This document shows, piece after piece, positions 1-60,675 of a DNA stretch of 60,675 nucleotides (position 1 is its first letter; each line of letters starts with the position of its first letter). This DNA comes from an uncultured Ruminococcus sp. Lineage in GTDB: Bacteria; Bacillota; Clostridia; Oscillospirales; CAG-272. The notes beneath the pieces were generated by a model. That model was not told the origin of the DNA. It saw nothing but the letters and a program-made list of their open reading frames with translations, and ran no database searches. The translations under genes were made by a program, and so were the position numbers. The stretch lies in the NCBI GenBank assembly GCA_964634795.1, contig CAZWLL010000007.1:1-60675 (forward strand). Reading direction: 5' to 3'.

Positions 1-960
1 GTAACCGTCTTCTGTGCAGGTGGGTTCGGTTACAACGGAAGTATAGCTGTGACCTGTTGCGGGAGTGGTGTCACTTGTGTATGAGTCACCACAGTTGGAG
101 CAGGTGTAAGTTGTGTAACCGTCTTCTGTGCAGGTGGGTTCGGTTACAACGGAAGTATAGCTGTGACCTATTGCGGGAGTGGTGTCGCCTGTATAGGAGT
201 CACCGCAGACAGAGCAGGTGTAAGTTGTGTAACCGTCTTCCGTGCAGGTGGGAGCAGTTACAACGGAAGTGTAGCTGTGACCTGTTGCGGGAGTGGTGTC
301 ACTTGTATAGGAGTCACCGCAGACAGAGCAGGTGTAAGTTGTGTAACCGTCTTCTGTGCAGGTGGGAGCAGTTACAACGGAAGTGTAGCTGTGACCTGTT
401 GCGGGAGTTGTTTCGGTGTATGAATCACCGCAAACGGTACAAGTGAATGTGGTTGTTCCGTCTTCTGTGCATGTAGCGGAAGATACAGCTTTTGTGTAGC
501 TGTGGCCTGCAGCGGGAACAGTGTCGCTTACATAAGAATCACCGCAGACAGAGCAGGTGTAAGTTGTGTAACCGTCTTCGGTGCAAGTGGGAGCAGTTAC
601 AACGGAAACATAGTTATGACCTGTAGCGGAAACCGATTCGGTGTAGGAGCTGCCGCAGACAGAGCAGGTGTAAGTTGTGTAACCGTCTTCTGTGCAGGTA
701 GGTTCGGTTACGACAGAAGTGTAGTTGTGACCTGTTGCGGGAGTAGTGTCGCCTGTGTAGGAGTCACCGCAAACGGAGCAAGTATAAGTTGTGTAACCAT
801 CGCTTGTGCAAGTAGGAGCAGTTACAACGGAAGTATAGCTGTGACCTGCAGCGGGAACAGATTCGGTATAAGTGTCACCGCACTCAGAGCATGTGTAAAC
901 TATGCTTCCTTCGGCAGTGCAGGTAGGAGCGGTTTCACTTGTCTTTACATAGCTGTGAAC
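1..960 (-). repeat. Coding tandem repeat, 111-114 bp unit (37-38 aa, HSYTSVVTAPTCTEDGYTTYTCSVCGDSYTSDTTPATG), at least 9 copies
   Basis: Equivalent positions at 1, 115, 229, 343, 454, 568, 679, 793 and 904; the array continues past the window edge. Confidence 0.95.
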
Positions 961-3078
961 GTGATCCGCTTCAACCTCTATAATGTACTTCGTTCCGTCT
1001 ACTACATAAGATGTTGTTCCCGCGCCGATACCTGTGAAGGTAAGCTCGGTTGTGGTGAGAGTACCTGTTGTTACAGTACCCGATGCGGCGGCACGGGTGA
1101 ATGTGGAGCCGTCATAGCTTCCCCAAGCAATTTCGGAGAGCTGCCACCAGTAGTTTCTGGCTGTTGTGATGATTACCTGAATGTAACGGAAGCTTTCGAT
1201 TGAATCGGGAACAGAATAAGTGGATGTAACACTGCTGCTGCTCTTTCCGGTATACTGTCCGATTGTTGTCCAGTTGCTGCCGTCGGATGAAATCTGTACA
1301 TTTGCGTTTGTGCAGTAGTCGCCGTGAGCGGGAGAGGTAATCTGAATTGCATCAAAGAGAACGTCTGCACCGAGATCTACACGTGCGTACATTCCTTTTG
1401 TCTGACTGGAATCCGACCAGTAGAAGGAAGAGGTATTGCCGTCAATAAGATTCGATACATAGTAGGTGCTGTACGCAGATGCAGATGCGGATGCGGTAGC
1501 GGAGTATGAAACCTCAGCTCCCGTACCTTCCGTATATGTGATGTTGGCTTGTGCAATATTGCTGTCGCCTGCAACGGATACGCTCTTTTCGCCTTCAAGA
1601 GTATATTTTTCCGATGTTTCACCTACTTTAAGAGAGATGTTTTCTCTCGGAAGTAAGCTTGTGTAGCTGTCACCGCACTTTGTGCAGGTATAAACAGTGT
1701 CGCCGCCGTCATCTTCGGCTGTGTAATTATGTCCTTCTGCGGGAACTGTTTCTGTGTAGCTTTCGCCGCAGTCGGAACAGGTGTATGTGTTGCTTCCTTC
1801 TTCTGTGCAGGTAGGAGCAACAGAGGAGGTGAGCTGATAGTTATGAACCTTAGCGGGAGGATCTGTGTTCAGTGTACCATCGGCATTGAAACCGCCCGAT
1901 ACAACGGAAGTATCCATATCGGAGGTGTAGCTGCCGTTCATGGCAAGACCGAGAGCACGGAGAGGAAGTCTGATTTTAGACGCTTCCTGAGTTTCGGTTT
2001 CCGCACCCGGATAATCGCTCCACATACAGAACATGCCTCCGACTATCGAAGAGGAAGAGACCGTAGTACCGCAGACCTTGTAGTTGCTCCAATTCGAAGC
2101 ATATGTGTATCCCGAATCGAAGTTGTCACTCTTGCCGAGAACATAATAGAAGTCGCCGGTAGTGTTGATTAACTTAAAGCCATCGCTGACAAGGTTGGAG
2201 ACGCTTCTGGGAGAGTATCCGCTCCATCCGCTTGACCAATAGCATATTACAATGTCCTTATCGAATGTATAAGTTGTCGAACCTACAGCCGCGCTTGTTT
2301 TGTTTGCAAATTCGATACCGTCATTGAAAGCGACAGGTGTCATGCCGGCGTTTTTAATCATAGCGGCGATTTCATTGACATATTTAATGTAATATCCGTA
2401 TTTACCGCTGCTCTGAAGATTTCCAAAGCCCATTGAACCGGAAGTATAACGGTCGTTCGCGTATTCGTCAGCACCGAAATTGAAGTAGGTGCATCCTTTT
2501 TCTGCGAAGTAATCTATATATTTCTGAACAAATGCCTCTGTAAATGCTACGGCTGTGGTGTTTGTTACGTCTATTGTTCTGGATGAACTGTTGTAGCTGC
2601 AGGTTGTTCCCGTAAGAGAGTTCGCAGCACTTAAAATCGCATCCATATGTCCGGGAGTGTTGAGAAGAGGAATAATTTCAATACCTGCCGATTTAGCTGC
2701 AGATAAGATTTCATCCATTTCGCTTTCCGTCCATTCACCGGTGGAATCGGTTGTATACGCATTGTTGCCTGAGATAATCGCAGAGCTTACAGCATCGTCT
2801 GTGTAGGTGGTTGAACCTACCGTCAGCGACATATCATCAAGTATGAAACGCATACCATCGTTTCCGATTGCAAGCATAACATGAGTATAGCCGTCGGCTT
2901 TTGCTTCATAAATGAGTGATTTAACCCAGTCTACGGTAAAGTACTTTCTGCCGCAGTCCAACATTGCTATTTTCATATAGTCGGTACTGTCGGACGCGAA
3001 TACCGATGTCGGAAACAAGCAGAGAAGCATGCAGACTGTCAATAGAAGTGAAATAAGTTTGGTGCTTGGTTTTACCAT
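1..3078 (-). CDS. Secreted GH20-family beta-N-acetylhexosaminidase/lacto-N-biosidase-like protein with F5/8 type C (CBM32-like) domain and Cys/His tandem repeats; 3' end lies beyond the window
   Basis: Read by hand; absent from the ORF track because there is no stop in the window. ATG at 3078 after GGAGGA, open frame to position 1. Signal peptide MVKPSTKLISLLLTVCMLLCLFPTSVFA; GH20 motifs MLDCGRKYF, NTPGHMDAIL, FNFGADEY, GGMFCMWSD (~2980-1990); NLIDGNTSSFYWS...VDLG...YIQV...WQLSEI F5/8-like domain (~1455-1115). Confidence 0.85.
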   Translation of the reverse strand, partial: MVKPSTKLISLLLTVCMLLCLFPTSVFASDSTDYMKIAMLDCGRKYFTVDWVKSLIYEAKADGYTHVMLAIGNDGMRFILDDMSLTVGSTTYTDDAVSSAIISGNNAYTTDSTGEWTESEMDEILSAAKSAGIEIIPLLNTPGHMDAILSAANSLTGTTCSYNSSSRTIDVTNTTAVAFTEAFVQKYIDYFAEKGCTYFNFGADEYANDRYTSGSMGFGNLQSSGKYGYYIKYVNEIAAMIKNAGMTPVAFNDGIEFANKTSAAVGSTTYTFDKDIVICYWSSGWSGYSPRSVSNLVSDGFKLINTTGDFYYVLGKSDNFDSGYTYASNWSNYKVCGTTVSSSSIVGGMFCMWSDYPGAETETQEASKIRLPLRALGLAMNGSYTSDMDTSVVSGGFNADGTLNTDPPAKVHNYQLTSSVAPTCTEEGSNTYTCSDCGESYTETVPAEGHNYTAEDDGGDTVYTCTKCGDSYTSLLPRENISLKVGETSEKYTLEGEKSVSVAGDSNIAQANITYTEGTGAEVSYSATASASASAYSTYYVSNLIDGNTSSFYWSDSSQTKGMYARVDLGADVLFDAIQITSPAHGDYCTNANVQISSDGSNWTTIGQYTGKSSSSVTSTYSVPDSIESFRYIQVIITTARNYWWQLSEIAWGSYDGSTFTRAAASGTVTTGTLTTTELTFTGIGAGTTSYVVDGTKYIIEVEADHVHSYVKTSETAPTCTAEGSIVYTCSECGDTYTESVPAAGHSYTSVVTAPTCTSDGYTTYTCSVCGDSYTGDTTPATGHNYTSVVTEPTCTEDGYTTYTCSVCGSSYTESVSATGHNYVSVVTAPTCTEDGYTTYTCSVCGDSYVSDTVPAAGHSYTKAVSSATCTEDGTTTFTCTVCGDSYTETTPATGHSYTSVVTAPTCTEDGYTTYTCSVCGDSYTSDTTPATGHSYTSVVTAPTCTEDGYTTYTCSVCGDSYTGDTTPAIGHSYTSVVTEPTCTEDGYTTYTCSNCGDSYTSDTTPATGHSYTSVVTEPTCTEDGY

Positions 3079-3155
3079 AAAATTCCTCCTGAATAATAAG
3101 TTAGATACTGCTAACTATTAAATTATATTATAATAACTGTTAACAGCTGTACATG

Positions 3156-3184
3156 ATAATACAACAATAGTTATTATATGTCAA
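3156..3184 (-). promoter_or_regulatory. sigmaA-type promoter for the GH20 gene
   Basis: Minus strand TTGACA (3184-3179), 17 nt, TATTAT (3161-3156); about 80 nt upstream of the ATG. Confidence 0.6.
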
Positions 3185-3701
3185 CTGTTTTTTTTAGTGA
3201 AAAAAAGATTTGTCGATTTGCACTTATTGAAATAATTTTGACACCGTCAGATAAAGTCATTATGCAAATGGTATTTAGTCTAAAATGTAAATGAATACAG
3301 CATAAGATAATATAATTTTATTAAAAAACAACATCCGATAAAGTGACGTGATAAAATTCGTGTTTTAAAAGATTCCGATTATTTGAGAATAATCGATATA
3401 ATTATACAGTCCGAGTGATAAACTATACATTATTACAGGCTATAGCTTCAAGTGATCGTGAGACTTTGATGTGCTGATACGCTAAAACGATATGTCGAGT
3501 TATATGATGACTGCAAAGTGAAAATGAGAAAAAATAATGCAGTAAATACAAAAAAAGAAAAATAACAAATAAAATAAAACGGTGCGAAATGCACAAGAAA
3601 ACAACTGAATTTTCAAACGTATATTTCCGTTTGAAAATATACGTTCCAACGGTTAATTTCTTTGCCGCTAGCCGAAAAAATCCACTACTTAAATTCAGAT
3701 A

Positions 3702-3883
3702 AACAAAAGAAGGATGCTTCACATAGTGAAGCATCCTCGAGGAGGCGGTTTATCTCTTAACTGTTAAATTAAAAGTTATCCGCCCGTAAACTGTGTGGTG
3801 AACAAAAGAAGGATGCTTCACATGGTGAAGCATCCTTGAGGAGGCGGTTTATCTCTTAACTATTAAACTGAAGATTATCCGCC
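3702..3883 (-). repeat. Tandem duplication of an 83-bp structured element (3702-3784 and 3801-3883), each ending in an intrinsic terminator-like hairpin
   Basis: 7 differences in 83 nt by manual alignment; 16-nt spacer. On minus each copy reads GGCGG...CCGCC stem, then AGGATGCTTCAC-N3-GTGAAGCATCCT followed by TCTTTTGTT. Confidence 0.9.
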
Positions 3884-3887
3884 GACA

Positions 3888-4220
3888 TTAGTCAGCATCT
3901 TCGGCGTGAACGTCAACATTGCGGACTGCGGTGCGAAGGATTCTGATTTTATTGCGCTCGTTGCTGGTTTCGATTGTTACGGTTTCATCTTTGATTGAAA
4001 CGATTTTACCGATAATGCCGCCGATAGTGGTGATTTCATCACCTACCTGGAGATTGTTGCGCATGTTGCTTGCTTCTTTGTCCTGTTTTTTCTGGGGACG
4101 ATATAAAAAGAAATAAAAAACAGCTAATAATGCGGCAATCATTACAATATTGGTGATGGCACTTACGGTAGTGTTAGAACTGCTTGCTGTGCTTGACGCT
4201 GATTCAAGAAAATAATACAT
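3888..4220 (-). CDS. yajC: Preprotein translocase subunit YajC
   Basis: Single TM segment, then FLYRPQKKQ...NLQVGDEITTIGGIIGKIV...VTIET signature. Confidence 0.92.
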   Translation of the reverse strand: MYYFLESASSTASSSNTTVSAITNIVMIAALLAVFYFFLYRPQKKQDKEASNMRNNLQVGDEITTIGGIIGKIVSIKDETVTIETSNERNKIRILRTAVRNVDVHAEDAD

Positions 4221-4260
4221 TATTTTTCTCCCTTGCTGAAATTAATTGGATTTGATGTAA

Positions 4261-4289
4261 ATTATATAATATAAATGAAGCTAATGCAA
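4261..4289 (-). promoter_or_regulatory. sigmaA-type promoter for yajC
   Basis: Minus strand TTGCAT, 17 nt, TATAAT. Confidence 0.6.
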
Positions 4290-4333
4290 TATTCTTCGAG
4301 CTGAATTAATAATAAATTAAAATAATTACCGCA

Positions 4334-5014
4334 TTATATACGTATTCTGCCGAAAGCACCGAGCATTGCGATAAGCTCAAGGTAGTTGTCATCCGATATT
4401 GTTCCGCCCGATCCGCATGCCCATGAGCTGCCGTATTTTCTGTGCAGCTCGGTAACTCGCGCATAAATTGCCGCGGGAGAAGAGCTTTCAAGCCGTTGAA
4501 CACCGAGACCGCCGAGGATACGTATTTTATCTCCGTATTTCTCGAGATATTCTTCTGCAGAGTCGGAAGCGAACCATCCCTCATATCCGAGCCGTAAAGC
4601 ATCGGTTATGTCTCCGTCCATTCGAATAGTAGGAGTACAGCTCGATTTAATGTTTCCGTATACGGCAATCACATCGATTGCATTAGTTTTTTCGGCTGCG
4701 GCAATATCGTTTTTATTATCCGTGATAATTCCGTAACCTTGCGGCGAGATGTCTTTTTTGCTTATTTCTTCGAGTAACAGCTTCTTTCCATCTTCGTCGA
4801 ACAAACGCATGTCGACGAAAACAATATCTGAGTATGTTCGTGCTGATAGGTGCGTAAGCGTGTCAAGATATTTTTCCGGAGTCAGCCAAAGATCATCACC
4901 GCGCCGCCAGATTAATGTTTCGGAATGAGTACGTGATAAAAACGGTTCGAATATTACCGGTTTTACAGGCTTTCCCGATAAAAAATCGAGAAAGTATTTT
5001 TTGTTCAGATCCAT
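4334..5014 (-). CDS. Hypothetical protein, C-terminus resembling uroporphyrinogen decarboxylase/MtaA-family barrels
   Basis: KYGDKIRILGGLGVQRL...SPAAIYARV...WACGSGGTI resembles UroD/MtaA C-termini; only 226 aa. Confidence 0.5.
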   Translation of the reverse strand: MDLNKKYFLDFLSGKPVKPVIFEPFLSRTHSETLIWRRGDDLWLTPEKYLDTLTHLSARTYSDIVFVDMRLFDEDGKKLLLEEISKKDISPQGYGIITDNKNDIAAAEKTNAIDVIAVYGNIKSSCTPTIRMDGDITDALRLGYEGWFASDSAEEYLEKYGDKIRILGGLGVQRLESSSPAAIYARVTELHRKYGSSWACGSGGTISDDNYLELIAMLGAFGRIRI

Positions 5015-5147
5015 TATAAGTTCTTTCTTTGTTTGCGTTGTTGATTAAGTGGATTATACAACACTGAAAACACAAAAGTCAACCGTCTTATTCGAATTAT
5101 TATTTGAAAAAAATTTATGAATCTTGTCAGTATAATTATACAGACAC

Positions 5148-5176
5148 TTGATTATGACAGACAAATGATGTATAAT
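5148..5176 (+). promoter_or_regulatory. sigmaA-type promoter for ilvE
   Basis: TTGATT, 17 nt, TATAAT; RBS GGAGG before ATG 5211. Confidence 0.6.
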
Positions 5177-5210
5177 ACAGAATAATAATACAAAAACGGA
5201 GGAAAACAAC

Positions 5211-6281
5211 ATGTTGAATATAAAAACAGAAAAAATCAATACACCAAAACAAAAGCCGGACTACAGCAAACTCGGATTCGGTAAATATTTCACGGATCAC
5301 ATGTTCCTTATGGATTATACCGAGGGCGAAGGCTGGCATGACGCCAGAATAGTTCCTTACGGACCGATACCCTTTGAACCTTCCTCAATGGTATTCCATT
5401 ATGCACAGGAGCTTTTCGAAGGACTTAAGGCTTACAGAACCTCCGACGGTACTGTTCAGCTGTTCAGACCTCAGTGCAATATCGAAAGAATGAATAACAC
5501 ATGCGACAGACTGTGCGTTCCGAGAATAGATCCCGATGACGCACTGCAGGCAATTGAAGCAATTGTAGAAGCGGATAAGGATTGGGTACCGTATGAATAC
5601 GGCACATCACTTTACATCCGTCCGTTTATAATCGCAACCGACTGCCATCTCGGCGTTCATCCGTCAAGCAGCTATTTGTTCTGCATTATTCTTTCTCCCG
5701 TCGGCTCATACTACGCCGCAGGTATTAACCCCGTAAAGATTCTGGTTGAAAGAGAATATGTTCGCTGCGTTAAAGGCGGCACGGGTATTGCGAAAGCAGG
5801 CGGAAACTACGCAGCTTCCCTTATCGGTCAGAAAAAAGCCGATGAGTTGGGATATGCTCAGGTATTGTGGCTTGACGGCGTTCACAGAAAATATATTGAC
5901 GAAGTCGGCGCTATGAATATTTTCTTCGTTATCGACGGTGTTGTTGTAACGCCCGATCTTACCGACGGAAATATACTTCCCGGCGTAACAAGAAGATCAT
6001 GCATTGAGCTCTTGAAGAACTGGGGAATTCCCGTAGAAGAACGCAAGGTTTCAATAGACGAAGTATTGAGTGCTCACGACAACGGACACCTTGATGAGGT
6101 ATTCGGTACAGGAACTGCCGCTGTTATTTCTCCTGTAGGCGAGCTGTACGACAACGGTAAGAGTTACATTATAAACAACAATGAAATCGGTAAAATCGCA
6201 AAGAAACTTTATGATGAGCTTACCGGTATTCAGTGGGGTAAGGTTGACGATTATATGAACTGGACCGTTAAAATAAAGTAA
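5211..6281 (+). CDS. ilvE: Branched-chain amino acid aminotransferase
   Basis: HYAQELFEGLKAY, LYIRPF, AKAGGNYAAS (PLP Lys), EVGAMNIF, ILPGVTR, EVFGTGTAAVISPV. Confidence 0.95.
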   Translation: MLNIKTEKINTPKQKPDYSKLGFGKYFTDHMFLMDYTEGEGWHDARIVPYGPIPFEPSSMVFHYAQELFEGLKAYRTSDGTVQLFRPQCNIERMNNTCDRLCVPRIDPDDALQAIEAIVEADKDWVPYEYGTSLYIRPFIIATDCHLGVHPSSSYLFCIILSPVGSYYAAGINPVKILVEREYVRCVKGGTGIAKAGGNYAASLIGQKKADELGYAQVLWLDGVHRKYIDEVGAMNIFFVIDGVVVTPDLTDGNILPGVTRRSCIELLKNWGIPVEERKVSIDEVLSAHDNGHLDEVFGTGTAAVISPVGELYDNGKSYIINNNEIGKIAKKLYDELTGIQWGKVDDYMNWTVKIK

Positions 6282-6328
6282 TAAATACGCAATTGCTTTA
6301 TTGACGGTTATTCGAAAGAGGTCGGCAG

Positions 6329-6919
6329 ATGAAGATATATGATATATCACAGGAGCTTTTCTCGTCCCATGTCTATCCGGGAGACAAAGCACCGAAGAGA
6401 ACCCTTATTTCCGACATGACTAAGGGCGCGTCATGCAATGTGAGCGAGCTTGAAATGAATGCGCACAACGGTACTCACATGGATGCACCGAGACATTTTG
6501 TGAAAAACGGAATAACAATAGACGAGCTCCCTCTCGAGAAGCTCATCGGCAGCTGTGCCGTTGTCAGTGCGGAAGGAGAGGTTACGGCTGATTTTGTTCG
6601 TGAAATATCGAAGAAATATAAAACCGAAAGACTTCTTTTGCGCGGTGAGTGCCATTTAAATAAAGAGGCTGCGGATATACTTTCGGAATGCGGCATTGCT
6701 CTTATCGGTGTTGAAAGTCAGAGCATCGCAACATACGATGATCCCGTTACGGTTCATGTGTCTGTTCTCGGCCAGGGAATAGCCGCGCTTGAGGGACTTG
6801 TTCTGCGTGATGTACCCGATGGAAAGTACTTCCTTTTCGCGGCGCCGATTAAGCTCGGCGGAAGCGACGGATCCCCATGCCGTGCCGTTCTCATTGATAA
6901 AATAGATACAGATAATTAA
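6329..6919 (+). CDS. Cyclase/kynurenine formamidase-family metal hydrolase
   Basis: YDISQEL...VYPGD, HNGTHMDAPRH (HxGTHxDxPxH), GSDGSPCRAVL. Confidence 0.85.
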   Translation: MKIYDISQELFSSHVYPGDKAPKRTLISDMTKGASCNVSELEMNAHNGTHMDAPRHFVKNGITIDELPLEKLIGSCAVVSAEGEVTADFVREISKKYKTERLLLRGECHLNKEAADILSECGIALIGVESQSIATYDDPVTVHVSVLGQGIAALEGLVLRDVPDGKYFLFAAPIKLGGSDGSPCRAVLIDKIDTDN

Positions 6920-6996
6920 AATTAACCGCTTTGATTTTAATCCTGCGTGATATATAATCCATTTCGAAAAAGTTTGAATTTAACGGAAGGATTATA

Positions 6997-7404
6997 ATGA
7001 AAAATTTCAAACAGAAGCTGATTTATTTCATGTACGGCAGATATGGAATAGATGAAATGTACTACGGGTTGTTTACTTTATGGATTATACTCGTGGCAGT
7101 CAACATGTTTGTCCGCTCATATATTATCTATCTTATAGAAACTGCGGTTATAATATACTCCCTGTGGAGAGTAATGTCGAAAAAGAAAGATAAACGCCGT
7201 CGTGAAAATGAAGCTTTTCTAAAGCTGTGGAATCCTGTCAAGAGTTGGTTTATACTTCAAAAAGACCGTATTCGTGACATAAAAAGCAGCAGATACCGCA
7301 AATGCCCGAAGTGTCATGCTATAATAAAACTGCCGAACAAGCGAGGCAAGCATACAACACACTGCCCGAAATGCGGTGAAAGATTCGACGTAAGAATTTT
7401 ATAA
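6997..7404 (+). CDS. Hypothetical membrane protein with C-terminal zinc ribbon
   Basis: FMYGRYGIDE start, two hydrophobic segments, CPKC...CPKC at the C-terminus. Confidence 0.75.
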   Translation: MKNFKQKLIYFMYGRYGIDEMYYGLFTLWIILVAVNMFVRSYIIYLIETAVIIYSLWRVMSKKKDKRRRENEAFLKLWNPVKSWFILQKDRIRDIKSSRYRKCPKCHAIIKLPNKRGKHTTHCPKCGERFDVRIL

Positions 7405-7411
7405 ACAATCG

Positions 7412-7467
7412 AAAAACTACCGAGGAAATTACATTGCGGATTAAATTTCCCAATCGGTAGTTTTTTT
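7412..7467 (+). terminator. Intrinsic terminator
   Basis: AAAAACTACCGA/TCGGTAGTTTTT plus inner GGAAATT/AATTTCC stem, T-tract. Confidence 0.8.
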
Positions 7468-7518
7468 CATGTTTTTATGGTATACTGAATACATGTAAAT
7501 ATAACATAAGGAGTATTT

Positions 7519-8304
7519 ATGGGAAAATTCGACGGTTACCTGTTTCTTACCGATATTGACGGAACACTTACAGATTCAAGAGGAAAGCTGTCTCGCGAGA
7601 ATATCGAGGCGATAAAGTATTTTCAAAATGAAGGCGGATTGTTCACTGTTGCATCGGGACGATTTCCCGATTTTATCGATCATTTTTCGGAGGATGTATC
7701 TCCGAATACATATATAATAGGAATAAACGGTACGGTGATATACGATCAGAAAGAGAAAAAGGATATCGTTACACGTACTATGGACAGCGACTTTATTAAC
7801 GTCGTATATGATATAATCGAAAACCGCCCGGAAGTAGATACAATCCATTTGGCACATCGTTATGATAATATTACCGTTCCGCGCGACAGATTTTCGGAAA
7901 TGGATAAGATACTCGAGGAAAATAATTACACATGGTACAGGGGATTGTTTTGCCAGGGAGCGTCGGATACTCCCATTGTCCGAGACTGGCTTATGGAAAA
8001 ATACGGAGAAAAATACAATATTAACTGCAGCTGGGCAAACGGAATTGAATTACACGCAAAAAACAGCGGAAAAGGTCAAATGCTTGAAGAATTGGCGCGC
8101 TTGGTATATCCGAACGGCGAGAAAAAGCTGACTGTCGCGGTCGGAGATTACGAAAACGATATGTCTATGATTATATCCGCCGACATAGGTTACGCTGTAT
8201 CGAATGCAATAGAATCCGTGAAAAAATCAGCTGACAGAATTACGGTATCGAATAATGAAAGCGCGATAGCGGCGATTATAGAAGAGCTTGAAAAAGAAAT
8301 GTAA
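7519..8304 (+). CDS. Cof-type HAD-IIB family hydrolase
   Basis: FLTDIDGTL, TVASGR, NSGKG, VAVGDYENDMSM motifs. Confidence 0.9.
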   Translation: MGKFDGYLFLTDIDGTLTDSRGKLSRENIEAIKYFQNEGGLFTVASGRFPDFIDHFSEDVSPNTYIIGINGTVIYDQKEKKDIVTRTMDSDFINVVYDIIENRPEVDTIHLAHRYDNITVPRDRFSEMDKILEENNYTWYRGLFCQGASDTPIVRDWLMEKYGEKYNINCSWANGIELHAKNSGKGQMLEELARLVYPNGEKKLTVAVGDYENDMSMIISADIGYAVSNAIESVKKSADRITVSNNESAIAAIIEELEKEM

Positions 8305-8316
8305 AATCGTTTCTAA

Positions 8317-8354
8317 AAAACAGCACTGTACAAACGAGTGTACGGTGCTGTTTT
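8317..8354 (+). terminator. Intrinsic terminator
   Basis: AAAACAGCACTGTAC / GTACGGTGCTGTTTT inverted repeat after the HAD stop. Confidence 0.75.
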
Positions 8355-8388
8355 AAATTAAAATCAGATTAGAAAGTTAATATTGATA

Positions 8389-8441
8389 TTGACAGAATCT
8401 CATACGTATAGTACAATAACTGTATTAGTACGGATAATACA
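8389..8441 (+). promoter_or_regulatory. sigmaA promoter with a downstream GntR (YtrA-type) operator
   Basis: TTGACA (8389-8394), 17 nt, TACAAT (8412-8417); perfect inverted repeat TGTATTA-N7-TAATACA (8421-8441) over the expected start site. Confidence 0.75.
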
Positions 8442-8450
8442 CAGCTTGTT

Positions 8451-8843
8451 GTGGGAGGTATGCAATTGGGAATTATAAATGTGGATACGCGGCTGCGCAA
8501 ACCATTGGGAGACCAACTTACGGATAACGTAAAAGAACTTATTTTATCCGGTGAATTAAAACCCGACGATAAGCTGCCGTCTGTACGCAGTCTTGCGGCG
8601 GAGCTGGGAATAAATCCCAACACCATACAAAAAGCATATTCCGAGCTTGAACGATGCGGAATTATTATGACCTTGCCCAATCGCGGAAGTATAGTTCTTG
8701 CGGATAGGAGCAGTCTGCGTGAGGAGAAAAAAGAACAGCTCACCAAAAGTATGACGCTGCTCGCAAAAGAGGCAAAGACTGCCGGAATCAATGAAGAGGA
8801 TTTTTTAAATTCGGCAAGAAAGGCGTGGTGCTGCAATGATTAA
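8451..8843 (+). CDS. GntR-family transcriptional regulator (YtrA-like); start may be ATG 8460
   Basis: LKPDDKLPSVRSLAAELGINPNTIQKAYSELE wHTH; short C-terminus; overlaps the ATPase start. Confidence 0.92.
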   Translation: MGGMQLGIINVDTRLRKPLGDQLTDNVKELILSGELKPDDKLPSVRSLAAELGINPNTIQKAYSELERCGIIMTLPNRGSIVLADRSSLREEKKEQLTKSMTLLAKEAKTAGINEEDFLNSARKAWCCND

Positions 8844-9747
8844 AGTGGATTCTGTCAGCAAAAATTTCGATGATGTAAAAAGTCTGTGCGGTGTCACTTT
8901 AAACATCGGAGACGGTTCCGTATTTGGTTTAATAGGTTCTAACGGCTCGGGAAAATCGACACTGCTGCGCATTATCAGCGGAATATATAAGCCATCGGCG
9001 GGAAATGTATGCATAGACGATGACGCTGTATATGAAAATCCATGCGTGAAAGAAAAAATAGCGTACCTGTCCGATGATCAGTATTTCATTTCGGGAGGTA
9101 CGATATACGATATGATGAAATTATACCAAAGCGTGTATCCGACCTTTTCACAAGAAAAATATAAAAAGTATTTAACACTTTTTGAGCTTGACGAAAACAG
9201 AAAGCTGTCGACATTTTCCAAGGGTATGCAAAAACAGGCGGCATTTCTGCTCGGCTTGGCATGTAATACAGACTACCTGTTGTGTGACGAAACTCTCGAC
9301 GGACTTGACCCGATGATGCGCATTATAGTGCGTAAAATCGTTGCGTCCGAGGTTGCCGAACGCGGTATAACTGTGATTTTCGCATCTCATAATTTAAATG
9401 AAATCGAGGATATATGCGATCATGTGGCTCTTCTTCACAAAGGCAAACTTTTGTTTGAAGCTGGACTCGATGAGATAAAAACAGGAATACACAAGGTTCA
9501 GCTTTCATTTAATAAAGAGAGTATTGCCGACGGCAAGAGACAGCTCGAAGAGCTCGATACAGTGTCGCTTAATCAAAGAGGAAGCTTATTTACCGTAATT
9601 GTGCGCGGTGACGAAAAATATATAGATGATTATATGCGCTCACTGAATCCCGTCTTTGTCGAGTTCATACCTTTGACACTTGAAGAAATATTTATAGCCG
9701 AAATGGAGGAGAGGGGGTATGAGTTTAATGACAAGCTCAACTCGTAA
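8836..9747 (+). CDS. ABC transporter ATP-binding protein (YtrB-like)
   Basis: Walker A GSNGSGKST, signature FSKGMQK, Walker B LLCDETLDGLDP, H-loop ASH. Confidence 0.92.
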   Translation: MIKVDSVSKNFDDVKSLCGVTLNIGDGSVFGLIGSNGSGKSTLLRIISGIYKPSAGNVCIDDDAVYENPCVKEKIAYLSDDQYFISGGTIYDMMKLYQSVYPTFSQEKYKKYLTLFELDENRKLSTFSKGMQKQAAFLLGLACNTDYLLCDETLDGLDPMMRIIVRKIVASEVAERGITVIFASHNLNEIEDICDHVALLHKGKLLFEAGLDEIKTGIHKVQLSFNKESIADGKRQLEELDTVSLNQRGSLFTVIVRGDEKYIDDYMRSLNPVFVEFIPLTLEEIFIAEMEERGYEFNDKLNS

Positions 9748-11923
9748 CGAACGCAATCGCAGCGCATACAAAGCCGCTCCGTATTTCAGATATTATATTA
9801 AGCATAATGTTTATCAGCTTGTTTTGTTCTTAGTTGTGATAATACTTGCTGTGATAGTTCCGTGCTGTATGGAATACGGTAGATTCGTAAAAGATTATCC
9901 GAAAGAATTACTGGACATTACACAGTACGGCAAAATAGGTTTTGTACTAAGCGGATGTATGGGATTGTTTTGCGGAATGACCGCTTTATCATATGTGAAC
10001 GGCAAGCAGAATATCACGTGTATGCACAGCTTTCCGCTTAAGAGAACAACTTTATTCCTATGTGAAACACCTGCCGGCATCATATACTATTTGCTGTCGA
10101 TTACAATCGGATTTGCCGCAATACTGATAATATCGGGTTTTGAGAAATGCACTATAGATAAGAGTATGTTCTCGGTGATGTATTTCGCATCTATTGCGAT
10201 GTTTATTCTCATGCATTCCGCGGTAATGTTTGCGGCGGGACTCAGCGGAACGGGAGCCGGCAGATTTTTCACGGCGATGCTGATACTTTTTATGCCGTTT
10301 GTTCTGTATGCGCTTGTGGTTTATACCTGTGAAATCGGAAATAGCAATATTGACAGCAGCTATTATCTGGATTCAAAAGTATGCTCAGCTTTGTGTCCGT
10401 TTTACAGACTTTTAAATGCGATTTTTAATTATGATACCGCAGAAACCGCTATTTCGGAAATATTTAAAACAGTACCGTATATTGCGGTAAACTATGCGGC
10501 TGCGGTTCTGCTTCACAAATACAGACGTACCGAGGATACAACAAAAACAATAATTTGGAAGCCTGTATTTTGGATTGTTAAATATTCCGTTATGTTTGTC
10601 GGTGCCGCAATCGGAATAATTATATTCGGCGCTGATCTTTTCTTCGGAGCAACAAGCATATCATACAAGATTTTCGGAGCTGTATTGGGACTATTCATGT
10701 CGTATATCTTTATGAACTGCGTATTATACCGCTCCGTACGCTCGATTTTTAAGGATGTAAAGCCGTCCTTGATTTTCGCCTCGGCAGTACTGCTTTATAC
10801 CCTCGTAGTACCCGCTAATCTGTTCGGCATTGTTGGAAAATTATACAGCGAGAGCAATACAATAAGATTTGTTATAGATGTGGACAGGGTTGAGGTTACA
10901 GTCCAGAGTGAGTATTATGAGGAAATATCGGAATATACGGCAGCTTACAATTCGACAGGCGGAATATACTCGGACAATGAAATATATGTGACCGGTATAT
11001 GGTCGGATGAGGACGACGAATATGTTAGGGAGAATTTTTCCGAATATGTCGGTAAGCCGTATGACGATACTGCAGACAATATATATGAAGAAGATTTAGC
11101 TGCAACCTCAATAGTAAGAAGCTGCAGCGGACATATAAGTGCGGATATAGTGCAGTATCCCGTGTTCGGTATACCGATGGCATATCATATTGTTATTCCC
11201 ATGGAAGGCGAGCTTTGGCAAAAAATAAAATCGTCAGAGGAATATGTTTCCGCAATGGACATTTCAGATTACAAAGAAGCGGGAAAATACGAATCAATAC
11301 AGATTACCGTAGGCGAAAAAAGCGTAACCTTTTCACCTGACAGCACGTGTGAGGTGATAGATAACGATTTTACATACGAAACATACCGCAGTCTCGATGA
11401 TGAAGAAAAGATAAAACGCGATGAGCTGATCGAAAAGCTGATTGATTCAGCTGTGTATGACGAAGAAATGTTGGCTGATAATACTATAATAGGATATGTC
11501 GAGATTAATACCGGACTCAGCGACAATTATTACACGATTACATATCCGATAAGTGCGGGAAACATAGATATGCTTAACGCGGCTGTCGATTTGCTTGCGT
11601 TTGCGGAGGGCAGTGAGAGAGATATTCGATATTCGTCAGCTGATGAGTATTTTGCCGATGCCGCGGCGGAGTACGAATATGCGGTAATGATTGATTTGAA
11701 AACAGGAGAGGCCAAACGCATCGATTCCGATACGATAGCCGAGTACTCGAAATACACATCCGCTCTGAGCTATTTCTGGTGGGAATATTATAAATACACG
11801 AGCATTGATAACGGATATATGCTGCTTGTCAAAGACAACGCTGGCTATTCGCAGGAATTGTATTTCAGAAATGGTGCGGACATCGAAAATGAATTAACTG
11901 TACTGTTCGAGAGCCTCGACTGA
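9719..11923 (+). CDS. ABC transporter permease with large acidic C-terminal extramembrane domain
   Basis: About 10 hydrophobic segments in the first ~370 aa, MHSFPLKRTTLF motif, overlaps the ATPase stop. Confidence 0.75.
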   Translation: MSLMTSSTRNERNRSAYKAAPYFRYYIKHNVYQLVLFLVVIILAVIVPCCMEYGRFVKDYPKELLDITQYGKIGFVLSGCMGLFCGMTALSYVNGKQNITCMHSFPLKRTTLFLCETPAGIIYYLLSITIGFAAILIISGFEKCTIDKSMFSVMYFASIAMFILMHSAVMFAAGLSGTGAGRFFTAMLILFMPFVLYALVVYTCEIGNSNIDSSYYLDSKVCSALCPFYRLLNAIFNYDTAETAISEIFKTVPYIAVNYAAAVLLHKYRRTEDTTKTIIWKPVFWIVKYSVMFVGAAIGIIIFGADLFFGATSISYKIFGAVLGLFMSYIFMNCVLYRSVRSIFKDVKPSLIFASAVLLYTLVVPANLFGIVGKLYSESNTIRFVIDVDRVEVTVQSEYYEEISEYTAAYNSTGGIYSDNEIYVTGIWSDEDDEYVRENFSEYVGKPYDDTADNIYEEDLAATSIVRSCSGHISADIVQYPVFGIPMAYHIVIPMEGELWQKIKSSEEYVSAMDISDYKEAGKYESIQITVGEKSVTFSPDSTCEVIDNDFTYETYRSLDDEEKIKRDELIEKLIDSAVYDEEMLADNTIIGYVEINTGLSDNYYTITYPISAGNIDMLNAAVDLLAFAEGSERDIRYSSADEYFADAAAEYEYAVMIDLKTGEAKRIDSDTIAEYSKYTSALSYFWWEYYKYTSIDNGYMLLVKDNAGYSQELYFRNGADIENELTVLFESLD

Positions 11924-11962
11924 TTGTCCGAGCTCGAATAAAAATACGGAAACACAATGTAC

Positions 11963-11987
11963 GGCGGTTTTCGAAATGAAAGCCGCC
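11963..11987 (+). terminator. Probable terminator hairpin
   Basis: GGCGGTTTTC/GAAAGCCGCC stem; weak T-tract. Confidence 0.45.
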
Positions 11988-12032
11988 TCATTTGTGTGAA
12001 AAAAGTTATAATAAAAAAATATGCGTGAGCTA

Positions 12033-12061
12033 TTGACAAACGGCTGTGAGGAGAGTATAAT
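12033..12061 (+). promoter_or_regulatory. Consensus sigmaA promoter of infC-rpmI-rplT
   Basis: TTGACA, 17 nt, TATAAT. Confidence 0.85.
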
Positions 12062-12075
12062 GTACGAGTAACAAT

Positions 12076-12190
12076 GAAGCAGAACAAACTCCGTTCTCAC
12101 CTTACTGCTATAGGCACGATAAGGTCAATAGATTCAGTTAAGCGTGTTTTTTGTCGTACGGAGGGAGTTCTTTGTGCGATTTTTTGTTTT
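12076..12190 (+). ncRNA. L20 leader (ribosomal protein autoregulatory RNA)
   Basis: Upstream of infC; GAAGCAGAAC...CCGTTCTCACCTTA...TAAGGTC resembles the L20 leader core; pairings CTCCGT/ACGGAG and ACCTTA/TAAGGT; T-rich run at 12180-12190. Confidence 0.75.
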
Positions 12191-12206
12191 ATGGAGGTGC
12201 TTAACT

Positions 12207-12731
12207 ATTAGCGCGAAAGAACTTTTAATCAATGATGATATCAGAGCAAAAGAAGTCCGTATGCTTGATGAAAACAACGGACAGCTCGGTATCATGAATT
12301 TGAATGATGCAAAAGCATATGCATATGATCACGGTTACGACCTTGTAATGATAGCTCCGTCTGCAACACCGCCTGTCTGCCGTGCAATGGACTACGGTAA
12401 GTACCGTTACGAAGCCGACAAAAAAGAGAAGGAAACAAGAAAAAAACAGCAGGTTATCGAGGTCAAAGAGGTTCAGCTTTCGTATAAAATCGAACAGCAT
12501 GACTTTGAGACTAAAGTAAATCGTGCGATTAAATTTCTTCAGGACGGAAATAAAGTAAGGGTCAGTCTCAAGTTCAGAGGCAGAGAGATTGCGCATCAGG
12601 AGCTCGGAAGAGAAAAGCTGGACAGCTTTGAAGCGGCGGTATCGGAATACGGTACGGTTGAAAAGAAGCCGGTTCTCGATGGTAAACAATTATTTATGTT
12701 TATTGTTCCTGTTAAGAATACAGCGAAGTAA
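12207..12731 (+). CDS. infC: Translation initiation factor IF-3 (ATT start)
   Basis: INDDIRAKEVRML...DYGKYRYE...KEVQLS; GGAGG at 12193-12197, in-frame ATT at 12207. Confidence 0.95.
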   Translation: MSAKELLINDDIRAKEVRMLDENNGQLGIMNLNDAKAYAYDHGYDLVMIAPSATPPVCRAMDYGKYRYEADKKEKETRKKQQVIEVKEVQLSYKIEQHDFETKVNRAIKFLQDGNKVRVSLKFRGREIAHQELGREKLDSFEAAVSEYGTVEKKPVLDGKQLFMFIVPVKNTAK

Positions 12732-12840
12732 TATTGCGCTATAAGTGCGGCTTATAAAACTACAGAAACCGCCGAATGTTGACTATGACAGAGTTGTAAA
12801 ACGACAAATAAGATTTAACCAACCGAAAGGATACGCAAAA

Positions 12841-13038
12841 ATGGGAAAGATTAAGACACATAAGGCGTCAGCCAAAAGATTTGCAGTTACCGGTACAGGT
12901 AAAGTAAAGGTATTCCATTCAGATCACCGTCATAACCTCGGACAGAAGAGCCAGAAGAGAAAGAGACATCTCAGAAGCAGCCAGATTCTCAGCCCCGCTA
13001 TGACAGCAAATGTCAAGAGACTGATTAACAAGGACTGA
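12841..13038 (+). CDS. rpmI: 50S ribosomal protein L35
   Basis: [23 protein letters not shown]; start corrected from the ORF track. Confidence 0.95.
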
Positions 13039-13094
13039 GTCTTACCGATAGGACTGAATCATAAACAAAGCAGTATAGAAAGGATTTAGATAAA

Positions 13095-13448
13095 ATGGCA
13101 AGAGTAAAAGGCGCTATGATGACGCGCAAAAGAAGAAATAAGGTCTTAAAGGCTGCAAAAGGTTACTGGGGTTCGAAGAGTAAGCACTTCAAGATGGCTA
13201 AACAGGCCATTATGAAGAGCGGCAATTATGCATATATTGGCCGTAAGCAGAAGAAGAGAGAATTCCGCGGTCTGTGGATTACCCGTATTTCCGCTCAGGC
13301 AAAAGTAAACGGTATGAATTATTCTACACTTATGCACGGACTTAAGCTTGCAGGTGTTGACCTCAACCGTAAGATGCTTTCCGAAATCGCAGTTTCCGAT
13401 AAGGAAGCTTTCGCCGCACTTTGCGAGACAGCTAAGGCTGCTCTTTAA
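13095..13448 (+). CDS. rplT: 50S ribosomal protein L20
   Basis: MARVKG...KGYWG...[12 protein letters not shown]...[10 protein letters not shown]. Confidence 0.97.
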
Positions 13449-13506
13449 TTGTTGAATTTTTTAAATGGGTGCTCACCTCCTGTGGACACCCTTTATTTAT
13501 ATATAA

Positions 13507-14349
13507 ATGAAGATTGATGAATTTATAAAAAATTATTCCGCAGAGTACATACGCTCACGTTCAAATCCGAAATGTGTGGCGGTCTCAAAGCTGACCGATA
13601 AAAAGTACCGTGATTTAAACGGCACATATCTTGCGGAAGGCGTGAAGCTTACAATGGAGGCTATGCTCTGCACGGAGTGCAGCTGTATATGGATTTCAGC
13701 CCATGCCGCGGAAAACAATATTAAAGCAGAAGAATGTGCGAAGCTCGCTATGGAAAAGAACATCCACATTATTGTGTGTGATGATATGGTTTTCGAAAAA
13801 ATATCGACTGAAAAGGCGCCTCAGGGTGTAATTTGCGAAGTTAAATACGAGAAGCACCTGCATACGACGGAGAATTTCGACGCTTGGCAAAAAAATAAAA
13901 GAATTATTATGTTGTCGGAAGTACGTGATCCCGGCAATCTCGGAACAATTATGCGTACTGCCGAGGCTCTCGGAATGGACGGCTTGGTGCTGTATGACTG
14001 CGCAGATATCTACAGTACGAAAACCGTTCGTGCGTCGATGGGTACTGTCTTCAGAATGCCGCTGTTTATTACCGCTAATGCGATAGAATGTATTAACGAT
14101 ATGCGTGAACTGGGAAGAAGAACATTAGCGGCGGCTCTCGACGAAAACAGTCTGAAGCTCGGAAGTTATACAACTGTCGAGAACGACTGTGTTATTATAG
14201 GAAATGAAGGGCACGGACTTGAAGCAGGGGTAATCGATGCGTGTGACTGCACGGTAATGATACCGATGAGCGGAAAGACAGAAAGCTTGAACGCATCATC
14301 TGCCGCATCATGTATTATGTGGGAATACAGCAGAGGCATCAAGCGGTAA
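13507..14349 (+). CDS. TrmH/SpoU-family RNA methyltransferase
   Basis: YLAEGVKL, VRDPGNLGTIMRT, IGNEGHGL, IPMSGKTESLNASSA. Confidence 0.92.
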   Translation: MKIDEFIKNYSAEYIRSRSNPKCVAVSKLTDKKYRDLNGTYLAEGVKLTMEAMLCTECSCIWISAHAAENNIKAEECAKLAMEKNIHIIVCDDMVFEKISTEKAPQGVICEVKYEKHLHTTENFDAWQKNKRIIMLSEVRDPGNLGTIMRTAEALGMDGLVLYDCADIYSTKTVRASMGTVFRMPLFITANAIECINDMRELGRRTLAAALDENSLKLGSYTTVENDCVIIGNEGHGLEAGVIDACDCTVMIPMSGKTESLNASSAASCIMWEYSRGIKR

Positions 14350-14412
14350 ACTGCACATATAACTTATTTGATGCCCATATAAAGCAAAGTATAAGGAGGG
14401 AAAACGGATACT

Positions 14413-15903
14413 ATGAACGAAGACAGAATAATTTACTGGATTTGGCTAGCCGAGCTTTTCGGAGCGGGCAGTAAAACTTTGTCAATGCTTGTACAGAAAT
14501 ATTCCGATCCTAAGCTGATTTACGATAAAAAAGCCGATGATCTTGTGTGCGATGATTTTTTTACGGAAAAACGTATAGAGAATATCAAGTCTAAGCTGAA
14601 GAACGATTCACTTGAGCATGCGGAAGAGATAATCGAAAAGTGCAATAAGCTCGGCATTTCCGTAATAACGCCCGAATGCTTTGATTATCCCGGCAAACTG
14701 AAAACGGTACGTGATTTTCCCGTAGTTCTTTATTGCCGCGGAAGACTTCCTGAAAACAGCGAACATTTTCTGTGTACAATTGTCGGTACGAGAAGTATGA
14801 CCGATTACGGAAGGCGGATTGCGTACACTTTAGGCGCAGGCATCGTGCTGGGCGGCGGAGTAATAGTCAGCGGTATGGCGCTCGGAGCGGACAGTATGGC
14901 TTTGATAGGGGCTCTCGAATCGGGAGGCAGTGTAATAGCGGTGCTCGGTTCGGGATTAGATGTTGTTTATCCGCGCGAACATAGTGAGCTTTATCAAAAA
15001 ATAATCAAAAACGGTGCGGTGATATCCGAATATCCTCCGGGAACACCGCCCTCAGGCAGAAATTTCCCTGTGAGAAACCGTATTATGAGCGGACTTTCGG
15101 ATGCTACGGTTGTCGTAGAAGCCGATATGCAAAGCGGTGCGCTCATAACGGCGCGTTTGTGTCTCGAACAGGGCAGAAGACTTTTCGCCGTTCCCGGCAA
15201 GGTCGGAGAGAGCGGTGCCGAAGGCCCGAACAGCCTGATAAGAGAAGGTGCGCTTCCGGTACTAACTCCCGAGGATGTGCTGACCGAATTTGCACATGAT
15301 TACAGAAAAACACTGAGCGTAGACCGTGCGCACTCACTGCTTAAGGGTGTGAATTTCGAAAATCTTTCCAAGGACGCAATGTCGCGTACGAGAATAGGTA
15401 CAGGTGTCGGCAACAGAAATTATTACGGTGTAGGCAGTTACGGCGGACGACTCGACGAATACGAGAAGGAAAAACAGCGCAATTCCGATGCGGAAAACAA
15501 AATATCGGATGATGCGCCGAAAAAAACAGTTGAGAAAAAGGCGAGTACAAAAACTAATGCAAAAGATGAAAAATCGGAGAAGAGTATAGCATCATTTTTC
15601 AGCAGGAAAAAAGCCGACAATATAATAAAAAATGAGAAACAAATTGTAAATTCTGATAAAAATTTCATTCCGTCAAAAAAAATAGAGCTTGATATGCTTG
15701 ATGAATCCGAAATCAAGGTATATAATAGAATGAAACCGAATGTTCCGATACTTCCGGATGAACTCGCAAACGACGAACAAAGCGTATCGGATGTTATGAG
15801 TGCGCTTACTATATTGGAAATGGCGGGAGCTGTCGAATCGGGCGGAGGAGGCTACTATATGCGTATTTCTCCCGACGACATAATGCAGTCACAGAACGAC
15901 TAA
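14413..15903 (+). CDS. dprA: DNA-processing protein DprA
   Basis: IVGTRSMTDYG, VSGMALGADS, FPVRNRIMSGLS, VVEA...SGALITA, FAVPG; C-terminal winged helix. Confidence 0.93.
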   Translation: MNEDRIIYWIWLAELFGAGSKTLSMLVQKYSDPKLIYDKKADDLVCDDFFTEKRIENIKSKLKNDSLEHAEEIIEKCNKLGISVITPECFDYPGKLKTVRDFPVVLYCRGRLPENSEHFLCTIVGTRSMTDYGRRIAYTLGAGIVLGGGVIVSGMALGADSMALIGALESGGSVIAVLGSGLDVVYPREHSELYQKIIKNGAVISEYPPGTPPSGRNFPVRNRIMSGLSDATVVVEADMQSGALITARLCLEQGRRLFAVPGKVGESGAEGPNSLIREGALPVLTPEDVLTEFAHDYRKTLSVDRAHSLLKGVNFENLSKDAMSRTRIGTGVGNRNYYGVGSYGGRLDEYEKEKQRNSDAENKISDDAPKKTVEKKASTKTNAKDEKSEKSIASFFSRKKADNIIKNEKQIVNSDKNFIPSKKIELDMLDESEIKVYNRMKPNVPILPDELANDEQSVSDVMSALTILEMAGAVESGGGGYYMRISPDDIMQSQND

Positions 15904-15929
15904 TCAAATTTTAAACAGGGGTAGACCTG

Positions 15930-18212
15930 ATGGTAAATCTTGTAATAATGGAATCTCCCACAAAGGCGAGCACTGTGAAGAGCTATCTCGGCTCATCATA
16001 TAAAGTGGTCGCTTCAAAGGGACATGTCCGTGACCTTCCGAAATCAACACTCGGAATAGATGTAGACAATAATTTCGAAGCACATTATATAAATATAAGA
16101 GGAAAAGGCGATCTCATTAAGGAACTGAAAAAAGAAGTAAAAAATGCGGATCGAATTTACCTCGCAACAGACCCTGACCGTGAGGGAGAGGCAATTGCAT
16201 GGCATCTTATCACAGCTCTCGGTATTCCGCCTGAAAAGGCCAACCGCGTTACATTCAACTCCGTAACCAAAGCGGTTGTTAAAGAGGGAATCAAGCACCC
16301 GAGAACTATTGACATGAATATAGTTAACGCTCAGCAGGCGAGAAGAATACTTGACAGAATTGTCGGATATAAGCTTTCTCCGTTCCTTTGGAAAACCGTT
16401 AAAAGCGGACTTTCAGCCGGAAGAGTACAGTCTGTGAGCACGAGAATAATCGTTGACCGTGAAAATGAAATAAGAGCGTTTGTTCCCGAGGAGTATTGGA
16501 CTATAGAAGCCGATATTGTCACCGCCGACGGTAAAAAAATCAAAGCAAAGCTTTACGGACTTGCGTCAGATGATAAAAAATTATCGGTAACAAATGCAGA
16601 AGATGCAGAGAAGATTTACAATGCCGTAAACGGTAAGGACTTTACCGTATCGGACATAAAGCTCGGCAAGAAACTGAAGAATCCGTCTCCGCCGTTTACC
16701 ACGTCCACACTTCAGCAGGAAGCATCCAGGAAATTGAATTTTCAGTCGCAAAGAACGATGAAAATCGCTCAGGAGCTGTATGAAGGTATGAATCTCGGCT
16801 CTGAATTCGGAGGAGTTCAAGGTCTTATCACATACATGAGAACCGACTCTATGAGAATCTCAGATGAGGCAAGAGATGCGGCAAAAACATTTATTACCGA
16901 AAAGTACGGCGAAGAGTATTATCCGAAGACTCCACGAGTATATAAATCAAAAGGCGGAAATGTGCAGGATGCACATGAAGCGATTCGTCCGTCAAACCTT
17001 AATCTTGAACCTTCGGCAATAAAAAAAGCACTTACAGCCGAACAATATAAGTTGTATAAGCTCATATGGGACAGATTTATAGCAAGCCAGATGCAGTCGG
17101 CTGAGCTGTCAACAGTTCAAATCGACTTCTTATGTGAGGATTACATCTTCAGAACAAGCGGATATACCGTTAAGTTCCCCGGATATATGGCACTTTACGA
17201 GGAGTCAACCGATGATAAAAATACGGATGACGAAAACGTAAAGCTTCCCGAGCTTAATAAGGATGATGTGCTGAAATCCGAAAAAATAACTCCCGTACAG
17301 CATTTCACCGAACCTCCGGCAAGATATAATGATGCTACGCTTGTAAAATATCTTGAGGAAAAAGGTATCGGCAGACCGAGCACATATGCCACGATAATTA
17401 CCACAATAATTTCCAGAGGTTATGTTAAGCGTGACGGAAAACAGCTTGTTCCCACACCTCTCGGAGAAGTGACAACGGATTTGATGTGTGAGAATTTCCC
17501 CGATATCGTCGACTGTAAATTCACGGCGTACATGGAGAGCCAGCTGGATGATATAGAAAACGGAAAAACCACCATGCTTGATGTAATTTCAGGCTTCTAT
17601 AAAAATTTCAGTACGGAGCTTGAAGAAGCGCTTAAAAATGTCGCAGACCGTGAAATAGAGCTGCCCGTTGAGGAAACCGATATAATCTGTGAGCATTGCG
17701 GAAGCCGCATGATAGTAAAGAACGGTCGATTCGGAAAATTTGCCGCCTGTCCTAACTATCCCGCGTGCAAGAACACTAAACCGCTGCAAAAAAGCGGAGA
17801 CAGCTTGGTTGAGAAAAAGGCCGAAAAGACCGATATGAAGTGTGAGCTTTGCGGTGCGGACATGATTCTCAGAACAGGCAGATACGGATCGTTTTATGCA
17901 TGCTCAAGGTATCCGGAATGTAAGTTTACAAAACAAAAGGTTAAACCGCTCGGAGTAAAGTGCCCCGATTGCGGTTCTGAAATAGTTACTAAGTACGGTA
18001 AAAACAAAACCGTCTTTTACAGCTGCTCGCGATACCCCGAATGTCAGTTTTCTTCATGGGATATGCCGACAAATGAAAAATGTCCGAAATGCGGAGGAAT
18101 GCTGTATCGCAAGAAAGGCAAGAATCAGCTGATATGCAAAAACGAAAATTGCGGTTATAAGGCTGACATACAAGCCGATGATACGAGCAGAGAGGCTGAA
18201 GCTGATGAATAA
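15930..18212 (+). CDS. topA: DNA topoisomerase I with four C-terminal zinc ribbons
   Basis: [46 protein letters not shown]. Confidence 0.97.
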
Positions 18213-19530
18213 TATTAATGTATACGGAGCCGGACTTGCGGGCAGTGAGGCGGCATGGCAGGCATCACACCACGGTGCTCATGTTACGCTTTATGAAATG
18301 AAGCCTCGGAAAAAATCTCCCGCGCATCACAGCGATATGTTTGCGGAGCTGGTATGTTCCAATTCACTTCGTTCGGCTGAGCTTACAAACGGCGTAGGCC
18401 TTCTTAAGGAAGAGCTGAGACGAATGGATTCACTTGTTATGGAAGCCGCATATGCCTCGCGGGTTTCGGCAGGCGGTGCTCTTGCGGTTGACAGGGATTT
18501 GTTTTCCTCTTATATAACCGAGAAAATTAAAAGCTGTCCGAATATCGATGTCATCGAGGAAGAAATGACCGATATTCCAGAGGATGAAATAACGGTAGTT
18601 GCGACAGGACCGCTTACCTCCGATGCGCTTGCGGAAAAAATAGCGTCCTTAATAGGCGGAAAGAGCTTGTATTTTTACGATGCCGCCGCTCCTATAGTGG
18701 ATTTCGAATCGGTAGATATGTCAAAAGCGTTTTTCGCGTCACGTTATGATAAGGGAACGCCCGACTATATTAACTGTCCGTTTAACGAGGAAGAATATAA
18801 AGCTTTTTATAATGCACTCATAACCGCGGAGGAAGCAAAGCTGCATGATTTCGAAAGCGGTGATAAGCTGAAGGTTTTCGAGGGATGTATGCCTGTTGAG
18901 GTTATGGGCAAACGCGGTGAGGATACACTGCGTTTCGGTCCCATGAAGCCTGTCGGAATTAAAAATCCCGTAACCGGTGAAGAATATTATGCGGTTGTTC
19001 AGCTGAGACGTGAGAATGATTCCGGAACAATGTACAACATTGTTGGTTTTCAAACCCACCTTACATTCCCGGAACAGCGCAGAGTTTTCCGAATGATACC
19101 CGGACTTGAAAATGCGGAGTTTCTGAGATACGGAGTTATGCACCGCAATACCTTTTTGTGCTCTCCAGATTTGCTTGATGCCGATTATTCTTTCAGACAA
19201 AACAAAAATATATTTTTTGCGGGACAAATGACCGGTGTGGAAGGATATATTGAATCTGCGGCATCGGGCTTTGTTGCGGGCATCAATGCCGCGCTCAGAG
19301 CCAAAAGTAAGGAAAGCTATATTTTCCCACAGGAAACCATGATAGGAGCTATGGCATACTATATCTCTCACGGAGAAAAAACTCTCTTCCAGCCGATGAA
19401 CGCCAATTTCGGCGTTATGCCCTCGCTCGACAAGAAGGTTAAGGGCGGAAAAAAAGCCAGAAATGAAGCTTATTCTGCACGTGCACTTGAAAAAAACGAG
19501 GAAATCCTCGATATAATAAAGAATTTATAA
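18205..19530 (+). CDS. trmFO: Folate-dependent tRNA m5U54 methyltransferase TrmFO
   Basis: [49 protein letters not shown]; start set at ATG 18205. Confidence 0.95.
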
Positions 19531-19546
19531 ATATTACCGGTACTTG

Positions 19547-20539
19547 ATGATGAAAATTATTATTGATGCAATGGGTGGTGACAATGCCCCTTTTGAAATC
19601 GTAAAAGGAGCTTGTCTGGCATCCGAAAAATATAAGTCAAAGCTTGTTCTTGTCGGAGATAAACCAAAAATAGAAGCATGTATGAAACAGCTTGACGCGG
19701 ATTTCAGAATAATCGACATAGTTCATACTGATGTACAGATTACAATGGAAGACGATCCGCTTGTTGTAGTAAGAGCCAAAAAGAATTCGTCAATGACAGT
19801 TGGACTGAATTTACTCAGAGATGACGGCGACGCTTTTGTTTCCGCAGGAAACACAGGTGCGCTTCATGTAGGCTCTTCACTGATAATCAGAACAATTAAA
19901 GGTGTTCAGCGTTCCGGAATCGCAACGATAATTCCGTTTGAAAGACCCGTTCTCCTCATGGACTCAGGCGCAAACGTCAATGTTACCGCCGATTATCTTG
20001 TTCAGTGGGCACACATGGGACGCATATATATGAAGAATGTAATGGGAATAGATTCCCCCAAAGTAGGTCTTCTTAATAACGGAACCGAGGAGCATAAGGG
20101 AACCCAGATTCAGATTGACGCATACCAAAAGCTGAAAAACGATCCGAGTATCAACTTTGTCGGAAACATTGAAGGCAAAATACTGCCGACTGCTCCCTGC
20201 GATGTGCTCGTTACGGACGGATTCACGGGTAACATAACATTAAAGCTGATTGAAGGTGTATCAAAGTTCTTCTTCGGCTGTATGAAAAATGTATTTACGG
20301 ATAACCTCGCAACTAAAATGGCGTATCTTGTAATGAAAGATCAGCTGAAGGAAATGAAGCACAGCTTTGACGCATCGGAATACGGCGGAGCGCCTCTTTT
20401 GGGATTGCAGAAGCCCGTTATCAAAGCACACGGAAGCTCTGATGCAAAAGCAATAATGAATTCGGTAAGACAGGCGGAGGCTTTTATCAAAACCGGTGTT
20501 ATCGATGAAATCAACGCATCAATGAATGTAAGTAAGTGA
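19547..20539 (+). CDS. plsX: Phosphate acyltransferase PlsX
   Basis: IIIDAMGGDNAP, VSAGNTGA, DGFTGNITLK, IKAHGSS. Confidence 0.95.
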   Translation: MMKIIIDAMGGDNAPFEIVKGACLASEKYKSKLVLVGDKPKIEACMKQLDADFRIIDIVHTDVQITMEDDPLVVVRAKKNSSMTVGLNLLRDDGDAFVSAGNTGALHVGSSLIIRTIKGVQRSGIATIIPFERPVLLMDSGANVNVTADYLVQWAHMGRIYMKNVMGIDSPKVGLLNNGTEEHKGTQIQIDAYQKLKNDPSINFVGNIEGKILPTAPCDVLVTDGFTGNITLKLIEGVSKFFFGCMKNVFTDNLATKMAYLVMKDQLKEMKHSFDASEYGGAPLLGLQKPVIKAHGSSDAKAIMNSVRQAEAFIKTGVIDEINASMNVSK

Positions 20540-20577
20540 GAAATATATTATTCAGATAAAATAAATCGGGTATAAAA

Positions 20578-21294
20578 ATGAATATACGACAAAAACCAAT
20601 AAGTGAGCTTGAAAAAAAGATAGGATATACATTTAAGAACAAAGAAATAATTACCGTTGCGCTGACGCATTCATCTTACTCAAATGAGATGAAGTCCCAC
20701 GGCGAAAAGGTTCAGTTCAATGAAAGACTTGAGTTTTTAGGTGACTCTGTTCTTTCCATAATCGTAAGCTCATATATTTTCGAAAAATATAAAAATAAAC
20801 AAGAGGGAGACCTCACAAAAATCAGAGCGGCAGTTGTGTGTGAAAAGGCTCTGTCGAAGTTTGCTTCTATGATAGAACTCGGAGATTACATGTATCTCGG
20901 ACACGGAGAGGAAATAAACAACGGCAGAAAACGCCCGTCTATAACCGCAGATGCGTTCGAAGCGCTCCTTGCCGCTATCTATATCGACAGCGGTGAAAGA
21001 TTTGATGAGGTAAGCAAATTCCTTTTACCGTTTGTTTCCGAAGAAATAGAGTTTATTACTGAGACCGGAGTTTTTGTAGACTATAAAACATCTCTGCAGC
21101 AGATTGTTCAGCAGGTAAATACGGAAAAGCTCGAATATGTTCTTGTGGGTGAAAGCGGACCGGATCACAACAAGAAGTTCAGTGTTGAAGCAAGACTGAA
21201 CAGCAATGTAATCGGACGCGGAGAAGGAAAGACTAAGAGAGAGGCTGAACAAAAAGCGGCGCATGAGGCTTTGGTATTGTTCGGTGAAGCATAA
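20578..21294 (+). CDS. rnc: Ribonuclease III
   Basis: ALTHSSY, NERLEFLGDSVL, DAFEALLAAIY, dsRBD DYKTSLQQ...GPDHNKKF. Confidence 0.96.
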   Translation: MNIRQKPISELEKKIGYTFKNKEIITVALTHSSYSNEMKSHGEKVQFNERLEFLGDSVLSIIVSSYIFEKYKNKQEGDLTKIRAAVVCEKALSKFASMIELGDYMYLGHGEEINNGRKRPSITADAFEALLAAIYIDSGERFDEVSKFLLPFVSEEIEFITETGVFVDYKTSLQQIVQQVNTEKLEYVLVGESGPDHNKKFSVEARLNSNVIGRGEGKTKREAEQKAAHEALVLFGEA

Positions 21295-21321
21295 TGCTTC
21301 TTGTATAATTAAGTATTACAT

Positions 21322-22338
21322 ATGAAGAATAACCATGTAAACATACCCGTGTTCATTCCTCATCTCGGATGCCCGAATATGTGTGTTTTTTGTAATCAGC
21401 GCGCTATTTCGGGTGTTTCTTCTTTTATTCCGGATATGGCTGAGGAAGTGATAGAAACGGTTTTGTCGTCTCTTCACGACAAAGAACAGAGTACCGAAAT
21501 TGCTTTTTTCGGCGGTTCCTTCACTGGTATTGACAGAAAGCTTATGATATCGCTCCTTGACCTTGCAGAGAGCTATGTCGATGACGGAAGAGTATCGGGC
21601 ATAAGAATGTCAACGCGTCCCGATTACATAGATGAAGAAATAATCGGCATACTTAAGAATTATACGGTAAAAGCGGTCGAGCTCGGAATACAGTCCACAT
21701 CCGACAAGGTACTCAAGGCATCAAAGCGTGGTCATACCAGCAGTCAATCGCGCAAGGCTATGGAAATGTTGTCCGATGCGGGACTGAAAACCGTCGGTCA
21801 GATGATGATAGGTCTGCCGCTGGCCGAGCCGCAGGATGAAATTAAAACAGCTGAGGACATATGCGATTTCGGTGCGGTTGGAGCGAGAATATATCCGACA
21901 ATAGTTTTTCGTGACACCGAGCTGTGCGACATGACACAGAGAGGTGAATACACTCCGCTGTCCGTTGATGATGCCGTCAAGAGAAGCGCGGATGTGCTTG
22001 AGGTTTTCGACAAGCACAATGTCGAGTGTATAAGAATAGGACTTTGCGATTCCGAAAATCTTCATTCGGATAAAACATATTATGCGGGACCGAATCATCC
22101 GGCTCTCGGAGAAATGATAATAAGCGAAGTGTTTTATAAGAACATTTGCCGTGCCGTCACGGAAGGCAGCCGAAATCGAAGTATTACGATTTACGCACCG
22201 ATAGGCTCGGTATCGGCTGTCGCAGGACATAAGAAATGTAATAAATTGCGTCTTGCATCGGAATACGGTATAAAAAACGTAAAAATTATCGAGGATGCCA
22301 CACTTATCGGGCATAATATCAGAGTAGAAGAAAACTGA
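21322..22338 (+). CDS. Radical SAM protein (Elp3/HemN-related, function unknown)
   Basis: FIPHLGCPNMCVFCNQ (CxxxCxxC), IAFFGGSFT, STRPDYI, VELGIQS. Confidence 0.88.
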   Translation: MKNNHVNIPVFIPHLGCPNMCVFCNQRAISGVSSFIPDMAEEVIETVLSSLHDKEQSTEIAFFGGSFTGIDRKLMISLLDLAESYVDDGRVSGIRMSTRPDYIDEEIIGILKNYTVKAVELGIQSTSDKVLKASKRGHTSSQSRKAMEMLSDAGLKTVGQMMIGLPLAEPQDEIKTAEDICDFGAVGARIYPTIVFRDTELCDMTQRGEYTPLSVDDAVKRSADVLEVFDKHNVECIRIGLCDSENLHSDKTYYAGPNHPALGEMIISEVFYKNICRAVTEGSRNRSITIYAPIGSVSAVAGHKKCNKLRLASEYGIKNVKIIEDATLIGHNIRVEEN

Positions 22339-22357
22339 ATAATCGGGGGAAAAACGT

Positions 22358-25300
22358 TTGTATTTAAAATCACTTGAGCTGCACGGATTTAAATCATTTC
22401 CTGAAAAAACCACTTTAAAATTCAATAAAGGAACAACGGTTATAGTCGGCCCTAACGGAAGCGGTAAATCCAATATTACCGATGCTATGCGTTGGGTGCT
22501 CGGAGAGCTTTCTTCTAAAAATATTCGCGGAAGTAAAATGGAGGACGTAATATTTGCCGGTGCCGCGGACCAGAAGCCAATGAGCTTTGCGGAGGTTTCG
22601 GTGACATTCGATGACAGCTCGGAACCGAAAACTCTCAAGTCTGAGTATGACGAGGTTACGGTTACACGCCGTTATTACAGAAGCGGAGACAGCGAATACT
22701 ATATAAATAAAAAGAAATGCCGATTAAAAGATATATACCAGCTCTTTATGAACACAGGTATAGGAAGAGAAGGTTATTCTATTATCGGACAGGGAAGAAT
22801 CGCGGAAATAATATCAAAGAAAAGCGAAGAAAGACGCGGCGTTTTCGAGGAAAGCGCGGGAATAGCAAAATATCGTTTTAAGAAAACAGAATCGGAGAAG
22901 AAGCTTGCGGAAACCGAAGCGAATATGGAGCGTATAGGGGACATAGAGCATGAACTGGCTTCCCGTGTCGGTCCGCTTGAAAAAGAATCCGAAAAAGCAA
23001 GAAAGTACCTTGAAATATACGGCGAAAAAAAGAAAACCGATATTTCACTTTGGATATATGATGCGGATAAGCTGAAGACCGCTGTGGATAAGACAGAAGC
23101 GGATACGAAGCTGTCGGCGCACGAACTCGAAATAGCGGAGGATTCGATTAACGCAACATCCGCACAAATCGAAAGACTGTATGAACAGTCACATCTCAAT
23201 AAAGAAGCATCAAGAAAAAACTATGATGAAGCTGCATGTGCGCAAAAAGAACTGTCCGATGTGACAGGCGAGATAAAGGTACTTGAGAAGGAAAAGCTTC
23301 ACAGCGAAAATTTGCTGGAAAACGAAAAAAAACTCGCCGATCTATCATGCGGCGGTGTAGAATCGGAAAAACAGCGTGTATCGGAAATAGAAAAGCGCAT
23401 AATCTCTATAAACGCAGATTACGATAAAGAAAATAAAAAATTCGGTGATTTGAGCGCAGAGCAGAATATCGATGTCGAGCAGGTCAAAAAATATACCGAT
23501 GAGCTTGACAAGCTGCTGACGGATCAGAAGACTGCGGAGAGTGAATTAACTGATCTCAGCATAAGGCTTAATGTACTTGAAAATAATATCCGAGAACAGG
23601 CTAAGAGAAGCGAAAGCGTTGATTCGGATATAAAAAAATATAAGAGCGATATCGAAGCTCTCGATAAAGAAGCGGCTGAATCGGAAAAGCAAATTGCGGT
23701 TTACAAAAAAACATCGGATGAAGCCGATGAAAAAATTAACGAACTCACAAAAAAGCTTACCGGCATGCGAGAAGAGTATAATTCGTATGACAGTGAGACA
23801 AGAAAAATACAGGCACAACGCGATTCGCTTGATTCGAGAATAAACGCTTTATCACAAATGCAGGAGCATTTCGAAGGATACAGCAACTCAATCAAGCATG
23901 TTATGAACGAAGCCAAGGCAGGACGACTCCACGGTATAAGAGGCCCCGTATCATGTTTGATAAAAGTAGAAAAAAGCTATATTGTCGCTATTGAAACGTC
24001 TCTCGGCGCGGCACTGCAGAATATAGTTACGGATGATGAGAATGCGGCAAAAGCGTGCATTGAATCCTTGAAGAGAAATAATGCGGGACGTGCTACATTC
24101 TATCCGTTGACCACGATACGCGCACAGGAAAGAAGCCGTGATTATTACGGACTTGAATCATCACGCGGTTTTGTAGGATGGGCTGACGAGCTTGTTTCAT
24201 GCGATGAAGAATATCGCGCTATAGTGAAATCTCTGCTTGCAAGAGTCGTTGTATATGATAATATAGATAACGCGACCAATGCCGCAAGATCAAGAGGATG
24301 GAAAATACGTGCCGTAACACTTGACGGACAGCAGATAAATGCGGGAGGCTCCTTTACCGGAGGTCAGGCAAAGCGTGACAGCGGTATGCTTTCACGCTCA
24401 TCTATAATCGATTCAATGCGTGATGAACAAAACGGTGTTGTGAAGAAGCTTGAAGAGCTGAAAACAAAGCTTCGAGAAATACATGATCAAAGCGCACTTG
24501 TTTCGGCGGATATAAAATCAGAGGAAGACAGACGCGGTCTTATCGGTGCGTTAATCAGTGCGGAAAGCCGTAATTTCAGTGATGCTGACGGTAAACGAAA
24601 AGCTTTAAACAGTCTTGTCGAGAACATGGAGAATGACAAAAAAAATCTCGAAAAAACCAGCAAAACCAACGATGACAGCTTAAAAGCAATTCATGAGATG
24701 ATTGATGCTCAGAAAAAAAGCGTTGCCGAAATATCCGAAAAGCGCAGTGACATTGCCGCATTGCGCGGTGAGCGTGAGCTTGAAGCAAGCACGAGAGAAG
24801 ACAAAATCAATGAAGTAAAAATTCATCTCGCAGAGCTTTTGAGGGATAAAGAAGCGGCTGACAATTCACTTTCGGAAGCACAGGAACGCCTGAGTAATCA
24901 CGAAAATGAATATGAAAGCCATAACGGTGCCGTTATAGAGCACGAAGAAAAAATCAGAAGCATTGACAGTACGATATCCGAAAAAAAAGCATCTGAAAAA
25001 CTGCTTCAGGAAAAAATAGACGTGCTTCACAGCAAACAGAAATCTCTTGAGGAAAGCGGAGACAAGATAGATACGCAGCTGACGTCACTCAGACAAACCG
25101 AAAAAGAACAGAGTGCAAAGAAGGAGCTTGTATTCATTGCGCACTCGAAAAACGAAACAAAGCTGACGTCTCTCAAGGAAAACGCACAGAAGCTCAATGC
25201 GAAAATGTGGGAGGAATATGAGCTGACATATTCCGCCGCAGTAAAATACGCGGAAGAAAACGATTGTCATGCAATCGAAGACGGCGAGAGGGCGCAATTT

Positions 25301-25969
25301 CAAAACCTTCAGAACGAATATAAGAGCAAAATCAAAGCTCTCGGACATGTTAATGTCGACTCTATCGAGGAATATACAGACGTAAAAAAGCGATATGAAT
25401 ACATAAAAGCACAGCTTACAGACCTGCGGGCGTCCAGAGAAGATTTACTTAAGATTCTCGGCGGCATTGAAGAGGATATGAAGCGTATTTTTGTCGAAGC
25501 GTTTGAGAAAATCAATAAATATTTCGGTGAAGTCTTTCGTGAACTGTTCGGAGGCGGACATGCTGAGGTAGTTTTAACAGACCCTCAAAATGCACTTGAA
25601 TCTGGAATAGAGATAAACGCGGCACCTCCCGGAAAGACAATTAAAAATCTGAATTTACTGTCGGGCGGAGAACAGGCATTTATAGCGATAGCGCTTTTAT
25701 TTGCTTTAATCAAGGTAAATCCGTCGCCGTTCTGTATTTTCGATGAAATCGAGGCGGCACTGGACGAGGTGAATGTTACAAGAGTCGGCAGATACATAAA
25801 AAAATACTCAGATGAGATGCAAATCATAATGATATCTCACCGACGCGGTACCATGGATATTGCCGACACACTGTACGGTGTAACAATGCAGCAGAGCGGT
25901 ATATCAAAGGTGTTTACACTAGGCATCGGAGAGAATCACGACAATTTGCTCACGGAAAAAAATAAATAA
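22358..25969 (+). CDS. smc: Chromosome segregation protein SMC
   Basis: TTG start; GPNGSGKSN, long coiled coils, hinge, LSGGEQ, FDEIEAALD. Confidence 0.97.
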   Translation: MYLKSLELHGFKSFPEKTTLKFNKGTTVIVGPNGSGKSNITDAMRWVLGELSSKNIRGSKMEDVIFAGAADQKPMSFAEVSVTFDDSSEPKTLKSEYDEVTVTRRYYRSGDSEYYINKKKCRLKDIYQLFMNTGIGREGYSIIGQGRIAEIISKKSEERRGVFEESAGIAKYRFKKTESEKKLAETEANMERIGDIEHELASRVGPLEKESEKARKYLEIYGEKKKTDISLWIYDADKLKTAVDKTEADTKLSAHELEIAEDSINATSAQIERLYEQSHLNKEASRKNYDEAACAQKELSDVTGEIKVLEKEKLHSENLLENEKKLADLSCGGVESEKQRVSEIEKRIISINADYDKENKKFGDLSAEQNIDVEQVKKYTDELDKLLTDQKTAESELTDLSIRLNVLENNIREQAKRSESVDSDIKKYKSDIEALDKEAAESEKQIAVYKKTSDEADEKINELTKKLTGMREEYNSYDSETRKIQAQRDSLDSRINALSQMQEHFEGYSNSIKHVMNEAKAGRLHGIRGPVSCLIKVEKSYIVAIETSLGAALQNIVTDDENAAKACIESLKRNNAGRATFYPLTTIRAQERSRDYYGLESSRGFVGWADELVSCDEEYRAIVKSLLARVVVYDNIDNATNAARSRGWKIRAVTLDGQQINAGGSFTGGQAKRDSGMLSRSSIIDSMRDEQNGVVKKLEELKTKLREIHDQSALVSADIKSEEDRRGLIGALISAESRNFSDADGKRKALNSLVENMENDKKNLEKTSKTNDDSLKAIHEMIDAQKKSVAEISEKRSDIAALRGERELEASTREDKINEVKIHLAELLRDKEAADNSLSEAQERLSNHENEYESHNGAVIEHEEKIRSIDSTISEKKASEKLLQEKIDVLHSKQKSLEESGDKIDTQLTSLRQTEKEQSAKKELVFIAHSKNETKLTSLKENAQKLNAKMWEEYELTYSAAVKYAEENDCHAIEDGERAQFQNLQNEYKSKIKALGHVNVDSIEEYTDVKKRYEYIKAQLTDLRASREDLLKILGGIEEDMKRIFVEAFEKINKYFGEVFRELFGGGHAEVVLTDPQNALESGIEINAAPPGKTIKNLNLLSGGEQAFIAIALLFALIKVNPSPFCIFDEIEAALDEVNVTRVGRYIKKYSDEMQIIMISHRRGTMDIADTLYGVTMQQSGISKVFTLGIGENHDNLLTEKNK

Positions 25970-25986
25970 GTATATGAGGATTATAT

Positions 25987-26952
25987 ATGGGATTTTTTGA
26001 CAAGCTTAAAGAGGGACTTAAAAAAACAAAGGACGCGGTATTCGGACAGGTAAACGAGGTTATTAAAAATTTCCGTAAAGTGGACGAAAGTCTTCTCGAA
26101 GAACTCGAGGAGATTATGATTTGTGCGGATATGGGAACCAATACTACCGAAAAGGTTATCGAAGAACTGCGCGACAGAATCAAAACAGAAAATATTAAAA
26201 ATGCCGATGACGTTAAAACCGCACTTTGCGATATACTTGTCAGACAAATAGGTGAAGGTGAAGGACTTAATCTTTCTACATCTCCGTCGGTTATTCTTGT
26301 TATCGGTGTAAACGGTGTCGGAAAAACAACATCAATCGGTAAAATAGCATACAACCTGAAAAATGAAGGTAAAAAAGTAATAGTCGCGGCGGCGGATACC
26401 TTCAGAGCAGCGGCAATAGATCAGCTCGCTGTTTGGTGTGACAGGGCGGGAGTTGACTTAATCAAACAGAACGAAGGAGCCGACCCGGCATCTGTCGTTT
26501 ATGATGCTATCGCTGCGGCGAACAAACAAAAGGCAGATGTATTGATAATCGATACAGCGGGAAGACTGCATAATAAGAGTAATCTTATGAATGAGCTTGC
26601 TAAAATAAACAGAATCATTACAAGAGAGCTTCCCGATGCCGCACGCGAGACACTTCTTGTGCTGGACTCGACAACAGGACAAAATGCCGTTGTACAGGCG
26701 CAGAAATTTAAGGAAACCGCTGACATTACAGGACTTATTCTCACAAAGCTCGACGGCACGGCAAAAGGCGGTGCGGTGTTCTCCATTAAAGACGAAATCG
26801 ATATACCCGTTAAATTTATCGGTGTCGGTGAGAAGATAGACGACATGCAGCCATTTGATGCGAAAATGTTCGTTGACGCACTGATGCAGGAGGATGAGAA
26901 TAAAAATGATTCATCCGAACCGGCAGAGCAGGAGGAAGAGGACGATGAGTGA
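25987..26952 (+). CDS. ftsY: SRP receptor FtsY
   Basis: GVNGVGKTTSIGK, AADTFRAAA, DTAGRLH, TKLDGTAKGG. Confidence 0.96.
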   Translation: MGFFDKLKEGLKKTKDAVFGQVNEVIKNFRKVDESLLEELEEIMICADMGTNTTEKVIEELRDRIKTENIKNADDVKTALCDILVRQIGEGEGLNLSTSPSVILVIGVNGVGKTTSIGKIAYNLKNEGKKVIVAAADTFRAAAIDQLAVWCDRAGVDLIKQNEGADPASVVYDAIAAANKQKADVLIIDTAGRLHNKSNLMNELAKINRIITRELPDAARETLLVLDSTTGQNAVVQAQKFKETADITGLILTKLDGTAKGGAVFSIKDEIDIPVKFIGVGEKIDDMQPFDAKMFVDALMQEDENKNDSSEPAEQEEEDDE

Positions 26953-27622
26953 GATTGTACTTGCGTCAAATAACAGAAAAAAGATAATCGAACTGGAAAC
27001 TTTGCTCGAAAAGTATGCGTCTAAAAACGTATCCGTAAAAACACTTCGTGAAATCGGTTATACCGATGAGATTATAGAGGACGGCGATTCTTTTGAAGAA
27101 AATTCGCTGATTAAAGCCTCTGTTCCCGCAAAGCTCGGATATATCGGAATAGCCGATGACTCTGGCTTGTGTGTGGATTATCTTGACGGAAGACCGGGTA
27201 TATATTCCGCCCGTTACTCGGGAGAGGGCGCAAACGACGAACGCAACTGCGAAAAGCTTCTCAGGGAGCTTGACGGTGTTCCGGCTGAGTGTCGCGGAGC
27301 GGAATTTGTTTGCACGGCATCACTTGTACTTCCAGAAAATTCTTCTTTTGTTATACCGAGTGAATGGAGAATATCAGAGGAGCTGTCGAAAAAGTCCGGT
27401 ATTTCACCTGAAAGAGCGATGGTTGTTCGTGGTATATGCCGCGGTGTTATTCTCACGGAGAAGCACGGATGCGACGGATTCGGCTATGACCCTCTTTTCT
27501 ACTTCCCCGAGTTTGAAAAAACATTTGCGGAAATACCGCAGGATATGAAGAATTCCGTATCTCACAGAGGACATGCAATGCGTGAATTCATTGAAAAACT
27601 GACTAAAATCGTAACCCGCTAA
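26945..27622 (+). CDS. rdgB: Non-canonical purine NTP pyrophosphatase (RdgB/HAM1)
   Basis: IVLASNNRKK, ADDSGLCVDYLDGRPGIYSARY, GFGYDPLF, KNSVSHRG; start at ATG 26945. Confidence 0.93.
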   Translation: MSEIVLASNNRKKIIELETLLEKYASKNVSVKTLREIGYTDEIIEDGDSFEENSLIKASVPAKLGYIGIADDSGLCVDYLDGRPGIYSARYSGEGANDERNCEKLLRELDGVPAECRGAEFVCTASLVLPENSSFVIPSEWRISEELSKKSGISPERAMVVRGICRGVILTEKHGCDGFGYDPLFYFPEFEKTFAEIPQDMKNSVSHRGHAMREFIEKLTKIVTR

Positions 27623-27642
27623 AAGGAGAATAATGCATTAAT

Positions 27643-27942
27643 ATGCTTAACAGTAAACAAAGAGCAAAGCTTAAATCAATAGCATCTGCCGAGAGCGCAA
27701 TATTTCAGATAGGAAAGGGCGGTGTCGGAGATGCCGCAGTAAAATCCATATCGGATGCACTTGAAGCAAGAGAGCTTGTAAAAATAAGTGTACTTGACAA
27801 TACCGATACAGATCCGCGCGAAGCCGCCGAGCAGATTGCGGATTTGACATATTCCGAGGTAGTAACCGTAATCGGAAGAAAGATTATATTGTTTAAGGAA
27901 GCTTCAAAGCCGGAGAAGAGAAAGATTTCAACCTTGCTATGA
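27643..27942 (+). CDS. yhbY: YhbY-family RNA-binding protein
   Basis: MLNSKQRAKLKS, FQIGKGG, LEARELVKISVL. Confidence 0.9.
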   Translation: MLNSKQRAKLKSIASAESAIFQIGKGGVGDAAVKSISDALEARELVKISVLDNTDTDPREAAEQIADLTYSEVVTVIGRKIILFKEASKPEKRKISTLL

Positions 27943-28541
27943 AAAAGGAAAGAATAGGGCTTTTCGGAGGCACATTCGCACCGCCGCATAAAGGACATAT
28001 TCACGCGGTGAAAGCAATGCATGAATTTTTGTCTCCCGACAAAATAATAATAATGCCGACATTTATTCCTCCCCATAAGCAGAAATTAAGTATTGACACA
28101 CCGGAGCAAAGACTTCGCATGTGCAAAGCGGCTTTCGGCAGCCTTCCGTATGCAGAGGTTTCGGACTACGAAATAACAAAAGGCGGTTTGAGCTATACCG
28201 CCGTTACGCTCGAGCATCTGAAAACAGACGAAAACGAAATATGTTTGCTGTGCGGAAGCGATATGTTTTTGTCTCTTGAAAATTGGTATCATTCGGCGGA
28301 TATTTTTGCCATGGCGGATGTTGCCGTTGTTCCGAGATTTACCGATGATATGGATAGTCTTATGAGCAAAAAAGCATATTACGAACAGAAATATACATCC
28401 GAGATATCGATTATAGGAGCAGACCCGACGGAAATGTCGTCTACTGAAATCCGTGATGCCGTAAAAAATAAGCTGAATCTTGAAAAATATCTGACAAAAG
28501 AAGTCATAGAAATAATAGAAAAAGAAAAGTTGTATTTGTGA
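27939..28541 (+). CDS. nadD: Nicotinate-nucleotide adenylyltransferase
   Basis: IGLFGGTFAPPHKGH, PPHK, SYTAVTL, MSSTEIR. Confidence 0.93.
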   Translation: MKKERIGLFGGTFAPPHKGHIHAVKAMHEFLSPDKIIIMPTFIPPHKQKLSIDTPEQRLRMCKAAFGSLPYAEVSDYEITKGGLSYTAVTLEHLKTDENEICLLCGSDMFLSLENWYHSADIFAMADVAVVPRFTDDMDSLMSKKAYYEQKYTSEISIIGADPTEMSSTEIRDAVKNKLNLEKYLTKEVIEIIEKEKLYL

Positions 28542-29194
28542 TAATGAAAGAAATAATATTCGACAATGAGAAAACGGAAAAACTTCAGGAGCTTGTGAAG
28601 CCGTACCTTACCGAAAAGAGATACGTGCATACGCTGTCTGTTATGAAGGAAGCCGTAAAACTCGGTAAATTGTTGCTTCCCGATGAACCCGAGAAGATTA
28701 ATAAGCTTGCGGCATCGGCATTGCTGCATGATATTACAAAGAAAGACGACACGAAAAGACAGTTGCAATACTGTGAGGAATTTGGTATAATTATAGACGA
28801 GAGTGAAATGTTTTCGCCTGCAGTATTTCATGCCTTTACCGGAGCAGAGGTTGCGAAAAGAGATTTTTCGGAATTTACAGACGATGAAATTTTAGCGGGA
28901 ATAAGATGGCATACAACGGGAAGAGACGGCATGACGATATTTGAAGCTATAATATTCCTTGCCGACTACATAGAAGAAACACGTACTTTCGATGATTGTA
29001 TAGCTGTCAGAAAGTATTTTTATGATAAAATATCATCCTGTTCTGATAAAATAAAGGTTTTACGGGATACGATGATATATGCCTTTGATTTAACGATTAA
29101 AGGAATAATAGATGACGGCGGAGTTATCGACAGCCATACCGTGGCGGCGAGAAATTACTTTATTATTTCCGAAAAGAATAATTCCAACCTTTAA
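28538..29194 (+). CDS. yqeK: YqeK-family HD hydrolase (Ap4A hydrolase); start may be ATG 28544
   Basis: KRYVHTLSV, LLHDITK, IRWHTTG, FLADYIE; follows nadD. Confidence 0.9.
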   Translation: MIMKEIIFDNEKTEKLQELVKPYLTEKRYVHTLSVMKEAVKLGKLLLPDEPEKINKLAASALLHDITKKDDTKRQLQYCEEFGIIIDESEMFSPAVFHAFTGAEVAKRDFSEFTDDEILAGIRWHTTGRDGMTIFEAIIFLADYIEETRTFDDCIAVRKYFYDKISSCSDKIKVLRDTMIYAFDLTIKGIIDDGGVIDSHTVAARNYFIISEKNNSNL

Positions 29195-29218
29195 ACCTAC
29201 TCGAAAGGCTGAATATAA

Positions 29219-30547
29219 ATGCAGAAAAATAAAAAAGACGAAGAAGAAATCTCTGCGTATTATCCGGACGGAGATTCGGAAAATATGGAGAAGGATGATC
29301 TTGAGGAAGAGTTTTACAGTCAGAATCAAAAAAAGAAAAAGAAGATAAAGAAGAAAAACGCAAGAATAACAAAGTCACAGCTTGCGCTTATAATCGGAAT
29401 TTTCGTAATCTATACGGTGATAATATTTACGGCATCGTGGCTGATATTTTATAAACCCGCACACAGCAGCAGCGGCGTGACCGAGCTGCCGTTCGAAACG
29501 GAAACCGCGGAAACTCACGATGAAGAAAATCCTCCGCTTGACGGAGAAAGCTCATCCGACAAAACCGAAAACAATGCGGTTATAAAAGACGAATATACCG
29601 CCAAAGAAGGCGTTTACAATATATTGGTGGTAGGTCATGATGATGAGGCGTCACTTGCCGATGTCACGATGATAGTCAATGTCAATGAGAACGATAAAAG
29701 CATAACGGTAATGCAGTTCCCGAGAGACACGCTTGTCTCCGACGAGTACGCACCGCTTACAAATCGTATAAACAATGCCTTCAATACCTTTTACAGTCAG
29801 GCGTATTATAACGGAGACAGTGACGCGTACATGACTGCGGTAAAAGAATACGAAGAAATGCTTGAAAAAAGCCTGTGTATAAATATCAACTTCTCAGTAC
29901 TAATGGGACTGGACGGTTTCCGAGGAATCGTGGATGCGATGGGAGGCGTGGATGTTTATGTTCCCGCTGATATGTATTACTCAGACCCCGAGCAGGATTT
30001 ATATATAAGTATTCCCGCGGGATATCAGCATTTGGACGGAAGTGACGCCGAGGGATTTGTAAGATTCCGTTCAGGTTATCTGCAGGCTGACCTCGGAAGA
30101 GTCAACGCACAAAAAATATTCCTCACGGCAATGTTCAATAAAGTTAAGGAAACAGTCAAATCGGTAAATGTCACGGTTTTGACTAATATAGCGAACGAAA
30201 TATTCAAATGCGTTGACACGGATATGAGTATTTCGGATATCGTATATTTCGCTAAGCTGTTTTTGAATATTGATTTGTCCGGAATCAATATGATGACTAT
30301 TCCCGGCAACATGGCAGGACAGTATTATGTCGTTAACCGTGCTTCAACCTTAAAGGTTATAAACGAGTATTACAATATTTATAATAAAGAGATAAGTGAT
30401 TCTATATTTGATAAAAATTATATATTCTGCGACACCGATGCACAATACATTTGTGATGTGTACTTTGATACATCCGATACAATATATGATGGAGTACACA
30501 ATGCGGAAGAAATCGATGACGAATCAATTTATATTCCAAGGACATAA
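29219..30547 (+). CDS. LytR-CpsA-Psr (LCP) family cell-wall glycopolymer ligase
   Basis: One TM segment, NILVVGHD, DVTMIV, FPRDT, VDAMGGVDV, FVRFRS...ADLGRVNAQ. Confidence 0.9.
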   Translation: MQKNKKDEEEISAYYPDGDSENMEKDDLEEEFYSQNQKKKKKIKKKNARITKSQLALIIGIFVIYTVIIFTASWLIFYKPAHSSSGVTELPFETETAETHDEENPPLDGESSSDKTENNAVIKDEYTAKEGVYNILVVGHDDEASLADVTMIVNVNENDKSITVMQFPRDTLVSDEYAPLTNRINNAFNTFYSQAYYNGDSDAYMTAVKEYEEMLEKSLCININFSVLMGLDGFRGIVDAMGGVDVYVPADMYYSDPEQDLYISIPAGYQHLDGSDAEGFVRFRSGYLQADLGRVNAQKIFLTAMFNKVKETVKSVNVTVLTNIANEIFKCVDTDMSISDIVYFAKLFLNIDLSGINMMTIPGNMAGQYYVVNRASTLKVINEYYNIYNKEISDSIFDKNYIFCDTDAQYICDVYFDTSDTIYDGVHNAEEIDDESIYIPRT

Positions 30548-30567
30548 ATGAAAGGATTGGTGAACAT

Positions 30568-30984
30568 ATGGATACCGAAATCACAAAGCTTCCGATTGAA
30601 GAAAATTTAACTTCGGAAGACCTCAACGAACCCGAGAAACTTGCCAAGTTTATCGTTTCAATCCTGGACTCAAAAAGAGCAAAAGGAATAAAGCTTCTGC
30701 ATGTGGAAAAACAAACTGTTATCGCGGATTATTTCGTAATTTGTACGGGTAATTCGAGAACACAGATACGTGCATTGGCGGATGAGGTAGAGTTTAAGCT
30801 GTCACAGTACGGAATTGCTCCGAGTCATGTAGAGGGTACGGACTCCGGTGTGTGGGTGCTTCAGGATTTCAACTCCGTTATTGTGCATATCTTCACATCA
30901 GACGGACGTGATTATTATAAGCTTGAAAAGCTTTACCAGGAAACGACTGAGAAGGATATTAAAGGACTCATAACCGAGGAGTAA
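30568..30984 (+). CDS. rsfS: Ribosome silencing factor RsfS
   Basis: IADYFVICTGNS, WVLQDF, VHIF, YYKLEKLY. Confidence 0.93.
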   Translation: MDTEITKLPIEENLTSEDLNEPEKLAKFIVSILDSKRAKGIKLLHVEKQTVIADYFVICTGNSRTQIRALADEVEFKLSQYGIAPSHVEGTDSGVWVLQDFNSVIVHIFTSDGRDYYKLEKLYQETTEKDIKGLITEE

Positions 30985-31015
30985 AAAATTAATCTATATC
31001 ATAAGGAAGTTAATC

Positions 31016-33415
31016 ATGAGATACGATTTTGGCAAAATTGAGAAAAAATGGCAGGATAAATGGGAAGAAGCGGGAATTTTCAAAGCTACAGATGACTATT
31101 CGAAACCGAAATTTTACGGTTTGGTAGAATTTCCCTATCCGAGCGGCGCGGGAATGCACGTAGGACATATTAAGGCGTATTCCGGACTTGAGGTAATTTC
31201 CCGTAAAAGAAGAATGGAAGGCTACAATGTTCTTTTCCCGATAGGATTCGATGCGTTCGGACTTCCGACAGAGAATTATGCAATCAAAACCAATACCCAT
31301 CCGAGAATTGTTACCGATAAGAATATTCATAAGTTTACCTCACAGCTCAAGAGAGTAGGCTTTTCATTCGACTGGTCGAGAGTGATTGATACCACCGAGG
31401 AAGGCTATTATAAGTGGACGCAATGGATATTCTTGAAGATGTTCGATGCGGGCTTGGTATTCCGTTCAAAGGCTCTTGTAAACTATTGTCCGCATTGTAA
31501 GGTAGTTTTGTCAAATGAGGATTCTCAAGGCGGTAAATGCGACATATGTCACAGTGAAATCGTTCAGAAGTCAAAGGATGTATGGTATCTCAGAATTACC
31601 GAGTATGCCGATAAGCTTCTTGACGGATTGAAGGATGTAGATTACCTTCCCAATATTAAGCTTCAGCAGGAAAACTGGATAGGACGTTCCGAGGGTGCGT
31701 TTGTTAATTTCGCGCTCACAAACTGCGACGAGAAGCTCAGAATTTACACCACACGTTGTGACACAATGTTCGGCGCAACCTTCATGGTAATAGCTCCCGA
31801 GCATCCGATTATCGAAAAATATCGCGACAGAATTAATAATATCGCAGAGCTCGACGCATATAAGGAAGAATGCGCAAAGAAGACCGAGTTCGAGAGAACT
31901 CAGCTTACAAAGGATAAAACCGGTGTGAGAATTGACGGCATTTCCGCGATTAATCCCGTAAACGGTAAGGAAATCCCGATTTATATTTCCGATTACGTTA
32001 TGATGGGATACGGTACAGGCGCGATTATGGCTGTTCCCGCACATGATGACAGAGACTATGAATTCGCAAAGAAATTCGGTATAGATATAATCGAAGTAAT
32101 CAAAGGCGGAGACATTACCAAGGAAGCGTACACAGGTGACGGCCCGATGGTTAATTCCGGATTCCTTGACGGTATTGCGACAAAGAAAGAAGCAATTGCC
32201 AAAATGCTGGAATTCCTCGCGGAAAAAGGAATCGGTGAAAAGGGTGTACAGTACAAAATGAAGGACTGGGCATTCAACCGTCAGAGATACTGGGGTGAAC
32301 CTATTCCGATTGTTCATTGTCCTCACTGCGGTATGGTCGGCGTTCCTTACGATGAACTGCCGCTGAAATTGCCCGAGGTAGAAAACTTCGAACCCGGTGA
32401 AGGCGGTGAAAGCCCGCTTGCTAAGATAGATTCGTTTGTAAACTGCAAATGCCCGAAGTGCGGAGGAGATGCAAAACGCGAAACCGATACAATGCCTCAG
32501 TGGGCAGGTTCATCGTGGTATTTCATCCGCTATTGCGATCCGCACAATGATAAGTGTATCGCATCCGATGAGGCTATGAAATACTGGCTTCCCGTTGACT
32601 GGTACAACGGAGGCATGGAGCATGTTACGCGCCACCTTATTTATTCCAGATTCTGGTACAGCTTCCTTTACGATATCGGTGTTGTTCCCACAAAGGAACC
32701 TTACGCAAAGCGTACCGCACAGGGACTTATTCTCGGTCCCGACGGCGAAAAAATGAGTAAATCAAAGGGCAACGTAATTGACCCGAATGATGTTGTTGAT
32801 GAGTACGGCGCCGATGTACTCAGAGTTTATACTCTCTTCATGGGAGATTATACATCGTCAGCTCCGTGGAACGACAACAGCGTTAAAGGCTGCAAGAGAT
32901 TCTTAGACAGAGTGGCTGGACTTACGGATATGATATCACAGGATAAATCCGATAAGCTTGACATTTCTTTCAACAAGACGATTAAGAAAGTAACATCCGA
33001 TATTGAAGATATGAAATTCAATACGGCGATTGCCGCAATGATGTCGCTCCTCAATGATATTTACGACAACGGTTCGCTTACTAAGGATCAGCTTGTTGAC
33101 TTCATCTCGATTCTTTGTCCGTTCGCACCTCATATCTGTGAGGAAATGTGGGAGACTGTCGGCGGCAGCGGATTCCTTTCCGTACATGCATGGCCGGGAT
33201 ACGATGACGCGAAAACAAAAGACAATGAAATCGAAATAGCGGTACAGATATGCGGAAAGCTCAAGGGAACAATTACCGTAACTCCGGATACAACAAAAGA
33301 TGAAGCAATTGCACTTGCTCTCGCAGATGAGAAGATAAAACAGCTTCTCGAAGGAAAACAGGTTGTGAAGGAAATTTATATTCCGGGCAAAATAGTAAAT
33401 ATTGTAGCGAAGTAA
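31016..33415 (+). CDS. leuS: Leucine--tRNA ligase
   Basis: FPYPSGAGMHVGH, GFDAFGLPTEN, GTGAIMAVPAHDDRD, KMSKSKGN. Confidence 0.97.
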   Translation: MRYDFGKIEKKWQDKWEEAGIFKATDDYSKPKFYGLVEFPYPSGAGMHVGHIKAYSGLEVISRKRRMEGYNVLFPIGFDAFGLPTENYAIKTNTHPRIVTDKNIHKFTSQLKRVGFSFDWSRVIDTTEEGYYKWTQWIFLKMFDAGLVFRSKALVNYCPHCKVVLSNEDSQGGKCDICHSEIVQKSKDVWYLRITEYADKLLDGLKDVDYLPNIKLQQENWIGRSEGAFVNFALTNCDEKLRIYTTRCDTMFGATFMVIAPEHPIIEKYRDRINNIAELDAYKEECAKKTEFERTQLTKDKTGVRIDGISAINPVNGKEIPIYISDYVMMGYGTGAIMAVPAHDDRDYEFAKKFGIDIIEVIKGGDITKEAYTGDGPMVNSGFLDGIATKKEAIAKMLEFLAEKGIGEKGVQYKMKDWAFNRQRYWGEPIPIVHCPHCGMVGVPYDELPLKLPEVENFEPGEGGESPLAKIDSFVNCKCPKCGGDAKRETDTMPQWAGSSWYFIRYCDPHNDKCIASDEAMKYWLPVDWYNGGMEHVTRHLIYSRFWYSFLYDIGVVPTKEPYAKRTAQGLILGPDGEKMSKSKGNVIDPNDVVDEYGADVLRVYTLFMGDYTSSAPWNDNSVKGCKRFLDRVAGLTDMISQDKSDKLDISFNKTIKKVTSDIEDMKFNTAIAAMMSLLNDIYDNGSLTKDQLVDFISILCPFAPHICEEMWETVGGSGFLSVHAWPGYDDAKTKDNEIEIAVQICGKLKGTITVTPDTTKDEAIALALADEKIKQLLEGKQVVKEIYIPGKIVNIVAK

Positions 33416-33451
33416 TTTTCAGTACCGATTTAAAATTATTTTGATTCCGTA

Positions 33452-33480
33452 TTGACAAATAACGGGAAATACGCTATAAT
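33452..33480 (+). promoter_or_regulatory. Consensus sigmaA promoter of rpsU
   Basis: TTGACA, 17 nt, TATAAT. Confidence 0.85.
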
Positions 33481-33540
33481 AATAAAGGGTAAAATATTAA
33501 TTATTTACCTTTGCCTAATGCGAAGGGAGGGAATAGAGAG

Positions 33541-33717
33541 ATGGCAGAAATCAGAGTTAAAGAGAATGAATCGCTTGACAGTGCTCTTCGTCGTTTTAAG
33601 AGACAGTGCCAGCGTTCAGGCATCCAAGCCGAGCTTCGCAAAAGAGAATGCTATGAGAAGCCCAGCGTAAAGAGAAAGAAAAAGTCAGAGGCTGCAAGAA
33701 AGCGTAAATATAAGTAA
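33541..33717 (+). CDS. rpsU: 30S ribosomal protein S21
   Basis: [22 protein letters not shown]...[19 protein letters not shown]. Confidence 0.96.
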
Positions 33718-33742
33718 TTCTTTCTTTAATTTATACATTATA

Positions 33743-33773
33743 AAGATCAATCTGAAAAAGATTGGTCTTTTTT
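33743..33773 (+). terminator. Intrinsic terminator of rpsU
   Basis: AAGATCAATCT-GAAA-AGATTGGTCTT, then T-tract. Confidence 0.8.
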
Positions 33774-33796
33774 GTTGTTCATTAACTAAAATTATA

Positions 33797-33825
33797 TTGA
33801 CAAACACTGAAATAGTTGTTATAAT
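33797..33825 (+). promoter_or_regulatory. Consensus sigmaA promoter
   Basis: TTGACA, 17 nt, TATAAT. Confidence 0.8.
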
Positions 33826-33877
33826 AGCGACAGAAACGTTGTTCGTTAAATATTTATTATACGTTAGGAGAACAAAA

Positions 33878-34879
33878 ATGGCAAAAATTAAAGCTGCTTT
33901 TATCGGTTGCGGCGGACGCAACGGCGTGCATCTTGACAAATGCATGGAAATGGGCGATGTTGAATTTGTAGGCTTCTGCGATGTAGTAGAAGAAAAAGCA
34001 TACAAGTATGCTGAGCGTACAAAGACAGATCCCACAGGAAAGATTTTCAGAAACTATAAGGATCTTCTCGCTAATACTAATCCCGAGGTTATTTTTATCG
34101 CTGTTCCTCCGCATCAGCATGGCGAAATCGAACCTGCCGTAATCGAAAAGGGAATTCCGTTCCTTGTTGAAAAGCCTATCGCGCTTGACATTAAGACAGC
34201 GGAATCTATCGGCGAAATGGTTAAGAAGAAAGACCTTATCACCGCTACCGGTTTCCAGGACAGATATCAGAACCTCACTCAGATAATGAAGGACTACATT
34301 AAAGATAAAGAAGTAGGTCTCGTATCCGGCGCATGGTTCGGCGGAATCCCCGGTGTTGAATGGTGGAGAAGAATGGAAACATCAGGCGGTCAGGTAGTTG
34401 AACAGAATATTCATATATTCGACCAGGCACGTTTCCTCTTCGGCGAACCTCTTTACGTAAACTGCGCAGGATCGAGAGGTATTGTTGATCCCGACGAATA
34501 CGGCGTACCCGGATACAACGTACACGACTATTCCTCAGCTGTAATTAAGTTTAAGAGCGGTGTAGTAGCTAACATTTTCACAGGCTGCTACGTACGTGCA
34601 GGCGGCGGAATGCAGAGCGGTATGAATATTTACTGTAAGGACGCTACTCTTGAATATGCACTTCGCAGCTGGCTCAAAATCAGAGATATAAACGGCGAGC
34701 AGTACTATGAGAGAGGCGAAGAGCAGACCGGCATTATGGATAAAATCTTCATTAATGCAGTTCGTACAGGCGACAGATCGAAGATCTTAGCTGACTATGA
34801 CAATGCTATCAAGTCACTCAGACTTTGCCTTGCATGCAACGAGTCTATTGAAACAGGAAAGACCATATTCCTCGCATAA
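33878..34879 (+). CDS. Gfo/Idh/MocA-family oxidoreductase
   Basis: AAFIGCGG, IAVPPHQH, FLVEKP, EQNIHIFD; start at ATG 33878 after AGGAG. Confidence 0.9.
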   Translation: MAKIKAAFIGCGGRNGVHLDKCMEMGDVEFVGFCDVVEEKAYKYAERTKTDPTGKIFRNYKDLLANTNPEVIFIAVPPHQHGEIEPAVIEKGIPFLVEKPIALDIKTAESIGEMVKKKDLITATGFQDRYQNLTQIMKDYIKDKEVGLVSGAWFGGIPGVEWWRRMETSGGQVVEQNIHIFDQARFLFGEPLYVNCAGSRGIVDPDEYGVPGYNVHDYSSAVIKFKSGVVANIFTGCYVRAGGGMQSGMNIYCKDATLEYALRSWLKIRDINGEQYYERGEEQTGIMDKIFINAVRTGDRSKILADYDNAIKSLRLCLACNESIETGKTIFLA

Positions 34880-34897
34880 GCAAATTAAAATAATTAT

Positions 34898-34931
34898 AGG
34901 GGTCGCATCGGAATGTTCTGATGCGGCCCCT
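34898..34931 (+). terminator. Terminator hairpin
   Basis: AGGGGTCGCATCGGAA/TTCTGATGCGGCCCCT stem. Confidence 0.7.
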
Positions 34932-35007
34932 TAGTCTTTCATATCGGTTTGTTCAGTGTGCAATAAAAGTTATTTTTCGATTTACGTGATTCAATAATAA
35001 AAACATA

Positions 35008-35036
35008 TTGAAAAAAAAGCCAATATGTGCTAAAAT
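35008..35036 (+). promoter_or_regulatory. sigmaA promoter (extended -10) for coaE
   Basis: TTGAAA, 17 nt, TAAAAT preceded by TGn. Confidence 0.65.
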
Positions 35037-35078
35037 ACATTAGAATGCAGTAAAATAGACGATATAACGGAGAAAATA

Positions 35079-35708
35079 ATGCTTGTCGGTTTATGCGGCG
35101 GAAGCGGTGCCGGTAAAGGATATGTTGCGGAATTATTTTTGGAACGCGGAATTCCGTCAATTGATACGGATGCGGTTTACAGAAATCTTACAGCCCCTGC
35201 GTCAGAGCCATCTGAATGTATGAAAGCCCTGTGCTGTCATTTCGGAAACATAGTTTTAAGTGAGGACAATTCACTCAATCGTGCCGAGATGCGCCGTTTA
35301 GTGTTCGGAGAAGAAAATAAGGAAAATCTAAAAGCGCTTAACAGGATATCTCATAAGTTTATACTCGAGAAAACCTTGAGCTTAGCTGAGGAGTATGAAA
35401 ATAACGGATTCGGTATTGTGCTCATTGATGCGCCTGTTTTGTACGAAAGTGGGTTCGATAAGCTGTGCGAAAAAGTAATATGTGTAACGGCAGATAAAAA
35501 GGTACGAATCCGCAGAATCGTCAGACGTGACAAAATAACCGAAGAAGCAGCCAAAGAGCGTATAATATCACAGACCTCGGCAAAAGAAGCCGAAGAAAAA
35601 GCGGACTACGTTATAGAAAATAACGGCAATGATGCTGAAATGATTCCGAAAATCGATGATTGTGTTGCGGACTTAAAAAAACTGTATAACAGTAAAGAAA
35701 GTATATAA
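35079..35708 (+). CDS. coaE: Dephospho-CoA kinase
   Basis: VGLCGGSGAGKG, IDTD, LNRISH, DAPVLYES. Confidence 0.9.
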   Translation: MLVGLCGGSGAGKGYVAELFLERGIPSIDTDAVYRNLTAPASEPSECMKALCCHFGNIVLSEDNSLNRAEMRRLVFGEENKENLKALNRISHKFILEKTLSLAEEYENNGFGIVLIDAPVLYESGFDKLCEKVICVTADKKVRIRRIVRRDKITEEAAKERIISQTSAKEAEEKADYVIENNGNDAEMIPKIDDCVADLKKLYNSKESI

Positions 35709-35709
35709 A

Positions 35710-36291
35710 ATGAATCTGAGTAAAGCCGTTCACAGAAGTTTTGTCATAGTAGTTATATTGGTTCTGTCACTTGCGGTCGGTTATGCATATTCGATAATCG
35801 GTCATCGCGCTGATTTAAAAAGTCACCCTCGTGAATACACGGAATATGTGGAAAAATATGCGGAAGAATACGGAGTTCCCGAATATATAATCTATGCGGT
35901 TATATTGGAGGAAAGCGGATTTACGAGCAACCTCGCGTCCGATGACGGCAGAGTAGGCCTAATGCAAATTTCCGCGGATGCTTTTTATGATATATCGGAT
36001 TTGCTCGACGAGGAAAACGAAATCGGAATACTTTACGACCCCGAAACCAATATCCGCTACGGAACATATTATTTATCCTATCTGTATACCGAATACAGCC
36101 GTTGGAAAAATGTTTATGCGGCATATCTGACGGATACCGAGCAATATGAAGCCTGGGCTGAAAATGCAAGTTATACAGATGAAAACGGAAACCTAAATTT
36201 TGTTCCCGATGACAATGTAAGTGAGAAAATCGAAAATATCGAAGAAGCAGCCGAGCTTTATAAAGAGCTCTATTATAATTTAAGCAATTAA
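35710..36291 (+). CDS. Membrane-anchored SLT-domain lytic transglycosylase
   Basis: N-terminal TM, YAVILEESGF (catalytic Glu), GLMQI, LYDPETNIRYGTYYL. Confidence 0.85.
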   Translation: MNLSKAVHRSFVIVVILVLSLAVGYAYSIIGHRADLKSHPREYTEYVEKYAEEYGVPEYIIYAVILEESGFTSNLASDDGRVGLMQISADAFYDISDLLDEENEIGILYDPETNIRYGTYYLSYLYTEYSRWKNVYAAYLTDTEQYEAWAENASYTDENGNLNFVPDDNVSEKIENIEEAAELYKELYYNLSN

Positions 36292-36311
36292 GATGAAAGG
36301 ATATAATAAAA

Positions 36312-37724
36312 ATGAGTGAGAAGACAAAAGGTCAAACCTTAAAAGAAGAACTTTTCTATAAGAAGAAGAATGTTTTCGAGGTTAAAACACCCGAAGAACT
36401 TAATGCCGCAAAGGAATATGCAAAAAAGTATGCGGCATGGCTTGACAACGTAAAAACCGAGCGTGAAGCTGTAAAGATGTCTATAGCTATGCTTGAAAAA
36501 GAAGGCTATAAGGAATATAAGCTCGGTGATAAAATTGCCGCAGGTGATAAGCTTTATCTTAACAATCGCGGTAAGGGATTGTTCGCGTTCAGAGTAGGCA
36601 CGGAAAACATCGATAACGGTGTAAGAATCTGTGCGGCTCACATAGACTCTCCCAGACTTGATTTAAAGCAGCATCCTCTTTTCGAAAATGACGGAGTAGC
36701 ATATTTTAAGACTCACTATTACGGCGGAATCAGAAAATACCAGTGGGCTACCATTCCGCTTGCCGTTCACGGAGTTGTTACAAAAGCAGATGGCACCACA
36801 GTTGATGTAAAAATAGGTGATGAAGCCGGCGATCCCGTATTCTGCATAACAGACCTTCTCCCTCATCTCGCAAAGGATCAGAATGCACGTTCTCTCGGAC
36901 AGGCATTCACAGGTGAAGGACTTAATGTAATTCTCGGCACATCTCCCTATATCGAAGAAGACGGTAAAATTACTCCCGCAGATGAAAAAGCAAAGCTCAA
37001 CATTATGATAATGCTGAACGAAAAGTACGGTATTACCGAAGCTGATTTTATGAGCGCCGAGCTTTGCATAGTTCCCGCTCAGAATACCGTTGATGTCGGT
37101 ATGGACAGATGGCTTATCGGTTCATACGGTCACGATGACAGAGTATGCGCATATCCCGCACTTACCGCACTTATTGAAAGCAATGATTCCGTTCATACCT
37201 GCATGACAGTTCTTGCGGATAAAGAGGAAACGGGAAGCGACGGTATAAGCGGTATGCAGTGCTGCCTGCTGTTTGATATTATCGATGAACTCGCGAAAAA
37301 TCTCGGCGGCAACACAAACGTTGTTCGCATGAATTCCAAGTGTCTGTCTGCAGACGTAACTGTTTGCTATGACCCGAATTATCCCGAGGTTTCCGAAAAG
37401 CGCAACTCATCTATTATGCATTGCGGTGTCGGCCTTTCGAAATATACAGGTTCAGGCGGAAAAGGCGGTACAAACGATGCATCCGCTGAGCTTGTCGGAT
37501 ATGTCCGCAAAATATTCGATGATGCCGGTGTAATCTGGCAGACAGCAGAGCTCGGAAAGGTTGACCAGGGCGGCGGCGGAACAGTTGCGAAATACATTGC
37601 AAACCACAATATAGAAACTGTTGACATCGGTGTACCGGTACTTTCAATGCACGCTCCGTTTGAGCTGATTTCAAAAGCTGATTTGTATGAAGCTCACCGT
37701 GCATTCAGCGCGTTCTGCCACTAA
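36312..37724 (+). CDS. M18-family aminopeptidase
   Basis: AHIDSPRL, HYYGGIRKYQW, YGHDDRVC, DKEETGS, LSMHAP. Confidence 0.92.
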   Translation: MSEKTKGQTLKEELFYKKKNVFEVKTPEELNAAKEYAKKYAAWLDNVKTEREAVKMSIAMLEKEGYKEYKLGDKIAAGDKLYLNNRGKGLFAFRVGTENIDNGVRICAAHIDSPRLDLKQHPLFENDGVAYFKTHYYGGIRKYQWATIPLAVHGVVTKADGTTVDVKIGDEAGDPVFCITDLLPHLAKDQNARSLGQAFTGEGLNVILGTSPYIEEDGKITPADEKAKLNIMIMLNEKYGITEADFMSAELCIVPAQNTVDVGMDRWLIGSYGHDDRVCAYPALTALIESNDSVHTCMTVLADKEETGSDGISGMQCCLLFDIIDELAKNLGGNTNVVRMNSKCLSADVTVCYDPNYPEVSEKRNSSIMHCGVGLSKYTGSGGKGGTNDASAELVGYVRKIFDDAGVIWQTAELGKVDQGGGGTVAKYIANHNIETVDIGVPVLSMHAPFELISKADLYEAHRAFSAFCH

Positions 37725-37805
37725 TCAATAAAGATATTTCCGGTGTATCTTTTGTTGTACACCGGATTATGCTTTTTATAAATCATATTTTTAACGGATG
37801 GTTTT

Positions 37806-38876
37806 ATGCTCGACAAACTTAAAGAAGCTGAAGCAAGATTCGAAAATATAGAATCGGAGCTTTCGAAAAGCGAAACTATGCAGGATATGGAACGCTTTAC
37901 CGCACTGATGAAGGATAGAGCGAACCTTGCTCCTGTTATTGAAAAATATAGGGAATATAAAAAGGCTGTCAGCGATTCCGAGGAAGCGCTCATGCTGCTT
38001 GAAACCGAGAATGATCCCGAATTACGTGAAATGGCTGAAGAAGAACTTAAAAGCGCTAAATCAAATGCGGCTAAATTTGAGGAAGAGCTTAAAATATTAC
38101 TTCTTCCCAAAGATCCGATGGATGAAAAAAACGTTATGATCGAAATAAGAGCCGGTGCAGGCGGAGACGAGGCTGCTTTATTTGCAGGCGTGCTGTATCG
38201 TATGTATACGATGTATGCCGATATAATGAAGTATAAAACCGAAACCGTAAGCATGAATGAAACCGGACTCGGAGGCTTTCGCGAAATTACGTTTATGATT
38301 ACAGGAAAAGGTGCATATTCACGTTTTAAGTACGAGAGCGGTGTACATCGTGTTCAAAGAGTGCCTGAAACAGAATCATCCGGAAGAATACACACATCTA
38401 CCGCAACAGTTGCCGTGCTTCCCGAGGCTGAGGACGTCGAGGTAGAGATAAATCAGAACGATCTCGAAATCGAAACAATCAAATCAAGCGGAGCTGGCGG
38501 ACAGCATGTCAATAAAACCGAATCTGCAATACGTCTTCTTCACAAACCGACAGGTATTGTAATTGAATGTCAGGATGAACGCAGCCAATTCAAAAACCGT
38601 GATAAAGCGATGAAGCTCCTCAGAGCAAAGCTGTACGATATGAAGACACGTGAGCAGAACGAAAAAATAGCAAGCGAAAGACGTTCTCAAGTCGGAACAG
38701 GTGACAGAAGCGAAAGGATACGCACGTATAACTATCCGCAGGGAAGAGTAACCGACCACAGAATAGGCTACACTATTTATTCACTTGAAAGTTTTCTCAA
38801 CGGAAATATCGACGATATGATTGATGCCCTTGCTACAGCCGATACCGCGGCTAAATTGCAGAACGGAGATATTTGA
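37806..38876 (+). CDS. prfA: Peptide chain release factor 1
   Basis: [27 protein letters not shown] (PxT), [23 protein letters not shown]. Confidence 0.97.
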
Positions 38877-38882
38877 TTTACA

Positions 38883-39935
38883 ATGAAGACAGAATATTTA
38901 AAGACAACAGGTACCGAATCCGATATCGAAATAATCAACAAAGCCGCAGAGGTTATAAAGTCGGGAGGCATTGTTGCGATTCCTACCGAAACCGTATACG
39001 GACTTGCGGGCAGTGCGCTTATCGAAAGCTCGGCTGAGAAAATATTTGCGGCGAAAGGCAGACCTGCCGATAACCCGCTGATTGTGCATGTGGCTTACCC
39101 TGCAGAAGCGGAAAGAATAGCTTATCCGAATGAAATGTATTATAAGCTCGCTGAAAAATTCATGCCGGGACCTCTTACTATTATCTTAAAAAAGCGTGAT
39201 ATTCTTCCGAATACCGTAACAGCGGGACTTGATACGGTCGGTATTCGATGCCCGTCGAATCCTATTGCGCATAAGCTCATTGAGGTATCGGGGCATCCTA
39301 TAGCGGCACCGAGTGCTAATCGCTCCGGTATTCCGTCCCCAACAAACGCACATCATGTGCTTGAGGATATGGACGGAAGAATCGATATGATAATTGATGG
39401 CGGGGACTGCGAATTCGGTCTTGAATCTACCGTTATCAAGCTTGACGGAAACGGCTGTGTGGTATTGCGCCCCGGTGCGATTACAACCGATATGCTTGCC
39501 GAAGTGTGTGATAAGGTTGTTGTGTCACCCGCAGTTGTGGAGCCGTCTCTTGCGAATAATATCAAACCCGAATCCCCCGGAATGAAATATAAGCATTATG
39601 CACCTAAAGCAGACGTAAACCTTATCGATGCCGATGATGAAACCTTTATAAGCTATGTGCATGAAAATGCACACGGCAAATACGGACTCCTTATATCCAA
39701 TGAAGATGCAGGCTATTTCAGCGGAGGTGTAATGCTTCTTCTCGGCCCGAAGGGGGATGCAAAGGAAGCATCAAGACGTCTCTTTAATCTTCTCAGACGT
39801 GCAGATGAATTGAACCTTGATACGGTTTACGCTAAGCTTCCTCCGGCATCGGGTGAATATCTTGCGTTTTACAATCGAATAATCAGAGCGGCAGGATGTA
39901 AAATAATCAAACTCAAAAAAAATAAAACGTATTGA
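38883..39935 (+). CDS. sua5: L-threonylcarbamoyladenylate synthase (Sua5)
   Basis: PTETVYGL, KGRPADNPLIVH, AAPSANRSG, PGMKYKHYAP. Confidence 0.93.
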   Translation: MKTEYLKTTGTESDIEIINKAAEVIKSGGIVAIPTETVYGLAGSALIESSAEKIFAAKGRPADNPLIVHVAYPAEAERIAYPNEMYYKLAEKFMPGPLTIILKKRDILPNTVTAGLDTVGIRCPSNPIAHKLIEVSGHPIAAPSANRSGIPSPTNAHHVLEDMDGRIDMIIDGGDCEFGLESTVIKLDGNGCVVLRPGAITTDMLAEVCDKVVVSPAVVEPSLANNIKPESPGMKYKHYAPKADVNLIDADDETFISYVHENAHGKYGLLISNEDAGYFSGGVMLLLGPKGDAKEASRRLFNLLRRADELNLDTVYAKLPPASGEYLAFYNRIIRAAGCKIIKLKKNKTY

Positions 39936-39948
39936 AAAGGGAAAAATT

Positions 39949-41232
39949 ATGTCATACGTAACCGAAAAGATGAATAATTATGTCGCGGATATCCAAGACA
40001 AACTGATTAAAAAAGGCAGACCTCAGATTGCCGAGATGTTCAAAGCAACATATCTTAATACTATTGAAACAACAGTGAAAATGGATGAACACGGTGCTTT
40101 TGTTATTACAGGCGATATTCCCGCAATGTGGCTCCGTGACTCGTCAGCTCAGGTAAGACATTATCTGCCTCTTACAAAAGAAGATGCGGATATCAGAAAT
40201 CTTGTCGCAAGCCTGATTAAGAGACAGGCGTACTGCATTACCTGTGATCCGTATGCAAATGCTTTTAACCGCACCGGTGATAAAATAACGCAATGGGGAC
40301 TCGTTGATAAAACGGAATACAATAATCCCATGGCATGGGAAAGAAAATACGAAGTTGATTCATTATGCTATCCCGTAAACCTTGCTTATCATTTCTGGAA
40401 AGCATCCGAATCGACAGAACACTTTGATGACAGCTTTAAAAAGGCATGTGAAAAAATACTTGATGTATTTGAAACAGAGCAATATCACGAGGAAAAATCA
40501 AAGTATCGTTTTGAGAGAACAAACTGCCCGCCGACGGATACACTTTGCAATGAAGGCAAAGGCTCTCCCGTTGCTTATACGGGTATGACATGGTCGGGAT
40601 TCAGACCGAGTGACGATTCCTGTACATACCATTATCTTATTCCGTCGGAAATGTTCGCATCGGTAATTCTCGGATATATGGTTGAGTTTGCCGATAAGGT
40701 ATATAAGGATAATTCTCTTTCCGCACGTGCGTCAAAACTGAAATCCGAAATCGATGAAGGAATTTCTAAATACGCAATTTACAATCATCCCGAGTTCGGT
40801 AAAATATATGCGTATGAAACCGACGGTTTAGGCAACTACAATCTTATGGATGACGCCAATGTGCCGAGCCTCCTTTCCCTGCCGTATCTCGGATATTGCA
40901 CAACGGACGATGAAATATACAAAAATACGAGAAAGTTTATTCTTTCACCCGCTAATCCGTATTATTACGAAGGTAAAGCGGCAAAAGGTATAGGAAGTCC
41001 GCATACACCTAAGGATTATATATGGCATGTATCACTTGCAATGCAGGGACTGACATCCGATAATGACGATGAGATAAATTACCTTCTTGATTTATTTGAA
41101 ACGACAACTGCGGGAACAGGACTCATGCATGAAGGATTTAATGTTGATAATCCGGATAAATTTACACGCTCATGGTTTGCTTGGGCAAATTCGATTTTTG
41201 CCGAATTTGTTATTCACGCAGCTGAGAGATAA
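39949..41232 (+). CDS. GH125-family glycoside hydrolase (exo-alpha-1,6-mannosidase-like)
   Basis: ITGDIPAMWLRDSSAQ, WERKYEVDSLCY, FRPSDD, MDDANVPSLL, FTRSWFAWANS. Confidence 0.9.
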   Translation: MSYVTEKMNNYVADIQDKLIKKGRPQIAEMFKATYLNTIETTVKMDEHGAFVITGDIPAMWLRDSSAQVRHYLPLTKEDADIRNLVASLIKRQAYCITCDPYANAFNRTGDKITQWGLVDKTEYNNPMAWERKYEVDSLCYPVNLAYHFWKASESTEHFDDSFKKACEKILDVFETEQYHEEKSKYRFERTNCPPTDTLCNEGKGSPVAYTGMTWSGFRPSDDSCTYHYLIPSEMFASVILGYMVEFADKVYKDNSLSARASKLKSEIDEGISKYAIYNHPEFGKIYAYETDGLGNYNLMDDANVPSLLSLPYLGYCTTDDEIYKNTRKFILSPANPYYYEGKAAKGIGSPHTPKDYIWHVSLAMQGLTSDNDDEINYLLDLFETTTAGTGLMHEGFNVDNPDKFTRSWFAWANSIFAEFVIHAAER

Positions 41233-41244
41233 TTATCTTCACGC

Positions 41245-41283
41245 ATCAAGCAGTTATAGAAAATACTATGACTGCTTGATTTG
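41245..41283 (+). terminator. Terminator hairpin
   Basis: ATCAAGCAGTTATAG/CTATGACTGCTTGAT stem. Confidence 0.7.
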
Positions 41284-41344
41284 TGTAAAACAGATATAAT
41301 CGCAAATATATAAAAATACAAACTTAACGAGAGAATTACAGAAA

Positions 41345-43564
41345 ATGCCAAGAAAAAAGAACAACAACGAGGGAGAAATAAAGAAAACTCAGGCTATAAT
41401 AAGCGAACAGCCTATTGTCGATACAATAGAACACAACTATATGCCGTACGCTATGAGTGTCATTGTTTCAAGAGCCATACCTGAAATAGACGGCTTCAAG
41501 CCTTCGCACAGAAAGCTTCTTTACACTATGTATAAGCTCGGTCTTATGACCGGAAACAGAATGAAGAGTGCAACGGTAGCGGGCAGAACTATGGCACTGA
41601 ATCCTCACGGAGACGCCGGTATATATGATACTCTTGTAAGACTTACAAGAGACAACGAATCTCTGCTCCATCCGTTTATAGACTCGAAAGGCTCATTCGG
41701 TAAGCATTACAGCGGAGACGCAGCTGCGGCACCGAGATACACAGAGGTTAAGCTTGAGCCTTTTTGTGCCGAAATATTCGGCGGAATAGATAAAGACGCG
41801 GTTGACATGGTGCCAAACTACGACAATACGATGCTTGAGCCTGCACTTTTGCCGACTTCTTTTCCGAACATATTGGTTTCACCGAACATGGGTATTGCCG
41901 TCGGACTGCAGTCACAGATATGTTCTTTTAACTTAGCCGAGGTATGCGACGGAACGATAGCATTGCTGAAAAATCCCAAAATTACAACGGATAAGCTGCT
42001 TGATATTATTAAGGCTCCGGATTTTTCAACCGGAGGAGAGCTTATCTACGACAGGGAGCAGCTTAAAAAGATATACGAAACCGGTGACGGAAGCTTTAAG
42101 GTTCGCTCAAAATACAGATATGATGCGAAAAACAGTTTAATCGAGATAACGGAAATACCGTATTCGACATCAATAGATGTCATTTTGAAAAGATTGACCG
42201 ACCTGCTTAAGGACGGCAAGTTCCGTGAAATATCCGATGTACGAGACGAAATAGACTTATCGGGATTCAAACTGACAATAGATATAAAAAAAGGAACCGA
42301 TCCTGATGTTCTGATGTCTAAGCTGTTTCATACTACAACATTAGAGGATGGTTTTCCGTGCAATTTCAACGTGTTGATTAACGGCTCTCCAATACAGTTG
42401 GGGGTACGAGGAATTCTTGAAGAATGGATTAAGTTCAGAATGAACTGTGTCAAGCGAGAGCTGACATTTGAACTTGACCGTAAAAAGGAAAAGCTTCATC
42501 TTTTAAGAGGCTTGGGAAAAATACTTGTTGATATTGATAAAGCTATTAAAATCGTTCGCGAAACAGAACGTGAGTCAGACGTAGTACCGCGACTGATGGA
42601 AGGCTTTTCCATTGATGAAATTCAAGCGGATTATATTGCCGAAATCAAGCTCCGTCATTTGAATCGTGAGTATATTATCGAAAGAATACGTGAGTTGGAC
42701 AGCCTGCAAAAGGAAATAGCCGAACTCGAGGGTATCATTGCCGATGATGTGAAATTAAAGGATGTTATCGCGAAACAACTTAGTACCGTTAAGAAAAAGT
42801 ACGGAATTCCGAGAAAAACATCTATAATAGAGGTTGACGAGGACGCCGTTACATACGATGAATCGGAAACGGAAAACTATGATGTTTTCCTTGTGCTTAC
42901 AAAAGAAGGCTATTTCAAGAAAATTACCCGTCAATCTATCATGCGCGCTAACGAACAGAAGATGAAGGACGGAGATGAAATTCTTAATTGCGAAAATTCA
43001 AACAATCTTTCGGAATTGATATTCTTCACGGATAAGGCACAGGCATATAAATGCAAAACAGCCGATCTCGATGTCGTTAAGGCATCCGCGCTCGGAGAGT
43101 TTATTGCCGCCAAGCTCGGTTTTGAGGATGACGAGAAGCCTGTTATGATGAAGGCATTGAACAGCTATTCACAGGATGACAATTTCATCTTTATTTTTAA
43201 AAACGGCAAAGGCGTAAAGATTCCCGTTACCGCATACGAAACAAAAACAAACAGACGTAAGCTCACCGGTGCATTTTCCGACTCTTCACCGATAGCCGCG
43301 GTTATTTACGAGCACGAACCGATTGACATATTCATTCAGAACAGTGCTGATAAGGGAATACTCATTAGCTCTGAATTAATTCCGAAGAAAACGACACGTT
43401 CTTCAGCCGGAGTTACATTGTTTAATATGAAGAGCGGTGTCGAGATTACCTCTGTTGAATACGGCGAGCAAATCGATAAAGAAAAAACATCTAAATGCAG
43501 GAAGAACAAAATTCCGGCAACAGGTGTTGCGGTTAAGAAAAACGAGCAGATATCGATGGAGTAA
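41345..43564 (+). CDS. Type IIA DNA topoisomerase subunit A (GyrA/ParC family)
   Basis: YAMSVIVSRAIP...DGFKPSHR, PHGD, AAPRYTE (catalytic Tyr), APDFSTGG, C-terminal LTKEGYFKK pinwheel start. Confidence 0.92.
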   Translation: MPRKKNNNEGEIKKTQAIISEQPIVDTIEHNYMPYAMSVIVSRAIPEIDGFKPSHRKLLYTMYKLGLMTGNRMKSATVAGRTMALNPHGDAGIYDTLVRLTRDNESLLHPFIDSKGSFGKHYSGDAAAAPRYTEVKLEPFCAEIFGGIDKDAVDMVPNYDNTMLEPALLPTSFPNILVSPNMGIAVGLQSQICSFNLAEVCDGTIALLKNPKITTDKLLDIIKAPDFSTGGELIYDREQLKKIYETGDGSFKVRSKYRYDAKNSLIEITEIPYSTSIDVILKRLTDLLKDGKFREISDVRDEIDLSGFKLTIDIKKGTDPDVLMSKLFHTTTLEDGFPCNFNVLINGSPIQLGVRGILEEWIKFRMNCVKRELTFELDRKKEKLHLLRGLGKILVDIDKAIKIVRETERESDVVPRLMEGFSIDEIQADYIAEIKLRHLNREYIIERIRELDSLQKEIAELEGIIADDVKLKDVIAKQLSTVKKKYGIPRKTSIIEVDEDAVTYDESETENYDVFLVLTKEGYFKKITRQSIMRANEQKMKDGDEILNCENSNNLSELIFFTDKAQAYKCKTADLDVVKASALGEFIAAKLGFEDDEKPVMMKALNSYSQDDNFIFIFKNGKGVKIPVTAYETKTNRRKLTGAFSDSSPIAAVIYEHEPIDIFIQNSADKGILISSELIPKKTTRSSAGVTLFNMKSGVEITSVEYGEQIDKEKTSKCRKNKIPATGVAVKKNEQISME

Positions 43565-43631
43565 ACCGCGTAGGTATAGTAGACAAAATGTAAATTTTCA
43601 CTTACAGCGCATGGAGAGTTTACCGTAAGTA

Positions 43632-43660
43632 TTGAAATTATATACACTTAAGTGTATAAT
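43632..43660 (+). promoter_or_regulatory. sigmaA promoter containing an 18-bp palindrome
   Basis: TTGAAA (43632-43637), 17 nt, TATAAT (43655-43660); TATACACTTAAGTGTATA at 43641-43658. Confidence 0.7.
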
Positions 43661-43691
43661 ACCAATATGTAAAAACGAAAGGGCTACTGTT

Positions 43692-44228
43692 ATGAAAAAG
43701 AAAAAAATAATAATCATCGCATCGATAGCCGCTCTTGTTGCCGGTTTGGCAATGACCGTAGCCGCAGCTTATGACAGCTCATCCGATCCGCTTATAACGC
43801 TCAGTTATCTGCGAGATGTATTTAAATCGGAGCTTATGACCGAGATTGACGAAAAGCTTGCCGAATATTCGCAAAATAACGTCAGCGACAATGTATCTGA
43901 CGATACAAGCGAGGAGACAGAACAGGAAGTTACTTCAAACACAGCCGCATCACAAAGTTATGAGGTAATAGAGCTTACAAACGGTGATGCCTTGTATGCT
44001 GTGTCCGCATGTGAAATTATACTGCGTTCCGGAAGTGCAGTATGCACGGCTCCCGACGCTAATCAGGGAATAGCGGATATGACCGATGCATCGGAAATAT
44101 ACAACGGATATTCATTGAGCAAAAATCATCTTTGTCTTATCCCGCGCGGAGACGGCAGAGGTGTTGTTGCGGCTTCCGAATCAGTGTATATCATGGTAAG
44201 GGGTGACTATACAATTGTTGAAAACTAA
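43692..44228 (+). CDS. Hypothetical secreted/membrane-anchored protein
   Basis: MKKKKIIIIASIAALVAGLAMTVAA N-terminus, SSSDPLITLSY motif; start set at ATG 43692. Confidence 0.7.
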   Translation: MKKKKIIIIASIAALVAGLAMTVAAAYDSSSDPLITLSYLRDVFKSELMTEIDEKLAEYSQNNVSDNVSDDTSEETEQEVTSNTAASQSYEVIELTNGDALYAVSACEIILRSGSAVCTAPDANQGIADMTDASEIYNGYSLSKNHLCLIPRGDGRGVVAASESVYIMVRGDYTIVEN

Positions 44229-46257
44229 TGAGCATAAAAAACGTACTCATGAAGAACGCAAGAAGCTTGCCGTGCGTATCATAGCAATGATTCTTGCGGC
44301 ATTAATGGTTGGCAGCATGGCGTATTACACAATATATATTCTTGCTTCGACAATCAGGGCAAGTGATATTGATACGGAAACATCCTCAGTTATCGATACA
44401 TCCTCGCTTTGGGACAGCGAGGATGTTCTTGTTAGTGTGGGATTGATGTACGGTGACAATATTACTACCGGTTTCCAATGCGAGACTGATTACGGGTACA
44501 CAATAGGAGAGCAGTATCTCGATGATGATAAGAATTTCGAGGAGATTTGGGACATAGACACCGAGGTAATATCGTGTACATCGGACGCGAATCTTTCCAA
44601 AACAGATATGACATTTCTTATTACAGATGACGAAGACGATTGCGTGATTGGCGGATATCATATCGAGGTAGACTGTTCAGATTATGACAGAGATGAGCTT
44701 GAGAAGCTTATAGACGATACTGAGCGTGATGTCGAAAGACTCGGATTATATACAATACCTTCGTATATTAATTCAGAATATATGCTCAGAATAGGTTCGT
44801 TCGAAAGCTACAGAGATGCGGATGAGTATGTTTCGGATGTCGAAGATATTTTTGACGGAGAAGATGTTTATGTTGTCTCACCGTCGGTTACTGCCGTTTC
44901 TGTTCTTGATCCTTACGATGATATAATTTTATTCGAATATGATTGTGAGGGCGAGAGCGAGCTTGGTTTGACGGCACATGAGGATGACAACGGCAACACA
45001 TATATTATGACACCTGCCAAGAATGTATATGACGGTGTATTCTGCTTCAAGAGATATGATAACGGTGAAACGGACGGAGTGTCACTTATTAATATTCTCC
45101 CCCTTGAGTCTTATGTAGCAGGCGTTTTACCGTATGAAACGTCAAACTCATGGCTGTTCGAAACATTAAAAGCCTTCGCGATTACTGTACGTTCGTTTAC
45201 ATTGACGCACCTTTATAAACACAAGCAATACGGCTTTGATTTATGTGCCACAACCGAATGCCAGGTATATAAGGGTGCGGGCAGAATTAACGATAATGTT
45301 CTGAATGCTGTATCCGATACCAAGGGTGAGGTCATGACATATGACGGAGATATAGTCAACGCATATTATTCATCCTCAATGGGCGGAGTTACGGTCAGCG
45401 CAAAGGATGCGTGGGGCAGTTCGACTGAATACCCGTATCTGACTGCGGTTGAAACGCCATGGGAAAATTACATGGTGCATAACAACGGCTTCTGGATTAA
45501 TGAGGTATCTCCCGAGGACCTTCTCGAGAGACTTCACCAGGCAGGATATGATGAGTTTGAGGATGCCATTGAAGATGTTGAAATAATCGAGCTTGCGAAA
45601 AATTCAACATATGTAAAAACATTGCGCGTAACCGATATTTACGGAACAAGTGTCGACATAACCACTACGGATAAGGTTCGTACGTCACTCACACCTTATG
45701 TAAAGAGCGCGAACTTTGTTGTCGGAAAAGGCGAGGTTGAGTATACCGAGAATGTTGTTGTTGACTATGTGTCACCGGAATATGACAGCTCATCCGATTA
45801 CGATCTTGACTACGGCTATACAAATGTTGCAGACTGTTATGTAATGACATCGGACTATATAGGAACGAATGACAGCGGAGCCTCAGTGGTTTTAACAGGC
45901 AATGATAAAATTATATATAACCGTAAAGACGTTTTCGTTATTACAAAACAAAACGCGTCGGCATTTCTCGGAGACGAATACAAAAAATATGCCGAGGAAG
46001 ATACAACTGAGGAAGATACACATATAACCGAAGAAATTGCCGAAAAATCCACCGACGAAATTAAATATAAGGTTGCATATGCCGATGACAGTGACAATTT
46101 CATATTTGTCGGAAAAGGCTGGGGACACGGCGTCGGAATGAGTCAGTACGGTGCGCTTGATATGGCGGCACTCGGCTATAGCTCAAACGAAATACTTGAG
46201 GCGTACTTTAAGGATATTGATATAGTAAACTATTGGAGAACAAATAATTTCGATTAA
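44203..46257 (+). CDS. SpoIID/LytB-domain protein (peptidoglycan lytic transglycosylase-like)
   Basis: TM segment, LINILPLESYVAGVLPYE, LKAFAITVRS, DLCATTECQVY, YYSSSMGG, GKGWGHGVGMSQYGA. Confidence 0.88.
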   Translation: MTIQLLKTNEHKKRTHEERKKLAVRIIAMILAALMVGSMAYYTIYILASTIRASDIDTETSSVIDTSSLWDSEDVLVSVGLMYGDNITTGFQCETDYGYTIGEQYLDDDKNFEEIWDIDTEVISCTSDANLSKTDMTFLITDDEDDCVIGGYHIEVDCSDYDRDELEKLIDDTERDVERLGLYTIPSYINSEYMLRIGSFESYRDADEYVSDVEDIFDGEDVYVVSPSVTAVSVLDPYDDIILFEYDCEGESELGLTAHEDDNGNTYIMTPAKNVYDGVFCFKRYDNGETDGVSLINILPLESYVAGVLPYETSNSWLFETLKAFAITVRSFTLTHLYKHKQYGFDLCATTECQVYKGAGRINDNVLNAVSDTKGEVMTYDGDIVNAYYSSSMGGVTVSAKDAWGSSTEYPYLTAVETPWENYMVHNNGFWINEVSPEDLLERLHQAGYDEFEDAIEDVEIIELAKNSTYVKTLRVTDIYGTSVDITTTDKVRTSLTPYVKSANFVVGKGEVEYTENVVVDYVSPEYDSSSDYDLDYGYTNVADCYVMTSDYIGTNDSGASVVLTGNDKIIYNRKDVFVITKQNASAFLGDEYKKYAEEDTTEEDTHITEEIAEKSTDEIKYKVAYADDSDNFIFVGKGWGHGVGMSQYGALDMAALGYSSNEILEAYFKDIDIVNYWRTNNFD

Positions 46258-46310
46258 GCAAGTTAAAGCCGATTTAAAACCGCTTAACAATAATTTACGC
46301 ATACCCGAAT

Positions 46311-46351
46311 AAAAAACGGATGGTATACTAATAATATACCATCCGTTTTTT
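46311..46351. terminator. Bidirectional intrinsic terminator between convergent genes
   Basis: AAAAAACGGATGGTATA/TATACCATCCGTTTTTT perfect 17-bp inverted repeat. Confidence 0.85.
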
Positions 46352-46365
46352 TGTCTAATTGATTA

Positions 46366-46614
46366 TTACTTACCGAGAGCTTCGTAAATCGCTCTTGAGA
46401 GCTGGTCGGCACACGATGTGGAACGAGGGCCGCATGTATTGCCTTTTAATAAATCGGCAATTTCTTTTGCGTTCTTTCCGTTACATAGCTTTGAAACGGC
46501 TTTAAGGTTGCCGTTGCAGCCGCCTGTAAAGGCGATGTTTTTAATTATACCGTCTTCAATTTCAAAATCGATTTGCGATGAGCATGTTCCGTTTGTTTTG
46601 TATGAGTATTTCAT
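46366..46614 (-). CDS. TIGR03905-like TSCPD-domain small protein
   Basis: YSYKTNGTCSSQIDF, FTGGCNGNL, CGPRSTSCADQL. Confidence 0.85.
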   Translation of the reverse strand: MKYSYKTNGTCSSQIDFEIEDGIIKNIAFTGGCNGNLKAVSKLCNGKNAKEIADLLKGNTCGPRSTSCADQLSRAIYEALGK

Positions 46615-46640
46615 ATCTGTTGTCCTTTGCTGAAATTAAA

Positions 46641-47603
46641 TTATTTAGCTTCTTCTTCTTCCGCGGATTCGGATGAGGATGACCTGTATATTGTAATATC
46701 GGATGAATCAGTATTGATAATGATTTCACCGCGTGCCGAATCAACGTTGGTGTGAGTGTACGGACTCAATACCTCTGAGCCGTCAAGTGTTATTTTACCT
46801 GATGCGGATGTGAGATCCATATTAATTATGTCAAGCTGACTGATAGTTCCTATTGAAATCGCTCCGCTTTCGGAATTGATAGCGGCGCTTCCCGCGCAGC
46901 GGAATTTATCGGCGTTCATATTGAGTTCTTTTACGTTAATATTAATGTACTGTATTAATGCGGTTGAAAGCTCTAAATCTACCTTTTCCGCGGGAGAGTC
47001 GCTTGTGCCCGCATTGATGTTGAAGGTTGACGATGTGCGCAGCACATTACCGCCTATTACGGCGTTTTTAGTTGTAATATTGTAATCTGTTCCTGTTGTC
47101 ATGTCGGAAATATTCAAAACAAGATCGTCCGACTTTATATCGAATATTTTGATTTCCTTGTCGCTTGAAAGATATACATTTATAACCTTGTCTTTGCTTT
47201 CATCAACTGTATTGTTGAAGTTGAAAATGTACCGCATGCCCTTGAAAGAAAAACCGTTTTCCCAGAACTTGAGCATGGATTTTATATCGGGAATTTCATC
47301 AAAACTCAAAACGCGGTTGGCGTTTGAGAGGGAATAGTAGTTTTCCTTGAAGTTTACGAACTCGATATAAGATTTATCCTGACGTCCGTATATGTTTATC
47401 TGAACCTTAGACGCGATAAGCTCGATTTTCGATATTTCCGAATCGGTTAAATCGACTGTAGTGACGAGATCGGAGCCTCTGTCCTCGGAGAAAAGATATT
47501 CACCGTTTGCCTTAGCCATGTTCTGAGCAATAAAGCAGGAAACGAGTCCGACTACAATAAGGAGGACGGCTATAACGAGTGAGATTATTGATGCAGGTTT
47601 CAC
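46641..47603 (-). CDS. Membrane-anchored beta-strand repeat protein (DUF4097-like)
   Basis: N-terminal TM; C-terminal INSESGAISI, LTSASGKITL, INTDSSDITI repeats. Confidence 0.65.
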   Translation of the reverse strand: MKPASIISLVIAVLLIVVGLVSCFIAQNMAKANGEYLFSEDRGSDLVTTVDLTDSEISKIELIASKVQINIYGRQDKSYIEFVNFKENYYSLSNANRVLSFDEIPDIKSMLKFWENGFSFKGMRYIFNFNNTVDESKDKVINVYLSSDKEIKIFDIKSDDLVLNISDMTTGTDYNITTKNAVIGGNVLRTSSTFNINAGTSDSPAEKVDLELSTALIQYININVKELNMNADKFRCAGSAAINSESGAISIGTISQLDIINMDLTSASGKITLDGSEVLSPYTHTNVDSARGEIIINTDSSDITIYRSSSSESAEEEEAK

Positions 47604-48403
47604 AGCTTATAACACTCCCTTCTGACATTTAAAAACAGATCCTTGATTTTTCCGCATACAATGCCCAGCAGATTTCCGACAAGCGTGATTACCCATGGGA
47701 AAAATCTGATTGACAAATTATATATCAGGATTGATGCAAACAGAGCACATCCCGCAACCATAACACCTAAGCCTATTTCGTAGATGCCTGCTGCCGGAAA
47801 TGTAAACAGCTGTGTTATACCGAAAATAATACCTACAAGCGAAATACCCGCACCTGCGGCAACCACCGCTATGAGTATTACAACACCTGCTACTATAAGT
47901 CCTGCGAGTGCGACAAATAAAGCGGCAAACACTCCGAATATCACAGCGGCTATGGCAAGAGTAATAGGCAGGGTCAGGAAAAGTCCTACCCAGAATATGA
48001 GCATAGCCTTAACAGACGGGGAATGGTCGGGTGAATATTCAAAATAATCTTCATCCGCTGATTTAGCAGACTTTATATTGGTGCCGCGGTTTTGATTTTG
48101 TTTTACGTACGGTTTAGGTGTCACATCTCTTACCGGTGCCTTTTCCGATGGTGCGGCAACGGGAGGTATCGGCTGTACGGATGAATTTGTATTTTGAGAA
48201 TTTTTTCCCTTTGTCAGAATTACAGATATACTGTCGGCAAGCTGTTCGACTTCCTCCGAGGATTGTATTGCACTGATTTCGGATAAATCATCATTCGTGA
48301 AGGAACGGCTTAGATTGGAGACGTGTTTTGCTGCTGTTTCGTCGGGAATTCCTCTTGCTACGAGAGCTTTTTTCAGCTCACGCATGAAGATGTTTAACTC
48401 CAT
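47600..48403 (-). CDS. DUF1700/HAAS-like membrane protein
   Basis: FMRELKKAL... helical N-terminus, Pro-rich linker, long hydrophobic C-terminal half; overlaps the next gene. Confidence 0.65.
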   Translation of the reverse strand: MELNIFMRELKKALVARGIPDETAAKHVSNLSRSFTNDDLSEISAIQSSEEVEQLADSISVILTKGKNSQNTNSSVQPIPPVAAPSEKAPVRDVTPKPYVKQNQNRGTNIKSAKSADEDYFEYSPDHSPSVKAMLIFWVGLFLTLPITLAIAAVIFGVFAALFVALAGLIVAGVVILIAVVAAGAGISLVGIIFGITQLFTFPAAGIYEIGLGVMVAGCALFASILIYNLSIRFFPWVITLVGNLLGIVCGKIKDLFLNVRRECYKL

Positions 48404-48535
48404 TATCTCACCTCTCTTTTTATGCTGTAAATATAGATTTTTCTATAATCTTATGGTATAATGATAAATAGTCGAAAATTATAATAATAAAATACTGTTA
48501 TCTATATTCTATCAAAAAACGGAGTAATAATCAAT

Positions 48536-49276
48536 ATGCGAATGAGAAAAAAACGTCATGGAAATGAAAGACTTCTTACTTTGTCGTCTTTGTTGTATCC
48601 ATTTACGGAAAATGAGTGGGTTTCACCGGAGAGTGTTTTCGAAAATAACGCTCCGCTGTATCTCGAGGTCGGCTGCGGCAAGGGAGAATTTATAACATTG
48701 CTTTCCGCACGTGAAAAAAACAATAACTATATTGCTCTGGAAAGAATATCCGATGTAGCCGTGTGTGCAATAGAAAAATACGCGCGAAGCAGAGACCTCG
48801 GTGCGCTCGGAGCGAACGGCGGTTGGCTGGCTTCAGACGGAACACTGTACAAGAACGGTGAAATATATAATATTCCGCTTGAGCAGAAGGGAAACGTACG
48901 CTTTATTGTAGGTGAAGCGGGGGATGTTGTGTCATCCATGCCCGACAATTCACTTGACGGAATTATAGCGAATTTCAGTGATCCGTGGGCACGTAAATGC
49001 AATTACGAAAAGAGAAGACTGACTCATCCCGCTTTTCTCGAAAATTATAAAAGGGTAATAAAGAAAAACGGAATCTTTTCATTTAAAACAGATAACGAAA
49101 CTCTATTCGATTACACAGTTGAGGTGCTTCCTCAAAGCGGATTCGAAATAACATATACCACACGTGATTTGCACAATTCCGAAAGAGCGGAAGGAAATAT
49201 AGTAACCGAATACGAACGCAACTTTTCGGAAAAAGGCGTACCGATTAAAATGCTCGAAGCAAAACCGATAAAATAA
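48536..49276 (+). CDS. trmB: tRNA (guanine-N7)-methyltransferase
   Basis: MRMRKK, LEVGCGKGEFI, NFSDPW, KRRLTH, FKTDNETLF, TEYERNF. Confidence 0.93.
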   Translation: MRMRKKRHGNERLLTLSSLLYPFTENEWVSPESVFENNAPLYLEVGCGKGEFITLLSAREKNNNYIALERISDVAVCAIEKYARSRDLGALGANGGWLASDGTLYKNGEIYNIPLEQKGNVRFIVGEAGDVVSSMPDNSLDGIIANFSDPWARKCNYEKRRLTHPAFLENYKRVIKKNGIFSFKTDNETLFDYTVEVLPQSGFEITYTTRDLHNSERAEGNIVTEYERNFSEKGVPIKMLEAKPIK

Positions 49277-49290
49277 GCATAAAAAAACAC

Positions 49291-49319
49291 TTGACAGACA
49301 AACCCACAAGTGATATAAT
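49291..49319 (+). promoter_or_regulatory. Consensus sigmaA promoter (plus strand)
   Basis: TTGACA, 17 nt, TATAAT. Confidence 0.8.
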
Positions 49320-49363
49320 AATGTTTATTAAATACGAATAAATATAAACAATAACTTAATTAT

Positions 49364-49392
49364 AGTATATCACAATATTTATACGTTGTCAA
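49364..49392 (-). promoter_or_regulatory. Near-consensus sigmaA promoter (minus strand, antisense to trmB)
   Basis: Minus strand TTGACA (49392-49387), 17 nt, TATACT (49369-49364). Confidence 0.55.
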
Positions 49393-49452
49393 TGGTAATG
49401 TATTAATTTTTTTGGAAATTTTAATAATATATTCAGAAAGTGGAACAGTATA

Positions 49453-50199
49453 ATGAATGAATTAATATCACTTGAGAATATTTCGCTCAGACCTGTTTCG
49501 AAGGAGATATTGGCATTAAACGAAGTCTCATCGAAGTACGGTCTTGTTTTAACTGAAGAAGAAGCTAAAGAACTGTCCGATACTCGAAACAGATCCATAA
49601 CGGAAAACGATCGTGTCGAAATAGGAACGGGAGCTGTTACGAAGATAATAGAAAGATTCTGCACGTCCAGATATGTTACTAAAGAGAATTACACATATCT
49701 CTTAAACGAGCTGACGTATTTATTCTACTACATAAAAACGGAAACAGATGATAAAATCAGCGACACACAGCTGATTGACGAGCTGTTCGAGCGATTCGAG
49801 CTGTACTGCCGCGGCAGTGTGGATACTCTTATAAGCCGAGAGGTTGAAAGAATTATTCGTAAAGTAAACAGCGGCGAAAACTATGAAAAGTGGTTTGCAG
49901 AGAGAGATGAGCTGCACCTGAAGCCGGGAAAGGGCAATCGCGAAACTCCCGAAAACTATGTGCGCGAGGAATACGGTGACGATTATTTCGAAAGCGTTGA
50001 AAGTGACGGTTTAGCGGATCACGACCAATATGAAGATGACTTTGATGACGAGGATACGCAAATAGACGAGCTTGACGCATTTGACGAATTCCTTGACAGT
50101 GAGGCTGTGATGCAGCAGCAGGAGAATCCGAATCCCGATGCCGCACATGAATATTCGGACGATGAATGTGATGATGAGGAGTGTGAGGACGATGACTGA
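49453..50199 (+). CDS. Hypothetical protein (DUF6323-like) with acidic tail
   Basis: YGLVLTEEEAKEL...RVEIG...FCTSRY...FYYIKTE recalled as DUF6323-like; D/E-rich C-terminus. Confidence 0.6.
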   Translation: MNELISLENISLRPVSKEILALNEVSSKYGLVLTEEEAKELSDTRNRSITENDRVEIGTGAVTKIIERFCTSRYVTKENYTYLLNELTYLFYYIKTETDDKISDTQLIDELFERFELYCRGSVDTLISREVERIIRKVNSGENYEKWFAERDELHLKPGKGNRETPENYVREEYGDDYFESVESDGLADHDQYEDDFDDEDTQIDELDAFDEFLDSEAVMQQQENPNPDAAHEYSDDECDDEECEDDD

Positions 50200-50848
50200 T
50201 ATTACACCGTACAGCAGATTAAATTCAAACAATATCGATCACTCCGATTATATGAATACTTTGATACCCGAAGCGGTGAGAGCAGGCTTGATTAATGACA
50301 GCGATGTCGACAGAATAAGAAACGATTTAATGTCGGCACTTGCCGAGGTTATAGGCTACTATACGAAGCAGGAATCATCATCGGTGAAGGCGGATACTGC
50401 AAATGAGCTGTCTGAATCGATGATCTATAACATAGACACATATTTGCGTTCGCTCGGCGATGATAAAGCCGCACTTGAAACACTGCTTGACAGAAAAATG
50501 GATGAATTGTACGGCAAAGGATATGTTATAAATTCTAAGCATTATGAAAAAGCCAAGATTCTATACGGCAAAGCAAGATATTCGAGACTGAAAAACGGCA
50601 GTGAAGAATATAATAAAACACTTGACAAGTATTTCAGATATTATTTATCGAATTACTCACCGAAATTTTCCGCTCATAATAAAATATATCTGTCGCTTAA
50701 GGAATACGATTTGAACGGTGTATATCATATAGATGAGGCGGTTGACGTACTTAATAAGATACTCGAAATCAATCACGGACCGCAGGCGGATTATATAATC
50801 GACACGTCCGGCAATGCGAATGGTATAAAAATCGAAACTGATGAATAA
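50192..50848 (+). CDS. Hypothetical protein (DUF6179-like)
   Basis: YYTKQESSSV...ANELSESMIYNI recalled as DUF6179-like; ATG 50192 overlaps the upstream stop. Confidence 0.6.
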   Translation: MTDITPYSRLNSNNIDHSDYMNTLIPEAVRAGLINDSDVDRIRNDLMSALAEVIGYYTKQESSSVKADTANELSESMIYNIDTYLRSLGDDKAALETLLDRKMDELYGKGYVINSKHYEKAKILYGKARYSRLKNGSEEYNKTLDKYFRYYLSNYSPKFSAHNKIYLSLKEYDLNGVYHIDEAVDVLNKILEINHGPQADYIIDTSGNANGIKIETDE

Positions 50849-50958
50849 ATAAACGATTAGTGACAATTTTTTTGCTTATTTCGATTTACAACATATAGAA
50901 ATTATGTTATAATAATCCTATCACAAAAACTACGACTCATAAATAAAGAGGGCATATT

Positions 50959-51804
50959 ATGTATGAGATAACAGAAAAAAAGGTACTTAATCCCACGGTA
51001 ATAAAAATGAATATAAATGCACCGCTTGTTGCGAAAAAAGCGCAGGCGGGTCAGTTTATAATTTTACGTGTCGATAAAGACGGAGAAAGAATTCCGCTTA
51101 CCGTTGCGGATTATGACAGAGAAAAAGGAACGGTAACTATTATCTTCCAGAAGGTCGGTGCAACTACCGATAAGCTTGCCGAGCTTAACGAAGGCGACTT
51201 CATTTCCGATTTCGCAGGCCCCCTCGGAAAAGCCACATGTGTCGACGGACTCAAAAAGGTTGCCGTAATCGGAGGAGGTGTCGGATGCGCTATTGCTTAT
51301 CCGGTTGCGAAGAAGCTGCATGAAAACGGATGTGAAGTACATTCGGTAGTAGGATTCCGAAATCATGACCTCGTAATACTTGAGGATGAATTCAAGAGCG
51401 TATCCGATAAATTTGTGGTAATGACGGATGACGGCTCGTATGGTGAAAAAGGCGTTGTAACGAACGCACTTAAAGCACTCATCGATTCAGGTGAGAAATA
51501 CGATGAGGTTATCGCGATAGGACCGATTATTATGATGAAGTTTGTCGCACAGTTGACAAAGGAATACGGAATCAAAACTGTGGTAAGCATGAATCCCATA
51601 ATGATAGACGGTACCGGAATGTGCGGCGGATGCAGACTCACCGTAGGCGGCAAAACGAAATTTGCATGTGTAGACGGACCTGAATTTGACGGACACGAGG
51701 TCGATTACGATGAGGCAATGAAGAGAGGGTCAATGTACAGAGATTTCGAGAAGCATGCACGTGAACAAAACTGCAATCTTTTGAAACAGCAGACGAATAA
51801 CTGA
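50959..51804 (+). CDS. nfnA: NfnA-like FAD/[2Fe-2S] subunit (NADH-dependent reduced ferredoxin:NADP+ oxidoreductase)
   Basis: AGQFIILR...GERIPLT, GGGVG, MIDGTGMCGGCR...CVDGPEF. Confidence 0.88.
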   Translation: MYEITEKKVLNPTVIKMNINAPLVAKKAQAGQFIILRVDKDGERIPLTVADYDREKGTVTIIFQKVGATTDKLAELNEGDFISDFAGPLGKATCVDGLKKVAVIGGGVGCAIAYPVAKKLHENGCEVHSVVGFRNHDLVILEDEFKSVSDKFVVMTDDGSYGEKGVVTNALKALIDSGEKYDEVIAIGPIIMMKFVAQLTKEYGIKTVVSMNPIMIDGTGMCGGCRLTVGGKTKFACVDGPEFDGHEVDYDEAMKRGSMYRDFEKHAREQNCNLLKQQTNN

Positions 51805-51815
51805 GGAGATAACCT

Positions 51816-53207
51816 ATGCCTAATATGACACCGAAAAAAAATGAAATGCCGACTCAAGACCCTAAGGTACGCTCGACAAACTTTGACGAGGTAGCACTCG
51901 GCTACAGTGAAGAAACAGCTCTTGATGAGGCATCACGTTGTTTGAATTGTAAAAATATGCCGTGTGTTTCGGGATGTCCCGTTAACATCGAAATACCGCA
52001 TTTTATAAAAAAGATTACCGAAAAAGATTATGAAGGCGCATATAAAGTAATTTCGATATCAAGCTCACTTGCTGCGGTATGCGGTAGAGTATGTCCGCAG
52101 GAAACGCAGTGTGAGTCGAAATGTGTGAGAGGAATAAAGGGCGAATCCGTAGGAATAGGCAGACTTGAGCGTTTTGTTGCGGATTGGCACAATAAAAACT
52201 TTAACGGAAAAGCCGAACAGCCGGAGAAAAACGGACATAAGGTTGCCGTCATCGGTTCGGGTCCGTCAGGACTTACATGTGCGGGCGATCTCGCTAAAAT
52301 GGGATATGATGTAACTGTTTTCGAAGCACTTCACACGGCAGGCGGTGTTCTTGTATACGGAATACCGGAATTCAGACTTCCGAAAGCAATTGTTGAAAAG
52401 GAAATCAATAACCTTCGTGAGCTTGGCGTTAAGATTGAGACAAACGTAATTATCGGCAAAACCATTTCGGTTGACGAATTGCTTGACGACGGATTCGAAT
52501 CGGTTTATATCGGAACGGGAGCAGGCCTTCCTAACTTTATGAATATTCCCGGAGAAAACCTCTCGGGTGTTTATTCCGCGAATGAGTTCTTGACAAGAAT
52601 AAACCTTATGAAGGCTTATAAAGAAGGTTCCGACACTCCTATACTCCATGCAGAAAATGTAGCAGTAGTCGGCGGCGGTAATGTGGCTATGGATGCCGCG
52701 AGATGCGCAAAACGTCTCGGAGCGAAAAATGTGTACATAGTATATCGTCGAAGCGAAAGCGAGCTTCCGGCAAGAGCTGAGGAGGTTGAACACGCAAAGG
52801 AAGAGGGAATAGAATTCAAACTTCTTTCGAATCCGATATCTATTGAAGCTGACGAAAACGGTCACGCAGCGAAAACCGTATGCCAGCGCATGGAACTCGG
52901 CGAACCCGATGCCAGCGGAAGACGCCGTCCTGTTCCGATTGAAGGTGCAGACTTTGTGCTTGATACGGATTGCGTAATTATCGCGATAGGAACAAGTCCC
53001 AACCCGCTTATTAAATCCACAACCGATGGTCTTGAATGTTCAAAACGCGGCGGTATAGTAACCGATGATGACGGACTTACATCACGTGTCGGTGTATATG
53101 CAGGCGGAGATGCCGTGACAGGTGCCGCTACGGTTATTTTGGCAATGGGAGCCGGCAAAAAGGCTGCGGCAGCGATCGACAAATACATAAAAGAAAAGAA
53201 TAACTGA
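51816..53207 (+). CDS. nfnB: NfnB-like GltD-family flavoprotein subunit
   Basis: EASRCLNC...CVSGCP, CGRVCPQETQCE, GSGPSGL, GGGNVAMDAAR, AGGDAVTG; follows the nfnA-like gene, no GltB nearby. Confidence 0.85.
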   Translation: MPNMTPKKNEMPTQDPKVRSTNFDEVALGYSEETALDEASRCLNCKNMPCVSGCPVNIEIPHFIKKITEKDYEGAYKVISISSSLAAVCGRVCPQETQCESKCVRGIKGESVGIGRLERFVADWHNKNFNGKAEQPEKNGHKVAVIGSGPSGLTCAGDLAKMGYDVTVFEALHTAGGVLVYGIPEFRLPKAIVEKEINNLRELGVKIETNVIIGKTISVDELLDDGFESVYIGTGAGLPNFMNIPGENLSGVYSANEFLTRINLMKAYKEGSDTPILHAENVAVVGGGNVAMDAARCAKRLGAKNVYIVYRRSESELPARAEEVEHAKEEGIEFKLLSNPISIEADENGHAAKTVCQRMELGEPDASGRRRPVPIEGADFVLDTDCVIIAIGTSPNPLIKSTTDGLECSKRGGIVTDDDGLTSRVGVYAGGDAVTGAATVILAMGAGKKAAAAIDKYIKEKNN

Positions 53208-53288
53208 GTTTGCATTGCATGTATCGGCGGTGCCGAAAGCTGTTAAAACTCTCTTAACCAAGAGTTTACTCAAATTAAATTAAACACA

Positions 53289-53458
53289 CGGAACTTATTT
53301 CATACAATTATAGTCTATAGAATGATGTAGGCGGATAAGCTTAAGCTTGATAATGAGGATAACTACCGCCTCCTCGAACTTGCTCTTCTTCAAATATCAA
53401 AGATGTGAAACTCTAAAGAGTTTCGAAGATTTGCCTTTCGGCAAACGCGCAGGTTCCG
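53289..53458 (+). repeat. Multi-hairpin intergenic element related to 3702-3883 and 60623-60675 (MITE/REP-like or structured RNA)
   Basis: GGCGGATAA...GATAACTACCGCCTCCTCGA core (53330-53377); hairpins GAAACTCT/AGAGTTTC and TTTGCC/GGCAAA; short CGGAAC/GTTCCG inverted ends. Confidence 0.55.
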
Positions 53459-53485
53459 TTTTTATGGCTTAACGGTTGAGAGGTA

Positions 53486-54709
<1,224 letters not shown>

Positions 54710-54717
54710 TGAACGAA

Positions 54718-54762
54718 AAAACAGCTTATACGATTAAGATAAAAAATCGTGTAGGCTGTTTT
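54718..54762. terminator. Bidirectional terminator between the glycosidase gene and tRNA-Thr
   Basis: AAAACAGCTTATACGATT/AATCGTGTAGGCTGTTTT inverted repeat. Confidence 0.75.
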
Positions 54763-54788
54763 GTTATGTAAAAAAAGCAAAAATAAAA

Positions 54789-54860
54789 AGCTAGTGGAGG
54801 GATTCGGACCCTCGACCTGCTGATTACGAATCAGCTGCTCTACCCCTGAGCCACACTAGC
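54789..54860 (-). tRNA. tRNA-Thr(CGT)
   Basis: Minus strand GCTAGTG acceptor stem, GCTCAGGGGTAGAGC D arm, GCTGA-TTCGTAA-TCAGC anticodon arm, GAGGG-TCCGAAT-CCCTC T arm; CCA not encoded. Confidence 0.93.
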
Positions 54861-54885
54861 ATTTTATAATTTTGTCAGCTTTGTA

Positions 54886-54914
54886 ATTATACTATATTAT
54901 TCTTTTTTTGTCAA
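54886..54914 (-). promoter_or_regulatory. Consensus sigmaA promoter of tRNA-Thr
   Basis: Minus strand TTGACA, 17 nt, TATAAT. Confidence 0.85.
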
Positions 54915-55009
54915 GCGATTATATGAAAATAATATCCGATTGTTGATAACGCGTGAGTAAGTGAGATAAGCATACTTACAAAACGAACGTAAAATTTCGA
55001 GACAAAATA

Positions 55010-55037
55010 AAAAGCCGCGGAACATTCCGCAGCTTTT
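55010..55037 (-). terminator. Terminator hairpin for the zinc-ribbon gene
   Basis: AAAGC-C-GCGGAA/TTCCGC-A-GCTTT; T-tract on the minus strand. Confidence 0.6.
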
Positions 55038-55067
55038 CGGGAAGAATTATTCTTAATCAATGTTCGA

Positions 55068-55619
55068 TTATTCGTTTGAACCGTTGTCGGAAGATTCATC
55101 AGCAGGCTGTTCGCATGCGGATTCATCATTGCTTTCGGTTTCTGTTGATGAGCAGCATCCGCAGTCACAGGATTCGGTATTTTCTTCGGATTCGGTTTCG
55201 CCGCAGCAGCAAGAACATTCGCAGCTCTCTTCTTCACATTCGCAAGTTTCGGGTTCGGGTTTTTCAACCTTTGCACCGCAGTATGAGCAGAAAGCAGCTT
55301 CTTCGGAAATTTCGTTTCCGCAATTCTGGCAAATCACAACCTTCTTGAGCTTAGCGATTTCCTTCTTGGTGTTTTCGATATCGGTTTTGATTTTGTCAGC
55401 CTTCATGATGAGGGAAGCGATGTCGGATGTATGATCATCACCTGTGCACTGAGCTTCATAGAACATATAACCGATTTCTTCGAATACGCTTGAGAGCTTT
55501 GCTTCGTTTGATTTTACATTTATGCCAAGCTTAGCGATTGTTGTAAGTTCACCTGTTTTTTTAACAGCCTTGTTTGCAACGTCAGATGCGCTGCGCTTAA
55601 ATTCTTCAAAAAATGACAT
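55068..55619 (-). CDS. Coiled-coil plus zinc-ribbon protein with Cys/Glu-rich tail
   Basis: CQNCG...FCSYCG zinc ribbon; RBS AAGGA; tail ETCECEEESCECSCCCG...SCDCGCC. Confidence 0.8.
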   Translation of the reverse strand: MSFFEEFKRSASDVANKAVKKTGELTTIAKLGINVKSNEAKLSSVFEEIGYMFYEAQCTGDDHTSDIASLIMKADKIKTDIENTKKEIAKLKKVVICQNCGNEISEEAAFCSYCGAKVEKPEPETCECEEESCECSCCCGETESEENTESCDCGCCSSTETESNDESACEQPADESSDNGSNE

Positions 55620-55668
55620 GACAATATCCTTTCAAATATATATATAAATTAACTTGCTTTCATGGCTT

Positions 55669-55697
55669 ATTATACTCCGAACATGTAGTAAAGTCAA
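55669..55697 (-). promoter_or_regulatory. sigmaA promoter of the zinc-ribbon gene
   Basis: Minus strand TTGACT, 17 nt, TATAAT. Confidence 0.7.
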
Positions 55698-55876
55698 TTA
55701 AGAAAAGGTAAATTTACGAACATTATTATTAGATAATACTATTTTTTATTTAGTATATTTTAATCAAAAGAGGCATAACTCTAATAAAATCAGCATTGCA
55801 CTGTAACAGCAGTATAATTTTGATTTGCCGCATAGTCGTGCTTATAAGTCGGAAAATTGTCTTGCATAACATCTTT

Positions 55877-56515
55877 TTATTCGAAAGACGGTGTGTATTC
55901 CATCGTGTTCGGATGGCTTGTAATTTGACGAATTCTGAAATTACGTACCTGAATCCAGCTTGCATATGTGCCGAGTCCGACTTTTCCGTATGCCGTAATA
56001 GGATCGGGATCGAACATTTCGATAACCAGCTTTCCGTCAACGAATATAAAACAATGTCCGTCAATATCTCCGGCTTGAATAAAATACAATTTTCCGGCTT
56101 CAAGCGGTATGAGTGATGTGACTGAGCGGCAGCGGCATTCGGGATAATGCTCGATTCCCGTTTTGTTCTCCCACCATCCTCCGAGGCCGGCTATGTAGCT
56201 GATGCCTGCGTCATCGTGTTCATTGTCCCATCCCTCGGCACGCCAGGTGAAGTTCAAATCATTATCGCACGGAGGAACGGTTCTTCCCTCAAATTCCAAA
56301 AGAACATTTCCCGGAAAATGCTTTTTCGAGTAGAGTATACCGCCTGAGTTGCCCGTATGTTTTCCGTCAATCCAGCCGTTTTCAACCTTCCATACACCGT
56401 TCTTATATTCCCAATCGCGATTAAGCTCTTCAGTTGTACGCGGACCTTCAGCTAAAATCGGACTTTGATCTAAGTCGATAATCTGCTCCATAATATGCAG
56501 TTTACTGTTTTCCAT
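55877..56515 (-). CDS. Hypothetical protein, ConA-like beta-sandwich (DUF1080/3-keto-glycoside hydrolase-like fold suspected)
   Basis: GGAGG RBS before ATG 56515; GVWKVENGWIDG, VLLEFEG, FVDGKLV, GKVGLG, IQVRNFRIR pattern. Confidence 0.55.
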   Translation of the reverse strand: MENSKLHIMEQIIDLDQSPILAEGPRTTEELNRDWEYKNGVWKVENGWIDGKHTGNSGGILYSKKHFPGNVLLEFEGRTVPPCDNDLNFTWRAEGWDNEHDDAGISYIAGLGGWWENKTGIEHYPECRCRSVTSLIPLEAGKLYFIQAGDIDGHCFIFVDGKLVIEMFDPDPITAYGKVGLGTYASWIQVRNFRIRQITSHPNTMEYTPSFE

Positions 56516-56601
56516 AAAATAACACCTCCGTAAAAAATTCATATGAATCGAATTCGGCAAAACAGCAGCTCTATACGAATAGCTGTTTCGACGAGATATT
56601 T

Positions 56602-56621
56602 AATATTTAAATTTAAATATT
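56602..56621. promoter_or_regulatory. 20-bp perfect palindrome between divergent genes (candidate operator)
   Basis: AATATTTAAATTTAAATATT equals its reverse complement. Confidence 0.5.
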
Positions 56622-56710
56622 TAAATTCAGACTATAATATGATATAATCAGACAGTTAGAATGTCAATAGGCAAATTGCCGCTCTTGAAAAAATAATGGA
56701 GGTCTTATAT

Positions 56711-58609
56711 ATGAAACTTCGCGCACCCGCAGTACCGCTTATTACCGTCGATCCGTATTTCAGTGTCTGGTCGGTGAAAGATCATCTTAACGATTCCGCT
56801 CCGTGTCACTGGACCGGACATACAAACACCATTAACGGTTTTCTGACTATAGACGGAGAGTTCTACCGTTTTATGGGAGGTGAGGAGGCCGGCGGTATTC
56901 CGATGAAACAAATTTCACTTGATATTACCGCAATGACAAGTGTTTACACTTTCGAAGCATCGGGTATTCGCCTGACAGCTCGCTTCTTCACACCTCTTTT
57001 TGCGGATGATTTAATGTTAATCAGCAGACCGGTGTCATACCTTGAGCTTTCTTATGAAATTACAGACGGAAAGAGTCATGTGCTTGAGGCGGAAATTCGT
57101 GCTTCGGAAGAGCTCTGTCTTGACGCGGCACGAGAGGAGCCTGTTGCCCTTTATGTTGAATCACTTGACGGAGGCATTAGTGCCGCACGCATCGGCAATG
57201 CCGTACAATCGGGGCTCGGCTGGGCAGGAGATGACACTCGTATACATTGGGGATATTTTTACCTGTGTGTTCGTGACGGTTTGACGGACTATAAAAAGGT
57301 GCGCGGCGAAACCTTCGTAACCGCAAAAATCGTTTTAAAGGAAAACACGCCGTCACTGTTTGCTTTTGCTTATGATGATATAGAAAGCATAGAGTATTTT
57401 AATAAAATTTTAAAAGCGTATTGGAAAAAGGACGGAATGACAATTGAGCAGGCAATTTGTGACGCTTTTAATGAGTATGACACTCTTCTTGCACGTGAAA
57501 AAGTCTTTTCCGCAGATTTAAAAGAAAAGTCAACAGCAGCAGGCGGAGAAAAGTATGCGGAAATGCTTTTGCTGGCTTACAGACAGGTTTTAGCAGCTCA
57601 CAAGCTTGTTGAGGACGATGAGGACGGATTACTGTATATATCAAAGGAATGCTTCTCTAACGGATGCGCCGCTACCGTGGATGTAAGCTATCCGTCTATG
57701 CCGATGTTCCTTTACTATAATCCCGAGCTTGTGAACGCTATGATGCGCCCCGTTTTCCATTATGCGAACAGTGATGTATGGCCGTTCAATTTCGCACCGC
57801 ATGATGTCGGATGCTATCCGAGAGTCAACGGACAGGTGTATTCCAACGGTACGGATCCCGAGCATCAAATGCCTATTGAAGAATGCGGAAACATGCTTGT
57901 AATGACGGCTGCTGCTGCTCTGGCGAAAAAGGACGTATCATTCTTTGTCGAAAATGAAAATACCTTCGTAAAATGGGCGGACTACCTCGTTGCTCATGGT
58001 GCGGATCCCGAAAATCAAATCTGTACGGACGACTTTTTCAAGCATCTTCCGCATAACTGCAATCTTTCCGTTAAGGCGATTATGGGTATCGCTTCTATGG
58101 CAATTATGCTTGAAATGAACGGAGAAATCGATGGAGCACAGTACTACAGAAAAACCGCACAGGATATGGCAAACAGCTGGATTGAGAGAGCCGACAACGG
58201 TGACGGAAGCTTCCGTTTGGCATTTGATTTACCCGACAGCTACAGCCAAAAATACAATATGGTATGGGATAAGATTTTCGGAACAAATCTGTTCCCTAAA
58301 GATAAGATAGAAAGTGAATTTGCTTCATACAAACAGTATGCCAATGCATACGGCAATCCGCTTGACTGCCGCGGCTCTACCTCAAAAACCGACTGGCTTA
58401 CGTGGACGGCAACATTAGCCGAAAGCAGGGAAGACTTCGAAGAATTTATGGCTCCCGTTTGGCGTTTCTTCAATGAAACCGAAAATCGTGTACCTATGGC
58501 GGATTGGTACAGTACAAAAACTGCGGCACGCTTTTATCAGCAGAACCGTACTGTTCAAGGCGGAATGTTTATCAAGCTTCTGGAACAGTCGGGCAAGTGC
58601 CGTGTTTAA
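56711..58609 (+). CDS. DUF5127/DUF4965 'glutaminase A'-like protein, probable six-hairpin glycosidase fold
   Basis: LRAPAVPLITVDPYFSVWS, YRQVLAAHKL, KECFSNGCAATVDV, FAPHDVGCYP, MPIEECGNM, NQICTDDF, KTDWLTW. Confidence 0.85.
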   Translation: MKLRAPAVPLITVDPYFSVWSVKDHLNDSAPCHWTGHTNTINGFLTIDGEFYRFMGGEEAGGIPMKQISLDITAMTSVYTFEASGIRLTARFFTPLFADDLMLISRPVSYLELSYEITDGKSHVLEAEIRASEELCLDAAREEPVALYVESLDGGISAARIGNAVQSGLGWAGDDTRIHWGYFYLCVRDGLTDYKKVRGETFVTAKIVLKENTPSLFAFAYDDIESIEYFNKILKAYWKKDGMTIEQAICDAFNEYDTLLAREKVFSADLKEKSTAAGGEKYAEMLLLAYRQVLAAHKLVEDDEDGLLYISKECFSNGCAATVDVSYPSMPMFLYYNPELVNAMMRPVFHYANSDVWPFNFAPHDVGCYPRVNGQVYSNGTDPEHQMPIEECGNMLVMTAAAALAKKDVSFFVENENTFVKWADYLVAHGADPENQICTDDFFKHLPHNCNLSVKAIMGIASMAIMLEMNGEIDGAQYYRKTAQDMANSWIERADNGDGSFRLAFDLPDSYSQKYNMVWDKIFGTNLFPKDKIESEFASYKQYANAYGNPLDCRGSTSKTDWLTWTATLAESREDFEEFMAPVWRFFNETENRVPMADWYSTKTAARFYQQNRTVQGGMFIKLLEQSGKCRV

Positions 58610-58615
58610 GGTGTC

Positions 58616-60613
58616 ATGGAAAAGGAGAATTTCATCATGCATTTGATGACTGAGTTGAATCGCTTTCAGTTGACTGAAGGCAAAAAGCGTGTGTCTGAGA
58701 CGGCGGTTTCGCAAATGACGAACAATATATATAAAGAAGTGCTTTGTCAGATTCCCGAATATGCCGACGCAAACGAGGACGCGTGGACTCGTATTTCGAT
58801 AATAAGAAACTTTACCGCTGAGATTACAGAGCGTTTAATAGCTTTAGGCGTTTCGCAGAATGAGCTGCAAACAGAAGACGCTTTCGCCGTATGCACGAGA
58901 CAGAATGAGATTTGTGTCTATTCCGAGAGTGAGTGCGGCTTGATTTACGGTGTGTATGAAGTGCTTCAGCAGGCACAAGCCGACAACGGATATGTACAGG
59001 ATGGGATAAGCTTTTCCGCGCCTCAGTGCCCGCTGCGTGCATTGAAGGTATACCTGCCCGGCGAGAAACAGCTGAATCAATTTTATAAGATTGTGGATAT
59101 GCTGCTTTATTACCGCTACAACACGATTATTATCGAGGTCGGAGGTGCTATGGAATATAAGCGCCATCCCGAAATCAACGAAAGCTGGATTGAATATTGT
59201 AACGAAATGCGCCGATATCCCGAACGTGCGGACGAGGTTCAGAATATGTTCGGATGGGTGAAGAATTCCATCCATTTTGAAAACGGTGACGGCGGATTTT
59301 TATCGCAGGATACCGTTCGTGAGCTGGTAAAATACTGTCGTGACCGCGGTATGAATGTGATTCCCGAGGTACCGTGCCTGAGTCATTCCGATTATTTGCT
59401 TAACGCTCATCCCGAGCTTTCGGAACGTCCGTACGATCCGTTTCCCGATACATATTGCCCATCCAATCCCGATTCGTACAAGCTGCTGTTCGAGGTTATG
59501 GACGAGGTAATCGATGTGTTCCGTCCGAATATTATGCAGATAGGTCATGATGAGTTTTATACGTACGGCTTGTGTGAACGCTGCAGACAGCGCTCAGCCG
59601 CAGATATACTTGCGGGAGATATCACACGCATACACGATTATCTTGCGGAGCACGGCATTCGTCTCATGTATTGGTCCGAAAAAATGCTTAATCATATCAC
59701 CAGCTGGGGAGAAGGTTGGGGCGGTGCCGAGCGACATTGCAAATGCTCGAGAAAAACAGTTCACGATATGCCGGCTACTTATACGGCAATCGACAAGATT
59801 CCGAAGGATTGCATTTCTCACAACTGGTATTGGGGCATGCGAGAAAGCCACGATGATGAATTCCTTTCAAGAGGAATGGATATGACATACGGAAACTGGG
59901 ACCCGCGCGGCTTCGTAAATTGGCAGAAACGAGTTGAAGCAGGCGCAATGGGTGCGGCGCCTTCGCATTGGACAACACTTGAAGAGGTTACAATGCAGCG
60001 CAACAGCGTGCTTATAGATATAGTATTCGGCGCATATCTCTTCTGGAAGACTGATTATACAGATGATCGCTACGAGGAGCTGTTTAAAGCAAGCATAGAA
60101 GAGCTTTATCTGTACCACAACCGTAAAATTATGGACGGACCGCATTTCGAGTTTAAGCATATGACTACCATTTGGCGTAAACATATCTACATTACAAGCG
60201 CACCGATGCTGCTTGATCGTGATACGGTAGGTAAATATATTATATCCTACAGAAGCGGACGTACACTGGAGATTCCCATAATATACGGTGTCAATATCAT
60301 GAACCTGAACAGAAATTGGACACGCGAACATGATACGGAACTCGATTGCTATGATGTGGATCAGTCACTCGCGGAGGTTACCGCCACGACCTTGCCGGAA
60401 CTGCAGCCTGACGGATTGACGCAATTCCGTTTTGTCGCTGCAAATCCTTATCCCGATGATCAGGTAACGGGTGTTCAGGTTGTGAAGACGGTTGAGGACA
60501 ACGGTGATATTTTCCTGACCGAGTTTAATGTTTGCGGGTCTTACGGTGCCAGCGAAAAGATTCGTGAATGCTGTGATGCGGAAAGCAGCCGCCTGATTTC
60601 TCCGGTTATTTAA
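58616..60613 (+). CDS. GH20-like beta-N-acetylhexosaminidase (no obvious signal peptide)
   Basis: FSAPQCPLRALK, RYNTIIIE, VIPEVPCLSH, MQIGHDE catalytic DE pair; C-terminal beta domain. Confidence 0.8.
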   Translation: MEKENFIMHLMTELNRFQLTEGKKRVSETAVSQMTNNIYKEVLCQIPEYADANEDAWTRISIIRNFTAEITERLIALGVSQNELQTEDAFAVCTRQNEICVYSESECGLIYGVYEVLQQAQADNGYVQDGISFSAPQCPLRALKVYLPGEKQLNQFYKIVDMLLYYRYNTIIIEVGGAMEYKRHPEINESWIEYCNEMRRYPERADEVQNMFGWVKNSIHFENGDGGFLSQDTVRELVKYCRDRGMNVIPEVPCLSHSDYLLNAHPELSERPYDPFPDTYCPSNPDSYKLLFEVMDEVIDVFRPNIMQIGHDEFYTYGLCERCRQRSAADILAGDITRIHDYLAEHGIRLMYWSEKMLNHITSWGEGWGGAERHCKCSRKTVHDMPATYTAIDKIPKDCISHNWYWGMRESHDDEFLSRGMDMTYGNWDPRGFVNWQKRVEAGAMGAAPSHWTTLEEVTMQRNSVLIDIVFGAYLFWKTDYTDDRYEELFKASIEELYLYHNRKIMDGPHFEFKHMTTIWRKHIYITSAPMLLDRDTVGKYIISYRSGRTLEIPIIYGVNIMNLNRNWTREHDTELDCYDVDQSLAEVTATTLPELQPDGLTQFRFVAANPYPDDQVTGVQVVKTVEDNGDIFLTEFNVCGSYGASEKIRECCDAESSRLISPVI

Positions 60614-60622
60614 TCGCACAGT

Positions 60623-60675
60623 GAGTGGGAATAATCTTCAGTCGAGTAGGCGAGATAACCATCCCACTCTCGAGA
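60623..60675 (+). repeat. Structured element related to 3702-3883 and 53330-53377, possibly cut by the window end
   Basis: GAGTGGGA-ATAATCTTCAG-N10-GAGATAA-CCA-TCCCACTC-TCGAGA. Confidence 0.6.

Follow-up and report, generated by a model that had tools for sequence, protein, structure and literature searches.

Directly behind yajC in an uncultured Ruminococcus sp., two copies of an 83-nt unit that resembles a structured RNA followed by a terminator stand head to tail, and the question they raise is whether they form a regulatory RNA particular to yajC or have some other origin. We analysed the entire 60,675-nt stretch of DNA in which they lie (the window; features are listed in Table 1). The observation of a tandem pair after yajC, made in the original prediction, is confirmed: the direct repeats at 3702-3784 and 3801-3883 are 92% identical with 7 differences over 83 nt and are spaced 99 nt from start to start (TRF gives a period of 99, 1.8 copies and 91% matches), and the first GGCGG begins at 3883, 4 nt past the yajC stop codon as had been stated. 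The interpretation that was placed on the units is partly supported.

Read on the yajC strand, each unit has the order GGCGG-N31-CCGCC, UCCUC, hairpin, CUUUUGUU, and both the folds and the terminator scan agree with the description of the units as hairpin-plus-terminator cassettes. The module pattern has no matches in 100 shuffled windows, and its occurrence is therefore not due to chance. The unit 1 linker together with the 3' arm of the clamp (the GGCGG/CCGCC hairpin) reads CCGCCUCCUC, and the unit 1 terminator has an energy of about -19 kcal/mol (energy and pair table). Both window units passed the terminator scan, with stems of 13 pairs, 6 of them G-C, and CTTTTGTT tails; the second hairpin is a perfect 13 bp in unit 1 and 12 bp plus one G-U in unit 2, and with GGCGG and CCGCC present in both units the two stems are intact, as predicted. 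The seven differences had been described as concentrated in loops, and this needs correction: five are in the 31-nt interior, one is in the terminator loop, and one is at the base of the terminator stem (A-U versus G-U). Of the five interior differences, four are confined to one side, the 5' arm, of the inner stem that folding gives for unit 2; they are uncompensated, two of them producing C-A mismatches. Overall, the array after yajC has the layout of n copies plus one partial copy, and the terminal partial unit is clearest in strain L003 (AGTTTAAGGGGCGG, versus AGTTTACGGGCGG at the internal junction).

Table 1. Positions of the yajC array, of elements upstream of the GH20 gene and of further repeat copies, in window coordinates.
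Feature	Position	Strand	Evidence or remark
yajC CDS, 110 aa	3888..4220	-	Pfam PF02699 YajC, E=2.2e-28
Unit 1 clamp hairpin: GGCGG, 31-nt AU-rich interior, CCGCC	3843..3883	-	covariance-model score 74.9 bits
Unit 1 pyrimidine linker UCCUC, predicted unpaired	3838..3842	-	folds and pattern matches
Unit 1 intrinsic terminator (predicted): 13-bp stem 3809-3837, CAU loop, CUUUUGUU 3801-3808	3801..3837	-	terminator scan
Inter-unit spacer, 16 nt, CACCACACAGUUUACG	3785..3800	-	period 99 versus unit length 83
Unit 2 clamp hairpin: GGCGG, 31-nt interior, CCGCC	3744..3784	-	covariance-model score 68.2 bits
Unit 2 linker UCCUC	3739..3743	-	folds and pattern matches
Unit 2 intrinsic terminator (predicted): 13 pairs including one G-U, UAU loop, 3710-3738, CUUUUGUU 3702-3709	3702..3738	-	
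Degenerate partial copy: spacer end and 5' clamp arm, AAUUUAAGUAGUGGAU	3680..3694	-	closes the yajC array
Third terminator-like hairpin, unrelated, downstream of the array	3609..3638	-	terminator scan; inverted repeats I6, I7
GH20 sigma-70-type promoter-like site, TTGACA-17-TATTAT	3156..3184	-	11/12
Third copy, module and linker: GGCGG, 31-nt interior, CCGCC, UCCUC	53330..53375	+	covariance-model score 60.4 bits
Insertion of ~139 nt in the 5' leader of the NAGPA-type glycosidase gene	53330..53468	+	empty site in L149-L153
Fourth copy, ended by the window edge: GUGGGA, 31-nt interior, UCCCAC, UCUC, GAGA	60625..60675	+	

The clamp helix is well preserved among the copies: 91.7% of cells are paired and three of its six pairs are changed on both sides, a result reached by at most 3 of 500 shuffles and with slid registers performing far worse, all three double changes deriving from one sequence (the 60-kb copy, see below). 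We take the clamp to be real, since three of its pairs have both partners substituted and the enclosed stretch remains 31 nt. The second hairpin was compared in seven variants, in which no pair is lost and 7 of 11 positions are variable, with change on both sides at six, and its two G-U intermediates are valid on the yajC (transcribed) strand alone. Judged from this pattern of substitution, the second hairpin is a real RNA helix, and both helices are kept by compensatory change, the second one on the transcribed strand. The 31-nt interiors are no more stable than shuffled sequence (z = 0.09, -1.66, 0.12, -0.93 and 0.22 for five interiors), and the inner stem, originally drawn with GAGA and AUAA elements, is accordingly rejected; identity between the interiors of different copies is about 55-60%. 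Hairpin A and the form found in the sister species have energies of approximately -19 to -20 kcal/mol with a U-tract and are predicted to be good terminators, and hairpin B, which is present in some strains (about -10 kcal/mol, with a poor U-tract), is probably a non-terminator. In one strain lineage (L003 / L005, 3338-3482), unit 1 has GGCAG (A-C against its own CCGCC) and unit 2 has CUGCC (G-U against its own GGCGG); a helix joining the 5' arm of unit 1 to the 3' arm of unit 2 would make these two changes perfectly complementary, in what is an isolated example.

Nor is the module a 3'-UTR feature specific to yajC: it is dispersed, and two more copies are located at unrelated loci within 60 kb. 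A pattern requiring GAGATAAACCGCC missed the 53-kb and 60-kb copies, which were exposed by a 13-nt BLAST match, a relaxed pattern and a covariance model consisting of the module plus linker and run with filters off. The rebuilt model (R2), used for the final window scan, recovers the four copies alone across the window at 59-75 bits, with the next best match at 13 bits; four copies at three loci in 60 kb compare with no pattern matches in shuffled sequence. All four are co-oriented with transcription of their flanking genes. Three of the roughly one dozen sizeable intergenic regions in the window are occupied by the repeat, which suggests, by extrapolation from 60 kb, that it is common genome-wide.

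The 53-kb copy is flanked on one side by a gltD-like oxidoreductase gene and on the other by a NAGPA-type phosphodiester glycosidase gene, and matches the yajC units in its 41-nt length, its clamp, a GGATAA start and the UCCUC linker, with a different interior. It is the first part of an insertion that begins exactly on the first clamp base and contains the module, the linker and, by folding, a three-way structure closed by GAACUUGC/GCAGGUUC (an 8-bp stem), followed by CGUUUUUAU. In L149-L153, which do not have the insertion, a conserved promoter-like AGTCTATAGAAT is positioned about 20 nt before the ribosome-binding site. One relative with the empty site has a gltD-like gene of 84% nucleotide identity, near the 86% of the sister species at yajC, and the site is empty in more distant relatives also; all sampled strains carry the 139-nt insertion (L154-L156). 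From these comparisons the 53-kb copy is clearly an insertion relative to close relatives. Past the linker, its similarity to the yajC units is not significant, its score being equalled by 29 of 500 shuffles and by 20 of 500 random window segments, and the copy has no canonical terminator hairpin and is in a 5' leader rather than after a stop codon. A conserved CACGGAACTT-N16-17-GTCTATAGAAT element precedes the NAGPA gene in all relatives (window 53288-53323, + strand; L149-L153), with a GGAAC...GTC spacing that we take to resemble an ECF-sigma-type promoter, and the repeat is inserted a few nucleotides downstream of it. About 40 extra nt after the gltD-like gene (53240-53270, + strand) are absent from L149 and contain a hairpin, AAACTCTCTTAACCAAGAGTTT, similar in sequence to another, GAAACTCTAAAGAGTTTC, that lies 150 nt further downstream within the 139-nt insertion.

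The 60-kb copy begins 11 nt past the stop codon of a second GH20-family gene (58616-60613). It scores 25.6 bits with the first covariance model (R1) and 58.7 bits with R2, and its interior is clearly homologous to that of unit 1, with 12 consecutive identical bases. Its clamp is GUGGGA/UCCCAC in place of GGCGG/CCGCC, such that three pairs are changed on both sides and 31 nt are still enclosed. The region from 50200 to 60675 is a glycan-degradation neighbourhood, encoding the NAGPA-type phosphodiester glycosidase, a 3-keto-disaccharide hydrolase-like protein, a GtaA six-hairpin/DUF4964/DUF5127 protein and the second GH20-family protein. All three repeat loci adjoin hexosamine-related glycosidase genes, an adjacency that may come merely from larger intergenic regions around accessory genes. 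Elsewhere in the window, two adjacent ORFs of 320 and 267 aa without Pfam matches (46641-48403, - strand) are located amid + strand operons.

At yajC itself the comparative set consists of two species, the window species and its sister species. Contigs encoding an identical YajC have two or three units after yajC; in some strains there are three near-identical units, and in others the middle unit has a different second hairpin (hairpin B) and the third has a diverged interior. Two assemblies of the sister species (YajC 94% identical) contain two and four identical 96-nt units, followed by a truncated GGCGGATG that ends the array. The clamp helix and the second hairpin are both kept in the sister species, the only homologous species with units, so the structural conservation that had been proposed as a check is present there. 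In seven relatives with 75-83% YajC identity there is no module, and a plain terminator is found about 100-160 nt before a DUF3792 gene, followed in some of them by HHH, SASP and GH20 genes. The yajC array is thus lineage-restricted and polymorphic in copy number.

Units are 92-100% identical within a species and 75% identical across the two species, compared with background identities of ~63% for the third codon positions of yajC and 71.5% for the intergenic DNA downstream. The identity is unevenly distributed: GGCGGATA is identical at 8/8 positions, ACCGCCTCCTC at 11/11, and GGATGCTTC and GAAGCATCC at 9/9 each, the interior is about 60% identical between window and sister species, and the base of the terminator stem has changed from AA..UU in the window species to GG..CC in the sister species. 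Three window copies and the sister species share the clamp and the block ACCGCCUCCUC without a single difference. This strict conservation is not explained by plain termination and something constrains these parts, perhaps a role of the RNA in the host, such as protecting the 3' end, pairing with SD sequences or binding a protein, or else a need of the element's own propagation. ORFs have been called on the strand opposite yajC over the sister arrays (92 aa, L129 2775-3053, - strand; 179 aa, L130 311-850, - strand), and these are almost certainly artefacts, the 96-nt unit giving 32 stop-free codons in that frame; the 99-nt units of the window contain stop codons on the strand opposite yajC. 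Nor does an opposite-strand reading of the repeat hold, as in no copy does a usable start codon follow its GAGGAGG.

Next on the yajC strand is the gene for a large GH20 hexosaminidase, which begins at 3078 and extends past the start of the window (1-3078, - strand). Its promoter-like site has been conserved by the sister species and also by more distant relatives, and with a site of its own the GH20 gene need not depend on read-through from the yajC array. The hexosaminidase has a long run of Cys-rich repeats of ~33 aa (...TCTEDGYTTYTCSVCGDSYT...), and its homologues in relatives are 1,300-1,500 aa long with F5/8 type C domains. Compared with species of ~77% YajC identity (L131-L140), genes for DUF3792, an HHH-motif protein and a small acid-soluble spore protein have been lost between yajC and GH20; no remnants of these three genes are detectable in the window, and about 500 nt of AT-rich non-coding DNA separates the array from the GH20 promoter.

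Searches for a known family were negative, as the original prediction would have it. Against Rfam the whole window gives a tRNA alone at the gathering threshold, and in permissive scans of the three loci the best match has E=0.38 with scores far under threshold. Nothing similar to the units was found in annotated plasmid and phage collections, so the search gives no indication of an insertion-sequence end. A pattern search of a genome collection with GGCGGATAN{24,32}CCGCCTCCTC gave more than 118 chance matches in GC-rich coding DNA and none that is real among the matches listed; a tighter pattern gave two chance matches in a metagenome scan, and two scans of viral contigs gave none and three chance matches, respectively. 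CRISPR, type III toxin-antitoxin repeats, integron attC sites, K-turns, ZTP-like motifs and RAT/ANTAR-type sites were rejected from the anatomy.

By description, the closest parallels are with the SPRITE and BOX elements (PMC3049150), which are interspersed intergenic repeats of less than 200 bp confined to one species and its closest relative, have a terminator-like stem and a U-rich tract, are enriched near gene 3' ends and were possibly co-opted as terminators. Here too there are dispersed intergenic copies shorter than 200 bp with empty sites in relatives (the NAGPA leader and the yajC locus), and a terminator-like stem with a U-tract near 3' ends, the 53-kb copy excepted. SPRITE has no obvious target-site duplication, and in BOX the internal boxB module is repeated in tandem a variable number of times, although at yajC it is the whole unit that is tandemly repeated rather than an internal module. 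SPRITE is described as one 18-bp duplex that has a long U tract and ends in AAAA/TTTT (PMC3049150), unlike the two hairpins seen here, with a 5-6 bp clamp round 31 nt, a terminator of 11-13 bp and a pyrimidine linker between them. The host here is an uncultured Clostridia lineage. No sequence similarity to either is claimed, and the resemblance to SPRITE, compared by description, would be functional and organisational only.

REP and BIME elements (PMC3733652, PMC2817692) are also short intergenic hairpin repeats, often right after stop codons and clustered in arrays, for which roles in termination and mRNA 3'-end stabilisation have been proposed, and the 53-kb copy begins with GTAGGCGGATAAG, recalling GTAG-tagged REPs. 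However, REPs are near-complete palindromes of 20-40 bp with a GTAG or CGTC tag (PMC3733652), whereas here a 5-6 bp stem encloses 31 nt that fold like shuffles, and the bases before the clamps are GTC, ACG, GTA and GTGA, with GTAG at one of the four copies (53327-53330). BIME arrays alternate in orientation, in contrast to the head-to-tail yajC array. REPs are mobilised by RAYT transposases and exceed 100 copies per genome; the 60 kb analysed here contain four copies of the module, no RAYT was found in the window, and a survey of GTAG repeats reported none in Firmicutes (PMC3733652, PMC2817692).

The explanation we favour, and hold to be somewhat likelier true than false, is that the units are a lineage-restricted, SPRITE-like interspersed repeat that supplies intrinsic terminators and has been amplified at yajC by unequal recombination. 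A member of the repeat would consist of a 5-6 bp G+C clamp round a 31-nt AU-rich stretch, a pyrimidine linker of 4-5 nt and a second hairpin, which in most copies would be a competent intrinsic terminator. Copies would reside in intergenic DNA, along the direction of transcription and typically right after a stop codon, and one such cassette would serve as the yajC terminator region. Unequal recombination or slippage between units could then generate a head-to-tail array of two to four copies with a partial last unit, a step to which the terminal partial unit and the identical units of the sister species point. Transcription of yajC would stop at the first terminator, leaving two hairpins at the 3' end of the message, and the units behind it would be back-up terminators insulating an independently promoted GH20 gene. 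That the repeat family exists and is dispersed, that one copy is an insertion and that copy number is polymorphic are direct observations; a function in termination and 3'-end protection is suggested by the predicted structures, array growth was probably by unequal recombination, and the copies presumably spread by some duplicative or insertional process.

Liang, Rudd and Deutscher (2015) reportedly observed in E. coli that a gene is translated less when a REP hairpin follows within about 15 nt of its stop codon. Two of the present copies begin 4 and 11 nt past stop codons, but a clamp of 5-6 bp is a weak obstacle.

A selfish or neutral DNA repeat without any role at the RNA level, with the yajC array a neutral minisatellite, is an unlikely account but one with several observations behind it. 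The clamp and adjacent block would then be kept as DNA recognised by a mobilising enzyme or in recombination, for example as an ssDNA hairpin; presence and absence do differ between close relatives, copy number varies with units homogenised within species, conserved end-proximal blocks with a variable interior are typical of non-autonomous elements, and the 53330 insertion has its exact boundary at the clamp. A role in DNA alone does not fit with a second hairpin that covaries and tolerates G-U on the transcribed strand, or with four of four copies being co-oriented with transcription. The marks of mobilisation are also missing, there being no TIR beyond the 5-6 bp clamp, no clear target-site duplication at the one comparable insertion (53 kb), no transposase domain among the 10 candidate ORFs scanned in the window, and no resemblance to the mobile DNA of plasmids or phages. 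Tandem riboswitch-like or protein-dependent attenuators gating read-through into the GH20 and NAGPA genes are a very improbable reading, although tandem hairpin-plus-terminator units do look like tandem attenuators, two of the loci precede genes for GlcNAc-related glycosidases and the third comes after a gene of the GH20 family. The interiors are too variable and unstructured to offer a conserved part like a ligand pocket, no competing or mutually exclusive antiterminator pairing is present in MFE or centroid folds, unit 1 abuts the yajC stop codon, there is no Rfam match, and the conserved promoter-like site of GH20 is some 520 nt downstream of the array with a terminator-like hairpin between them.

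The candidate to which the original prediction gave most detail is an anti-SD regulatory RNA, in which the unit, with CCUCCUC as its exposed seed, would act as a csRNA- or LhrC-like sRNA processed from the yajC 3' UTR or transcribed at the NAGPA leader and pair with ribosome-binding sites in trans, or in cis like the icaR 3' UTR. The architecture is in keeping with csRNAs, which have two stem-loops with an unpaired anti-SD between them (PMC3091779), and with LhrC, likewise multicopy with a CU-rich single-stranded stretch between its hairpin A and terminator (PMC4132741); both are ~80-110 nt long, with a 5' stem-loop, an unpaired C/U-rich stretch complementary to the SD, a terminator and sibling copies. 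The linker here is predicted to be unpaired, CCGCCUCCUC is identical in three window copies and the sister species against ~63% identity at yajC third codon positions, and the 53-kb copy is a few nt past a conserved promoter-like element, so that an RNA made there would start with the clamp hairpin. The anti-SD CCUCCU of the original prediction is present in most copies, but the 60-kb copy has UCUC as its linker and the third unit of L001, L002 and L010 has UUCUC, variants that show CCUCC not to be family-defining.

Several further points count against such an RNA. csRNAs and LhrC each have a regulated promoter of their own (the CiaR box TTTAAG-N5-TTTAAG, or LisR-dependent), whereas the promoter scan finds nothing promoter-like before the internal unit 2, and only the 53-kb copy follows a promoter-like element, which in relatives is the NAGPA gene's own. 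There is no anti-start CAU 5' of the anti-SD, unlike in most csRNAs, and one copy is inserted in a 5' leader. The start regions of yajC, GH20 and NAGPA pair by a generic 5-6 bp SD core, at -7.5 to -10.5 kcal/mol, and the best partners of ACCGCCUCCUC in the window, besides trivial antisense self-matches, are inside genes and not at start sites, so that the target check suggested for the linker identifies no specific target. The icaR 3' UTR has a comparable C/U-rich anti-SD motif, UCCCC, in a Gram-positive mRNA (PMC3868564), but here the yajC start region AAGGGAGAAAAAUAAUG pairs with the linker block by about 5 bp (-7.5 kcal/mol) and the motif comes with a dispersed repeat instead of belonging to the 3' UTR of one particular gene. 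Restriction to two species and recent insertion would also be unusual for a conserved regulator. The sRNA or anti-SD idea is thus possible but weakened, and we rate it as improbable, a shade below the neutral-repeat account. A more speculative variant, which we regard as a long shot, is that the cassette is a self-propagating plug-in RNA module that brings a clamp hairpin, an exposed anti-SD stretch and a terminator wherever it lands. If so, its spread would rewire neighbouring genes, for example by attenuating the NAGPA leader and insulating GH20, and the transcribed copies may jointly constitute an SD-binding sponge or a family of sibling sRNAs.

Returning to the terminator-supplying repeat, the tandem pair is most likely a local amplification of a repeat found at three or more places and not a special regulatory RNA of yajC. 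Conservation of the clamp and ACCGCCUCCUC is the one feature that could hide a real function at the RNA or DNA level. The array of 96-99 nt units is a strain-variable marker that is liable to collapse in assembly, and it calls for caution in annotation, as a frame-preserving array is not a gene and an opposite-strand ORF has been called in both sister assemblies. Good descriptions of small interspersed repeats exist for proteobacteria and streptococci, but hardly any for uncultured gut Clostridia. UTR differences between close species often come from repeat insertions (PMC7049690), and the present family fits with this, altering 3' UTRs and one 5' leader between otherwise syntenic species, and illustrating how a ready-made terminator cassette would spread and amplify within one lineage.

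What the first reader, a model, noticed from the sequence alone, without database searches (positions are those of the whole stretch)
3702..60675. Dispersed family of four short elements with a conserved core and a stem that changes sequence but keeps pairing (best candidate for an undescribed system)
Aligned in one orientation: (3883, minus) GGCGG ATAATCTTCAG TTTAATAGTTAA GAGATAA A CCGCC TCCTCAA; (3784, minus) GGCGG ATAACTTTTAA TTTAACAGTTAA GAGATAA A CCGCC TCCTCGA; (53330, plus) GGCGG ATAAGCTTAAG CTTGATAAT GAGGATAA CTA CCGCC TCCTCGA; (60623, plus) GAGTGGGA ATAATCTTCAG TCGAGTAGGC GAGATAA CCA TCCCACTC TCGA. The closing stem switches from GGCGG/CCGCC to GAGTGGGA/TCCCACTC, while ATAA, GATAA and CTC(G/A)A are kept. 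All copies are intergenic and in the sense orientation of the upstream gene (4, ~103, ~122 and 9 nt after a stop). Four copies in 60 kb suggest many more genome-wide. Hypotheses: a non-autonomous mobile element (MITE/REP-like) mobilised in trans, or a protein-binding or processing RNA motif akin to the intergenic stem-loops that tune operon stoichiometry in cellulolytic clostridia. I cannot assign it to a family I know.
Basis: partly seen in the sequence, partly recalled or inferred. Interest (0 to 1): 0.75.

Follow-up and report, generated by a model that had tools for sequence, protein, structure and literature searches.

The report
Dispersed hairpin-plus-terminator repeat family
The four short elements are real. 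They are the front halves of a roughly 100-base repeat unit, a conserved hairpin followed by a terminator-like hairpin. The unit is scattered and tandemly amplified between genes in one uncultured gut Clostridia lineage, which makes it a new example of a known kind of bacterial "junk or co-opted" repeat rather than a new regulatory system.

Summary
All four copies exist at the stated coordinates. A covariance model built from the family scores them at 60-68 bits, against 13 bits or less for everything else in the window. No Rfam family matches.

Each conserved hairpin ("A") has a 5-8 bp stem and a loop of exactly 31 nt with fixed bases. It is followed by a second, terminator-like hairpin ("B") and a U-rich tail, giving a unit of about 100-150 nt. 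Copies 1 and 2 are a 99-nt tandem duplication.

Contigs from close strains show five loci in about 85 kb, each holding 1 to 4 or more head-to-tail units. Copy number and unit order differ between strains. Every copy points in the direction of local transcription. Three stem versions (GGCGG, TGGGA, CGGGG) keep perfect pairing.

Relatives at about 80-84% DNA identity carry the array after yajC. They have empty sites at the two 5'-UTR loci, where in this species the units sit exactly between the -10 box and the ribosome-binding site (NAGPA gene, ispD operon). A relative at 72% identity has none.

Best reading: a lineage-specific interspersed repeat comparable to BOX, SPRITE, REP and MIRU elements, acting as a portable terminator or attenuator. 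How it spreads is unknown. A regulon-type riboswitch is unlikely.

The parts
3785..3887 (-). Repeat unit 1 after yajC. Linker TGTC; hairpin A (3883-3843: GGCGG, 31-nt loop, CCGCC); UCCUCAA; hairpin B1 (3837-3809: AAGGATGCTTCAC-CAT-GTGAAGCATCCTT); T-run and spacer.
   Evidence: (67.5 bits).
3700..3784 (-). Repeat unit 2, a tandem copy with a 99-nt period. Hairpin A 3784-3744, hairpin B1 3738-3710, T-run to about 3700.
   Evidence: (62.6 bits).
53324..53483 (+). Long-type unit in the 5' UTR of the NAGPA glycosidase gene. It starts GATGTA directly after the -10 box TAGAAT (53318-53323). Hairpin A is 53330-53370, followed by UCCUC. The branched 'B-long' structure is closed by GAACTTGC (53376-53383) pairing with GCAGGTTC (53449-53456), followed by CGTTTTTATGG. 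The tail CTTAACGGTTGAGAGG merges with the ribosome-binding site; the ATG is at 53486.
   Evidence: 60.8 bits; 90.6% identical over 96 nt to the ispD-leader unit. Empty site in L161.
60614..60675 (+). Unit after the GH20 gene (58637-60613). Hairpin A is GAGTGGGA (60623-60630), a 31-nt loop, then TCCCACTC (60662-69), followed by TCGAGA. It is cut by the window end. In L130 it continues with hairpin B2 (GAGAATTTCCA-TGAC-TGGAAATTCTC) and CGTTCTTT.
   Evidence: 63.7 bits.
3888..4220 (-). yajC, the gene whose stop codon lies 4 nt before unit 1.
   Evidence: PF02699.
53486..54709 (+). Phosphodiester glycosidase (NAGPA) gene. Its 5' UTR holds copy 3.
   Evidence: PF09992, 3.5e-40.
58637..60613 (+). 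GH20 family gene. Its stop codon lies 9 nt before copy 4. Its last ~25 nt resemble the tail of a repeat unit.
   Evidence: Comparison by eye.

Best explanation
The four motifs are the 5' halves of a modular interspersed repeat found in one lineage of uncultured Clostridia.

**Unit structure.** One unit is about 95-105 nt, or about 150 nt in a long variant.
- Hairpin A has an inner 5-bp stem, extended to 8 bp in some copies. It closes a loop of 31 nt with conserved bases.
- A 2-7 nt C/U-rich linker ending in CUC follows.
- Hairpin B is an 11-13 bp perfect stem, or a branched structure closed by an 8-bp stem. It is followed by a U-rich tail that resembles an intrinsic terminator.

**Distribution (shown).**
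- Units lie head to tail in arrays of 1 to 4 or more.
- The arrays gain, lose and reshuffle units between strains, presumably by unequal recombination or slippage.
- They occur at unrelated loci, always in the direction of transcription.
- Related species have empty sites at two of these loci.

**Function (inferred).**
- The units are transcribed with their host genes.
- At gene 3' ends, B terminates transcription and the A+B pair protects the mRNA 3' end.
- In the two 5' UTRs the unit starts at about the transcription start. There it would give the mRNA a 5'-terminal stem-loop and a weak terminator, that is, an attenuator.

**Spread (inferred).**
- The family spread, or was copied, to new sites after the lineage split from relatives at ~72% identity, which lack it. 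At the two 5'-UTR loci this happened after the split from the ~82% relatives.
- The agent is unknown. One candidate is a hairpin-recognising single-strand DNA transposase acting in trans, as for REP/RAYT or IS200/IS605. Another is recombination between copies.
For: **A real, specific family.**

**A and B always occur together.** B modules are never found without A. B is terminator-like by consensus scan, and the units fold as two hairpins (z-scores -3.5 to -6.3).

**Copy number varies between strains.**

| Locus | Units seen |
|---|---|
| After yajC | 2, 3 or 4 |
| After GH20b | 1 or 2 |
| After the giant GH20 | at least 1-2 |
| ispD leader | 3, with a different unit order in another strain |

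**Lineage restriction.** There are no copies in about 200 kb of a relative at 72% identity, nor in L160-L164. The yajC and GH20 3' ends of that relative carry ordinary sequence.

**Empty sites in relatives at 80-84% identity.**
- ispD promoter: GTGATATAAT is followed directly by a ~30-nt leader. In this species about 330 nt of units are inserted there.
- NAGPA promoter: TAGAAT is followed by 15 nt and then the ribosome-binding site. In this species a 155-nt unit is inserted there.

**Unrelated host genes.** The flanking genes are yajC, two GH20 genes, NAGPA and ispD/ispF. This argues against a shared ligand or regulon.

**Stem covariation.** Three stem haplotypes, 100% paired.

**Assembly breaks.** Contigs from several assemblies end at the elements, as expected for a multi-copy repeat.

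**Precedent.** The same pattern led to the 'parasitic, sometimes co-opted' conclusion for pneumococcal BOX, RUP and SPRITE elements: species plus sister species only, 3'-end enrichment, co-orientation with genes and variable tandem modules (PMC3049150).
Against: - Only about 85 kb of this genome was seen, giving 5 loci. High genome-wide copy number is inferred, not shown.
- No transposase, no target duplication and no strain-level presence/absence of a whole locus was found, so mobility is inferred only from between-species empty sites. Those could also be losses.
- The three relatives used for empty and filled sites come from different MAGs and may not be one species.
- Two features look more like a functional RNA or a protein-recognition site than like neutral decay: the strictly constant 31-nt loop with invariant bases, and the higher divergence of the rest of the loop compared with hairpin B.
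- Sense-oriented terminator-like units sit between the promoter and the ribosome-binding site of the essential ispDF operon. This is unexpected for a purely selfish terminator-carrying element and suggests weak or conditional termination.
Confidence: 0.62

Rival explanations
1. Hairpin A is a structured RNA (or RNA-protein site) that makes the following terminator B conditional. The unit would then be a host-used attenuator cassette placing unrelated genes under one trans-acting factor, by antitermination, by processing, or by selective stabilisation as in clostridial operon stem-loops.
For: - The loop length is fixed at 31 nt, and ATA, TA and AGA.AACCA stay invariant while the stem co-varies.
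- All copies are in sense orientation.
- A is always immediately upstream of a terminator-like hairpin.
- Units sit in the 5' UTR of the essential ispDF operon and start at the predicted transcription start.
- Within the defined stems, G-U wobbles favour the sense strand 5 to 1 (counted by eye).
Against: - Absent at the same 5' UTRs in relatives at 80-84% identity and absent from a relative at 72% identity.
- The host genes are functionally unrelated.
- There is no complementarity between A and B that would form an antiterminator.
- No supported second helix exists inside A.
- Copy number varies freely between strains.
- Whole-unit sense versus antisense folding energies show no consistent strand bias.
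Confidence: 0.2
2. The units are non-autonomous derivatives (REP/REPIN or PATE type) mobilised as single-stranded DNA by a Y1 (HUH) transposase encoded elsewhere in the genome. Hairpin A would be the recognition hairpin, with insertion 3' of an AAT-like target and no duplication.
For: - A is an imperfect palindrome whose stem co-varies, as in REP classes (PMC2817692, PMC3733652).
- Both ends of the unit are hairpins.
- No target duplication is seen at the two comparable sites.
- The three first-unit left junctions share ..AAT|G(ATG)T[CA]GGCGG, and two of them fall directly after a -10 hexamer, which is melted DNA in open complexes.
- IS200-type Y1 elements exist in this clade and insert at the same yajC 3' end.
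Against: - No Y1/RAYT gene was seen in the window or flanks of this species.
- There is no consistent GTAG or CGTC tag.
- The arrays are direct repeats, not the inverted pairs typical of BIMEs and REPINs.
- Only three junctions support the target motif.
- The tandem arrays are explained more simply by unequal recombination.
Confidence: 0.13
3. Each unit is a small RNA gene (sibling sRNAs in tandem, as with LhrC or csRNAs). The C/U-rich CCUCCUC stretch between the two hairpins would be an anti-Shine-Dalgarno seed.
For: - The architecture of 5' hairpin, C/U-rich linker and terminator fits.
- Copy 3 and the ispD copy start about 6-7 nt after a -10 box: TAGAAT in the window, TGgTATAAT in L130 and L156.
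Against: - Those promoters are the native promoters of the downstream genes, because they are present at the empty sites.
- Units inside arrays and at gene 3' ends have no promoter-like sequence upstream.
- In the GAG-type units the linker is only 2 nt (UC), so no seed is exposed.
Confidence: 0.04

Closest known systems
[quoted passage not shown]
   Same: - Small interspersed intergenic repeats that fold into stem-loops.
- Confined to one species and its close relative.
- Oriented with the coding strand and concentrated just downstream of genes.
- SPRITE looks like an intrinsic terminator.
- BOX has tandem modules whose number varies between strains.
- They are co-transcribed with neighbouring genes, and the way they are mobilised is unclear.
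   Different: - No sequence similarity.
- Here the terminator-like hairpin is coupled to a second, conserved hairpin with a fixed 31-nt loop.
- Whole units, not an inner module, are repeated head to tail.
- Two loci are precise promoter-proximal 5'-UTR insertions.
REP / BIME / REPIN elements with RAYT transposases (PMC2817692, PMC3733652, PMC3116915)
   Same: - Extragenic imperfect palindromes of 20-40 nt.
- Stems differ between classes but keep pairing.
- Mostly downstream of genes and probably transcribed.
- Proposed roles in termination, attenuation and mRNA stabilisation.
- Clustered in arrays.
   Different: - REPs carry a GTAG or CGTC tag and are typically paired in inverted orientation; these units have neither feature.
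- Hairpin A has a large 31-nt loop rather than a near-perfect palindrome.
- No RAYT was found in the sequence available.
- The host is a Firmicute.
MIRU-type VNTR intergenic repeats of mycobacteria (from my own knowledge; not checked in a paper here)
   Same: - Dispersed units of 50-100 nt, tandemly repeated.
- Oriented with the operon.
- Copy number varies between strains.
- They abut stop and start codons.
   Different: MIRUs are not defined by hairpins or terminators, and some encode short peptides. There is no sequence relation.
IS200/IS605-derived palindrome-associated elements (PATEs) (from my own knowledge)
   Same: - Hairpins near both ends.
- Insertion next to a short specific sequence without target duplication.
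- Strand-specific.
   Different: - No transposase and no defined cleavage motifs were identified.
- Tandem direct arrays are not typical.

Membership tests
Any Rfam 15 RNA family (riboswitches, leaders, ribozymes, sRNAs) | Match to a curated covariance model at or near its gathering score | tested here: not met
   The only hit in the whole window at gathering threshold is a tRNA. E-value mode on both element regions gives only chance hits, all at 22 bits or less against thresholds of 34-219 bits.
Riboswitch or cis-regulatory leader | Conserved upstream of the same or functionally related genes across species | tested here: not met
   Absent from the orthologous ispD and NAGPA 5' UTRs in relatives at 80-84% identity. 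The host genes are unrelated.
Riboswitch or cis-regulatory leader | Alternative pairing between the sensor and the terminator (an expression platform) | tested here: not met
   A and B fold independently. No competing helix appears in the MFE or centroid structures.
Intrinsic (Rho-independent) terminator (hairpin B) | G+C-containing stem of 5 bp or more, a 3-8 nt loop, then a T-run | tested here: met
   B1 at 3837-3809 and 3738-3710, and B2 at L130 2848-2873, pass the consensus scan. The tails of B2 and B-long (CGTTATTT) are weak T-runs. Termination was not measured.
REP / BIME (RAYT-associated) | Short imperfect palindrome with co-varying stems between classes | tested here: met
REP / BIME (RAYT-associated) | Unpaired GTAG or CGTC tag at one end of the palindrome (PMC3733652) | tested here: not met
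   The sequences 5' of the stem are TGTC, GTA, ACG, TGG, TTC, CAGT and AATT. Only copy 3 happens to read GTAG.
REP / BIME (RAYT-associated) | Units in alternating (inverted) orientation within clusters | tested here: not met
   All arrays are head to tail on one strand.
REP / BIME (RAYT-associated) | More than 100 copies per genome and a RAYT gene flanked by the repeats | not testable with these tools
   Only about 85 kb of this genome could be reached. The collection scans gave only chance hits. There is no transposase in the window.
MITE | Terminal inverted repeats spanning the element, plus a target-site duplication | tested here: not met
   The unit ends (GATGTC GGCGG... and ...GGTTGAGAG) are not inverted repeats of each other. 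No duplication is seen at the filled versus empty ispD and NAGPA sites.
Small interspersed repeat of the BOX/SPRITE kind | Multi-locus intergenic repeat, restricted to a species and its close relatives, with strain-variable tandem modules and stem-loop folding | tested here: met
   Definition as in PMC3049150. Sequence homology to BOX or SPRITE was not tested directly.
Tandem sibling sRNA genes | Own promoter in front of each unit | tested here: not met
   There are no promoter-like sites before units inside arrays or at gene 3' ends. The -10 boxes before copy 3 and the ispD copy belong to the host genes.

The most novel reading that the evidence does not exclude
Hairpin A, with its fixed 31-nt loop and invariant bases, is the recognition site of a dedicated trans-acting protein. 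Two versions are possible.
- The protein is an RNA-binding factor that makes terminator B conditional. The unit would then be a portable attenuator that has put essential isoprenoid genes (ispDF) and glycan-degrading genes under one control.
- The protein is a single-strand DNA transposase that targets the melted -10 region of promoters. That would explain two independent insertions exactly between the -10 box and the ribosome-binding site.
Probability: 0.15. Interest if true: 0.7.

Novelty: new member of a known kind. Interest (0 to 1): 0.38.

Why it matters
- **Assembly and annotation.** The family breaks metagenome assemblies of this gut Clostridia lineage. It should be masked or modelled when annotating these MAGs.
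- **Strain typing.** Its tandem arrays vary between strains, so they could serve as VNTR-type markers.
- **Natural experiment on leaders.** Terminator-like units sit between a promoter and the ribosome-binding site of the essential ispDF operon and of a glycosidase gene. This shows how much structured, terminator-like RNA a bacterial leader can tolerate or exploit. It is also a starting point for finding the factor, if any, that recognises the conserved hairpin.
- **Limits.** On present evidence it does not open a new class of regulatory or mobile system.

Tried and rejected
- **Rfam.** Gathering and E-value modes gave nothing.
- **Genome-contig scan.** The pattern GGCGGATAAN{22,32}CCGCCTCCTC gave 112 hits, all chance matches in G+C-rich coding DNA.
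- **Metagenome-contig scan.** The hairpin-B pattern gave 12 chance hits. The collection does not even hold the JGI sample that carries the element.
- **Viral contigs, phage and plasmid collections.** Three viral patterns and blastn against phages and plasmids gave no match.
- **Literature search with sequence strings.** Only primer coincidences were found.
- **A second helix inside hairpin A.** Two registers were tested. Neither is supported: 57-63% of cells are paired, there is no covariation, and RNAalifold predicts only the outer stem.
- **Variable part of the loop as a 'guide'.** Only chance 10-12-mers match nearby DNA. An AT-rich word is shared with the GH20 promoter palindromes, on the same strand rather than the complement.
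- **Strand asymmetry of folding energy as an RNA-versus-DNA test.** Inconclusive.
- **A regulon of N-acetylhexosamine genes.** This was suggested by the GH20 and NAGPA neighbours. It was dropped once the ispD leader and yajC copies were seen, and once the giant GH20 gene was found to have its own promoter downstream of the array.
- **Short ORFs on either strand of the units.** None is shared between copies (by eye).
- **Integron attC.** A GCTTAAC word in the tail matches RYYYAAC. There is no paired GTTRRRY bounding a hairpin and no integrase, so this was rejected by inspection.
Full report
**Observation**

- The four sequences are in the window as quoted.
- In the orientation given, each is a stem that closes a loop of exactly 31 nt.
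- Rfam 15 has no match. At gathering thresholds the only hit in the window is a tRNA, and permissive searches of both element regions give only chance hits.
- Covariance model R1 was built from 12 distinct copies (alignment A1). Run without filters, it scores the four window copies at 60.8-67.5 bits, and the next hit scores 13.3 bits.
- A useful negative control came from a failed scan. One hundred unrelated loci were picked because they contain GGCGGATAA...CCGCCTCCTC, and they reach only 12-30 bits. The loop therefore defines the family, not just the stem and tail.

**Anatomy of the unit**

- After hairpin A comes a short C/U-rich linker ending in CUC, and then a second hairpin, B.
- After yajC, B is AAGGATGCTTCAC-CAT-GTGAAGCATCCTT followed by CTTTTGTT, which the consensus scan calls terminator-like.
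- Copies 1 and 2, together with their B hairpins, are a 99-nt tandem duplication.
- Copy 4 is cut by the window end. A contig from another sample (L130) shows that it continues with GAGAATTTCCA-TGAC-TGGAAATTCTC and CGTTCTTT, which is also terminator-like.
- Copy 3 is followed by a longer branched structure closed by GAACTTGC/GCAGGTTC and then CGTTTTTATGG.
- The B modules never occur without A in any sequence examined.
- Whole units fold as two independent hairpins, with z-scores of -3.5 to -6.3.

**More copies, and variation between strains**

Look-ups of window proteins in other assemblies gave contigs of the same species at 97-99% identity.

| Locus | What was found |
|---|---|
| After yajC | 2 or 3 units in different strains, including a third A variant and two kinds of B |
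| After the 658-aa GH20 gene | 1 or 2 units |
| After the giant GH20 gene (just left of the window) | At least 1-2 units |
| Upstream of ispD (6 kb right of the window) | Three units in one strain, a different unit order in another |

- At the ispD locus the layout is: promoter TGgTATAAT, then GATGTC, then three units, then the ribosome-binding site.
- In total, R1 finds 30 copies at 51-70 bits in these loci, with nothing in between those scores and the noise.
- That makes five loci in about 85 kb. All copies point in the direction of local transcription.
- Several assemblies end exactly at an element.

**Structure**

- Across 12 distinct copies, the inner five base pairs of stem A are paired in every sequence.
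- There are three stem versions: GGCGG/CCGCC, TGGGA/TCCCA and CGGGG/CCCCG. Three of the five pairs change on both sides.
- These are three haplotypes, not many independent events. Covariation would also be expected for a DNA hairpin.
- No second helix inside the loop is supported.
- The loop is 31 nt in every copy of this species and 30 nt in the sister species. Its consensus is ATAa.cTt.Ag.t.A.TAgt..AGa.AaccA.
- The rest of the loop diverges more between loci (about 60% identity) than hairpin B does (84-90%) (and by eye).

**Distribution among relatives**

- A relative at about 72% nucleotide identity keeps the gene order around yajC and the giant GH20 gene. It has ordinary sequence at both 3' ends and no copy in about 200 kb.
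- MAGs at 80-84% identity give a mixed picture:
  - Two of them carry 2 and 4 tandem units after yajC. The A variant differs, and its B stem carries compensatory changes.
  - The ispD promoter of one such MAG is followed directly by a ~30-nt leader.
  - The NAGPA promoter of another is followed by 15 nt and then the ribosome-binding site.
  - R1 finds nothing in those loci.
- The flanks align right up to the -10 hexamers, so the promoters belong to the host genes and the units lie inside the 5' UTRs.
- No target duplication is visible. In both cases a short stretch (7 and 15 nt) is replaced.
- Both insertions begin GATGT[AC]GGCGG immediately after the -10 box and end ...GGTTGAGAG. The yajC array begins TAAT-GTC-GGCGG.
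- All arrays end with a partial start of another hairpin A.

**Interpretation**

- The following combination is what has been described for small interspersed repeats such as BOX, RUP and SPRITE in pneumococcus (PMC3049150) and REPs in proteobacteria (PMC2817692, PMC3733652):
  - a multi-locus, lineage-restricted family;
  - arrays that vary between strains;
  - empty sites in relatives;
  - unrelated host genes;
  - co-orientation with transcription;
  - position next to gene ends.
- I therefore read the finding as a new family of that kind. Each unit carries a terminator-like hairpin.
- Termination at gene 3' ends and attenuation or 5'-end protection in the two leaders are inferred from sequence, not measured.
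- The mechanism of spread is unknown.
  - A hairpin-specific single-strand DNA transposase is an attractive candidate, given no duplication, a shared AAT|G junction and insertion at melted promoter DNA. This rests on three junctions, and no such gene was seen.
  - An IS200-type element in a relative, at the same yajC site, has unrelated hairpins.

**What keeps the functional-RNA rival alive**

- The constant loop length and the invariant loop bases.
- The strict sense orientation.
- Three terminator-like units sit in front of the essential ispDF operon.
- Against this rival, the element is absent from the same leaders in close relatives, the gene set is heterogeneous, and there is no alternative pairing between A and B.

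**Limits**

- Genome-wide copy number, a possible transposase and the full phylogenetic range therefore remain untested.
- The organism is known only as an uncultured Clostridia bacterium.

Noticed in passing
window 1-934 (gene 1..3081, minus strand): 114-nt tandem repeats (7.6 copies, about 80% matches) lie inside the C-terminal part of a giant secreted GH20 / F5_F8 type C protein that runs off the window start. The gene length differs between strains (1373-1524 aa).
   Followed up: partly
window 53786-53902: A (GAAACC)n repeat encodes a Thr-Glu run in the NAGPA phosphodiester glycosidase. The protein length varies between strains (404-416 aa).
   Followed up: no
window 3190-3700: About 500 nt without a gene lie between the yajC repeat array and the GH20 promoter (TTGACA-17-TATTAT at 3184-3156, minus strand). 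Relatives at 72% identity carry three genes there (DUF3792, HHH, SASP; L146 10493-12022). A further terminator-like hairpin is at 3638-3609.
   Followed up: partly
window 3113-3140 (minus strand); L144 about 10990-11060: Palindromic words TTAACAGTTA and TTAATAGTTA flank the -10 box of the giant GH20 gene and recur in the sister species' leader, so they may be an operator. The same words occur in the apical loop of hairpin A copies 1 and 2; this may be chance.
   Followed up: partly
L155 10340-11050: In a relative at 72% identity, an IS200-type element (Y1_Tnp, PF01797) with its own G+C-rich end hairpins is inserted directly after yajC. This is the same spot that holds the repeat array in the window's species.
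   Followed up: partly
window 60590-60622: The last ~25 nt of the 658-aa GH20 gene, including its stop codon (TCTCCGGTTATTTAATCGCACAGT), resemble the tail of a repeat unit (TCTCCGTTATTTAAGCTTAAAATT). The repeat may have remodelled the gene's 3' end.
   Followed up: no
window end (60675); L130 end; L002 and L005 ends; L157 start: Contigs from several independent assemblies stop inside or next to a repeat unit, so the family is an assembly breakpoint in this organism.
   Followed up: yes
window 54789-54860 (minus strand): A single tRNA-Thr (anticodon CGT) lies between the NAGPA gene and a zinc-ribbon protein gene.
   Followed up: yes
L153 12154-19657: A relative carries conjugative-element genes (ParB, DUF6017, TraG/T4SS coupling protein, Maff2) inserted downstream of the yajC region.
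   Followed up: no
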